A stretch of 64,000 nt of DNA from Phaeosaccion multiseriatum (GCA_965112735.1 OZ218961.1:1550001-1614000), one strand, 5' to 3'. Shown: positions 1 through 64,000, counted from the stretch's first letter. Made by a program: numbers and translations. Notes: generated from the letters alone by a model not told the origin.

Positions 1-418
1 TGGGCTCAGCACCACGGAGATGCTGAAGGAGGCGGGGGACGACAAGTACAAGAGCGCAGACTTCGAGGGGGCCGTCGCCAAATACTCCGAGTGCCTCGAC
101 AGCATGACGGACAAGCAGAGCCCGCTGGCCCTCAAGTGCTATAGCAACCGCAGCGCGTGTCACAAGCAGCTCAGCCACTTCGACGGGGTGATCGAGGACA
201 CCACAATGGTGTTGGAGGTGGAGCCCAACAACGTCAAGGCCTTGATGAGGAGAGGGCAGGCCTTCGAGGCCATCGAGCGTTACAAGAGTGCCCTCCAGGA
301 CGTGCGCTCTGTGCTGGCCATGCCGCAGGCAGAGGTGGGCGGGGCCAACTACTCCCTGGCCAACGGTATGCAGCACAGGCTCAACCGGGTCGTTCAGCAG
401 ATGAAGAACGCGGCGTAG
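1..418 (+). CDS. TPR-repeat protein (STI1/Hsp90 co-chaperone-like TPR triplet), 3' part; begins upstream of the window
   Basis: ORF 20-418: LKEAGDDKYKSADFEGAVAKYSECL...CYSNRSACHKQLSHFDGVIEDTTMVLEVEPNNVKALMRRGQAFEAIERYKSALQD is a classic three-TPR carboxylate-clamp pattern. Confidence 0.85.
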   Translation, partial: GLSTTEMLKEAGDDKYKSADFEGAVAKYSECLDSMTDKQSPLALKCYSNRSACHKQLSHFDGVIEDTTMVLEVEPNNVKALMRRGQAFEAIERYKSALQDVRSVLAMPQAEVGGANYSLANGMQHRLNRVVQQMKNAA

Positions 419-661
419 CTGGCTGCCTGCCATTCGCCCTCTTACCTATCTAAGCAGGGGAGCGATATAAGACGAGAAGCTCCCCTTGAAACACGGGCGC
501 AACACAAGTGCTGACTGAATTAAAGTTTTGAACCGTTTTGACCACCTTTATTTTCGACCTGATACATACTAATTAAAAACATGCAATGTGTTGACGCTAA
601 ACTCTTCCCTTGCTATTCCTTCAGCCCTGCCAAAGGTGCCCTTGAAGTATCAGTCCCATGC

Positions 662-3206
<2,545 letters not shown>

Positions 3207-3692
3207 CTTGCCACGTATATAGCTTTTTTATAAGGAAGAAGGGGGAGAGGAAGTGGTGGGTGGCGCCAAGAGCAGAGAGGTCGATTTTTGGTCTCGACCT
3301 CCATAATTTCGAGCCAGTGCAGAGAGATCGGCCGGATCGGCCCCCTGCTGCTTCTTCTGGCTCCGGGCTTCTAGGCCATAGCCCCCTCCAGGCTTCGGGC
3401 CGCAGGCCAAAGGTCTGGGCTTCGGGCTTCTCAGGCTGGGAAAAAAAATGGGAGACTTGGGCTTTTGTAGGCTTCTGGCCGCAGGCCAGCCCCGGGCTTC
3501 ATGCTTTCGGCCGCAGGCCGCCGCAGGCTTCTGCTTATCGGGCCCGAGAGAGAGAGGGAAGAGAGAAAAAGGAAATATTTTTATTTTTTACCAGAGTCCT
3601 ACTGTACTGTACTGTATGTGAAATAGCCTCCTCTCGGAGAGCCTTGCTGTGATCTCCTATCACAAATCAATCTATTGTTACGGCTGCTACTT

Positions 3693-4837
3693 CTATTGTT
3701 TCGGACACACGCGAGCAATCTCGGCGCCCTTTTGCCTGCTCGAGCAGTCGGCCAGACAGCCCACGGGGACCTTCTCGTCCTCTGCGAAAGGCAGCGGCTT
3801 CTCCCCGAAGCTGAGGCGGCACTCGTACGTGTCAAAGTCTGGGGTCATGGACATGTCCAGGCCCATGGTGTCTCTGAAAAACGCCTCCGTCGGCAGCTTG
3901 CACATGCTCGTGCACATACCCTGCCGAGGACGAGGAGGGAGGAGGGACAACGGAGGCGTGAGGTAAGGCAAGCCAGGAGGGCGGCTGGCGAGGGGCGCGG
4001 CGGACAGAGGGAGAGAGAGAGACAGACAGAGTGAGACGTGTCGGCAGGAGGGGCAGGCGCCAGGAGAACCTGGCCCGTATCAAAGACCCACCTTGCAATT
4101 GGTTTCTTCCAAAAAGCGGCACCTCTCCACATACACGCCCCCGGGCAGGCCATCCGAGGCTCGATTTTCTGCCCGGTTGGGCCCGACCAAGAATTTGAAG
4201 AAAGGAGGCGTGAACAGCGCCGTCAAGTATGGAGCCCACGGCCAAGGAGACATGAAGAGACGATACACCGGGGGCGCCAGCGGCCCCGCTATGGTGGACA
4301 GCACCCTGGTCACCATCTGCTCCTGGTCCTCCGGCGATGCCTTCTGCACCACCATGTACTCCTGCGCCTCCTCTATCAGACCAGCATAGCCCTCCTTGTC
4401 GCTGGAGAAGCCAATCTCATTGGCCACTAGCCGCCGGAAGAGTGCCAGGGAAATCTTATCCAATAAGTTCTCGCTATAGAAGTCCGGCCCGAGGGGAGGG
4501 CGAGGGCGACTCTGAAAGGTGCATACATTTATAAAGTGTGAGCGAGATGCATGAGATGCATGCGTGCCATGGTTCTCGACCCCAACCCTCTCCCTCTCTC
4601 TCCCAGCTGCATACTTACCTGGGGCGTAGACCGTGATGTTCCTACTTGCCCTGACATCCCCTGGCGCCCAGCAATGCCAGTCGGAGGAGGAGGAGCACTG
4701 GCGGCAAAGGCGGCAGAACCTGCGCGAGAGCCACAGCCGCGGCAGTGGGCCGCCTGCTGCCCTGGAAAAGAAACAGGCACAACAAAAGCCTGCCCGTAGG
4801 CCAGCCACGCCAAAAGGGGGAGAAGCCCTCCCTTCAT
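3693..4837 (-). CDS. Beta-carotene isomerase D27-like protein (DUF4033), predicted plastid-targeted, multi-exon
   Basis: FFKFLVGP...VYVERCRFLEETNCK|GMCTSMCKLPTEAFFRDTMGLDMSMTPDFDTYECRLSFG matches the D27 C-terminal Cys motif; N-terminus MKGGLLPLLAWLAYGQA-FVVP resembles a bipartite ASAFAP-type signal. Confidence 0.85.
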
Positions 4838-5079
4838 CCTGTAGAAACGCTTATGTAGAGAAGGGGGGAGGAGAGCCACAGTAAGTTAATGAAATATCGA
4901 TTTTCCCGAGGGGGGGGCGAAAGTCAGCAAAGAAAAAAGTCTCGAGTCGGACCAGTTGTTGTCGTACGTTTGTTCAGATAAGCAGGGCTAAGCTATATAA
5001 GGACGAACAGCTGCCACCTCGACTGCTACTCCCCCTTGTTGCGTGTAGCGCTTTCAGGAATCTACTAGCGCAAACAGCT

Positions 5080-5891
5080 ATGGCTAATGATGAAGAAAAG
5101 GTGAGTCGTTGCGAAGGAGAGAAAACGGAAAATTAGGCCGCTTTGGATCGTGCATGTGTATCAAACACCGCCGAGCAGCAGCTACAGCAGCAGCAGGAGA
5201 GGAGGGGGGGTGTCATGAGCTGTGCAGCTTCATGTTATACCTTGAACCGTCCTCTTTCCTAGACCACATGGCGTTGTGGGTGCTGGAACGGCATGAATAG
5301 CGAGGCGAATAAGTGCCCGTCGTAGGAGTGGCGCTTATAAGCATATACCCCGCAGGCTATGGCCTCTGCGAAGTAGGGGAGAGGGGAATTATCTGTCCCT
5401 GAAGAGGGCTCTGGCGGTGAGAGGCATACGTCCTACTCAACCTTCCCACCTACACACGCCTCCTCGCTCGTCTTCACCCGCTCTCTGCCCGCAGACCTGC
5501 TGGGATGCCCTGCCTGTTAAATTCCTCGTGAACAACATTGGATGGTAAGTCGCCGTGTCCTTCTGCGTGCTGAAAGTACCTGTGGACCCCTCGCTCACTC
5601 GCTGCCCCCTCTTTCGGTGGATATTCCCTTGTGATTCGTGTCCTCCCTGTCCCATGCAGGACGTTCAATTTCGTCTTCGCGCACATCTTATTTTGGGTGT
5701 ACGCCTTCCCCGCCGTCCTCAACTACGGGTACGGAGACCACGCCTTCAACAACGTGGGCGCCCTCGAGTCGGGGCCCAGTGGAAGCGGCGTGTTCCCAAT
5801 CTCTCTCATCCTGTTGTTTGTGGCGACACTGACGTGGATCGGTAAAGTGGTGAAGTTTGCAAAGGACCCCTACGCCGCAGATGACGAGTAA
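5080..5891 (+). CDS. Small hypothetical membrane protein (about two TM helices), probably 4 exons
   Basis: ATG 5080 exon MANDEEK|gtgagt; exon from 5495 TCWDALPVKFLVNNIG splices in frame to WTFNFVFAHILFWVYAFPAVL...FPISLILLFVATLTWIGKVVKF; the putative exon 5263-5304 would need a GC donor. Confidence 0.5.
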
Positions 5892-6040
5892 GTAGAGAAC
5901 GGACCACAGAGGACCGGGTAGAAAGCGACGAAGAGGAGGAGGACTGAGTAGAAAGCGTCAGATTTTGTTTTGCGTGAAGTAAAAAAAAGTGATTAAAATA
6001 GACAATACAAGTACACAAATTAAACAGAGAGACATTGTAT

Positions 6041-7734
6041 TCAGAGGACGCTGCTCGAGGACGCCTCCACAACCTTGTCTGTGCTCGGATTGAAAACGAA
6101 GACGGAATTGGGGGCCTGTCCCCCTCCTCCCCCACTTGAGGCGGGATCCTGTTGAGGTGGCCCGCCATAGCTCTGCTGGTCTGTGCCCAAAGCGGGCATG
6201 GCCGGCCCGGGCGAAGGCGAAGGCGACGCGCGAGCCACGGGAATGGTAGCCGTGTTAGTGACGGCATTGTAGCTCACGTAGCGCGGTGGCGGCGCTCCTT
6301 GAAAAGAATACCCCGCAGCAGCACCGCCAGCACCAGCAGGGGCACCGGAAGGACCCGGCGGTGCACCCCCGCCTCCTCCTCCAGCCCCCATGCCCACGCC
6401 CATCGTCGGGGGGGGGGCTAAGTCGCTCCTAATCTTGGTGTTCGCTCCGTGGCCGTACAGCTTCTGCAGGGACTTGTCGCTTGCAGAGGTGTGGAAGCCG
6501 TCGGCCTTGATGGGGCGGAAGTCCTTCTTCCCCCCGCCTGTTGCGCCGCCACTCAGTTGCTTTCGAGCCCCGACCGGAGCGGAGCTGGGAGGTGTGACAT
6601 CTAAGCTTTCGCCATGGCTGCTGGAGGGCGCCGACTGAGCCACAGTGGGCGAGGCTCCCGCCACTGCCACCCCTGCAGGCGGCGGTGGCCCAGCAGCCCC
6701 TGTGCCAAAGGAGGGAGGTGGGCCGACCAGCTGTCCCCCAGGCGGGGCAGCAGGCAGCATTCCGCCCCTCTGAGCCGCAGAAGGGGGAGGCGGCCCCACG
6801 CCGGGTGGAGGGCCCACGTTGACGGACGGCGCCGCTGGCACTCTATTCGCTACTGCCGCTGATGCGGCTCCACCTCCGATCGATGGGTCTGCTGGCACTG
6901 TGGTATCCGCCACTAGGCCAGCCCCACCCCCAAACCCGCCCCCCACCCCCATTGGCATCGGCGGGTGGTGCTGGGGCTGCTGAGGCTGCTGAGGCTGCTG
7001 CTGCTGCTGCTGGTGGGGATGTGGCTGAGGTGGCTGAGCAGGAAACGCGCCCCCTCCATGGCCGTGGCTAAACCCCGCAGGTGGCGCCGGACCACCTGGT
7101 CCTGCTGCTCCCCCTCCTCCCTCGTAGTTATACGTCATAGAGCTGGCAAAGGTCTCCACAGGCATTCCCGGTATTGATGAATGCTGAGCGCCGTCCCCGC
7201 TCTCTGCTTGCAGCTGTAGGGGAAGGAGGTACTGGCGAACCGCGTGCGTACTCCCCACATCGTAAGCAGACTGCCGAACAGCATTCCGTGTGCCCACGAC
7301 CGAGCCCTGCTGCACCAACCACTTGACAATCTCCATCTGGCCATACTTCGCTGCGTAGTGCAGAGGGGCGTTGCCTGCATCATCCGCAGCATTCGCATCA
7401 GCACCCATGTCCAGAAGTTGCATCAGTAGCTCCTGGTTTCCCGCCTGGGACGCAGCGTGAATAGGCTGCACCCCCTTTTCGTTCCTGCACGTCGCGCCGA
7501 GTGCAGGGGTGCTGCCGAGAAGCTCGCTCACCTGTTGAGAGTAGGTGGCAAAACGTGAGTGACACCACAACCGAAAGCACTTAGCATAACTACCGACAAA
7601 GCCCAAACTCCGGCCGAAGAGCTACTTACCCGGGCTCCATTGTTGCTCTGAATGGCTAGAATCAACTGCTGCTCGGGAGACCCCATGGGCGCCATGAGCT
7701 CCCCGAGAGGAGACTTGAGAATGAAATCAAACAT
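6041..7734 (-). CDS. Ankyrin-repeat protein with long Pro/Gly/Gln-rich disordered C-terminus (2 exons)
   Basis: GVQPIHAASQAGNQELLMQLLDMGADANAADDAGNAPLHYAAKYGQMEIVKWLVQQG ankyrin repeats; exon 1 MFDFILKSPLGE...NNGAR|gtaagt, acceptor near 7531. Confidence 0.85.
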
Positions 7735-8640
7735 GTTTCCGCCGACTCAAAGAGCTGCTGGAGCTTGTGTGTAGGCAGCTCTGCTGCGCCAAAGAAAAGC
7801 GGGGGTGGAAGCAAGCGAGCGGGTGCGTTGCTCATGGGTAAGAGACCAGGGAACAAGAGAAGACAGAATGAATGTCACAACTTCGGCCCTCCCTCACGGG
7901 TCGCAGCAACAGCACGGCTTCCGACTTAAAGAAGCAATTCCGCCCTATCGTGTCTTGATCAGTGCATCTCAACATGTTCCAAAACAACCGGGCGTATAGG
8001 TAGATGATGGTAAAAAGGGGAGAAACCTTCAATGCTACCCTTCTCCACGCCTTTCTCCACGACTGCTCCACGACTGCTCCTTCACGAGAGGGAGAAGAGC
8101 ATGTCCAACGCTAAGCAAAAGAGGGAAGGGATAATGGGAGGATACGCGAGCGACAAGCTACGAAGTGGGGGATGGGGTGGAGCGGGGCCGTAACTCGAGA
8201 GGCCTTTACCTAGTCACAAGCGCACCCGTTGACACAGCACACCCTACCTGGAGCCAGCTTGGCACGAAGCTTGATGGAGCAGGGAGCCGCTGCCGCGTGT
8301 GTCTGGCAGCTCCTCCTTTTATGTGAAACTCTATCTATGTCTCTCCTCGGGTGTTCCTTCTTCTGTTGCTGGCCAGACCCGCAGAAATTTAGCCAGCATA
8401 ACCAGCTGCTGCCACGGCAACCACTCGTCCTTCAGCTAGACCGCTTGACCTCCTCGTTCATGCTGCAAACCGTCCTCTGTTCCCTGTTTTGACTCCCCAC
8501 GGGCCTCCGTCAGTCCATCCTTCGTCGTCCGTTCGTATCACCAACACCGGTGCCTGGCCACACGGAAAGCGAGGGGGGGCGACACACGGAAAGCGAGGGC
8601 GGAAGTGTGATCTCCTCCCACTCTATGGCAAGGCGAAACA

Positions 8641-11600
8641 ATGTTTGGGTTGGGGACGATTGTCTCTGCGGCGGGGGACGCAGCGGGTTACATTAGCAAG
8701 ACCATTGCGCCCCTTCCCGGAGACGAGAACGGGTACAATAGCAGGAGCAGCAGCTTTGGGGAGGGAGAGGAGATTGCGGCCCTGAAGGACCACATCTCGC
8801 AGATCGAGAAGGAACGGCGGCAGACGCAGGAGGAGTTCAATGAGCTGGAGGCCGATTTCCAGCGGTGCAATAACGAGTTTCGGAGGGTGCTGCTGGACAA
8901 GGAGACGGAGATCAGGGCGTCTCTCTTGAAGGAGAAGGGCGATGGTGGTGGCTGCTGCGAGGTCACGGACGGAGTAGTCGAGGCGTGTGAGGGGTGTGCC
9001 CTTCTAAGGAGTCGATTAAAGGAGGCAGAAAAGGGGAGCGGGGATCATGCCTCAGGGGACTCTGAGTCTCGTCACGGGGATGTCTCGGATGAAGCACCAC
9101 GGCCCCGCGACGAAGAACTGGAGGTACTGCGGGAACAACTAGAAACCCAGAAAGAAATCAGGCGGCAGATGCAGGCGTCGCAGGAACAGGAGGTTCGCTC
9201 ATTGCAGGAGCGGAACCAGGCTCTTTCTGCGGAGCTGCGGGCAAAAGAGATATCCGCCGCTGTTGCGGTGGAGCGGCAACGTAATGGCTCGTCTGCCCAG
9301 GAGAACGGCGACCAAACGCATAACGGGGGGGACCTTCATCGGAAAGGAGAGGAGTCTGAGGACGGAACAAGTAGTGCCGATGTAAGGGCTGCAGAAGTGC
9401 GGAAGTTTCAGGCTTTGGAAAGGGAAAATGACGCTCTGAGGGGGGCGATTCGTGTTGCAAAGGCCGACCTTGCCAACGCAGAGCAGGAAAAGCTCGCGCA
9501 AGTTAAGCGCCTCACTGAGGACCGCGATGCTGTGATGGGCCCGGGGGGGGCTGGTGATGATGCGGAAGTTCGCAGCCTGAGGAGGCAACTCGCCAGCGCG
9601 GAGGACTCAAAACTATCCCTGCAAAACAAGTGCCGCATGGCGGAGATGGAGGTGCGGTCTGGCAGCGAGAGGGTTTCGGAGTTGGAGATGCAAGTGGAGG
9701 GCCTCAGGGAAGGCCTTGGTGGGGCAGAGGAGGAGGCGCGGGAGATGCGACGCATGAATAAGGTGCTCTCCCGTGAAGCAGAGGAGATGCAGAAGTCTGT
9801 GGCCGACGCCTTCTCAGAGCTCCCCGATGTGTATGAAATCATCGCGGGGACAGGGGCGATGCAGCGGGGCGGCGGGCTCGGGCTGGTCGAACTTGTGCAA
9901 GGCGCTGTGCTGGCTCTGAAGAAGCAAGTGGAGGAGCAGCAGCAGTGGGCCACTCAGCTCCGGCACTTCTTGGCTATCCACCTGGAAGAGTCAGCAGCGG
10001 ACACTGTTTTCACCGAGAACAGAGTTTCTGCACTACTCGAGCTCTTGGGGGCGTGCAAGATTTCGCACGGAGGCGATGGGACCACGACACAGGAGCTGCA
10101 GGAAGAGCGGGGCAAAGGGCTGGCGCTCAAGGCAGAAGTGACGCAGCTGCGGGGCAAAGTGCAAGAGTCAGTGAAGCGGGAGCAGGACATGAAGGTGGAG
10201 ATGATCAGTGCCCAGCGTACTGCAAGCCAGTACAAGCAGGTAAAGGGGGCGGAGGGGAGGGTCGCTTGTCCAGTTGCCGTACCTTCGACAGCGTTCCCCA
10301 TCGATACTCACCACTTCGCTTTTTGTCTCTATTTCTCGCTGACCTGGCCGACAGATTGTGAACCAGATGAGAGAGATGAACAAGAGCCAGGGGGGAGAGA
10401 CGGAGCAGTTCCGGGAGGAGAACGAGGGCCTGACGAAGCGCCTCCAAGCCTCAGAACAGGAGGTCCTCGATCTCCAGGGGCGCCTGAGAGAAGGTGAGCG
10501 AGCGACAGGCCCCCACCGGCAAATGGCGCTCCATGCTTGGTTTTTTAATCGCTGATGCATGCATGCATGTATCGCATTCCTCGCCTTTTCGGATCGGGCC
10601 AGCCCTTGTCTTTAGGATAGCAGCTGAGAGCGCGGACACGGAGAGGCGGAGCTTGGAAGACACCGTAAAGCAATTGCGAGAGCAACTGTCATTGGGTCAA
10701 ACCACTTCGCAGTCAAGAACCAGCAACCTCACGCAGGAGTTGCAGAGCGAGACCCAAGCCCGGTCCTTGCTCTCACAGGTCAGTGAGGAGAATGGAGGAA
10801 TTTTGATTACATTGGGGTCGCCTCTGTGGGTGCGCCATAAAAGCTGATTTGAGCGAGCATCCCACAGGAGGCCCACGAGCTGCGGACTCGAATATCAGTG
10901 GCTGAGGCGGATCTGGCGGTGGCCGAGCAAGATCGAGACAGAGCGGAGACGGCCCTGCACAATCTGCAGAGTGTGCTCGAGCAGCTTCAGGAGGAGAGAG
11001 CGACAGATGCCGTAAGTGCTGGTCAGGAGGGGGGTGTTGTTGTTGTTGTTTTTGTTGTTGTTGTTGGTGTTGTTGGTGTTGTTGTTGTTGTTGTTGTTGT
11101 TGATGGTGTTGTTGGTGTTGTTGTTGGTGGTGGGGGTGGTGCTCTCCTCTTCACACACACGTCCCTCATGTGAATGAAACCAATCACTGTGATTTTCCTT
11201 CCCTTGCTTGCCCCGACGCTTTTCATTGACTCAGAGGGTTTATGAGAAGCGCCACCGGCAAGAGCTGGAGGAGGCCCTGCGAGTGTCTGCGGCGAAAGAC
11301 ACGGCGGTGAGAGCTGTGCACGACAAGCAGATGCAGGAGCTGCGAAGGGAGAGGGAGGTAGAACTGGCCACGCACAAGCGGGCCAGGGCGGCCAAGGAAG
11401 GCGAGGTGGTGCGACTCCGGGAAGAGCTCGGGCGATTGAAGAGCACTCTGGAAGAGGCCGCGAAGCGTCCTGCTCCAGGGGACAACAGCGCGCAGCTGGA
11501 CAGGCAACTCGTGTCCAACCTCGTTGTGCGCTATGTGGTGGACAGGCACAGCAGAAGACAGGTGCTAGAGCTCATGGCCCGCATGTTCTCCTTCAGCGAC

Positions 11601-11759
11601 GAGCAAATGGTGCAAGTGGGACTCGTCAAGGGAGAGGGGGGCGATATCGTGGGAGCCGTCGTTGGAGCCCTCATTGGCGGAGAGGAAGAGGGACAGCAGG
11701 GGGAGATCCAAGGCGAAACCATTTCCGAGCAGTGGCTTCATTTTCTTGAAAACGGCTGA
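8641..11759 (+). CDS. Coiled-coil golgin with C-terminal GRAB domain (GMAP-210/TRIP11/GC3-GC4-like), about 5 exons
   Basis: Long coiled-coil exons (8641-10239, ~10356-10494, ~10617-10779, ~10868-11011, ~11235-11759); C-terminal LDRQLVSNLVVRYV...RRQVLELMARMFSFSDEQMVQVGL and ISEQWLHFL (GRAB + GA1-like). Confidence 0.8.
11036..11128. repeat. (GTT)n microsatellite in golgin intron
   Basis: imperfect gttgttgtt run of about 90 bp. Confidence 0.9.
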
Positions 11760-11833
11760 GAATCGTGTGTATCTCAAGATTTAAAAAAAAAATCACACGA
11801 CAGTATGTACAGACTATGTTGTGCCCCAGAGCG

Positions 11834-13162
11834 TCATTGTGGTACTTCCCCCCCTACCCTCGCCGCCTCCATGTACTCCGAGAGCACATCTTCATACAGG
11901 CACTGACTTATGACCTCGCACCCAATTTCCGAGAACGGACAAACGTGAGGGCGACACTCCTCCGCCGCGAAGAAGGTCTCCGCGCACGTGGGAAGAATCG
12001 AGCAATACGGCTCCTGCTCCCCCCCCGCCTCCTTCACAAGGTCGCAGTAGGCGGCGCCGAGGTCTGCTATGCAGTCCATCACGGCGGAGAACTCCGGGTC
12101 CCAGCCCACCTGGTCCAGCTCGAAAAAGGGGTCCACGAGGGAGTCAACCTCTTCAGCCGCAGCCTCGGCCACCACCCCCTGCGCCGCCGCTCCCGACGCG
12201 TACCCGGGTTGGAGCCGGCGATTCTCTTCCCTCAGCATCCTCACCTCCTCCCTGAGCTGCTTTACAGCAGGCCCCTGGTCCCTCGAGTCTTTCAAGCCAA
12301 ACCACCTCTTCAGCCGCGATTCAAAGCGGTAGGCGCCGCTGATGCCCAGCATCATCTTCACCCAGTCACGCAAAGCCTCGTAGTAGATGGACCCATTGAA
12401 CTTGACGCTCTGCGCCAAGTGGAGACGAAAGCATTAGCGTCAGAAGACGCGGAAGCCTGCCAATTTCATGTACCACTTCTTATGTGGTATCGAAACTCAA
12501 CTGGCGGATCGCCCCCTGTCCACAGTCCCCTACTTACTGAGCCTTACATTGGGTATCGGAGAGCTGCGCCTCGAGAACAAGTTCGTAAGGATGTTGTGAT
12601 CGTGGAAGTCTCCGTAGCCAAACACCATGAAGGTGGGGTAATGAGAAATGCCGACTTCTTGACAAAAGGTGCTGGCTTCGTCGCTCTGCAAGAGTGGGCG
12701 CGGAGGGCACAGTTAAGCGCTGCCTTTAGAGCGGCGGTGCAAGTCCAAGTCTGCACCACGTACTCGCACCTGTTCGCAGTTGAACTTGCCGACTACTGTG
12801 TCGCCTTGCCTCCCACGCGGAGCTGATACGTCCTCTCCGATTTGGTCCCACACCGGAGAGAAGCGCCTGGGGAGGAGCAGCAGCAGTGGTGTCATGCACT
12901 CTTCAACAACCCATGCCTCGGCGCAAGACCTTCACCATCTATCCATCCTCACGTACTTGCAATGCGGGCACCACGGCGCGTAAAACATGACAGCGTAGTC
13001 ATGCACCCACTCCTCCAGACTGTCCCTCAGCATCCCCTCGTTTAGAGGAATCACGTGCGACCGACGCTCCTCCTTGGACCCCCCGAAGAGCCCGGCGCAA
13101 GCGCCCCGGGAGAGCCCACCGAGCCCTGCCAAGAGCACGAGGAGCCAAGCTGAGGGCGCCAT
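11834..13162 (-). CDS. Secretory-pathway thioredoxin-domain (PDI-like) protein, multi-exon
   Basis: Signal peptide MAPSAWLLVLLAGLGGLSRG; YAVMFYAPWCPHCK active site; FSPVWDQIG...VVGKFNCE; VKFNGSIYYEALRDWV followed by a Cys-containing tail. Confidence 0.8.
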
Positions 13163-13274
13163 CTGGCGTCTGTAGGGCGCATGGGGCCTCGCCCGTATGC
13201 CTTTTTCGTTGGATTATGGGACATCTTCTTGTGATTTCCAACTCCCCTCGTGTGGGAGCGCCTGATTGCTCTCC

Positions 13275-14501
13275 ATGAACTGGATTCTTGTGTTCTTTCT
13301 GTTATTGAGCGGCGCCTCTTACGGTGCCCTCGCTCTGGTCGGTGGCGGCATGAGCAGCGGCGGCAGCAGCAGGAGAATCCGGGCAGGAGGGGGAGGAGGT
13401 GGTGAACAGCGGCAGCAGCAGTTGTTGTCAGCACAGAGTGGACACCTCGCTCGCATTCGACGTGTCGCTGCCCCAAACCTGGCTATAGCAGAGAGTGCCG
13501 CCGACGTGCCCTTACCTCTGCCTGAGCTGCGACACTCGGACCTTCCGGGCGAGACGCTGTACCTGCTAGATGGCACCTCCATGCTCTTCCGTGCCTACTT
13601 TGGGCCCGGCCAGGAGCCGTACTCGTCGGGCGACGGTACCACGGATGTGGGTGCCGTGAAAGCCATGGCATTTGAGCTGGCTCGCTTTCTTATCGAGGTG
13701 AACCCTCGCTACCTCGCAGTATCTTTTGACGTTAACCGCGACACCACCTGGCGCAGGGAGCTCTTTCCCGAGTACAAGGCGCAGCGCAAGCCCCACCCCT
13801 TGGGGTTGGACCTTCAGATTCCTCTGGCGAAGGCCATGGCCTCTGCGCTGGGCTGTCAGGTGTTCTTCAAAGAAGGCTACGAGGCGGACGATGTCATGGC
13901 CACGTTGTCGAAGTGGGGCAGGGGCATTGGCCTCAACGTCGTGGTGCTGAGTGAGGACAAGGACATGTGTCAGCTAGTGGCGGAGAGGGTCCATGTCATG
14001 CACCCGCGTCGGAAGAACTATGCCATTTTGGGAATGGAGGAAGTGGAGGCCAAGTTCGGACTGCCCAGCCATCGCGTGCCAGAGCTGCTCGGCTTGATTG
14101 GGGATAGCGCCGACAACATCCCGGGTGTTGCGGGCATCGGGCCGAAGAAGGGCCAGTACCTGCTGCAGCACTTCCCCAGTGTGGACACCATGTTTGACCG
14201 TGTGGACGAGGTGAAGGATCTTGTGTTCAGAGGCGCCAAGAGTGCCCATGCCAAGCTTTCAGAGCCCACAGCGAGAGAAGACGTGAAGCTCTACGTCCAC
14301 CTTGCCACCTTGGTCGACGACGTTCCAAGCATTCTAGAGGGGCCGAACGGAAAGCCCCTCAAGTCGGCGGACTGCCTCTACCGGGGGGTGGACAGGTACA
14401 CGGCCGACAAGGTGTTTCGCGTGTTGGGCTTCACTGGGCCCCTGCGGATGGTGCAGGAAGACCGGCAGAGGCGGAGAGAAGGTGTCAGTAGGAGTGAGTG
14501 A
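13275..14501 (+). CDS. Stand-alone DNA polymerase I-type 5'-3' exonuclease/flap endonuclease, intronless, with N-terminal targeting sequence
   Basis: LYLLDGTSMLFRAYF, FDVNRDTTWRRELFPEYKAQR, GYEADDVMATL, SEDKDMCQL, LIGDSADNIPGVAGIGPKKG (H3TH); no polymerase domain; hydrophobic signal MNWILVFFLLLSGA. Confidence 0.93.
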   Translation: MNWILVFFLLLSGASYGALALVGGGMSSGGSSRRIRAGGGGGGEQRQQQLLSAQSGHLARIRRVAAPNLAIAESAADVPLPLPELRHSDLPGETLYLLDGTSMLFRAYFGPGQEPYSSGDGTTDVGAVKAMAFELARFLIEVNPRYLAVSFDVNRDTTWRRELFPEYKAQRKPHPLGLDLQIPLAKAMASALGCQVFFKEGYEADDVMATLSKWGRGIGLNVVVLSEDKDMCQLVAERVHVMHPRRKNYAILGMEEVEAKFGLPSHRVPELLGLIGDSADNIPGVAGIGPKKGQYLLQHFPSVDTMFDRVDEVKDLVFRGAKSAHAKLSEPTAREDVKLYVHLATLVDDVPSILEGPNGKPLKSADCLYRGVDRYTADKVFRVLGFTGPLRMVQEDRQRRREGVSRSE

Positions 14502-16766
14502 CCTTTTAGAAGGAGGAGTGCTTTCAAACGTGCGTTTCGGAGTGCTTTCAAATGAGGGTTTAGTCTCAATGCTGGGGTTGAGCTCGCTGAGAAGAGTGAC
14601 ACATCCGGCCCCAACGTACTACGTGCCGGCCACTAGGGCTTTCAAATGGGAGTCTGTCGCCAAGAGGAAGTGACAGACCTCAACCCTGAGCACCGGTCTC
14701 GGCAGGCGCCCCCGGAGCAAGAGGAGATGGCTGACTGCTACAGTGCGAGGCAGAGCCAGGTGGGTGGCCTTCGCGGCTACTCTCGCGGGAATGTTTCCTT
14801 CATTCCCATCCAATGCGAGGACTACAGGAGAGAACAGGGACCTCATGGTGTTACACCTACTCTCGGCAGGTGGTAGACGGGGTGAAGCAAGGCGTTTGCT
14901 ATGAGAAGGGGGTGGAGTTTTGGACAGAAATGCAGAGAAGAGCTGAATCCAAGTAGCGCAAGGGTGGCAGGTGGTGCAGGTGATTGAGCACACTAGCTGC
15001 AACGCCAAGAGGGTTCTCTACTCACTCGACTCTGGTGAGGCGCGGGTTGACAGACTTCGAAGAATTGGGAGTCACTTCCTCCGGATCGGTGGTCCGACGT
15101 CGTTGGCAACAGAGGGTACGTGCTTGGCAGGTCTGGGGGAGATGGACTTCGACTTTGCTTTCAAGTAAGGATTGTCCACCATCACATCAGGAGGAACTGG
15201 GCTGAGCTTAGCTTGTGCCGTCATGAGGATCTCTGGATAGGTGGGCGTGAAGCAGAAAATGGGGCTGGGATGCCCTAACCCTCGCTTGCCTCCATCCAGA
15301 GCCCGTGCATTGGAGATGGGACCTTCAGGACACATGCTCAATGAACAAGGGTGCCCCTCATGTGGGCAAAATTCACCAGTTGGTGAGTGATTCGTCACAA
15401 TTTCCGTTCTCACGTTTGCGCGCTCTCGCCCCCCCCCGCCACGCTTTTCGATCGTCGGGGTTTCGGGGTGTCTTGTTTTCCCTTACCGCTTCGCCTTCTC
15501 CCTTCTCCCCTCGGCCCAGGTTGGTGGGGGTGTTTGTGGGCGTGGTCGCAGTGACTGCAGCAGTGAGGGTGGCCGAGAGCACAGGGGGTAGCAGCAGCAA
15601 CAGGCACTGCGGCAGCCAGGACGGAGACGCAGCGAGCAGCAGCAGTGAGTAGGTAGCACAAGGAGCACATTTCGGGACGGCACATGGTGAAGGGGTGAGG
15701 CTGTTGTGCTGAGAGGCATCGCGGACGTCTGCGGACGTCTGCTGAGCAAGCAAAACGGAGACAGAGCGATGCCACTGTTTGTGTTGGCGTACGTGTGGGA
15801 TGGCCGGCGGGGCGCGTAACTGGCGGGACGTACGCGAGCGGCAAACACTGCTGCGCAATGTGGACTCTGGAAGGGTGGGGGTGAAGCTGGAGGAGGCAGG
15901 TAGAGCTTGCTCATCCCCTCCATCACCGCTACACCCAAGGAGCTGAGAAGAGACATCCTGAAGTGTGCCGCCACGTACTGCAGTGAAGGAGGCGCTTATT
16001 CTACAGCGGAGCCACAGAGTTTCTCTTCGCGCGGACGAGCGGAGTCGAAGGAGAAACAAGGGGGGGGAAGCGTGAGCGCGTGTGTGGACCCCGAGGGAGG
16101 GGGGTTGTAGAAGAGGAGGAGCTCCTGGTATGCGACCCATCTTATCGCGCCGTTGAAGGAGATTAAGAGCAGGTACGGCGATGAGCACGAGCAGGGAAGG
16201 GGAGTAGATACTGGCGTTGTAGGAGAGCGAGGATTGAAGTTGATGGGCCTGACTGCCTTACCTTGTGAGGGCGAGGATGTTCTGTGCCGACTTGTGTTTC
16301 GCTTGCGGTGGGCTGGCACTTCGCACGAGCGTCTAGTAGGAGTCTGAGAACCTTGGCACGCGGTTTTTGTACCGGCACACTTGCTAGCACCTGACTCGCA
16401 TGCACTCGTGCTCCTACTGTCAGGAATCCGGCTGTTTTTGTTTCACCAACAGTTATGGCGGGGCACACTCCTGCTAGCAAGGAGAGTGGGCGCACGGCTG
16501 GGCTGTGTCGAAACTCCCGACAGCTAGACTAGGAGCCAAGCTGAAGCCAAGCAGAAAGCAGAAGCTAAGCAGAAGCTGAGCAGAAGCTAAAGCAAGCACC
16601 CGGAAGCCAGCCCACACGCAGGCTGCGCCTTCTTTTTTATTACTGATTTACCGTCTCGTTGGCCCGTTTTCCGGCCGTTACACTACTGATTGGGTCCCAA
16701 AGGGACCCCAACTAGGCCACTTCTAACATCCCCCTCACTACACCCCCGCCTCTTCAGCCAGCTCCC

Positions 16767-19446
16767 TCAGAAGCCGAGATGCGAGCGATAGAACTGCGTC
16801 TCGTGCGCCAGCCCGCTGCCCCACTTCTCATGTTGCCGCAGGCGGATCGTGCTTTCCCGTTTAGACCTATGCCCTCTTTTGACATTCACTCCTGGATCAA
16901 GGGCAGTGTGCGGAAGAGCGTTCTCAAACGTCTCTATGGCCTTGGCGTGTCCCCGCTCCAGCAACCACTCCGCCCATTCCCAGGTCTGGAAAGTGCCTCC
17001 GTCCGCCACCGCACACCGCACGTTATACTCTCGCCGCAGTGGCAGCCCCGTGGCTTTGCGCCAGCGGAATTTCACAATCCTCGCCAGCGTGGGCACTTTC
17101 TCTTCACTCACCTCGTCCAGCTCTAAGCTACGCTGCTCCTGCATTGCGCTGGTAGCCCACTGAGGAGAGCACCAACGGATATGATATCTGGCGAACCCTT
17201 CCGGGAGGCCAGAAGGCCGCTCGCTCACCCCATCGATGAACGGCTTCGTCAAGTCTCTGTGGTACGCCCGTTGCAGCTGCTCCACACCATTGCCGCGCAC
17301 CCGTTTCATAGACAGATACACTGCGCTGCGCTGCATGACCTGATAGTGCTCTTCACTCACCCGCCCATGCTGAGCACAGTAGGCCCCAGTGATGGCCAAG
17401 GCAAGACTGTATAAGGACCATCCCACGAATGCTGCAGAGCCTTGAGTTGCGCTGACGGGGGCCCTTCGAGTTCTTCCCCTTCTTGCTGGGCGGCGGCACC
17501 AGGACGATACAACATCACCTTGGTTCCGGGTCGCAGGGGCGTCGGCCAACGGCGTGAGGCGTTCTTCAGCTGCAATCTCCCGTGGTAGTCCCAGCGCCTC
17601 CCATTGACCACCGCCGCAGCCGCAGCCAGACGTGCCCGCAGCTCGTGGACCCATGCCGAGGCAGACGAAAACGACCCGTCCTCCACTAGCGCCGGCAGCA
17701 TCGCCTGTAGAGGCACCGGGGGGTGCCGACCGAACAAGGCGTAGAATGGCGCCATCCCCGTGCTCTCCTGCGAGCGGCAGTTGTACGCATAGGTGAGCCG
17801 GCGACGTAATCTGGCCACTGCTGCATCTGTGACTCCACGGTCGTCGCCAACATGTCCTTGATCGTGGCCATGAAGCGCTCCACCTGCCCATTGGCCTGTT
17901 GGTGCATCGGCGTCGTGAACACTTGCGACGCCGATAGAACCCGCATCACATCGCCCATGAGCGCACTGGTGAACTGCGAGCCTTGATCACTCACCAGCAC
18001 TCGGGGCACACCCAGGGTGGTGACGACATGCCGCACGAAGGCCCGAGCAATACCTTCCGCCGTATAGTCCTGTGCCCTCAAAGGCACCACCACTGTCCAC
18101 TTCGTGAACCAATCCTGAAACACCAAGAGGTACTCCTCACCGCCCATGCCCATAGGAAAGGGGCCAGCCACATCAGCGCCCATGACCGCCCAAGGTCCAT
18201 CCACCTTGGAAATGGACGACAGCGGCACAGGCTTTGGCTGCCGGCGAGGAGTCTTGCGTGTCTGGCACGCCAGACAGGAGCGGGCCCAATACAGCGCATG
18301 TGCATTCATCTTCTCCCACCATACGCGCTCTTGCAGCGCGTCTAGCATACGTCCCGGGCCTTGGTGCCCACCTGCGATGGCATCGGTGTGGGCGGCATGC
18401 AGCAAGGCTGGCCGCATCTCCTTGGGCACACATACTTGTAGCCGAGTGTGCCGCACCCGCCACCGAAAGCCCCCAGGAGCCCACTTACGCATCAAGAGCC
18501 CGTCCTCATCCACAAAGAACTCACCCCCACCTGCATCCACCACGCCGCCGGTGGGCCCAACCTGAACACGGCGACGGAGTGCTTCCAGCTCCGCATCAGC
18601 CCGCTGCGCACGCACCCACCACGCGGCCTCGACATGCAGACTGCCACCCAAAGCTCCAGCCGCTCGTCTGTGCGCCGCGGCAGCAGGCACCGTGCCTGGT
18701 AGAGACCACCCAAACTGTCGCTCTGCCTCTCGTCGATGCCCATCAAGCTCGCGCTGCAAGGTGGACTCCTGCTCCACCGGCTCCTTGGAAACTGAATCCA
18801 CTGCATCCTCAGCTTCATTATCCACTGCATCCGCAGCTTCATTACCTGCATCCCCCGCTTCTTCCGGGACCAGTAGATCTGCCGTACCAGGCTCCGACGG
18901 CGACTCCGCAGCAGGCGGCTCCCCAGGGGGGGTGATGCGGCCCTCCTTCGTAACAAGCTCCTCACCCTCGGTGGCACCAGCAACGGCAGCTGGACACACC
19001 TCCGAGGGCAGACGAGACGCATCCTCCTCAAGCTCGGCCTCCCATGCAGCCCACGCATGAGCGGCCGCGGCACCCGTTTGCTGAGCCTCCGCTGGTGTGC
19101 ACATCGAGAAGTAGGCACGCGACACCTGACGGACTTGCTTCCATGGCAATTCGATCATGGTATCTAGGTGACTGGCCAACGCGCCCACCACCTTCCGCTG
19201 GCGCTTATATGTCCGCGTGAACCGCTCCACCATCTGCATCATTGTCTCCCACGAGCACTGCCGTTTGAATTGCAGTTTGGCCAGGTCGAATACCTCCAAC
19301 GTCTTGGAGTGGACACCAAAGATGTAGAGCGGTGACACGTGGTCGCGATCGCCCCAATAACCAACCGCGGCCTGCATGAACCTGCCGACTTGCATCTCCT
19401 CCTGCTCCGCAGGGGTGTGAGCAGGGCTCACCGCGCTAAGCTCCAC
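16767..19446 (-). pseudogene. Element A integrase (HHCC, DDE core, GPY motif, divergent chromodomain), frameshifted
   Basis: HAAH..GGHQG..CLAC; GADVAGP, VSDQGSQFTS, QQANGQVER; SWDGPY; ARIVKFRW..REYNVR..QTWEWAEWL, spread over three frames. Confidence 0.9.
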
Positions 19447-22400
19447 CCCCGTGGCCTCGCATGGCGGAGTGTGTGCCGTTCGTCCATGGTGGCCCGCTCC
19501 TCCTTGCTAAGGTGTTGCTCCAAAAACATGCTGACAAGGTCCTGGAGTCCGATGAACTGAGTATGTTCGGGGCACACGCGCTTAAAGAGGTCACTGGTGT
19601 CCACCAAGTTGACGATGTGCTGGACATGCTCCGCGAGCTCCGGCCATCGACCCAGGGCACGTTGGTCGTGACTCCAGTGGTGAGCCAGCTTCACAATCGA
19701 GGGTTCGGCCCACAGGTCCCGCAACACTTGCGCCAGTACCATCATACCCCCCGCCTTCTGAAGCGCGTCTAGATCAATCAAGAGCCCATAGTCACGCGCC
19801 ACATCCGGCAGCGGCCCAACCTGCACGGCCAATTGCAGCAGCGACGCGCGCCGTCGGTGACGCGCCCACTCCGAATCCATAGCGACCACTTTAGCTGTGC
19901 GCAACTGAGTCGATAGAGCCTGCACGTGCCTCGGCGTAGACACGTACGTGCACCTCGCTGCGGAAATGTGGCTCACAAATGGCGGCATCTGACCCGGCTG
20001 CCAGGCCTCTATCACAGCCTTCTTCACACCCAGCTGAGGTGCTCGCGTAGGCTGCCATCCACATTGCTGGAGACGCTGTGTCCAAGCACGCCGAGCAGTA
20101 CCCCTGCGTGACTGCGTCGCCGCCAAGTCCACCTCTGCAGTCTGCCAGGCTTGTAGGGCCTCCGCTCCGCTCTGCTGCTGGTGGTGGCACCGTTGCTGCT
20201 GTTGCTGGGCCGTCACGGCAGGCACAGGAATAGGAAGGCGTGTGTCGGCTTCGCCCTGCAGCTGTTGCGCCACTGCGAGAAAGCGAAGCAGTGCGCCCTC
20301 CGTGGGCTCCTCCCAATGAAGGCTGCACTCGTCCCCTACCATCTCCACCAGGTTCAACTGCACCCCCATCGAAGCACACCAGGTGTGCAAGGGCGACGGC
20401 CACTCGCACGCAACCATGGCCAAGTCTACCCCCGCATGCGTCTCCCAGTCCTGCACCGGAAGCGCGTTGCGAGAGAGGCAGTCAGGCACCACCATTTGCT
20501 TCCCGGGACGATGCACAAACTGCAAGTGGTGCGTAGAGAGCCGCTCGTACCATCTGAACAGCTTGGAATTGGTATCCTTGTGCCCAGCCAACCACAACAA
20601 GGGCTGATGGTCCGTCACCACTGTGGTGGGGTAGTGGCAGATGTACATGGCCAGTTTACGCACACACCACACCACTGCCAGCAGCTCCAGCTCCGTGCTG
20701 CTCAGTCGCGCCTCCGTCTCCGTGGTAGCCCGACTAATGAACGTCACCACACGCTCCTCCCCGGTCGCATCTTTCTGAGAGAGCACTCCTGCTAACCCTT
20801 CCGTCGAGGCATCGGTGCTCAGGGTGAAAGTCGTCGCTGGCCCGTACTCCGGAAAAGCCAGTGCAGGGGAAGACAACAAGTCGGCAACGAGTCCATCCCA
20901 AGCTGCATCGTGCGAGGCATTCCAGGCGGTGCTCACGTCGACGCCCTTACGCAGCAGCCCATTGAGAGGCCGCACTTTGCGCGCAAACTCCGGAATGAAA
21001 CGGCGAAAGTAGCTGAGCATGCCAATGAAACGCCGCACCTGCTTAACTCGATTGACGCCGCCATCCTTCGCAAGCAACCTCAACGGCTTGACCAGCTCTT
21101 GCACCGCCGCATGCTTGGCCGGGTCTGTGCGCACCCCATTCTGATCCAGCAAATGCCCGCAGAACCGCACCTCCGGTGCACCCAATACAGCCTTACTCGG
21201 CTCCAACTTGAGCTTGTGCTCCACCAACCGCGCAAGCACAGCATCCAAATGCTCCAGATGCTGCTCAACCGTAGCCGAAAACACAGCAATATCGTCCACA
21301 AAGCATGCCACATGCTCCTGAAGCCCCTTGAGCACCTTATTCATAAGCCGCACAAAGACTGCAGGCGCATTCTTCGCGCCCTGCGGCATCACTCGCCAAG
21401 CGTAAGTACCACTGTGGCACACAAAGGTGGATATGTCCTCTTCCGCTGCTGATGCCATCGGCACATTGAAGTAGCCCGACATGATGTCCATCACCGAGAA
21501 CACCTTGGAGCCATGCATCTCTGCCAGCAGATCATCAATCACCGGCATCGCAGGGGCCTCCGTGCGACACGCATCATTCAGCTGAGACAAGTCACACGTC
21601 ATACGTACCACAGGCGTCCCATCCTCATGACACTTGGTTTTGCCAGCTGCGTCCCTCTTCAAGACCGCCATCAGCGGAGTGGCCCAGCTGGAAGTGCTGG
21701 GGCGAATGATGGCAGCCGCGAGAAGCTTGTCAATCTCAATTTCAATCCCCCGCCGCAAATGGGGAGGATACCGTCGAGCGGAGCTCCGAATGGGCTGCTG
21801 ATTCGCATCCTTCAGGCCCCACTCAAAGAAGAGAGTATCCGTCCGACCGTAGTCACCAGGCCTCTGACAGAATGCTTGCGACCGAGCGCGAAGGATCGCC
21901 ACCAGTCCCCAGCGTTGCACCTCCGTCCAGGCACCGTCGCCAATCGTGATAGCGTGCAGGGGCGACGGTAGCTCCCTGAGCCAGAACTGAGCCCGCTCCG
22001 TAGTGAGCTTGGCACGGCGCCGCTGCTCCACCACAAGCTCTCCTGCATCCCACGACTCCACTCCACCACCAAGACAGCGACTCTCCTGCAGCACCGTTCG
22101 CAATTGGATAAGGAGCAGCAGCGCATTGGTCATATCCTGCTCCACCTTCTCCTGCTGCTGTAATGGGCGACTAGACCACAACGACAAGAGCTGTTGGGCC
22201 CATGCGGCCACAGCAACGTCCCCAACGCCGCTCAGACCCGTGCCAGCGGCTTGGTGTACATGGGGGCGCAGGAGCAGTAGCGCGGTCACAGCCCCTTCCT
22301 CTGCCGCAACCAAGCACTCGCGCAGACGTCCATACACTCGCTCTGACAGGTGAGGATACCACTCCTTGATCAACTGCACTCCTGCCATCAGAGTCCCACC

Positions 22401-25400
22401 GGACGTGTCACTCTGGCTACCGAGTCGCAAGGCACCATCCGCATCCAGTACCCACCCATCACCGCGTAGGTCAGTCAATGATGTGCCCACCGCCGCCGAC
22501 GATGAACCTGCCTCGGACCGTAGTGGCGGTTCCTCCGACGCCACTGACGATGCCGCCCCTGGCGCAGGCCTGCTGGTGGAATCATCAGCCACCGCCACGT
22601 GGTGGACCTGCAGCTGGCCTGTACGAGGCGGTCGGAGCTCCTGCAACTGTGTCTGACGGCGTCGCGCTACCGCCGCCGGAGCCACCTGCTGCTGTACCGC
22701 ATTGGACCGCTGAACCTGCTGAGCTGCCGACGAATCCGCTCGCTTAAAGAGCTCTTCCCGCTGGGCCTTGTGCCGTCGCTGCAATGCCCACTGGCGTTGC
22801 TGCCGTGCCTGCTGCTGTGCCGCTTGTAACCGCTTGGCCTGCTGCGTTGCCAACCATGCTGCTGTCTCCTCCTTCGAGTCCACTCGTGGTGTGTCAGCTC
22901 GTCTGGCCGGCACTCGCACTGTCCCCCCCCAGGAGGACGCCAAGGGCACTCGACGCTCCCGCGGCACCGGTCGTTGCCCCAAGTCGCTCCCCCAAGCGAG
23001 ACGAAGCCCTCGGTGATGCCAGGCGCAGGAGCCGTCAGCGCACAGCTCCCGTCGCAGCGGCAAAACTTGTCGTCGCACTTGCTCATGGCGCTCCAACACT
23101 GCTTGCCGATGAACCTGGTCCCACAGCACAGGAGACTCCACAAGCATTGATGCCACTCGCCGACGTTGCCGCTGCAACCGCCCAGCACCCACTCGACTCT
23201 GACGACACTGACTCCCCTTCTTGCCGCTGCGCTGCAAATGCTGAAACCGGGCCTTCACTGCCGGCTGAGGCACCAGAGTCGATGGCACCCCCACCTCAGT
23301 CCGTGGGTTCGTCAGGGCCTGCACCTGCACAGCTTGCAGCGGAAGCGCCGTAGCCCCCAGCTCAGCCTCCTCTGGTACCACCGAGCAGCGAACTACAGGC
23401 CCCTGCGGTGGGTACCAGACCGGCTCAGCTCCTGCTTCAGATTCAGCCGGCTGCGGCGACGCCTCCTCCTCCACCACAGACTCAACCGCCTCCCGCGCCT
23501 TGGACCATGGCAACCTGCGCTTCACCACACGCCTCACCATCCCGCCAAGAGCACCAAGCCAGGAGGAGGGGGCCGCTGCAGTCTCCGGCACGGTAGCTGA
23601 AGAAGCCGGCTCAGCGAGCATGAGCGCGGCCACCTCAGCGCTCGCCTCCGAGTCGAGCAAGCAAGAAGCCGTGCCGATGACCTGCCCAGGAACGACCACG
23701 ATGACCTGATTGTGGTGATTCTGCACTGTGATTCGGTAACTCTGCCCCCCAGCATACACACCATCTTTGTGCGCCACTAGAACCTGCTCGTGCTCCAGCC
23801 ACCAAAGAACGTCCGCCTCTGCCGCCAAGTGTCCGTGAGCGCCCAGCTCCACCACCGCCTGGACACCCTCAGCGATACCCGTAAGCTCGAGGAGAAGGGA
23901 CCCCGTCTGTCCAGGTCCCAAGCTCAAAGCCTCCACAGCACGTACCCCCCCAACAGCAGCGTTGCCGTCCACCACTGCCAGCACTTGCACAGCCAAGGCA
24001 TCGGACGGACGAGCATCCGACGTGGCCTCCTCCGAAGGAGTCGGAAGTACGTAGAGCTGCTTCGCACGATGATCGACGACTGCCCCTACTTGGGTGAAGA
24101 AATCCTGCCCCAAGAAGATGGGCCGCGCCAAGTGGTCCACCACATGAAAGGGTAGCACCGGCTGGCACGTCGGCGTGAGTCCCACCTGAAGCCAAACAAG
24201 CCCTCTGGACATAGTCTTGGCACGATTGTCAGCGTAAGACACCTGCACCCCCTTCTGCGTGGCGAGCTCTGACCGCTCCACCGTACCATCCGCCACCAGT
24301 TGATTGAAGCAGGCTGTCGAGATGCAGCCCGCTCCTGTGCACCCACTGTCCATCAAGGCTGTAAAGGCGCTCTTCTCCACGGCGTCGGCGGCACTGGCAT
24401 CCCGTGGAGCGGTAGCGGCCAAGCAATGCCGAGCGTCACTGACCTTCACTGGCGAGCGCACCGTAACCTCGATCGTGTGACCCCGCCCTGCTGGGACTGC
24501 CGTACGACCCGTGGCAGCCACCGCTTCGGCAATCTCAGCTCTCCGCACTGCTGTCTGCAAGGCGGCCACCCCCCCCCGGAGCGTCCTCCATCCGCACACG
24601 GTAGAGAGCCAAGGCAGCGCGTTGCACACACCCCTCGCACATATCACGCTCACTGTCAACAGCCGACGCACAGGCACAAGCTCCCGGACTGGGGGGGCTC
24701 CTTGAGCAGAGCGACTCCCGCGCCAGGCTCCAAAGCTACTGCATGACAAGCACGCACAAACGGATCAAGGGCAAGCGTGTGCAGCCCCGCCTCCTCCGTC
24801 AACACAGCCGTGAAAGCAGCCTCCTGCTGATGCTGCTGTGCTGCTGCTGTCGCACGAGCACGCTGCCTCCGCTGCTTCCTCCGTACCCGCCGTCGAAGAG
24901 CCACTGCGCGCCTCGCTGCATCCTGCTGCTCCTGTGCCGCCTGCTCGTCACCCTTGCGCAGCGCTGCCTTCGCCTGCTGGGCACGCCGTCTCAACCACTT
25001 TGCTGCCACCCTCTGCTCAGTCCTGCTCCGCCCCTCCGCCGGAGGCACCGCTGGAGACGTCAGCGGCAGGGTCCGAAGGCTCTGCTCCTGCTGCTGAAGC
25101 TGAACTTCCTCCTGCTGCTGAAGCTGAACCTGCCACGCCCACTGTTCATGTTCCCCCGTGGGAGTGAATGGCGGAAGAGATGCTGCCCCGAGCGGCAAGG
25201 CCCGCACGAGGCCCATGGCCTTGGCCTGTCGAGGCGTCACCAGGGAGCACAGCTGCTGAGGCTGAAGCTCATCGCTTGACGGTGGGCTGGCTTTTGCAAC
25301 CTGGACGGCAGCCTCGACAGCATGACCCTGCTGCTGCTCCAATTGCTCCTGCTGCCCCCCCGCCACATGCGGCTGCTGCTCGGCAACCTGGACGACTGCC

Positions 25401-26144
25401 TCGACAGCAGGACCCTGCTGCTGCTCCAGTTGCACCTGCGGTCCCGCCGGCTGCTGCTGCAGCAGCTGCTGCTGCTGGCCCAGCCGCTGTTGCCGCTCCT
25501 TCGCCGCACGCAGTGCGCGCTGTTCTGGGAAGGCACACGCACGCACCCGCTCCAAACCCCTTGCATCCATCCAGACAGACTCGTGTTGCGCAACGGTTGC
25601 CGCCTCGCACTCAACCGCCCCAACTGCCAACGGTGGCGCCTGCTGCTCCGGACACTCCCCCGCAACGACTGCATCCGCCTGGCGCAGAGGCAGCGGCAGC
25701 GCGACGTCAGGTCCGCTCGACGGCTCGACGGCAGAGCCGGGCTGCGGTGCTTCGACTAAGCACACGGAGCGTACCACTGGACACGGCTGCTGCTGCTGCT
25801 GCTGCTGCTGCTCCGGCGGCGGCAGCTGCTCGACTGCGGAAGCCGCTGGCGCAGCCTCCTGGTGCGCGCCCTCCACGACTACCTCTACTGCACGCTGCGC
25901 CTGCTGCTGTACCGCCGTCATCGCCGTGTGCTCACCAGCAACGACTGCATCCGGGCCGTCAGTGCCCCTCGACTGCTCGACCACAGAGCGTACCACAGGA
26001 CCCGGCTGCTGCGCTAGCTGCCGCTCCGGCTGCTGGCGCTGCGGCTGCTGCAGCTGCCGCTCCGACGCTGGCAGCTGCTCGACCGCGGACGGCGCAGGCA
26101 CAGCCTCTCTGTGCGCACCCTCCACGACTGCCTCTACGACACGG

Positions 26145-26198
<54 letters not shown>

Positions 26199-26398
26199 TG
26201 TTGCCGTCGTAGCCGAGCACGTTTGAGTCTGTCGCCACACCACATGTCACTCCGATAAACTCTGATGGCAGGTGACTCCTGCTCTACACGACTAGCCTGA
26301 CCGCTCCTACGCTGAGCGTCGGCATGGGGCAAAGGTGGGTCTGACAAACAAGATAGGTGCGAAGTACATTCATTATCTTCTACACTGCTCTTGCCCGC
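19428..26398 (-). pseudogene. Element A pol: Q-rich spacer, aspartic protease, RT, RNase H and DEDDy 3'-5' exonuclease; one frameshift near 24.7 kb
   Basis: ALMDSG (PR); FSVMDIMSGY, MPQGAKNAP, CFVDDIAVFS (RT); STDAS, ELELLAVVW, TDHQPL (RH); VVAMDSEW...LLQLAV...KLAHHWSHDQRAL...LVDT (exonuclease). Confidence 0.9.
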
Positions 26399-26402
26399 CC
26401 TC

Positions 26403-27775
26403 TGTTGCCCCTACAGCCTCATATTCATTGCCTTAGTACGTGTAACTGTCACCATGCCCATATGACATCTTACGTGGCACAATGAGGTGGCACACAGCCC
26501 ACCGGGAGTAGTAGTCTGTGGCGCTCCCTCACTCTTAGCTTATCCACCCTAAAGCTAAAGGAGACTCGGTTCTTTACTAGAGCTGAGGCAAGGCCTCCAA
26601 ACTTTACAACCTTGCACCCATCTCTTCAAATATTGGCTCACTTTCCGACTTGCTAGCGATAGCGGGATTGGCTACAATAAAGCTTTATTTGAGAATTGCC
26701 AAAACTCAGGAAACTCTCAGCTCTCGGTCTCTGCATTCGGGAGACCTCTCAGCCTCAGCATTTCTGATCTAGAGTCGAACAGCTCGACAGCCGGACCACC
26801 TCTGATCCTCAGCTTTGCGGAATTCAGCATCAGCATGGCGAACAACAAGAACAAGGGGAAGGGCAAGGCTAAGGAGGCTGAGGCGGTGCAGGACGTGGCT
26901 GACTCAGATGATGTCGCGGGGGCAGCAGATGCAGCATCCGAGGCGAACGACGAGGCAGCAGCTTCCGGTACCGACGAGGAGAATGGCAGCAGCAGTAGCA
27001 GCAGTGGCTCGGACAGCGAGGAGGAGTCTCAGCGTATGCCCGCGACAGCCAGCTCAGTGGCCATCTTCTCTCTTACTGCTCCCAACTTTCCATCTGGGAA
27101 GGTTACGGAGAAGGCTCTTATTGCTTTCTTCAAGCAGTATGAGACTTACCTTCGGCGCTACAACGCGATTGTAGGTTCAAAGCCTGACCTTACGACTCTT
27201 GAGGTGCTCTTGCCTACGCACTACCTTACGTCACTTGGCGCTCAGCTCGGTAAAGCTACCTCAGCTATTACTCACGAGTTTCTTTACAAGCACCTTCAGC
27301 AGCTGGTAGAGCCTGAGGCCGGCTCCTGTTCGGACCATGGCAATGCCCTACTGAAGGACCTCAAGAGCAAGCTCTATCTGCCACCGGATACTCAGAATCC
27401 CGTGGGCTCTCTCAATCAGCAGATGCACGGTCTCTTGGAGAAGCATGGCCAGACTCGAGTCTTCTTCAAGGAGGACAACACTCAGGTCAGCACGGAGTCT
27501 TGCCAAGTTCTGTGCAATGCTCTGCTTCAAGCGTGCAATCGCCCTCAGGGGCTGAAGGGGTACCTCACTAGGTACTTCACTCTTCACAAGAATCTTCTGA
27601 AGACCTACGTGCCCTTTCTCCAGCAACTGACCCTCATGGTGGATCAGTACTTGCCCATCTACCGGTGCATCCAGCAAGACACTTCTAATGGGGCTGTCGC
27701 TCTGCCCTCTCTTGAGGAGATACAGCGATTGGTCATCACTGGTGGGGGCAAGAAGCCAGCTGGCGGCGGTAGGCG

Positions 27776-27823
<48 letters not shown>

Positions 27824-30800
27824 GAAGCGCGACGCTCCCGCCTCTGCGGATTCTCGGGCAACTGCCCCCCCTCTGAAGAAGCCGAAGAAGCAAGGACGTG
27901 AGTCCAAGGCTCGGGCTTGCTTCAAGTGTGGCAACTCTGATCACACGGTCTATACTTGCCCGCAGCTCAAGAACAAAGCGGAGCGCATGAAGGTTATGAG
28001 CGACCGCAACCTGCCTTGGAACCCTCCCAAGAACTATGAGGTCAGTACTCTGACCACTGCTGATGACTTACTCTCGCACTCTCCCACTGATGGAACAATC
28101 TCTCTCTTTTCTTCCTCTCCTGCTTCTTTGCATGCTCTTACGCATCAAACAGGACAACTGAAGAAGCGCTCTCTCGAGTGCTTAGTCGACACCGGTGCGG
28201 AGACCTTTTGCCTCCTTCCCAGGCCTGTGGCGGACGAGATGGTAGCAGACGGAATGGATGTCTCCATTCGCGCTCTTCCTAAGCCGGTGCAGCTGCAGCC
28301 TTTTGGATGCAGCACCTCACAAGTCATCACGCATGAGCTCAGCAACTTTCACTTTCACATTCACACGGACGCGGGTCCTCTCTCTTCTGTCGCACTTCCA
28401 TCTCTCACTGCATTGCTCTTTGAGCCGCGCGAGGATGAGGCCCCTCTCTTCTACCTAGGGAAAGGGCTGGCCCAACAGTTGGGTCTCGCGCTGCCCCGAG
28501 AGCAGCTTCGACAGCAGGCGGAGAAGCAAGCCGCTGTGGCTGGTTCGGAAGTGCCCTTTGAACTGCGCAACTCCACTCCCACTGATGCGTCTTCTGCAAC
28601 GGTGCGCGTGAGTTCGTTGTTACAAGCGGGTGCTTCTCTTGCTTCCTTGCCTGAGCAGTATATAGGCGACAACGCTAACTTTTCTATCGATCTCTGGGAC
28701 TGCTCTTCTGATGATGTGTATGCTTCGCAATACACCTCTGACGAAGTCTTCCACGTAGCTTCCGCCACCTTTACTGCTCGCAGTGAAGTTGGCACCTCTA
28801 ATAATGAACCATTGGCCCGCTACGATGATCCTCTCCCTGAGGTGTCTGATTCTCCCGTCTTACCGGAAACTCAAATCAAAGAAGCTCTGCTCCCCATTGC
28901 TCAATCAGCAGTAGGCTTCTCCGACACCGCAGCTCTCTACGAGGTCCTTACCTCACACCCGGAAGTATGGCGAGGCAAAGCGCTCTTGCATGACCCTCCT
29001 GCCAAGGTCGACCCCATGGTCATTCGCCTCAAGGACGGAGCGGAGCCCATCTGCCAATTGCCCATCTACCAATCCGGTGCCCGTCGTGACTTTCTTCGAG
29101 ACTTCACGGACGAGCTCTCCAAGTTCGGATATCACTATCCAAACCCTCAGGCCGTCTGGGCCAGCCGCGCTTTCTGTATCCAGAAGCCCGGCAAGCCTGG
29201 ACAGTTCAGGCAGGTAGCTGACTACCAAGAGGTCAACCTTCGCACTCTTCGCTCCCGCTTTCCCATGCCCAATCTCTCTGAGATCAGTGCCAAGATGCGC
29301 GGAGCACGCTTCTTCTGTGAGCTTGACCTTGCCAACATGTTCTGGCAGCTGCCCCTCGATCTCTCCAGCCAAGAGATCCTCACCTACTGTACCCCTGACG
29401 GGAAGTTTACTCCCACGCGTGTGACTCAAGGCATCCTCAATGCCAGTGAGTTTGCACAGAGCACTCTAGCTAAGTGCCTCTCTGAACATTTCGGCACCAA
29501 CCTTGTTACCTGGATCGACAACATCACCATCTGGGCCCACACGGAGGAAGAGTTCCGCTCCATTCTTCAGTCTGTGCTCGATGCACTCGCCAAGGCCGGT
29601 TTCAAGCTCGGGCTCTCGGGTGTATCCATCGGCAACTCGCAAAAGTTCTGCGGGAAGATCTATGATGGCGACGGCGTCAAACATGACCCTGTCAAGATCC
29701 AAGGTCTCCTCGACCTCGAGGAGCCCAAGAACGGTGCTGAGTTGATTCAATTCGTCGCCGCTGCTGGCTGGATGCGAGACTGCATCCCACGCTTTGCAGA
29801 GCTCGTCGCTCCTCTGCAAGAGCTCAACCAAACCGTCTTCTCCGCAGCTGGCAACCGCAAGCAGAGACGTCACCCTGACGCCACTGCCGCTCCTACTCCT
29901 CGCACCAAGCGTGTCGCTCGCTCCGTCTCCCTCTCTTCGGTGGGGTGGGGCCCTGAGCACTCCAAAGCCTTTCAAGCTCTGAAAGACGCTCTGGCAGATC
30001 AAGTCAAGCTTGCTCATCCTGACCCTGACAAGGCTCGCTGTGTCTTTCCTGATGCCAGTGATCTCCATTGGGGGAATGTGGTGACGCAAGTGCCCATTGA
30101 GGACCTCAGCAAGCCCATCGCCGAACAGCGCCATGAGCCTCTTGCCTTCCTCAGCGGTAGCTTTGCCGGAGCTCAGCTCAACTACGCCACCATTGACAAG
30201 GAAGCCTTTGCTATCCTCCAGTCCTTTGAACGCCTGCCTTGGCTGATGTCTGGTGTGCACCTCTTCATCTACACTGATCACCGCAATTTGCAATACTGCT
30301 TCAGGCCCAGTAGCATCATCAGTGACGTACACAAGCCAGCACGCGAGCGATTGCAACGCTGGTCTGTGTTCCTCTCGGGCTTTGATTATGAAATCGCCCA
30401 CCTTAGTGGCGAGCTGAACGTGTGGGGTGACATGACCTCTCGCTTCCGCTCAGTCCCAGGCTCTGCTACAAAGCCTCTTGATCCTCCGGAAGACCACACT
30501 GTACGCGTGAGTGCCCTCCAACGCACCTTCTCTCCAGGATCAGTGCACGACTCCATGGACAGTGACTTTGAGTGGCCCTCTCTCGCGGAGATTCGCTCTT
30601 CTCAAGCGGCTGCCCAAGGCACGCTCACTCTCGAAGCGCTTGCAGCTCAGCAGCACCTTGCTTCTTTGGAGCATGATGCCAACTTCGACGCCATTGTGGT
30701 ACCTCAATCGCCGTCTTCACGTCCTCTGTGGATACCCAATGACGACATTGACCTACAAGTCCGACTCTCTGTCATTGCACATCAAGGATCGGCAGGGCAT

Positions 30801-32602
30801 CGCGCTGCCGACACCACTCTCTCCGTTCTCTCGGAACGATTCCACTGGCACACCATTGGTGCCGACCTGACTCGCTTTGTTGACCTCTGCCTCCACTGCC
30901 TCACCAACTCCCATGGGCATCGCATACCTCGCCCTCTTCGCGGTGCGGTCCACCCTACCAAGCCCAATCAGATGATTCATTTCGACTTCGTCCACATGCA
31001 TGACTTGGGCTGCACCTCCTTGCCATACCTGTTGGTCATCCAAGATGCCTTCAGTGGTTACACAATGCTCAACGAATGCGCTTCCACCACTGCCGACGCA
31101 GCTGTCGGTGGATTGATGCGCTGGTTCAGCACATTCGGAGTAGTGAGCAAGTGGCAGAGTGATCGAGGCAGTCACTTCCTCAACCATGTGATGAAGCGCC
31201 TAGCGACTGAGCTTCGCGCTAAACATCGCTTCTCGGCTCCATACTCTGCTTGGAGTAATGGTCTCGCTGAACGAGCTGTACGCACTGTCGTTTCAGTCTA
31301 CCGCTCTCTCCTCTCTGAGTTTCGCATTGACGCGGACGACTACAATCTGATCACACCTCTGGTCCAAGCTGCCATCAACACCACGATCAGCTCGACCCGC
31401 AAAGAGACTCCACTCTTTCTGCACACTGGCCTACGTTCGACGACTCCACTTGATATCGTCTTGCAACAGGGCGACAGCTTCGATGTTGACTTCCAATCTT
31501 CGCCGCCAACTCTTGAACAGCTCAACCACTATGGTGCTCAGCTGCAAGCGGTTCTTGAAGAGAGACACGAACGGGTTGCTGCTCAACTTGAGCGCTCGCG
31601 GGCGACGGCTCGCGACCGTCACAATCGTCGTCTGGACACTACTCGTCTTGGACATCAACACCGCAAGGAGCTGGCTCTCTCGGCTGCCCTCAACTACGAA
31701 GGCCTCTACATGCCGGGCATCTATGTCCTTGTCGCTTCCAACAGCCGCTACTCCAAGCTCTCTGGAGTGTGGCAAGGCCCTTATAAAGTGCTGGAGGAGA
31801 TTGACACTCTGGTCTACAAAGTGCAACACCTTGTCTCGAAGCAAACCTCTGAAGTGCACGCTTGTCGCTTGCGCTACTACGCTGACCAGCATCTCAATGT
31901 CAGTACTGAGCTACTTAAGCAGATCTCACACGACTCAGCCTCCTGGGTCGTCTCCGCCTTCAAGGACCTACAACGTCCCTCTCAAGGCGCTCCCTGGCAG
32001 GTTCACACCTCCTGGAAGGGCTTCAATGCCACCGACGATACTTGGGAACCTTTGACAGTCATGAATGATGACGTTCCTGCTCTTTTAGAGCAATTTCTCT
32101 CCTCTTTCCCTCGTCGCTCTTTGGCGGAGGATGCTAAGCGCTTCCTTCGGTCTCGCGGCCCCTCGTCACGCCGACGCCCGCGAGCAGGCCGCCGATAAGG
32201 AAACCCTTCGGGAACCCTTTTTGGTTACTTTTATTCATATGAACATGTTCTCTCTCTCTCTCATCTTCTCTTTTAGCATTTAGTTTAGTCACGCTCTCGT
32301 TAGTCGAGCTTCTCTCTCGAGGGGGAAGTGTTGCCCCTACAGCCTCATATTCATTGCCTTAGTACGTGTAACTGTCACCATGCCCATATGACATCTTACG
32401 TGGCACAATGAGGTGGCACACAGCCCACCGGGAGTAGTAGTCTGTGGCGCTCCCTCACTCTTAGCTTATCCACCCTAAAGCTAAAGGAGACTCGGTTCTT
32501 TACTAGAGCTGAGGCAAGGCCTCCAAACTTTACAACCTTGCACCCATCTCTTCAAATATTGGCTCACTTTCCGACTTGCTAGCGATAGCGGGATTGGCTA
32601 CA
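26403..32602 (+). mobile_element. Element B: structurally intact, young Ty3/Gypsy chromovirus
   Basis: Identical 274-bp LTRs 26403-26676 and 32329-32602 (TG...CA); TSD CCTC; PPT GAGGGGGAAG 32319-32328; single uninterrupted ORF. Confidence 0.97.
26835..32198 (+). CDS. Element B Gag-Pol polyprotein (CCHC knuckle, PR, RT, RH, IN, chromodomain), 1787 aa
   Basis: CFKCGNSDHTVYTC; LVDTG; ELDLANMFWQ, VTQG, WIDN; FPDAS, DKEAFAI, TDHRNL; HQGSAGH..CLHC, SDRGSHF, SNGLAER, WQGPY; WQVHTSWKGFNATDDTWEP. Confidence 0.95.
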
Positions 32603-32993
32603 CCTCCCCCCCTGTTCCCCCACGCCGACGCTATCCTCACGCGCTGCGGTCGTGGTCCCCAGGGCTGCTGGCGAAGCAGCCCCGGGGCACCGTCAGCCTT
32701 CGAACTTGAACCCGTCCTGCGCCGCCAGAGTGCCCGCCACCATTGCTGCTACGGCTTCAGACATGTCGGACTCCTGGTGCAGCGCTCTGACCGCCTGCCG
32801 CCGCTGCACGCGACTCACAATGCCGAGCAGCTCCTCACGCGTAGCCGGGATGGCGTTGCATTCTATCCAGCCATGGCCGGCGCGGCGACAAGTCATGCAG
32901 TTAAATGGGGCATTGCCGTTGCCACGCTGCTTGACCGAGCCGTGGAACAGCAAGGGCCGCTGCTGGGTGGGCGTGAGCCGCGGCTGCTGCGCC

Positions 32994-33028
<35 letters not shown>

Positions 33029-34616
33029 TGCATTCACCCCCACCTCCTGTGACGGCTGATGGTCCAGATGCTGCTCCACCGAATTCACGGCCACTTCCAG
33101 ATGCTGCTCCACCGCATTCACGGCCACTCCCCCGCGCGGAGTGCGCAGACCACCACCACCACCACCACGGGCCCGCGGAGCCCCACCAGTAGAAGAGAGC
33201 GTAAGTGGGCTACCAGCCTGGAGCACACGAGTCGCGGAAGGAAATGCCTCCTTGTAGGCGGTGTAGAAGGCACTCCACGAGGGGGTCGCCGACTCCCAGC
33301 GCAGCCAGAAGTTGGTCATGCCGTCAGTTAATGGCAACGAGCCGGAACGAAGCCGAATGTCGACCTCTGGCCGCAGCACCGCCAGCAGGCCCGTAACCAA
33401 GGCTTGCTCATCCGTGGCCTGCCCCGTCACCTGCGCTAGACACAGAGAGAGTTCCGCCAGCTTGGTGAGCAGCCTGGCGAGCGCCTGGTTCACCTCAGCA
33501 GGAACGGTGGACGCTTCCAGAGGCTTGGCCTCCCGCACCAACGTCTGGACAAGCTGCTGGAGGCCGTCTCGCGCAACAGGAACGCCGAAGAGACGCAACA
33601 GACACCTCGCGAGCAATTGGAACTGTGCACTCTCCGTCTCCCACTCCAACGTGACGTGCCGGTCGCCCTCCATCCACGACGCACCCTTCTGAGCCTCCGC
33701 CAGGACAGTGGCCCGATCCACTGCACCCAAGTCGGCCAGCACTCGCTGCTCCATCACCCGCCCTTGGCCCGGAAGCACGGACCCAGTAGAAGTCAAGATC
33801 TCCTGTCCTTGCAGAATGCTCACCCAGTCGTACATGGTTGTGAGCACCACAGCACGAGGATGAGGCTGTCCAGCCGCATCGAATAGAGAGGGAAGTTTCT
33901 GCTCCTGGAGCACACGGATAGCACTCACTGGCGGCGTGATCGTCTGCACCGTATGACGGGCGGGCGCCTGCAGCACACCCAGTGCCTGCTGCCGTGCCCG
34001 CTCCCGCTCCCGTTCCATGTCCCGCTGTAGCATATCCTTAACCTGCTGCTGCAGCACCTCTACCCCCCCCTGTGCGGCATCCTTAACCTGCTGGAGCTGC
34101 GCCGCTAACAGCTCCCGCTGCATCGTCTCCACCTCCAACTGGGCAGCACCCTCAGGCGCAGCCGGCTGCGGCTGCGCCGCCATCTGTCGCTGCAGCTCCG
34201 CCGCCACCTGCTGCTGCAGCTCCACCGCAAACTCCCGCTGCTGCTCCGCCCTCGAGAGCCGCAGCACCTCCAGTTCCCGCTGGAGGGCCGCCGTCTCCGC
34301 CTTGCTCTCCCGCAGTTGGGCCGCCATGAGCTGCGCAGCTTGGTGCTGCGTCAGCATCTCAAGCCCCTCCTGGAGAACCCGAGTGTCCTCCTGCTCCGGT
34401 GTCTTCTCTCCCTCCGCTGGCTGATCCACCACCCGAGCCCCGCCAGACGCACCAACAAGAGGGACCAAGGGCGTTCCAACCACATCCCACACCGTGCTCT
34501 CCTCCTGGCCCACCGACTCTGCAGCACCCGAGTGGAAAGAAACCTCCGACTCCGCCACCGGCAGCGGCCTCACCCCAGCAGCAGGAGGGGAAGCGGCAGC
34601 AGCCGTAATCGCAGAC

Positions 34617-36224
34617 TGTAAAGAGTCACGTTGCTCTCCACCTAGGATAGGAGTAGCCGCATGGATAAGGTAATAGCAACCCCAAAGCCAGCCTGGCAGC
34701 CAGCCTTGTCTCCCTTAGCTTTATCCGTGAGCCATCCTAAACGACCAACCTGCTGGGAGGTGAGTGAGAAACGGGCCACGCACCGTTTCTCACCGTATTT
34801 GCCTGGGCCTGGGCCATTGACATAATACTGACTTTCAACATCCCCGTCAGCCATCCCTGCACTTCTAACATCCCCCTGAACTAAACTATTGCGTGTCCCC
34901 ACGCAACTCAAAGCGGGTTCGCCTACTAAGCTAAGCTCGACTTGTAGCAAAAGCCTCCATGTTGCTTCCAATAAAAACGGATGAGAAATATGCAAAACTC
35001 ACCCAGGTGTGTGCGACCGCTCCTCCAACACACACCCTCCTGTATTGGTGAGAAAACCCCACGACTCAAACTCACCCACACAGGCTCACGGATGAGAACA
35101 TCCCATGACTCAAACTCACCCGCGCAATTCTCTATCTCCACTCCTACTCGCCACCAGCGTTGCCAAAGCCGCGTTGCGCACCACTAATGCTGACTGCTCA
35201 AGTGTTTACTGGTGTGCCTACAAGGCACCCAGACAGTCCCTAAAGCAGCCTTGCGAGTATCCTTCTCTGTCTCCCGCCAAGCTCCGTGCAACAGCAACAG
35301 CCGCGCTGCTGCCACACTCGAAAGCCGTGCCCGCTGTAGGGCACCGCTCTCGGCAATTCTCTATCTCCACGGCCCACCAAGCTCCAGCAGCAATTTCCGT
35401 GCAACAGCAACATCCGTGCTGCTGCCACACTCGAAAGCCATGCCCGCTGTCTAAGGCACCACTCCCGGCAATTCTCTATCTCCACGGCCCACCAAGCTCC
35501 AGCAGCAATTTCCGTGCAACAGCAACATCCGTGCTGCTGCCACACTCGAAAGCCGTGCCCGCTGTAAGGCACCGCTCCCGGCAATTCTCTATCTCCACGG
35601 CCCACCAAGCTCCAGCAGCAATTTCCGTGTAACAGCAACATCCGTGCTGCTGCCACACTCGAAAGCCATGCCCGCTGTAAGGCACCGCTCCCGGCAATTC
35701 TCCATCTCCACTGCCCACCAAGCTCCAGCAGCAATTTCCGTGTAACAGCAACATCCGTGCTGCTGCCATACTCGAAAGCCATGCCCGCTGTAAGGCACCG
35801 CTCCCGGCAATTCTCCATCTCCACTGCCCACCAAGCTCCAGCAGCAATTTCCGTGCAACAGCAACATCCGTGCTGCTGCCACACTCGAAAGCCATGCCCG
35901 CTGTCTAAGGCACCACTCCCGGCAAACTCAAAGCTACCGAGCTGCTGCCTGAGCCTCTTGGCCAAGGTCAGCTGCCTTCGGGATTCTTTGGGTTAGTGGG
36001 GTTGTAAAGAGTCACGTTGCTCTCCACCTAGGATAGGAGTAGCCGCATGGATAAGGTAAGCAACCCCAAAGCCAGCCTGGCAGCCAGCCTTGTCTCTATT
36101 AGCTTTATCCGTGAGCCATCCTAAACGACCAACCTGCTGGGAGGTGAGTGAGAAACGGGCCACGCACCGTTTCTCACCGTATTTGCCTGGGCCTGGGCCG
36201 TTGACATAATACTGACTTTCAACA
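34617..36224 (-). mobile_element. Element T: non-autonomous TRIM-like LTR element carrying a tandem repeat
   Basis: LTRs 34617-34840 and 36003-36224 (near-identical, TG...CA); TSD AGAC; PPT next to 34841; no recognisable coding domain. Confidence 0.93.
35285..35925. repeat. 113-115-bp tandem repeat (about 5.5 copies) inside element T
   Basis: gcaattctc recurs at 35353, 35468, 35581, 35694, 35807. Confidence 0.95.
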
Positions 36225-37479
36225 AGACCCCTCACAAAAAGAGGGCGACTCCAGGGACTCCTCCCCCCTACGCAACGCCTCCCGCACACGGTCCAAAGCC
36301 CCAGGGCTGGCAGTGACCTCCGCAGGAGGAGCAGCAGCTTCCGATACCACCGACCCCACGTCCGCAGCACCACCATCAGCTCCACCGCCCTCAGCGTCAC
36401 TCGTAGCGCCCTCCGCCGATGCAAGACTCAGGAAGTCCATCCCCTCCTCCTCAGCCATTGCCACCCTAGCAGCGTGGCGACGCAGGAAGTCCATCCCCTC
36501 CTCAGCCAGTGCCACCCTAGCAAGCCTAAAGCCGTCAACGGCCTAACGCTGGGCAGCTGGAAGCAAAGCTCAAGCCAACACAATAAATCAGTCTCAAAGC
36601 TGGATCTCAGACCTGTGTCTTTCGGGTCTTCCGGGTTGTCGAAACTACCGACAGCTAGCCTCAAAGCCAAGCTAGAGCAGAGCAGAAGCTGAAGCAAGCA
36701 CCCGGAAGCCAGCCCACACGCAGGCTGCGCTTCCTTTCTTTATTACTGATTTACCGTCTAGTTGGCCCGTTTTCCGGCCGTTACACTACTGATTGGGTCC
36801 CCAAGGGACCCCAACTAGGCCACTTCTAACACGCAAGCACAGCGAACTACAAGCCCTGTTCTCTCCCATTGCCCACGTTCACACCGCTCACGAACCCCAA
36901 CGCCGAAAAATCCATCACCGCTTCTCTGCATCACAGGCAGGCCCCAAATTCCGCTCCATAGCTGTTGTGAGCGACCAAACGTCATGCCTCCGCCGTCGAT
37001 TACAGATAAGTGGCCACTGTGGAAAGTCGTGCTTAGACCTCCACGAAACGGACTAGACACACAGATAAGGTAGCAGCACCCCAAAGCTAGCCTGACAGCC
37101 GGCCTTGTATCTATTAGCTTATCTATGCACTGTCCTAAACGACCACCTACAGGAGGATAGTGAGAAACGGGCACCGTTTCTCACTGCGTTGCCTAGGCCT
37201 GGGCCACTGACATACGACTGACTTTCCACATCCCCGTCAGCCATCCCTGCACTTCTAACACTCCCCTGACAAGACTGTTGCGTGTCCCCACGCAACTCAA
37301 GCGTTTTCACCTACTGAAGCTCGACTGTAGCCACCAAAAAAACCGGATGAGAAATATGCAAAACTCACCCACCAGTGTGTGACGTGGCACTCCACAGGTC
37401 ACCCTGCCACACACCTGCCACGGCAGGGTGAGAAAGCCCAAGGCCTCAAACTCACCCTCCGTGGCTGCGCACGGCTGCG

Positions 37480-38811
37480 CTAGCGCTGGCTCGTCCCCAC
37501 CGTCACCTGCTGTCCCAGCGTTGCAACCGTACGAGGCACTCCATGCGCGGCCTGCTCCGTCGCCAGCAGCTGGGCCGCCTTCTCGTCCATCAGCTTCTGC
37601 AGCCGCGCCTGCGCCGCTTCCACTTGCTGCATCCGATCCTTCAGAGAGAGAGGAGGCCGGTCCAACCAGGCCGGACGATCCGCTGCAATCTCCTGCTGCC
37701 ACCGGCGCTGCCTTGCCGGATCACACTTCATCGCGTCCATCTCCTGCTGCCACTGGCGCTCCTCCTCAAGCTGCCGCTCTGCCGGATCCCTGACCCCGTC
37801 GGGCCTTACCTTGCGCTTCTTCGACCGCCGCCCCCTCCTCTTTGGCCGCGCACCAACTTCGGTAGTGGAACCAAGACCACTGAGAACACCATTCACCCGC
37901 ACTACAGGCTGAGCCACAGCCCGCAGTGCGTCCTCCCGCTCTTGCCAGTCCCGCACTTGCTGTGCCCGCGTGCTCTCCGCTTGAGCCTGCGTGTGTACCT
38001 CTTGCAGCTTGCGCTGAGCTTCCTCAGCCAAGGCAGCTTGTTGCGCCTGCTGCCGTCTCTCTTTCTCCCCGACGCGGCGCCTCTCCACCCGCTCCTGAGC
38101 CGCACACACACGCGCCCGCTCCAACTGTTCCTCCTCCAGCCAAACAGACTCGCGCTCCTGCCGCTCCCGCTCGAGGACCGCAGCAGACACTGACCCCTCT
38201 GCAAGCGTGACGCCAGCCTGCTCTACCTGCTCCTCCTGAGCCTGCGCTTGCGCCACCCGAAGCCGAGACTGCGCCGCGGCCGCCACCGTCAGCTCTAGCG
38301 TCTGCAACTCCTTCGAGGCTCTGCGCTGTGCTGCCTGCCCTGTCGTCGTCACGGCCTTCAACAGCTGAGCAAGGACGCGCTTGTATTGCTCAGTGCGCTG
38401 CACAAGCGTCACCACCACCTGGGAAGCTGTACCCAAGCCGTACCGCTTCCCTGCATCCACCATCTTCCTCACCATGGCTCCGGTGGTCGGTTCGGTAGGG
38501 CAGCGAGAGAGACAGTGCTCCTTCTTGCAGTGAAAGCACGAAAAGACTTGCCCTGCCCCACAGTCGACCTTAGATCGTTTCTGCTTGCTGCCCGACCCCA
38601 CCTGTGCAGCAGCTACCTGCACCTCCGACTGCTGCCTTGGATCCCGACCCAATAGCTGGCCCAGTAGCACCGGAAGTGCTGCAAGGTCCATCCTGATTCC
38701 ATGCAGCTCCTCCATCAACCGATTGACCATGTCGTGATCCCCCATCGGTTCCTCCTGGGACCAGCCAGTACGCTTACTCTGTGCCAGCCGATCGCCGCGC
38801 CATGCCGGCAT
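37480..38811 (-). CDS. Gag-like zinc-knuckle/coiled-coil protein of unit P, left arm
   Basis: CFHCKKEHCLSRC knuckle; ESVWLEEEQLERARVCA resembles element A ESVWMDARGLERVRACA. Confidence 0.6.
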   Translation of the reverse strand: MPAWRGDRLAQSKRTGWSQEEPMGDHDMVNRLMEELHGIRMDLAALPVLLGQLLGRDPRQQSEVQVAAAQVGSGSKQKRSKVDCGAGQVFSCFHCKKEHCLSRCPTEPTTGAMVRKMVDAGKRYGLGTASQVVVTLVQRTEQYKRVLAQLLKAVTTTGQAAQRRASKELQTLELTVAAAAQSRLRVAQAQAQEEQVEQAGVTLAEGSVSAAVLERERQERESVWLEEEQLERARVCAAQERVERRRVGEKERRQQAQQAALAEEAQRKLQEVHTQAQAESTRAQQVRDWQEREDALRAVAQPVVRVNGVLSGLGSTTEVGARPKRRGRRSKKRKVRPDGVRDPAERQLEEERQWQQEMDAMKCDPARQRRWQQEIAADRPAWLDRPPLSLKDRMQQVEAAQARLQKLMDEKAAQLLATEQAAHGVPRTVATLGQQVTVGTSQR

Positions 38812-40523
38812 CTTCCCTCTTGCTGCGCCCCTGCAGCTGCTCCCTCCGAGCGTGCCTAATTATGCCTGATATCCGTGCCTGCTGCTGCTGCTGCCTCTGC
38901 AGCTGCTGCGGTATCCAACACCTGCTGCTGCGCCCCCTGCCTCTCCAGCCAAGCCTGCTGTGTCTCCTGCCGCTAACCTCTAAATCAGCGGTCCCCTCTG
39001 ATTAAGTATAGCGGATACCCGTGCCTCCTGCTGCTGCCCCTGCAGCTGCTGTATCCAATCCTTTGCTGCTGCCCCTGCAGCTGCGCGCCAATCCTTCCGT
39101 GCCTCCTGCTGCTGCCCCTGCAGCTGCTCCTTGCAATATCCCTAGCTACCTCTTGCTGCCGATCCACGGTAGCGCTGCTGTGCCACTCTTTCAAAGCCAA
39201 GCAATAAATTCTCCCACAAATAAATTCTCCCACCGGTTCCCAAGCAAAGCCAAGCCAAGCAAAGCTAATTAAGCTAAACGCCCCTGACGGAGCAAGCTGT
39301 GGCGTGTCCGTGCCTTGGACACTAACCAAAAACGTCCACGTGCTAGTCTAGCGCACGATGAACTCAAAGTCTCCCTCTGCTGAGCCTATTGGTCAAGTGC
39401 CAAACTGTCTTCGAGCTTTGGGGTTGTGGAAAGTCGTGCTTAGACCTCCACGAAACGGACTAGACACACAGATAAGGTAGCAGCACCCCAAAGCTAGCCT
39501 GACAGCCGGCCTTGTATCTATTAGCTTATCTATGCACTGTCCTAAACGACCACCTACAGGAGGATAGTGAGAAACGGGCACCGTTTCTCACTGCGTTGCC
39601 TAGGCCTGGGCCACTGACATACGACTGACTTTCCACATCCCCGTCAGCCATCCCTGCACTTCTAACAGCACTCCCCTGACAAGACTGTTGCGTGTCGTGT
39701 GGAAAGTCAGTCGTATGTCAGTGGCCCAGGCCTAGGCAACGCAGTGAGAAACGGTGCCCGTTTCTCACTATCCTCCTGTAGGTGGTCGTTTAGGACAGTG
39801 CATAGATAAGCTAATAGATACAAGGCCGGCTGTCAGGCTAGCTTTGGGGTGCTGCTACCTTATCTGTGTGTCTAGTCCGTTTCGTGGAGGTCTAAGCACG
39901 ACTTTCCACAACCCCAAAGCTCGAAGACAGTTTGGCACTTGACCAATAGGCTCAGCAGAGGGAGACTTTGAGTTCATCGTGCGCTAGACTAGCACGTGGA
40001 CGTTTTTGGTTAGTGTCCAAGGCACGGACACGCCACAGCTTGCTCCGTCAGGGGCGTTTAGCTTAATTAGCTTTGCTTGGCTTGGCTTTGCTTGGGAACC
40101 GGTGGGAGAATTTATTTGCGGGAGAATTTATTGCTTGGCTTTGAAAGAGTGGCACAGCAGCGCTACCGTGGATCGGCAGCAAGAGGTAGCTAGGGATATT
40201 GCAAGGAGCAGCTGCAGGGGCAGCAGCAGGAGGCACGGAAGGATTGGCGAGCAGCTGCAGGGGCAGCAGCAAAGGATTGGATACAGCAGCTGCAGGGGCA
40301 GCAGCAGGAGGCACGGGTATCCGCTATACTTAATCAGAGGGGACCGCTGATTTAGAGGTTAGCGGCAGGAGACACAGCAGGCTTGGCTGGAGAGGCAGGG
40401 GGCGCAGCAGCAGGTGTTGGATACCGCAGCAGCTGCAGAGGCAGCAGCAGCAGCAGGCACGGATATCAGGCATAATTAGGCACGCTCGGAGGGAGCAGCT
40501 GCAGGGGCGCAGCAAGAGGGAAG

Positions 40524-41798
40524 ATGCCGGCATGGCGCGGCGATCGGCTGGCACAGAGTAAGCGTACTGGCTGGTCCCAGGAGGAACCGATGGGGGATCA
40601 CGACATGGTCAATCGGTTGATGGAGGAGCTGCATGGAATCAGGATGGACCTTGCAGCACTTCCGGTGCTACTGGGCCAGCTATTGGGTCGGGATCCAAGG
40701 CAGCAGTCGGAGGTGCAGGTAGCTGCTGCACAGGTGGGGTCGGGCAGCAAGCAGAAACGATCTAAGGTCGACTGTGGGGCAGGGCAAGTCTTTTCGTGCT
40801 TTCACTGCAAGAAGGAGCACTGTCTCTCTCGCTGCCCTACCGAACCGACCACCGGAGCCATGGTGAGGAAGATGGTGGATGCAGGGAAGCGGTACGGCTT
40901 GGGTACAGCTTCCCAGGTGGTGGTGACGCTTGTGCAGCGCACTGAGCAATACAAGCGCGTCCTTGCTCAGCTGTTGAAGGCCGTGACGACGACAGGGCAG
41001 GCAGCACAGCGCAGAGCCTCGAAGGAGTTGCAGACGCTAGAGCTGACGGTGGCGGCCGCGGCGCAGTCTCGGCTTCGGGTGGCGCAAGCGCAGGCTCAGG
41101 AGGAGCAGGTAGAGCAGGCTGGCGTCACGCTTGCAGAGGGGTCAGTGTCTGCTGCGGTCCTCGAGCGGGAGCGGCAGGAGCGCGAGTCTGTTTGGCTGGA
41201 GGAGGAACAGTTGGAGCGGGCGCGTGTGTGTGCGGCTCAGGAGCGGGTGGAGAGGCGCCGCGTCGGGGAGAAAGAGAGACGGCAGCAGGCGCAACAAGCT
41301 GCCTTGGCTGAGGAAGCTCAGCGCAAGCTGCAAGAGGTACACACGCAGGCTCAAGCGGAGAGCACGCGGGCACAGCAAGTGCGGGACTGGCAAGAGCGGG
41401 AGGACGCACTGCGGGCTGTGGCTCAGCCTGTAGTGCGGGTGAATGGTGTTCTCAGTGGTCTTGGTTCCACTACCGAAGTTGGTGCGCGGCCAAAGAGGAG
41501 GGGGCGGCGGTCGAAGAAGCGCAAGGTAAGGCCCGACGGGGTCAGGGATCCGGCAGAGCGGCAGCTTGAGGAGGAGCGCCAGTGGCAGCAGGAGATTGAC
41601 GCGATGAAGTGTGATCCGGCAAGGCAGCGCCGGTGGCAGCAGGAGTTTAAAGCGAATCCTCCGGACGGGTGGGACGGGACTCCTCTCTCTCTGAAGGATC
41701 GGCTGCAGCAATTGGAAACGGAGCGGGCCGCGCAGGGAGTGCCTCGTACGGTTGCAAAGCTGGGACAGCAGGTGACGGTGGGGACGAGCCAGCGCTAG
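40524..41798 (+). CDS. Gag-like zinc-knuckle/coiled-coil protein of unit P, right arm
   Basis: Identical to the left-arm ORF except near the C-terminus (424 vs 443 aa). Confidence 0.6.
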   Translation: MPAWRGDRLAQSKRTGWSQEEPMGDHDMVNRLMEELHGIRMDLAALPVLLGQLLGRDPRQQSEVQVAAAQVGSGSKQKRSKVDCGAGQVFSCFHCKKEHCLSRCPTEPTTGAMVRKMVDAGKRYGLGTASQVVVTLVQRTEQYKRVLAQLLKAVTTTGQAAQRRASKELQTLELTVAAAAQSRLRVAQAQAQEEQVEQAGVTLAEGSVSAAVLERERQERESVWLEEEQLERARVCAAQERVERRRVGEKERRQQAQQAALAEEAQRKLQEVHTQAQAESTRAQQVRDWQEREDALRAVAQPVVRVNGVLSGLGSTTEVGARPKRRGRRSKKRKVRPDGVRDPAERQLEEERQWQQEIDAMKCDPARQRRWQQEFKANPPDGWDGTPLSLKDRLQQLETERAAQGVPRTVAKLGQQVTVGTSQR

Positions 41799-43716
41799 CG
41801 CAGTCGTGCGCAGCCACGGAGGGTGAGTTTGAGGCCTTGGGCTTTCTCACCCTGCCGTGGCAGGTGTGTGGAAGGGTGACTTGTGGAGTGCCAAGTCACA
41901 CACACACTGGTGGGTGAGTTTTGCATATTTCTCATCCGGTTTTTTGGAAGCAGCATAAAAGGTTTTGCTACAGTCGAGCTTCAGTAGGCGAAAACGCCTG
42001 AGTTGCGTTGGGACACGCAACAGTCTTGTCAGGGGAGTGTTAGAAGTGCAGGGATGGCTGACGGGGATGTGGAAAGTCAGTCGTATGTCAGTGGCCCAGG
42101 CCTAGGCAACGCAGTGAGAAACGGTGCCCGTTTCTCACTATCCTCCTGTAGGTGGTCGTTTAGGACAGTGCATAGATATGCTAATAGATACAAGGCCGGC
42201 TGTCAGGCTAGCTTTGGGGTGCTGCTACCTTATCTGTGTGTCTAGTCCGTTTCGTGGAGGTCTAAGCACGACTTTCCACACCACATTGCATAATGCCCCA
42301 ATTTCCTTCAGCACCGGTCGACGTACATCTCTGCCCACCCGTAGATGGGCACCAAAGGCTGCTGTGTTTCCCGAATTGCAAGCGCCGTACACTCCCAATG
42401 CTGCCTTCCAAATTCCAATGCCTCCCTTGCATGCTGCGCCCCTCCTGTCGCCCATTGCCTCGCTGTTTTGGCCTCAGGTTCAATATCCGCTCCACACGCA
42501 AACTCGGGACGCCAACCACCATCAAAGTGCTCTCCGGTTCCTTCCAACAGCCCGAATAGCTGCCTTCTTATCCATGCTGCCACCGTTGACGCTGTACTAA
42601 CTGCCCTGCTGTTGCCGTTTGGCCTGAGAGCCCAATTGCACCACTGCCGCCGTCCTTCTCCTCCGTGGTGCCGCCCCGCCCCCCCAACATGAAAAACACC
42701 AGAACTCCGAGCGATACTGCAGCAGGAATGCTGACCGCCACACGTACCAAGCGGAATACCCCCACGTGTAGAGAGACTGGGGCCCCAACAAATACATGGT
42801 CTCTGTTGCTGTTGCTGTAATTGGTACATGGCGCCTTGTTTCTCGAAACGGTGAAAAATCAGGGTAGGTCGTGTGGGGCCATGGTACAGCCGCTACACCG
42901 GCCCGCCTGCCGCCTTGAGACCAAAAGGAAAAGCCTCTGCTGATTTTGAAAGGGCTGTGGGAGCCGGGTGCCGAAGAAGCTGGGGCGGCGTGTGGCTGTT
43001 CCAAAAGTCGTAAATACATAAAATGCCGTGGACCACACCCCCCACACCTTGGGCCACGGGAGAGAGGAGAGAGCGGAGAGATGAGTAGGGCGTCGGCCTC
43101 AACACCGAACGCGTATCCTACGGCGATACCAGCAAGGCAGAAAGGGCGAAGAGGGCAAAAGGCGCCGGCACGCAACACCGTGGAGGCGGTCGGCACGCAA
43201 CACCAGACACCGCTTGTCCCAAGCCATAGAGCCCCGCAACACCGGCAAAGGAAAGAAAAGAAGAGTTCCGGCACGCAACACCGTGGAGACTGTCGGCACG
43301 CAACACCAGACACAGTCTCCCTAGCTCTTCCTCCCTCTTCCACGAGGATCCCGGCTCGCAACACCAGGCGGATCCCCTTGGCCAACACAAGCGCTCTGTC
43401 CGGGCCCAGGACAAGAGGCTCGCTTTCCACCACACCAGTATCTACTCTCCTCCTGGACAGTGTGCTCCACTCTTCCTGGGCTCTGTCTCCGCCGCCTCAG
43501 TAAGTGACAGCACACGCCAAGGTCTCTCCTCTTCTGAAAAATCAAAATTCCCTGCTTCACTGACATACTGTACATCTCCCCAGAGGGGACCCCCCCCTTG
43601 GGGCGGTACCAAGCACCTACGCTGACGCTTCGCCCTGCTGGCTCCCATGTCTCCCACCCCTTCCTCGTCTCTGTTCCGCGAGAAACAAAGTTCCGTTGCT
43701 GCGCTGCTGAACAGGC

Positions 43717-46700
43717 TATGCCAAATGCCGGCTTTGGGCGTCTTTGCCGACAGATTGGGCCATTTGAGCCTATCTGAGATCCCACTTGGCGCTGTTGTGG
43801 GAATGTCGTATCTGTCTTGGGCCTATGGTGCTGAGCCAATGCCTGGACTGGGCATGTTGTGACCAGCAAACGCGTCGTTCGGGCTGTGTGTGCGCCCCAA
43901 ATGCGGGCTTTGGGCGTCTTTGCCGACAGATTGGGCCATTTGAGCCTATCTGAGATCCCACTTGGCGCTGTTGTGGCAATGTCGTATCTGTGTTGGGCCT
44001 ATGGTGCTGAGCCAATGCCTGGACTGGGCATGTTGTGACCAGCAAACGCGTCGCTCGGGCTGTGTGTGCCTACCAAATATGCCAAATGCCGGCTTTGGGC
44101 GTCTTTGCCGACAGATTGGGCCATTTGAGCCTATCTGAGATCCCACTTGGCGCTGTTGTGGCAATGTCGTATCTGTCTTGGGCCTATGGTGCTGAGCCAA
44201 TGCCTGGACTGGGCATGTTGTGACCAGCAAACGCGTCGTTCGGGCTGTGTGTGCGCCCCAAATGCCGGCTTTGGGCGTCTTTGCCGACAGATTGGGCCAT
44301 TTGTGGAGGTATGCTCACAAATGTCGTCAGTTCATAGTTTCAGTTTCTTCGTTCAGTTTCAGTTTCCTTTTAGTTCTTTCCATCTCCTAAAATATTACTT
44401 CATCTCTCGTCCTTTCGTTTTCTCACGAGTGCTCCACCTCTGGTGGATAGCGACTGACCTCCTGCTATGTGCAGGTAGGGTCTATTGCTATTGGTAGTCA
44501 TCCTTTCAGTGCACGACTCCACAATAACTAGTTATTACCGGATAGTACATTTCATACACTCTCCAATTTCAGCGGGGACCAATGTCCGTCTCGCCACTAC
44601 AACACCCGGTGGTAGGCTGTACACCACCCGCGGTAGGCTCTTCCAGCATCGAGGTCTACATCCAGCCTTTTTTCGCCGATCCCAGTCAGAGAGCGGCCGC
44701 AGTGGATCGATGCCAGCAGCAGATTGTGCAGCTCTTTTCGGCGCTGGATAAATGTGGGCAGCTCGCCGTGGTCTACAACGAGAGTGCGGACGAATGGGTA
44801 GAAGGCACAGCTTCTGTAATCAGCGGAGGCCTCGCTGCCGGCCTCAAGCCCCAACATGTTTTCCTACAAGCGGCGTACTCCACCTTTGGACCTCATTCTT
44901 CACACCTTCCAGGGCCCTCTCTTGGTGCCCAAGATCAGCTGTGCCATCACGGACAACGACATGACCAAGTTGGTTACCGTGGGCCGCGCCACCCTGAAGG
45001 AGCTCGGCATTAACATCCAAGAGGCCCTTGGTAAGGCAGCAGCGGCGCAGCACATCAAAGACGGCGCCACCGGCCCTACGCGTCAGGCGTCGGAACGTAC
45101 TGTCACCTTTCTCCGTGACCGTTACTCTCCTCACTTCTAATCTTCTTCTGTTTCCCTCGGACTCTTTCCTATACCTTCTGAGTACCAATGTGCCCTGAAA
45201 TAATTCTCTCTACCCTCTGGTGTTCCTAGACTGTTTGTGAGGCCGCTTTTTCCCTCCCCCTTGTGTGAGGCAGCTTTTCCCTCCATCTGTTCTGTTCCCA
45301 AGTCGGTGTAGCTAGGGCTAATTCTCTCTACTCTCTGGTGTTTCTGGACTGTTTGTGTGGCCGCTTTTTCCCTCCCCCTTGTGTGAGGCAGCTTTTCCCT
45401 CCATCTGTTCTGTTCCCAAGTCGGTGTAGCCAGTCTGTGTGGATTTCCCTCTTTTCCTTACTTCCTTTCCTCCTATTTGTGTTCATCTCTTTCTCTTTCC
45501 TTATCATGTCTGCGTATGCACACATGCTTTCAAAGGGGGGACTGTGGAGGTATGCTCACAAATGTCGTCAGTTCATAGTTTCAGTTTCTTCGTTCAGTTT
45601 CAGTTTCCTTTTAGTTCTTTCCATCTCCTAAAATATTACTTCATCTCTCGTCCTTTCGTTTTCTCACGAGTGCTCCACCTCTGGTGGATAGCGACTGACC
45701 TCCTGCTATGTGCAGGTAGGGTCTATTGCTATTGGTAGTCATCCTTTCAGTGCACGACTCCACACATTTGAGCCTATCTGAGATCCCACTTGGCGCTGTT
45801 GTGGCAATGTCGTATCTGTGTTGGGCCTATGGTGCTGAGCCAATGCCTGGACTGGGCATGTTGTGACCAGCAAACGCGTCGTTCGGGCTGTGTGTGCCCC
45901 CCAAATGCGGGCTTTGGGCGTCTTTGCCGACAGATTGGGCCATTTGAGCCTATCTGAGATCCCACTTGGCGCTGTTGTGGCAATGTCGTATCTGTCTTGG
46001 GCCTATGGTGCTGAGCCAATGCCTGGACTGGGCATGTTGTGACCAGCAAACGCGTCGTTCGGGCTGTGTGTGCCTACCAAATATGCCAAATGCCGGCTTT
46101 GGGCGTCTTTGCCGACAGATTGGGCCATTTGAGCCTATCTGAGATCCCACTTGGCGCTGTTGTGGCAATGTCGTATCTGTGTTGGGCCTATGGTGCTGAG
46201 CCAATGCCTGGACTGGGCATGTTGTGACCAGCAAACGCGTCGTTCGGGCTGTGTGTGCCTACCAAATGCCGGCTTTGGGCGTCTTTGCCGACAGATTGGG
46301 CCATTTGAGCCTATCTGAGATCCCACTTGGCGCTGTTGTGGCAATGTCGTATCTGTCTTGGGCCTATGGTGCTGAGCCAATGCCTGGACTGGGCATGTTG
46401 TGACCAGCAAACGCGTCGTTCGGGCTGTGTGTGCCCCCCAAATGCGGGCTTTGGGCGTCTTTGCCGACAGATTGGGCCATTTGAGCCTATCTGAGATCCC
46501 ACTTGGCGCTGTTGTGGCAATGTCGTATCTGTGTTGGGCCTATGGTGCTAAGCCAATGCCTGGACTGGGCATGTTGTGACCAGCAAACGCGTCGTTCGGG
46601 CTGTGTGTGCCTACCAAATATGCCAAATGCCGGCTTTGGGCGTCTTTGCCGACAGATTGGGCCATTTGAGCCTATCTGAGATCCCACTTGGCGCTGTTGT

Positions 46701-47212
46701 GGCAATGTCGTATCTGTCTTGGGGCTATGGTGCTGAGCCAATGCCTGGACTGGGCATGTTGTGACCAGTAAACGCGTCGTTCGGGCTGTGTGTGCCTACC
46801 AAATGCCGGCTTTGGGCGTCTTTGCCGACAGATTGGGCCATTTGAGCCTATCTGAGATCCCACTTGGCGCTGTTGTGGGAATGTCGTATCTGTCTTGGGC
46901 CTATGGTGCTGAGCCAATGCCTGGACTGGGCATGTTGTGACCAGCAAACGCGTCGTTCGGGCTGTGTGTGCGCCCCAAATGCCGGCTTTGGGCGTCTTTG
47001 CCGACAGATTGGGCCATTTGAGCCTATCTGAGATCCCACTTGGCGCTGTTGTGGCAATGTCGTATCTGTGTTGGGCCTATGGTGCTGAGCCAATGCCTGG
47101 ACTGGGCATGTTGTGACCAGCAAACGCGTCGTTCGGGCTGTGTGTGCCTACCAAATATGCCAAATGCCGGCTTTGGGCGTCTTTGCCGACAGATTGGGCC
47201 ATTTGAGCCTAT
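43717..47212. repeat. 176/185-bp satellite array (segments 43717-44301 and 45765-47212, split by element E1)
   Basis: Monomer ...ccaaatgccggctttgggcgtctttgccgacagattgggccatttgagcctatctgagatcccacttggcgctg...; repeated ORF ends at 45774, 45950, 46135, 46311, 46487, 46672, 46848. Confidence 0.97.
44302..45764 (+). mobile_element. Element E1: 1.46-kb non-autonomous LTR element
   Basis: 222-bp LTRs 44302-44523 and 45543-45764; TSD CATT; PPT AAAGGGGGGAC; internal protease-region remnant and ~120-bp direct repeat. Confidence 0.95.
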
Positions 47213-47575
47213 TGTAGCCTATCTGAAGGCAACAAAAATATCGCCCATTCAAGGGTATCGATACCCATCCAAGAAGATGTAGAGGTCCTATGGGTACACC
47301 AAGTCCACAGGAACATAGTAGATAAGAGAGCTCAGATGAGAATCGAACCCGAGAGTGGTAGAGATTTTTGTTGCCTTCAGATAGGCTACACTACCCACTT
47401 AGATTAGTATTGCGACCAAGTCCACAGGAACATAGTAGATAAGAGAGCTCAGATGAGAATCGAACCCGAGAGTGGTAGAGATTTTTGTTGCCTTCAGATA
47501 GGCTACACTACCCACTTAGATTAGTATTGCGCAATACTAATCTAAGTGGGTAGTGTAGCCTATCTGAAGGCAACA
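47213..47575. mobile_element. Structure G: 178-bp TG...CA unit with 27-bp terminal inverted repeats, a 117-bp tandem duplication and a 90-bp perfect palindrome
   Basis: tgtagcctatctgaaggcaacaaaaat (47213) ... atttttgttgccttcagataggctaca (47390); 47298-47414 = 47415-47531; palindrome 47486-47575. Confidence 0.75.
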
Positions 47576-48182
47576 GTTGTGGAGTAGGCCACTCTTTCAT
47601 GCCAAATCGGAAACCCGAGGCAATTGTTTAATATATTCTACTCTCGTTCTATCAATAAGGTTTTGACGTCTTATCTCTCCCACCAAGGAGTGGGGAGCCC
47701 ACAGACAAAGAGTGTGAGTCACAGTTAGTTAGCGCAAGTTCACCGACGCTACAATAATCGATTATTACTCAGTATTGGTGATACCAGAACTGAAGAAAGA
47801 CTCAAGAAGACCGGAGAGGCCAGGATGGCGGATTCGGCACCAATGGCGCAGTCTGCAGAGGAGCTGCGTGCGCCTCACCTTTCTGAGGTGGCAACTAAGG
47901 ACTCGGGGGCGTGGCTGGATCGCTTCACGTTGTATGAGCAACAGCATACGGCTCTCACGAGGAATTTGACACCAGAGCAGGCCCGGCGCAACCCGAAGGC
48001 TACCGTGCAATCGTGCCTAAAGCGCTCGGTAAGAATGCACATCATTAAGGAGATGTTCAGCGATGATGAGAGGACAGCCTTAGCGGCCGACGATGCAGCA
48101 ACGAGTGCAGCAGTGGAAGCCTCTTTCCTGGCAGCGATTAAACAGCTTGCGGGAAGGACAGCGGAGGCCTCACAGCGCAACC

Positions 48183-48394
48183 TGTGGAGTCTCAAAGGTG
48201 TTTGGTATGTTCGAATCCGGATTGTCGCCATTTGGGGAACTCGAGCTTCATATGAACGGCATGTCGCAGGAGGAGGATAGATAGGAAAGTGAGATAGAGA
48301 AAGGAAAGCTAATACACGCTCAACATAGGATAAGAATCCCTTTGCTTGTTGGTTGTCTGGGGTGTGTGGTCTGTTCCACATCTCAGGTGGCTCA
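48183..48394 (+). mobile_element. Solo LTR of family D inserted in F gag
   Basis: tgtggagtctcaaagg...ggtggctca; TSD AACC. Confidence 0.93.
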
Positions 48395-49776
48395 AACCCC
48401 GTGGAGCTGCAAGATGCTATAAGGAAGAGCCTAGTCATGTCCATGCTGGACAAGGAAGGTAACCACATCGACGTAGAGGAAAGGGTACAGAAACAGCTTC
48501 TTCCCCTGTATGAACTACTCGACAAAAGGGGGTTTGTGGAGGTATGCTCACAAATGTCGTCAGTTCAAAGTTTCAGTTTCTTCGTTCAGTTTCAGTTTCC
48601 TTTTAGTTCTTTCCATCTCCTAAAATATTACTTCATCTCTCGTCCTTTCGTTTTCTCACGAGTGCTCCACCTCTGGTGGATAGCGACTGACCTCCTGCTA
48701 TGTGCAGGTAGGGTCTATTGCTATTGGTAGTCATCCTTTCAGTGCACGACTCCACAATAACTAGTTATTACCGGATAGTATTTTTCCAATTTCAGCGGCG
48801 ACCAATGTCCGTCTCGCCACTACAACACCCGGTGGTAGGCTGTACACCACCCGCGGTAGGCTCTTCCAGCATCGAGGTCTACATCCAGCCTTTTTTCGCC
48901 GATCCCAGTCAGAGAGCGGCCGCAGTGGATCGATGCCAGCAGCAGATTGTGCAGCTCTTTTCGGCGCTGGATAAATGTGGGCAGCTCGCCGTGGTCTACA
49001 ACGAGAGTGCGGACGAATGGGTAGAAGGCACAGCTTCTGTAATCAGCGGAGGCCTCGCTGCCGGCCTCAAGCCCCAACATGTTTTCCTACAAGCGGCGTA
49101 CTCCACCTTTGGACCTCATTCTTCACACCTTCCAGGGCCCTCTCTTGGTGCCCAAGATCAGCTATGCCATCACGGATAACGACATGACCAAGTTGGTTAC
49201 CGTGGGCCGCGCCACCCTGAAGGAGCTCGGCATTAATATCCAAGAGGCCCTTGGTAAGGCAGCAGCGACGCAGCACATCAACGACGGCGCCACTGGCCCT
49301 CTTCGTCAGGCGTCGGCACGTACTGTCACCTTTACCCGTGACCGTTACTCCCCTCATTTCTAATCTTCTTCTGTTTCCCTCGGACTCTTTCCTATACCTT
49401 CTGAGTACCAATGTGCCCTGAAATAATTCTCCCTACCCTCTGGTGTTCCTAGACTGTTTGTGAGGCCGCTTTTTCCCTCCCCCTTGTGTGAGGCAGCTTT
49501 TCCCTCCATCTGTTCTGTTCCCAAGTCGGTGTAGCTAGGGCAAATTCTCTCTACTCTCTGGTGTTTCTGGACTGTTTGTGTGGCCGCTTTTTCCCTCCCC
49601 CTTGTGTGAGGCAGCTTTTCCCTCCATCTGTTCTGTTCCCAAGTCGGTGTAGCCAGTCTGTGTGGATTTCCCTCTTTTCCTTACTTCCTTTCCTCCTATT
49701 TGTGTTCATCTCTTTCTCTTTCCTTATCATGTCTGCGTATGCACACATGCTTTCAAAGGGGGGACTGTGGAGGTAT

Positions 49777-52700
49777 TGTGGAGTCTCAAAGGTGTTTGGT
49801 ATGTTCGAATCCGGATTGTCGCCAGTTGGGGAACGTACGCCTCATATGAACGGCATGTCGCAGGAGGAGGATAGATAAGGAAGTGAGATTGATAAGGAAA
49901 GCTAATACACGCTCAACATAGGATACGAATCCCTTTGCTTGTTGGTTGTCTAGGGTGTGTGGTCTGTCCCACATCCCAGGTGGCTCAACTTGGTGCAGTT
50001 TTATTGGCTTGGCTGGGTACTATCGCCGCTATACGCCCCGCATGACTATGCTTTTGCAGCCCCTGACTGAATTGACCAAGAAGGGGGTCCCCTTTGAGAT
50101 GACGCCGGAGCGTGTTTCGTGTATGCGTCAGATCTGTGATGAGTTGGAGAATGCGGTTGCCTTGGCCTACCCTGATTTTGAAGCGTCCATGAGTGGGGAG
50201 CGCCCTCTGAAATTGTACACTGATGCGGCTCAGACATGTGGCTTTGGGGCGGTTTTGAGCCAAGATGATGCTGAAGGAAAAGAGCGCATTATTGCTTGTG
50301 CAAGCCGAGTTTTGGTGGGCAGTGAAAAGAATTGGTCTGTTGGGGATGTGGAACTTGGCGCTCTTTGTTATGGGGTCAAAAAGTTCCGCCACTGGCTTTA
50401 TGGCAGTCATTTTATTGCTTACACTGACCACAAGGCCCTTGCCTACATGGAGAGTCTCCGGGATAAGAGTGCGCGTGTTCAGCGGATGTTTGAGATGCTT
50501 GCCCCCTTCCAGATGAAGATCGTTTATCGCAAGGGCACTCTGCTGGGCAATGCCGACGGATTCTCGCGCAACGCTTTGCCTGTTTCTGGTCCGGAGGAGG
50601 CGCAGATTTTGCGAGAGCAAGAGGAGGCCATTGACTCCTACGCCCTTGAATTCGCCACGGTAACGGATTCCGAAGATCGAAATCTTTCGGGTACTCTTGT
50701 TGACCACGCTGCTTTGGTTTTTTCTAACCTTGTGGAACTGTGTGTAGGGGTACTCCTCCCTGCCCCTTCTCAGGTGTTGCCCCTTCGCACCCAAGAGACG
50801 GATTCTTCACCTTCTCCGGTGTCGGCTTCTCACTCTGCCCCTACTAGCTTGGGTGATCTGTCTATGGAGGAGTGGGCACGTGCCCAAGAGTCGGATTCGG
50901 AGTGCCTGGCTATCCGCAAATACGTCGAGCATAAAACCTTGCCATCTGACCGCGTCGCTGCGCAAAAGATTCAAGTGGATGCCAGGGGATGTTGGGTTCA
51001 TCGTCTTAAGTGCGGCCTTCCTCTCCTCGTCTATCGAGACAAACGGAAACGCGGCGCGCCTTTAGGTGGGGCGGGGGTACAGCACCGTCTCGTGGTTCCT
51101 TCGCCTTGGAGGCCCTTGGTCTTGGATTCTTGCCACGCTTCCCCTTGGGCTGGACATTACGGTGTTGTGAAAATGTTTGATACTTTGAGCAGGCATTACC
51201 ACTGGCCGACAATGGAGCAAGACTGTTCTTGGTGGAAGCGCCGCTGTTTGCAGTGTCAGGCACGTGATGGCGCACTCGGCGTACGGCGCATCAGCTGGCC
51301 TATCGCTTTGAGTGAGATGCCTACTCGCCCGTGGCAACATACGTCGGTGGACTACTTTGGCCCTTTGCCCACGACTACGGAGGGGCATTTCCAGTACATC
51401 CTCGTCGTTCGTGATCGCTATAGCGGCTACATCGAGCTTTACCCTGTGACGCAATCCAAATACACAGCTCAGGGCACAGCGGAGCTTTTGGTGGATGGTG
51501 TCATCGCTCGCCATGGCGCACCCTCTACGATTCTGAGCGACATGGGGAGTCAATTCACTGCCCACGTTGCTGAAGAGGTGTTCGCGATGATGAAGGTGAG
51601 GCACTTGCACACTACTGCCTATCACGCTATGAGCAATGGTTCTGCGGAGTCGTTCATGAAAGTTTTGGCCCGTGGTTTGAGCATGCTAGTTTGCGACTTT
51701 CAGAGTGATTGGCATCTTTTTCTGCCGCACATTGCGAGGGCATACAACTGGTCAAGGCAAGCTGGTAGAGGTATTTCTCCGTATGAGATTTGTCATGGGA
51801 GAGCACCGCGTTTCCCTTTGCCTTTGTTGGAGCGTGATTTGGATTCCTTCCTCTGCCCGGACATTCTCGATGTTGGTGATACTGACTTCCTTGTGAGACT
51901 TCGTGAGCGTTTGTTGGCGGCAGACAAGTACATTCGTGCGACGCATGCTGCGGCTGAACGGAGGAATTCCAAGCGCACGGAGGAAATCCTTAGTGGGGCC
52001 AAGCGTGTGACTTCTTCTCGCCGTTCTGCCGATATTTCCGATGCTTTCAAGCTACGTAAGTTGCCTTTCAAGGTTGGTGATTACGTTTACGTCTATGACC
52101 CCCGGGGTACGTTTGTTGGGCCTGATGGGCGGTCTAGAGCGGGAAAGCTACTTCATCCTTGGCATGGGCCCCTTGAGATTGTAAATGTGGGTTCTTTGGC
52201 TCCTGCGTCTGCTCCGATCGCGAAGGATGGGCTGCGCGGCGGAAATGTTGCTCCTGTAAATTGTATCTGTGTGAAGGAGTGTGATGGCAAGGAGAAAATG
52301 GTTTCGGTTCATCGCGTGAAGAAATGCTTCCATCCTGCTGACGCTGACGCTGATCGCCCAAAGGGTTTGCCTTCTGGCCTTTGCGAGTATTACCTTTCCC
52401 GTCGTATTGAAGGTCGTCGCATTGCCTTGCTGGAGGACGACGTACAGCCTGATGATGGTGGTGTTGGTGAGTGGATTTTTCGACGGATTGTGGACCATCG
52501 CTTGACGAAGTTGACGCAGGGGCATACTTCGATTGAGTATTGTGTCGAGTGGGCGGATGGCTTGATATCGTGGGAGATGGAGACGACGCTGACAGAGGAT
52601 CAGGTGATGTCGTATTGGCGGGATTTGCTTCGCAAGGGTGTGCCCGCTGCGCATTCTAAGAGTGTGCATGTGCGAAAGCGGACGAGTCTATTGACGGAGT

Positions 52701-53965
52701 GGCAGGCCTTGCAGCGTGATGGGTTTGTAATTCCGGATGGGTTTGAGTTGCTCCCGAGGCCTGCTGACGCTGCTGCTTGCGCTAAGTTATTGAAGGTTGG
52801 GGCGGTGGTTTTCCACACGTTCAAGGTTTTGGAGCGGAAGACTGTGTGGTATCGTGGAGAAGTGAGTAAGGTGCGCAAGCCTCGACAGCGTATTGCAGGA
52901 GCCGAGCCTACCTATGTTATTAAGTTTGAGGATGGAGACCGCATGGAGCTGCCTTTGCCGTACGCCTCGTATTCTATTGCTATGGAGCCAGAGATTGGAG
53001 ATTGGTGCCTTTTGCGCAAACAGCCGTGAGGATTGGTTATATGGGCATTTTTGGATCTGTGATTCCGAAAAGAATTTGAATTTGCTGCATCGGATGCACT
53101 TTGCTGTTTATGCTCGCCTTGTCAGCGGATTTCGCAGTGTTTTCGCGATGTATCTGCCACATGGATGCTCCTGGAGCTGGTTACTTGGTGCTTGCTATGG
53201 AAATTGGATTATGCTGCTCTACTTGCGGATTTGTTTGGAGGTATTGCCGTCCTTTGGTGACACACATTGAGACGAGGATTCGCTGCACGCATTTGGGATT
53301 TGGTTTGCTTTATTGATGGGATTGCTGCTACTGCTACTGCTGCTTATTGCGAAGGGTCTGATCAACTCTTCTGGAGCTCGAGAGTTTGGTTTTCTTTTGG
53401 AGGCAACACTGCTGGCGCTACGACTTGGGGGGTTGGCATTGATCGGTATTCATGCTTCAGCTCGCTGTGTGCACAACGGGTACGGGTCGGTTAGTATGTG
53501 GTTGTTCTCATTTTTCTTTTTGGTGTTGTGTCACACCGTTCTTTCTATTGTTTGCTGAAGAAGTTGGTGCTACGCTTTGGAATATGGATGCTTTGCTGCT
53601 TTGCTTGCTGCTAGATGCATGGGGTTTTGGACTTTGTTTCTTTCCCCATTGGTTTGCTCTAGTTCTATTAGAGGTTTGTGTGTGAGCTGCTCCTTTTCGC
53701 CTCACAGTTTTCTCAGTCCTTGGCTGGTTGGCCTCGGCCTTGGGGGGGGGAAGTTGTGGAGTCTCAAAGGTGTTTGGTATGTTCGAATCCGGATTGTCGC
53801 CAGTTGGGGAACGTACGCCTCATATGAACGGCATGTCGCAGGAGGAGGATAGATAAGGAAGTGAGATTGATAAGGAAAGCTAATACACGCTCATCATAGG
53901 ATACGAATCCCTTTGCTTGTTGGTTGTCTAGGGTGTGTGGTCTGTCCCACATCCCAGGTGGCTCA
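49777..53965 (+). mobile_element. Element D1: internally deleted Gypsy element retaining RH-IN-chromo
   Basis: LTRs 49777-49987 and 53755-53965; TSD GTAT; PPT G9-AAGT; only the first bases of the PBS (ACT-TGGTG) remain before pol sequence. Confidence 0.93.
49997..53029 (+). pseudogene. D1 pol 3' half: RT thumb/RNase H, integrase, chromodomain-like and Tudor-like domains
   Basis: FIGLAGYYRRY, YTDAA, TDHKAL, ADGFSR; HASPWAGH..CLQC, SVDYFGP, SDMGSQF, SNGSAE, WHGPL; RRIVDHR..EYCVEWADGLISWE; WYRGEVSKV..YVIKFEDGD. Confidence 0.88.
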
Positions 53966-54184
53966 GTATGCTCACAAATGTCGTCAGTTCATAGTTTCAG
54001 TTTCTTCGTTCAGTTTCAGTTTCCTTTTAGTTCTTTCCATCTCCTAAAATATTACTTCATCTCTCGTCCTTTCGTTTTCTCACGAGTGCTCCACCTCTGG
54101 TGGATAGCGACTGACCTCCTGCTATGTGCAGGTAGGGTCTATTGCTATTGGTAGTCATCCTTTCAGTGCACGACTCCACAGGTT

Positions 54185-57100
54185 GGAGTCGGAGTTCATT
54201 AACCTCGACACCTACGCGTTCTTACCAACGCATGCCGTTCTAGTGTCGGAAAGCATTCAGGCCGGCCTAAGGCCCAATGAATTCAAACAGCACGTACAGA
54301 GCGCGGCAAGGATGAAGGGCTGGGACCAGCTGAAGAAGAACCCAGATGCCTTTAAAAGACTCGTGAAGGAGGAGGCAAAGCTTTTCAGGTCTGCAGACCA
54401 GCTGATGGCTAAGCAGGCCAAACAGAAGAAAGACGGCAAGCAAAAGGAAGCCAACAAGGGCGACCAAAAGGGCAATGGCAAGAAGAGCGACGGGAACGAT
54501 GGAGGCGGCAAGCAGGGCGGTGGCAAAGGCGACGGCAGTAAGGGAGATGGCAAAGCTGAGGGAAATCGTGACGGAAAGAAAGACAAAGACAAGAAACTCA
54601 CGCAGGACCCCAACAAGCCAGGCCCATGTGACCACTGCGGGAGGCCCAACCACGACAAGGAGCACTGCTGGAAGCTACACCCGGAGCAGAAGCCTGCCAG
54701 CCTGTCCCAAGGACACCGGAGAGTTACTTTCGAGGAGGAGCTCACCGAGGACGCAGCAGCAGGCGCAGCGGCGGAGGAAGCAGTCAAGAAGGGAGTAGCA
54801 GCAAACCAAGACGCAGGTATGCACCAGCTGTTCCTTAGAGATGATGGGATGGCGGAGCTCTCTCTCACGGAGGAGGGCCCGGTTGTAAAGGTCCCCATCT
54901 TGATTGACAGTGGGTCAAGCACCACCAGCCTTAACCTCCCAGCTTTTCGCCAACTGCGTCACCATTATGGTACCAAGGCCATGGCGCTTGAGCCCATGCC
55001 TAGTGCGGTCCAAATGGACACAGCAAATGGCGCAGCAGAGATGACGAAGATGACTCCTCCCCTTACCCTGCGTTTCAGCACACCACAGGGGCCTGTCGAG
55101 TTGACGGGGCTCCGCCTGGGTTACGAGAGCAGCGATCAGCCTGCTCCTCTCGTGATCATAGGACGGCAGACAATCAAGGAGCATTTGCCGGACTTGGACC
55201 TGAGCAGCCTCAGCAGCAGTGCGGCCAGCGTCCACAACAATCTACAGCAGCGACGAGCAGCGGTGGTGGAGCAGGTGCCCCTGTCTGAGGACCTGCCCTA
55301 CATGTTCATGGAGGAGCACCTGCTGACGGAGGACGAGATCTTGTTTGATTCAATTCCCCTCTCTTTCTCTTCCTTCGATCAGGAGGACCACAAGGAGAGA
55401 GGGCTGGACAAGCGCTACTCTGATTTGGCCGATGTTTTCGAGAACGCCAAGGCCAACGGCCTCCCCAGTGACCAGCAACGTAAGTACCACGACTGGTTGT
55501 GGTCTCATAAGGATCAGTTTCGTTCTGAACTGATAGACGACCCTCCGGCTGAGGTGGAGCCGATGAAGCCTCGCTGGAAGCAGAATTTTGTGTGCCCCAA
55601 AATCCCCTTTCGTCGCATGAAGCCTAACATGAGGGAGTGGCTTGGAGCTTTCCTGTGCTTGCTGGCAACTTTTGGCCTTGTGTACAAGAACGCTCAGGCT
55701 TGCGCAGCATCACCAGCGCTCGTCACCCCTAAGGCTTCGGGAAGCTTTCGTGCTACGGTGGACTACCGAGTGGTCAACGAAGGACTCCACCCACAGCACT
55801 GGCCCATGGAGACCATCATTCCCCAGCTGCAGCAGATACTGTCCAAGGCGAGGCGCCTTGCAGTAGCAGACATGAACAAGGGCTATTGGCAATTCCCTGT
55901 TGACAAGGCAAGTCAGGAGATGTTCACCATCGCCACCCCGGACGGCCTTTTCACCCCGACGCGAGTCCCTCAAGGCCTGAGCATCAGCGTCGAGTACTAC
56001 CAGAGCACCATGCAGACAATCCTCGGAGATCTTTTCGGTAAATGCTGTGTGGTGTGGCTCGATGATGTGCTGATTTGGGGCGAGGACGATGATGACTTGC
56101 TGAACAATTTGACTTTGGTTTTCGATCGATTCGCGAAGGCCAAGCTTTTTTGCAGCGCACCCAAGTTTGTACTGTATGCTTTGGAACAGACTTACTGCGG
56201 TGTGACTTGTGGAGAAAATGGCGTGGGGCAGGACCCTGCACGCCTTCAGGGGCTGGTGGATTTGGCTGCCCCCACAGACGGAGGGCAATTGATGCAGTTC
56301 CTTGCCTCTCTCAACTGGTACCGCAGCCACCTCCCAGACCTCGCTCGTGTCTCTCTCCCTCTCCAGCAGCTTCTCAATCAGACTCTGGACGGACTGGAGG
56401 TGCGCAGCAAAGCACGGGCTGCGAAGCGGCCCATCACAGCAGAGGCGTGGACGCCCGAGTGTGCAGCGGCGTTTGCAGCGACGAAGGAGCTCTTGTGCTC
56501 TGCGGTCACGCTCACGACTCTGAAGGAGGGCTACGCCGTGTGCCTGTACACAGATGCATCGCATTTTGGGTGGGGCACCATGATCACGACTTTCCCTAAG
56601 GAGCTGTACTCCCCCGGCAAGTCTTTGGAGGACATCCCTCATGAGCCACTGGCCTTTGGCAGTGGCCTTTTCAGCGGCAGTCAGCTCAACTGGCCTACAT
56701 TGGACAAGGAAGGGTATCCAGTGGTACAAGCATTTCTGCGGTATGATTACCTCCTCTGGGGCCCTGACGTTATTGTCAATACGGACCACGCCAACGTGTG
56801 CTGCATTTTGATCCGAAGCAGCATGTTACGGCCCTCAGCAAGGCTACTGCACAGCGCCTTCAAGGCTGGGCAGTCATCCTCGGCCAATTTCGGTTTCTTT
56901 TGCAGCACCTCCCGGGCGAGAAGAATGTGTGGGGAGACATGATCTCCCGCTTTCTCGCATTGCCTCCAGTGGCAATGCGGCAGCGGCACACTCTCTCCCT
57001 CCCTCCCCCCCCTCCCCCTGCGTGTCCCACTCTCGTGTCCCTTGATGCTCTCAGGTTAAGCCAACAGGAGCATGCCCCACTCTCTCAAAAGGGGGAAGGG

Positions 57101-58582
57101 GTAGATGGGACTGACAAGATTGTGGAGCCCGTTTCAGATATTGCTCTCGTGTGGCATGCAGATATGGAGCTCTACAAGACAGCAGCGGGAGAGGTGTGGG
57201 TTCCGGCAGCGGACAAGCAGCTTCAGCTACGGTTGTGTACAGAGGCGCACGCAGGAGGAGCATGCCATAGGCTCAAGACAGCAACCATGGAGCAGCTGCG
57301 TTTGATACATTGGCACGGCAAGGCAGATGACGTCAGCGCTTTCATCAAGCACTGCCTTCACTGCGTGGACTCTAGGGCAGGTGACAAGATACCCCGCCCC
57401 CTTGGTGAGACCCTCCATGGCAGCAAACCTGGAGAGGTGCATCACATGGACTGGCTCAGCATTGGAGAGTCGGACTCTGAGTTTGACAAGGGTATGAACA
57501 AATACCTCTTTGTGCAGATGGACGACCTCAGCGGCCTTTGCCTACTCACGGCTCACCCGAGTGTGCACGCTAATCTGGCAGTACGGGATCTTCTTCTGTT
57601 TGCCTCTCAGCATGGCATGCCGAGTATATGGGTGAGTGATCAGCCTACTCACTTCAAGAATCAGCTCTTGCGGGAGATGGCGGACATTTATAAGGTGAAT
57701 CATCACTTTTCAGTCGCTAACGTAGCGCACAGCAACGGCACGGTGGAGCAGCTAATGCGGCAGATCATTGTGGCTTTTCGAGCTGTTCTCTCTGAGCACA
57801 AGCTCCCGCCGACGGAGTGGGAGTCAGTCTTGCCCTTGGTCATGTATGGTCTCAACTCAGCAGTGCGCAAGCGGACTGGCTTGTCTCCATTGGAGATCAT
57901 CACAGGGCGGAAACCAGAGGCATTGCTTTCAGCGGAGCTTATCAAGCTTGGAGAGCAGTGGCACGTCGAGCCCATCAGCACGGAGAAGCTTCAAGCCATC
58001 TTGGCTGATACGCGGCAAGCTTTGGACCAGATGCACAAGACGGTGGCAGGCTCTCGTCAGACGCAGCGAGCTGCGGGGCGTAAGTCAGCCTCCAAGGGCA
58101 AGTTGCCCAACTTCATGGTCGGAGAGTTTGTTCTGGCAGCTCGTGTACGCAAGAAAGGACGCATGCACAAGCTCACGGCCACCTCGCGCGGGCCCTACAG
58201 AGTGCTTGATGCCTCTCATGCCCACGTCTACCTTATTCAGCACCTCCTCAGCGGCGAGCGGCTTACGGTACATGCCGAGCGGCTCATGTTCTACCACGAC
58301 GCCACTTTGGACATCACGACGGAGCTGAAGACCCACATCGAGTCGTCGGATAACCTGGCAAGGTATCAGATTGACTCCTTCGTTTCGCTTCGCAAGGAGC
58401 AAGGCGAGTATGAGGTGTTCGTTCACTGGCTTGGCTTTGAAGCCGATGAGCGCACCTGGGAGCCTCTTCATCAGCTTATGGAAGACATGACTGTTGCTAC
58501 CCTGCAGCGGTTTCTCCGACAGATGAAGCTCTCGACAGCGGTCAAGCGTGACCTGCTGCACATGCACAAGCTGCGTGTGTGA
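54185..58582 (+). pseudogene. Element F gag C-terminus plus pol (PR, RT, RH, IN, chromodomain), one frameshift near 56805
   Basis: CDHCGRPNHDKEHC; LIDSG; ADMNKGYWQ, VPQG, WLDD; YTDAS, TDHAN; HAGGACH..CLHC, SDQPTHF, SNGTVE, RGPY; YEVFVHWLGFEADERTWEP. Confidence 0.93.
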
Positions 58583-59134
58583 ATGTTTTGTGTGAAGTTT
58601 TTTTCCTTTCAAAAGGTTTTTCTCAATTTGGCTACTCACTCGTTTTGTTCCTCCTTCTTTTCCCTTTAGCTCAACAGGATAGTTTCCTATCAAGCTTCTA
58701 AGGGGGGACTGTGGAGTAGGCCACTCTTTCATGCCAAATCGGAAACCCGAGGCAATTGTTTAATATATTCTACTCTCGTTCTATCAATAAGGTTTTGACG
58801 TCTTATCTCTCCCACCAAGGAGTGGGGAGCCCACAGACAAAGAGTGTGAGTCACAGTTAGTTAGCGCAAGTTCACCGACGCTACAGTGTGCCTACCAAAT
58901 ATGCCAAATGCCGGCTTTGGGCGTCTTTGCCGACAGATTGGGCCATTTGAGCCTATCTGAGATCCCACTTGGCGCTGTTGTGGCAATGTCGTATCTGTCT
59001 TGGGCCTATGGTGCTGAGCCAATGCCTGGACTGGGCATGTTGTGACCAGCAAACGCGTCGTACGGGCTGTGTGTGCGCCCCAAATGCCGGCTTTGGGCGT
59101 CTTTGCCGACAGATTGGGCCATTTGAGCCTATCT

Positions 59135-62100
59135 TGAGCCACCTGGAATGTGGGACAGACCACACACCCCAGACAACCAACAAGCAAGGGGTTCTTATCC
59201 TATGTAGAGCGTGTATTAGCTTTCCTTATCAATCTCACTTTCCTATCTATCCTCCTCCTGCGACATGCCGTTCATATGAAGCTCGAGTTCCCCAAATGGC
59301 GACAATCCGGATTCGAACATACCAAACACCTTTGAGACTCCACAACTTCCCCCCCCCAAGGCCGAGGCCAACCAGCCAAGGACTGAGAAAACTGTGAGGC
59401 GAAAAGGAGCAGCTCACACACAAACCTCTAATAGAACTAGAGCAAACCAATGGGGAAAGAAACAAAGTCCAAAACCCCATGCATCTAGCAGCAAGCAAAG
59501 CAGCAAAGCATCCATATTCCAAAGCGTAGCACCAACTTCTTCAGCAAACAAAAGAAAATAACGGGGTGACACAACACCAAAAAGAAAAATGAGAACAACC
59601 ACATACTAACCGACCCGTACCCGTTGTGCACACAGCGAGCTGAAGCATGAATACCGATCAATGCCAACCCCCCAAGTCGTAGCGCCAGCAGTGTTGCCTC
59701 CAAAAGAAAATCAAGCTCTCGAGTGCCAGAAGAGTTGATCAGACCCTTCGCAATAAGCAGCAGTAGCAGTAGCAGCAATCCCATAAATAAAGCAAACCAA
59801 ATATCCCAAATGCGTGCAGCGAATCCTCGTCTCAATGTGTGTCATCAAAGGACGGCAATACCTCCAAACAAAGCCGCAGGCAGAGCAGCATAATCCAATT
59901 TCCATAGCAAGCACCAAGTAACCAGCTCCAGCAGCATCCATGCGGCATATACAACGCAAAAACACGATGCAATCCGCTGGGAAGGCTAGCATAAGCAGCA
60001 AAGCGCGTCCAATCCAGCAAATTCAAATTCTTTTTGGAATCACAGATCCAAAAATGTCCATATAACCAACCCCTGTAGAAAAGCCGAAAATGCCCTCGCA
60101 GAAGCACTCATGTTTTCCACTCCAAGCTCCTCGAACATCAACTCGTAGAAGCTATCCTTCAGCATACGCCGTACCAAGACCACTCCGCTGCGATTCCAAT
60201 CGTCCGCCACGAACTTCCGCTGTACCAGCTGAACAATACAACGAATGCAAAACACCTCGGTGCTGCGGTCCCGAAAAACGAACAAGTCCAATATCTCAAG
60301 CGCTGCTGCACCAATCCATCGACCACCGAGCCCGATAGCAAGAGGATAATCCATCCCTACTGCCGCAAGTAAGTCGCGCAAGCACAGCAAACCACAAGCC
60401 CTTTTCTCTCCCATTGCCCACGTTCACACCGCTCACGAGCCCCAACGCCGAAAAATCCATCACCTGCTCCTCTGCATCACAGGCAGGCCCCAAAACCCAC
60501 TCCATAGCTATTGTGAACGACCAAACGGCATGCCTCCGCCTTCCACGGCAGATAAGTAGCCACACTGCTCAAATGCCCCAATTCCCTTCAGCACCGGACG
60601 ACGGGCATCTCCGCACACCCCGTAGATGGCCACCAAATGCTGCTGCACCTCCCGAAATGCAAACGCCTTACACTCCCAATGCCGCCTTCCAATTCCCAAT
60701 GCCTCCCTTGCATGCTGCGCCCCTCCTGTCGCTCTTCGCTTCGCTGTTCTGGCCACAGGTTCAATATCCGCTCCACACGCAAACTCAAGGCGCCAACCAC
60801 CATCAAAGTGCTCCCCGGTTCCTTCCAACAGCCCGAATAGCTGCCTTCGTATCCATGCGGTCACCGCTGATGCTCGTACTAACTGCCTTGCTGTAGCTGC
60901 TTGTCCTGAGAGCCCAATTGCACCACTGCTGCCGTCCTGCTCTCGCGCAAAAACTCTCCAGGGGCGAGGAAGATGAACACAATGCCACCTTCCGGCTATC
61001 CTTTTGCGACTAATGCACTCACTCTCACTACCCCCGCTGGCCGTGCTCCCGTGCGGCCCGTGTGCATCGATAGTAGGCGGGGGCGAATCACTTATTGCTG
61101 TTGCTGTAGCGTTGCTGCTAAATTCCGCTTCTCCAAGCGGGGCTGTCTCTATGGTTATATCCGTTGCGCCAAGCGGGGCGTTCTCTATGGCTGTAGGCGA
61201 AGCACTCCCGTGGGCAATTTCCGCTGTATCAAGCGGGGCGGCGACGTTCTCAATGGCATCACTGATGGCTGTGGCTGTAGCGGTGCTGCAAATTTCCGCT
61301 TCTCCAAGCGGGGCTGTCTCTATGGCTGTATCCGCTTCTCCAAGCGGGGCGTCGGCGTGTTCTATGGCAATTTCCGCTGTATCAAGCGGGGCGGCGGCGT
61401 TCTCAATGGCATCACTGATGGCTGTGGCTGTAGCGGTGCTGCAAATGTCCGCTTCTCCAAGCGGGGCTGTCTCTATGGCTGTATCCGCTTCTCCAAGCGG
61501 GGCGTCGGCGTGTTCTATGGCAATTTCCGCTGCTCCAAGCGTGGCTTCCTCTCCCTCAATTTCCAAAATACTTCGCTCCATTGCGATCCCTGTTGCTTCC
61601 CCGCCCTCGTCCGCCTTAGACGGAGCGTAAAAGCTATGCATGTCCAGTGCCTCATCACAAGACAGCGATGCTGGCGTATCCCCATGCTGTGCTACTCTCT
61701 GCGAACACAAAGCCTTTCTTCGGTCCTCACGCAACAACTCTGCCTTTGTCTGTTGCATCCACTGTTCCACGAACTGCATAGACAGCTGATGCAACCGCAA
61801 TACATGCTGCTGAAACCAAAGCTGGTCATCACTGCTACGAGGAGAAACCAATCCAACCATCCTGCTGTGCAATCCCCATCGTTCTAGTCTTTTTCTGCTA
61901 CAGTCACGCAACACCAACAAAAGGAAAATCCCTCAGCTTCCACCAAGTTGAGCCACCTGGAATGTGGGACAGACCACACACCCCAGACAACCAACAAGCA
62001 AGGGGTTCTTATCCTATGTAGAGCGTGTATTAGCTTTCCATATCAATCTCACTTTCCTATCTATCCTCCTCCTGCGACATGCCGTTCATATGAAGCTCGA

Positions 62101-62158
62101 GTTCCCCAAATGGCGACAATCCGGATTCGAACATACCAAACACCTTTGAGACTCCACA
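59135..62158 (-). mobile_element. Element D2: non-autonomous D-family LTR element
   Basis: LTRs 59135-59344 and 61949-62158; TSD ATCT; PBS TGGTGGAAGCTGAGGGAT (61945-61928); PPT from 59345; 3' region ~59350-60070 homologous to D1 ~53030-53750. Confidence 0.93.
61090..61540. repeat. 153-bp tandem repeat (51-aa Ala/Thr/Glu-rich unit) inside the D2 ORF 60508-61920
   Basis: gcaatttccgctg at 61214, 61367, 61520. Confidence 0.85.
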
Positions 62159-63369
62159 ATCTGAGATCCCACTTGGCGCTGTTGTGGCAATGTCGTATCT
62201 GTGTTGGGCCTATGGTGCTGAGCCAATGCCTGGACTGGGCATGTTGTGACCAGCAAACGCGTCGTTCGGGCTGTGTGTGCCTACCAAATATGCCAAATGC
62301 CGGCTTTGGGCGTCTTTGCCGACAGATTGGGCCATTTGAGCCTATCTGAGATCCCACTTGGCGCTGTTGTGGCAATGTCGTATCTGTGTTGGGCCTATGG
62401 TGCTGAGCCAATGCCTGGACTGGGCATGTTGTGACCAGCAAACGCGTCGTTCGGGCTGTGTGTGCCCCCCAAATGCCGGCTTTGGGCGTCTTTGCCGACA
62501 GATTGGGCCATTTGAGCCTATCTGAGATCCCACTTGGCGCTGTTGTGGCAATGTCGTATCTGTGTTGGGCCTATGGTGCTGAGCCAATGCCTGGACTGGG
62601 CATGTTGTGACCAGCAAACGCGTCGTTCGGGCTGTGTGTGCCTACCAAATATGCCAAATGCCGGCTTTGGGCGTCTTTGCCGACAGATTGGGCCATTTGA
62701 GCCTATCTGACATCCCACTTGGCGCTGTTGTGGCAATGTCGTATCTGTGTTGGGCCTATGGTGCTGAGCCAATGCCTGGACTGGGCATGTTGTGACCAGC
62801 AAACGCGTCGTTCGGGCTGTGTGTGCCTACCAAATATGCCAAATGCCGGCTTTGGGCGTCTTTGCCGACAGATTGGGCCATTTGAGCCTATCTGAGATCC
62901 CACTTGGCGCTGTTGTGGCAATGTCGTATCTGTGTTGGGCCGGCCACTACTGTAAAAGAGGAGGCGACGCGAGTACGGCGTCGCAAGAGTTGTAGCAAGT
63001 GCCGAAGAGCTCAGCGCGGTGAGAAGGACAGCGAAGGGGCGGAGCAGCCCAGCAGTCCACCGCGCGAAGGAGACGGCAGCGACAGCAAAAGTTTCCGGGG
63101 GACGCCGCTCTACGAGAAGGGGATCCGGGACTTTCTACGAGGCGTATCTTTTCAGATCAGCCGTATTTTGTGGTCTGGAGAGGAGGCACCGCAAGTTCAG
63201 CGTTGAGAGTCGTCACAAGTATTTCAGTGCTCAGCACGGTAAGGGCAGCATGGGGCAGCCCAGCAGTCACGAGCATGCGGGCGGTGGTTCGAGTGTCGAA
63301 GGCAATTGCCACTCTAGGTGGGGTTTTCACCGCCCACACATGGACCAAGACGACGATGGGGGATAGAGA

Positions 63370-64000
63370 GTACAGCAGAAGGCAGCGCCGCATCAGCGGG
63401 CTGCGATGCGACGTGCAGTACGACAGATGATGGGAGTGGCGTAGCAGCTCCAAGTACAGCAGCAGAAGGCAGCGCCGCAGCAGCGGGCTGCGATGCGACG
63501 TGCAGTACGACAGATGATGGGAGTGGCGCAGCAGCTCCAAGTACAGCAGCAGAAGGCAGCGCCGCAGCAGCGGGCTGAGATGCGACGTGCAGTACGACGA
63601 TGATGGAGGTGGCGCAGCAGCTCCAAGTACAGCAGCAGAAGGCAGCGCCGCAGCAGCGGGCTGCGATGCGACGTGCAGTACGACAGATGATGGGAGTGGC
63701 GCAGCAGCTCCAAGTACAGCAGCAGAAGGCAGCGCCGCAGCAGCGGGCTGCGATGCGACGTGCAGTACGACAGATGATGGGAGTGGCGCAGCAGCTCCAA
63801 GTACAGCAGCAGAAGGCAGCGCCGCAGCAGCGGGCTGCGATGCGACGTGCAGTACGACAGATGATGGGAGTGGCGCAGCAGCTCCAAGTACAGCAGCAGA
63901 AGGCAGCGCCGCAGCAGCGGGCTGCGATGCGACGTGCAGTACGACAGATGATGGGAGTGGCGCAGCAGCTCCAAGTACAGCAGCAGAAGGCAGCGCCGCA
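63370..64000. repeat. 87-bp tandem repeat (about 7 copies, runs off the window end)
   Basis: gtacagcagcagaaggcagcgccgcagcagcgggctgcgatgcgacgtgcagtacgacagatgatgggagtggcgcagcagctccaa repeated. Confidence 0.95.

Follow-up and report, generated by a model that had tools for sequence, protein, structure and literature searches.

A palindrome at the primer-binding position of a stramenopile Ty3/gypsy clade: a candidate combined site for genomic RNA dimerisation and priming

In LTR retrotransposons of the alga Phaeosaccion multiseriatum the position of the primer-binding site (PBS) is taken by a palindrome of 10-14 nt that starts on the terminal A of the 5' LTR, and the same feature is found in related families outside this genome, all sampled carriers of which form one Ty3/gypsy clade. 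We tentatively propose that the palindrome acts in cis, as an RNA element peculiar to one Ty3/gypsy clade of ochrophyte algae, oomycetes and uncultured relatives, and that it serves both dimer initiation and primer binding by pairing with a second genomic RNA. In textbooks, LTR retroelements prime reverse transcription in one of two ways, with a host tRNA or by the self-priming of Tf1. A palindrome in the place of the tRNA PBS points to a tRNA-free start of reverse transcription in this clade.

Results

The window, by which we mean the whole 64-kb stretch of DNA that was analysed, contains the following features of the elements discussed here.

26403..26676, + strand: B 5' LTR, TG...CA, 274 bp, 100% identical to 32329-32602; target-site duplication (TSD) CCTC on both sides
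26676..26689, + strand: B palindrome AATAAAGCTTTATT, from the LTR-terminal A; predicted homodimer dG -12.7, hairpin 0
26835..32198, + strand: B gag-pol ORF, 1787 aa, with RT, RNase H and integrase
32319..32328, + strand: B polypurine tract (PPT) GAGGGGGAAG
32329..32602, + strand: B 3' LTR; next to it the TSD CCTC, with no palindrome
36628..36636, - strand: element A, Tf1-type PBS ACCCGGAAG right after the 5' LTR, complementary to the LTR-internal CTTCCGGGT at 36700-36708
44302..44523, + strand: E copy 1, 5' LTR, 222 bp
44523..44536, + strand: E copy 1, palindrome AATAACTAGTTATT
45543..45764, + strand: E copy 1, 3' LTR, with the PPT AAAGGGGGGAC just before it
47578..47753, + strand: F 5' LTR, 176 bp, 100% identical to 58710-58885
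47753..47766, + strand: F palindrome AATAATCGATTATT
48535..48756, + strand: E copy 2, 5' LTR, inserted within F gag
48756..48769, + strand: E copy 2, palindrome
53966..54180, + strand: E copy 2, distal part of the 3' LTR
54126..56942, + strand: F pol ORF with RT and RNase H
56798..58582, + strand: F pol ORF with integrase and chromodomain
58710..58885, + strand: F 3' LTR, with no palindrome after it

Element A is the host of the B insertion. E is non-autonomous, with a length of 1.5 kb (copy 1, 44302-45764) and a longest ORF of 155 aa, and keeps its LTR ends, PPT and palindrome and little else; its second copy is nested inside F, and element G (49776-53965) is nested in turn in the 3' LTR of that copy, which it splits. 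The TSD of F, GGCC, was read in copy L009, and F has the sole downstream TGG, 21 nt past its LTR. Element G has a TGG-type PBS, for which a candidate complement occurs at 13 genomic loci; none of the four inspected is a tRNA gene.

The motif AATAANNNNTTATT matches the 64-kb window four times, at 26676, 44523, 47753 and 48756, where 0.01 matches are expected by chance, and four matches were reached in none of 100 shuffles; palindromes of 10 nt or longer have a background frequency of 1.2e-3 per position. At all four sites, for which the 5' LTR boundaries were verified, the first base of the palindrome is the LTR-terminal A, and the C before that A lies outside the palindrome. What follows the 3' LTRs of B, E and F is flank or TSD, never the palindrome, and TGG is absent within 20 nt of the LTR in every family checked. 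The sequence-only reading of this DNA had claimed the four palindromes, their overlap with the terminal A, their absence after the 3' LTRs, the lack of a TGG-type PBS and the occupancy of the PBS position, and in all of these it was right, the palindrome lying at the PBS position to the nucleotide. Its count of three families was too low, as there are at least five in the genome (B, B2, C, E and F) and a whole clade outside it.

Within the genome, palindrome junctions number 8 for B, at least 2 for B2, 33 for C, 10 for E and 5 for F, and most of the ten E 5' junctions that were examined genome-wide have their own readable 4-bp TSD. Beyond this genome the feature extends to about ten relatives (metagenomes and Phytophthora rubi), which brings the total to 16 families; the palindrome is perfect in 15 of them, and in the other, known from a decayed copy, it has a single mismatch. 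These families correspond to 14 distinct sequences (13 perfect, one with the single mismatch) plus repeats in L022 and L045. Palindrome length varies from 10 to 14 nt, and the start on the terminal A is found in all 14 distinct family sequences (and in L022 and L045). The closing A-T pair is present in 14 of 14 families, but the C before it is paired in only two. The domain order of B and F pol, RT-RNase H-integrase with RVT_1, together with the tree, assigns the carriers to Ty3/gypsy and not to Ty1/copia, the group of the GalEa elements discussed below. With an SH-aLRT support of 100 and a stem length of 0.74, the sampled carriers all belong to a single clade, outside which fall both the Tf1-like element A of the same window and Tf2-like elements.

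Given that a MAFFT alignment of the 16-mers had aligned on CA and not on the centre of the palindrome, base pairs were counted by script. Across the 14 families, pairs 1-5 from the centre are Watson-Crick in 69 of 70 cells, with three to four pair types at each position; at pairs 8-10, outside the palindrome, 2-4 of the 14 families have a Watson-Crick pair, as expected by chance. Families B and B2, whose pol sequences are 84% identical in 718 aligned columns (a genome search gave 82-83%), have palindromes that differ by two compensatory double changes, and the flanking LTR end still aligns. The arms are A/T-rich in most families, and the 14 sequences have no conserved base beyond the first A.

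These properties bear on whether the palindrome might act at the level of DNA, in the cDNA, through plus-strand transfer, a hairpin or cruciform, or a symmetric site for a dimeric protein. Any PBS doubles as homology for plus-strand transfer, palindromes are typical for dimeric proteins, and the A/T-rich arms would fit; nonetheless we consider such a role improbable. Fourteen different sequences with only the first A conserved argue against recognition by a protein, plus-strand transfer requires complementarity of two strands and not self-complementarity, and a stem of 4-5 A/T base pairs with a 4-nt loop is unstable. Further, an asymmetric CTTG core found in one subfamily of E is inherited, which argues that the halves are not recopied from each other every cycle.

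At the level of RNA, the predicted dG of the homodimers is -8.6 to -16.9 kcal/mol, and by this prediction the palindromes form the stable intermolecular duplex that marks a dimer site, while the monomer hairpins are unstable at about 0. A self-complementary centre, with a hairpin at about 0 versus a stable homodimer, suggests an intermolecular duplex rather than a hairpin. The predicted heterodimers of B, E and F reach only -0.2 to -1.6 kcal/mol, which would make the three cores thermodynamically orthogonal. Covarying palindromy, a duplex between molecules in preference to a hairpin and pairing specific to each family had all been put forward from the sequence of the window, and the pair counts and the B/B2 changes bear out the first, while the predicted energies favour the other two.

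The E subfamily with the CTTG core, one base off a palindrome, occupies two insertion sites with different TSDs, which shows that there is no strict need for the centre to pair perfectly; the predicted homodimer of this variant is still at -8.1 kcal/mol. The sequence-only reading had held that active relatives with non-palindromic cores would refute it.

Both textbook modes of priming were considered for these sites: in the first, 8-18 nt after U5 pair with the 3' end (TGG...) or an internal part of a host tRNA, and in the second the PBS matches, over about 9-11 nt, the complement of the start of R within the LTR. Complementarity of the Tf1 type, between the LTR body and the terminal A plus 24 nt (RNAduplex), did not exceed that of shuffles in B, B2, C, E and F, and Tf1-type self-priming was rejected for these families; element A, the positive control for this search, gave its 9-nt match. 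With no complement in the LTR and a site that is self-complementary, pairing would have to occur in trans. Genome-wide, the E 15-mer is found at element junctions and nowhere else, and the counts of the B and F 15-mers and of the C 14-mer match the element copy numbers, so that no independent gene encoding a fully complementary RNA was seen. A cellular RNA complementary to each site had been named beforehand as evidence that would tell against the palindrome as primer site; no separate locus with the B, E or F core was found in the genome. The window has no tRNA gene, and scoring with Rfam RF00005 covered organellar tRNAs only.

Conventional priming, whether a tRNA or small RNA of the host served as primer or, as in Tf1, the 5' end of the transcript, relies on known mechanisms for this position, one of which has its 9-nt match in element A of the same window, but we regard it as largely refuted and very improbable for the palindrome families. 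A perfect palindrome of 10-14 nt with a 4-nt centre cannot fit the arm of a tRNA cloverleaf, and 14 different palindromes would demand as many primers; there is, moreover, no TGG after the LTR, no non-element locus with the B, E or F palindrome was seen, and the LTR-to-PBS complementarity is no better than in shuffles.

For 12 of 13 families no downstream hairpin partner beat shuffles, nor did the elements contain, elsewhere in their length, a near copy of it such as a bipartite site of the Ty3 kind or cyclisation would call for. Searches for snap-back fossils of B, C, E and F, in which an LTR end and the palindrome would run into an inverted LTR end, found none. Public DNA unitigs laid out at the elements had neither strand-switch joints nor transcript ends, the only joint seen in them being one of LTR equivalence.

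Discussion

A palindrome after the LTR is not new in kind. The GalEa elements, Ty1/copia elements of Pezizomycotina, possess a Conserved Hairpin Site, CHSeq1, which is palindromic once the last A of the 5' LTR is counted in (Donnart et al. 2017, BMC Genomics 18:410, PMC5445492); neither a tRNA PBS nor a Tf1-type complement was found in them, and the authors left the mechanism open (PMC5445492). A second box, CHSeq2, lies 12-41 bp downstream and pairs with CHSeq1 as a hairpin with a conserved A/A mismatch (PMC5445492). The elements described here resemble GalEa in the lack of a tRNA PBS and in a palindrome that includes the LTR-final A, but they are gypsy elements of stramenopiles and not copia elements of Pezizomycotina, no second box of the CHSeq2 type was found in them, and their palindromes, at 10-14 nt, exceed those of GalEa in length and, by far, in variety of sequence. 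For this nearest precedent the published model is a hairpin site, in which the palindrome pairs in cis with a downstream box (PMC5445492); with no downstream partner above shuffles in 12 of 13 families and no near copy elsewhere in the elements, we rejected it, and it is highly doubtful here.

What we propose shares with Tf1/sushi elements independence from tRNA, the element's own RNA as primer and a short RNA duplex that adjoins U5. It differs in that the partner of the Tf1 PBS is the start of the same transcript, in cis, whereas no complementary LTR sequence was found here, and in that the carriers are a clade apart from the Tf2-like and A elements. A further likeness is to the HIV-1 DIS, MLV PAL and Ty1 PAL, leader palindromes that the account in PMC6844567 connects with genomic RNA dimerisation: in each case a self-complementary leader sequence is expected to join two genomic RNAs. 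Those palindromes, however, are usually of 6-10 nt within the loop of a hairpin, or else are located downstream of a tRNA PBS distinct from them, whereas the present one is linear and adjoins U5 to the nucleotide, and a separate PBS is absent.

The likeness raises the question of whether the palindrome is a dimerisation or packaging signal only, as the retroviral DIS/PAL, with priming by a tRNA fragment, an internal site or a protein. Retroviral and Ty1 leaders dimerise through palindromes, in the description given by PMC6844567, and second palindromes just downstream in B2, L022, L024, C6 and all three copia loci resemble a multi-site dimer linkage. Moreover, the CTTG variant of E still transposed, and a match of 8-10 nt to a tRNA fragment is conceivable, the tRNAs scored being organellar. 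Against this stand the divergence of the leaders right past the palindrome (C4 versus C6, B versus B2), with no TGG or other conserved segment there, and the failure of the search to turn up another candidate PBS. A pure dimerisation signal, moreover, has no reason to keep exact register with the end of the LTR, and would leave this register unexplained in every family. The copia elements of the genome also have a post-LTR palindrome, one base later, past the terminal A, and for those elements the argument from register fails. On balance a role in dimerisation or packaging alone seems to us rather unlikely, if a serious alternative.

Under the combined dimer-initiation and primer-binding reading, the palindrome would be under selection for self-pairing in trans: two genomic RNAs would join at this site in a duplex of 10-14 bp, the first pair of which would involve the last A of U5. 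A cut of one strand at the 3' edge of the duplex would leave a 3'-OH on a U paired to the partner's U5-terminal A, from which extension would proceed into U5-R. The R-U5 tail of the primer strand could be removed by RNase H after hybridising to the new strong-stop DNA, so that what remained would be a short RNA primer like that of Tf1. In Tf1 self-priming RNase H cuts an RNA duplex and a short RNA primer is left, and it is by analogy with this cleavage that the cut is proposed. Dimer formation in vivo, the cut and the priming are steps that we infer.

Our literature search for an earlier description in gypsy elements or stramenopiles found none. Until now the palindrome of GalEa has been a single unexplained exception; new here are a GalEa-like signature that runs through an entire, well-supported clade of Ty3/gypsy elements from a different supergroup of eukaryotes, dense compensatory variation and an exact LTR-end register, without the hairpin partner of the only published model. 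An oddity thereby becomes a testable hypothesis of priming in trans (a palindromic PBS/DIS), with many natural swap variants for experiments. LTR annotation tools that demand a tRNA PBS would mis-score the palindrome elements, and PBS silencing based on tRNA fragments could not act on them. More guardedly still, the palindromic PBS may represent a third mode of minus-strand initiation besides the host tRNA and Tf1 cis self-priming, in which one genomic RNA primes the other and which arose or spread in both Ty3/gypsy (the stramenopile clade) and Ty1/copia (GalEa and the copia elements of this alga). If this is true, dimerisation, choice of primer and family specificity would all be set by one site of 10-14 nt.

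Palindromes behind the 5' LTRs of the window

The elements of the window were reconstructed from repeats, open reading frames and flanks. A pattern search of the window with AATAANNNNTTATT returned four matches, at 26676, 44523, 47753 and 48756, against an expectation of 0.01, and four was reached by no shuffle. These are the positions at which the sequence-only reading had placed palindromes in three LTR families, designated B, E and F, and in each case the final A of the 5' LTR is the first base of the palindrome. The elements concerned are:

26403-26676 and 32329-32602, LTRs of B, 100% identical to each other
47578-47753 and 58710-58885, LTRs of F
44302-45764, E copy 1
from 48535, E copy 2, within F gag, its 3' LTR split by another element (49776-53965)

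Element B is a young, complete Ty3/gypsy element (TSD CCTC, PPT GAGGGGGAAG) in which gag-pol forms one 1787-aa ORF with RT, RNase H and integrase; F, likewise Ty3/gypsy, has an integrase of the chromodomain type, and E is non-autonomous (1.5 kb, without a long ORF). As had also been proposed, no TGG adjoins the LTR in B, E or F, and no palindrome lies 3' of their 3' LTRs, where we found a TSD or flank instead. The palindrome feature is real and robust.

E, F and G (a further window element) have inserted into satellite DNA whose units are 176 and 185 nt long, with a 537-nt higher-order period (43721-47274, 58770-59203 and 62159-62953). The segment 47298-47575 holds two identical 117-nt tandem units with a tRNA-like Pol III B-box, GGTTCGATTC (minus strand); they close with a perfect palindrome of 90 nt (47486-47575), its LTR-like termini reading TGTTGCC...GGCAACA, which abuts the 5' LTR of F. 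Two short LTR-type elements in opposite orientation, 30 nt apart, occupy 37018-42280; one LTR ends in a sequence whose reverse complement opens the other.

Distribution of the palindrome

The organism's own genome (67 Mb, 22 contigs) was searched with B pol, the matches were fetched, and LTR pairs and TSDs were defined. Families related to B were present at 82-83%, 40% and 35% pol identity. The junction of one, B2, reads ...TTACA/GAAAAGCTTTTCT and gives the 14-nt palindrome AGAAAAGCTTTTCT, and that of the abundant family C reads ...GCACA/GAACTAGTTCT and gives the 12-nt palindrome AGAACTAGTTCT, intact in 33 of 33 junctions genome-wide, the LTR bodies preceding it being of at least two highly dissimilar kinds.

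The best pol relatives beyond this genome (32-40% identity) came from metagenome contigs and oomycetes, and every contig fetched carried a palindrome from the A of ...CA, shortly 5' of gag. The sole apparent exception is L025: at its LTR-terminal A stands AGTGATAACT, in which one mismatch interrupts a 10-nt palindrome; this copy has an ORF without the integrase core, and the palindrome of its sister L042 is perfect. Two LTR copies fix the position of the LTR end in eleven families, and in the rest it is taken from ...CA.

Palindromes at individual fetched loci
L016 (Phytophthora rubi) and L022: AAAGAATTCTTT
L018: ATTACTAGTAAT
L019: (C)AGAAATTTCT(G)
L020: AATATCGATATT
L021: AGAAACGTTTCT
L023: ATTGATCAAT
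L024: (C)AAAGCGCTTT(G)
L042-44: AGTGTACACT
L045: AGAACTAGTTCT

When the trait was mapped on an RT-RNase H-integrase tree, obtained by a quick LG+G4 search rather than a careful one, all sampled carriers formed one clade (SH-aLRT 100, stem 0.74), outside which fell the Tf1-like element A of the window, Tf2-like elements and other gypsy elements. The feature is therefore much wider than the three families first noted, being clade-wide.

The genome also holds a family with a weak match to RVT_1 (34 bits) in tandem arrays of about 4.1-kb spacing on contigs C1 and C8 (e.g. C1:677678-690498), and an RT match inside a 4622-aa open frame (C10:8859-9359). Contigs C17-C22 are organellar: C17 is a mitochondrial concatemer, its repeat unit about 56 kb long and bearing nad genes, and C18-C22 are repeated assemblies of a red-type plastid, with a PSII gene, groEL and thiG. 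The best named matches of the plastid groEL are early-branching brown algae and Chrysoparadoxa (76-77%), which places the host among the ochrophyte stramenopiles.

Covariation and register

The 14 distinct sequences of the families were aligned on their centres, and base pairs were tallied outward. Pairs 1 to 5 were Watson-Crick in 14/14, 13/14, 14/14, 14/14 and 14/14, each position showing three or four types of pair; pairs 6 (11/14) and 7 (4/14) reflect the 12- and 14-nt versions, and pairs 8-10 (2-4/14) are at chance. The LTR-terminal A with T is always the outermost conserved pair, the C before it being paired in two families only. The pol sequences of B and B2 are 84% identical in the columns aligned for the tree (genome search gave 82-83%), and their LTR ends can be aligned; their palindromes are two compensatory double changes apart. 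The background of palindromes of at least 10 nt was 1.2e-3 per position in all DNA examined, the elements themselves included. As judged by comparison of sequences, selection has kept the site perfectly self-complementary across its centre; it occurs once in the RNA, and its register with the U5 end is exact.

In several gypsy families a further palindrome, unrelated to the first, lies within 3-20 nt of it (L001 1045-1056, TCTTTCGAAAGA; L022 4626-4637, TGTCTATAGACA; L024 148-157, CAGAGCTCTG; L006 about 1370, AAAGCTTT).

Mobile relatives with a non-palindromic core would speak against the proposal, and one such case was found, its deviation being a single central mismatch. Two E copies share the core CTTG (AATAACTTGTTATT) and one LTR substitution:

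L014 5152-6615, minus strand, TSD ACTG (+ coordinates)
L030 341-1802, TSD GTTC

Given that their TSDs differ, this palindrome-imperfect subfamily has been mobile; one central mismatch is thus tolerated, and the two halves of the palindrome are not regenerated one from the other in each cycle.

Other elements and known systems

Element A, about 20 kb with nested insertions including B, has its LTRs at 36637-36831 and 16562-16728, and its pol also has a 3'-5' exonuclease domain (PF01612). It bears a Tf1-type signature, ACCCGGAAG directly 3' of the LTR and the LTR-internal CTTCCGGGT, with 9 nt complementary (36628-36636 and 36700-36708, minus strand). Element G (49776-53965 and 59134-62159, minus strand), which interrupts the 3' LTR of E copy 2, has a TGG-type site, ACTTGGTGGAAGCTGAGGG, 3 nt past its LTR. 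The genome contains 13 occurrences of the complement of this site, and none of the four loci fetched was a tRNA gene.

Copia elements of the same genome (L037, G000:C7:122000-131000, minus strand; L041; L038) have perfect 12-nt palindromes behind the 5' LTR, ACA/CGACAATTGTCG and ACA/CGACAGCTGTCG, which begin one base past the terminal A, and a second palindrome about 10 nt further 3' that covaries between copies (CTAATGCGCATTAG versus CTAGTGATCACTAG). No TGG PBS was seen at the copia loci examined.

The nearest published parallel is the Conserved Hairpin Site of the GalEa copia elements of fungi. These lack a PBS and carry a 9-bp box, a palindrome if the last A of the 5' LTR is included, with a second, complementary box downstream; the authors weighed both a Tf1 and a DIS model without settling on a mechanism (PMC5445492). 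The feature type thus has one published, unexplained precedent. GalEa and the present clade are alike in the palindromic box including the terminal A and in the lack of a PBS, whereas the downstream complementary box is found in GalEa only, and superfamily and host group both differ. In the literature outside subscription journals we found no description of the palindrome in gypsy elements or in stramenopiles.

Pairing partners and a model for priming

Within the element, complementarity of the LTR body to the palindrome site was not above that of shuffles in B, B2, C, E or F, no downstream pairing partner surpassed shuffles in 12 of 13 families, and there was no near copy of the palindrome elsewhere. 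A separate cellular RNA was the other candidate partner. Because a palindrome is its own complement, any fully complementary RNA encoded by the genome would show up in genome-wide pattern searches, and none was seen: all E palindrome sites are element junctions, and the counts for B, F and C equal their copy numbers.

The argument that a self-complementary core is useless to a short hairpin is borne out by the predicted energies, about 0 kcal/mol for the monomer hairpin versus -8.6 to -16.9 kcal/mol for the homodimer duplex. B, E and F have arms in common and differ in their cores, and predicted heterodimers among them (-0.2 to -1.6 kcal/mol, versus -12.7 to -13.2 for the homodimers) agree with the suggestion that the core acts as a family-specific pairing code. 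Given that E and F have nothing in common beyond the palindrome arms and 21 nt at the PPT/U3 junction, E probably uses F proteins but keeps its own core.

Intermolecular pairing at the palindrome, as first proposed, is well supported by this comparative evidence. Two genomic RNAs would pair there, and from its register the palindrome would be a functional PBS, the 3'-terminal U of the primer lying on the LTR-terminal A and the first deoxynucleotide being placed opposite C. In Tf1, an RNase H cut is involved in self-priming, and an analogous cut may occur here at the 3' edge of the duplex. We further infer that the primer strand could lose its R-U5 tail to RNase H, since that tail is complementary to the new strong-stop DNA, leaving a short RNA primer. 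Priming by the partner RNA is plausible, if putative.
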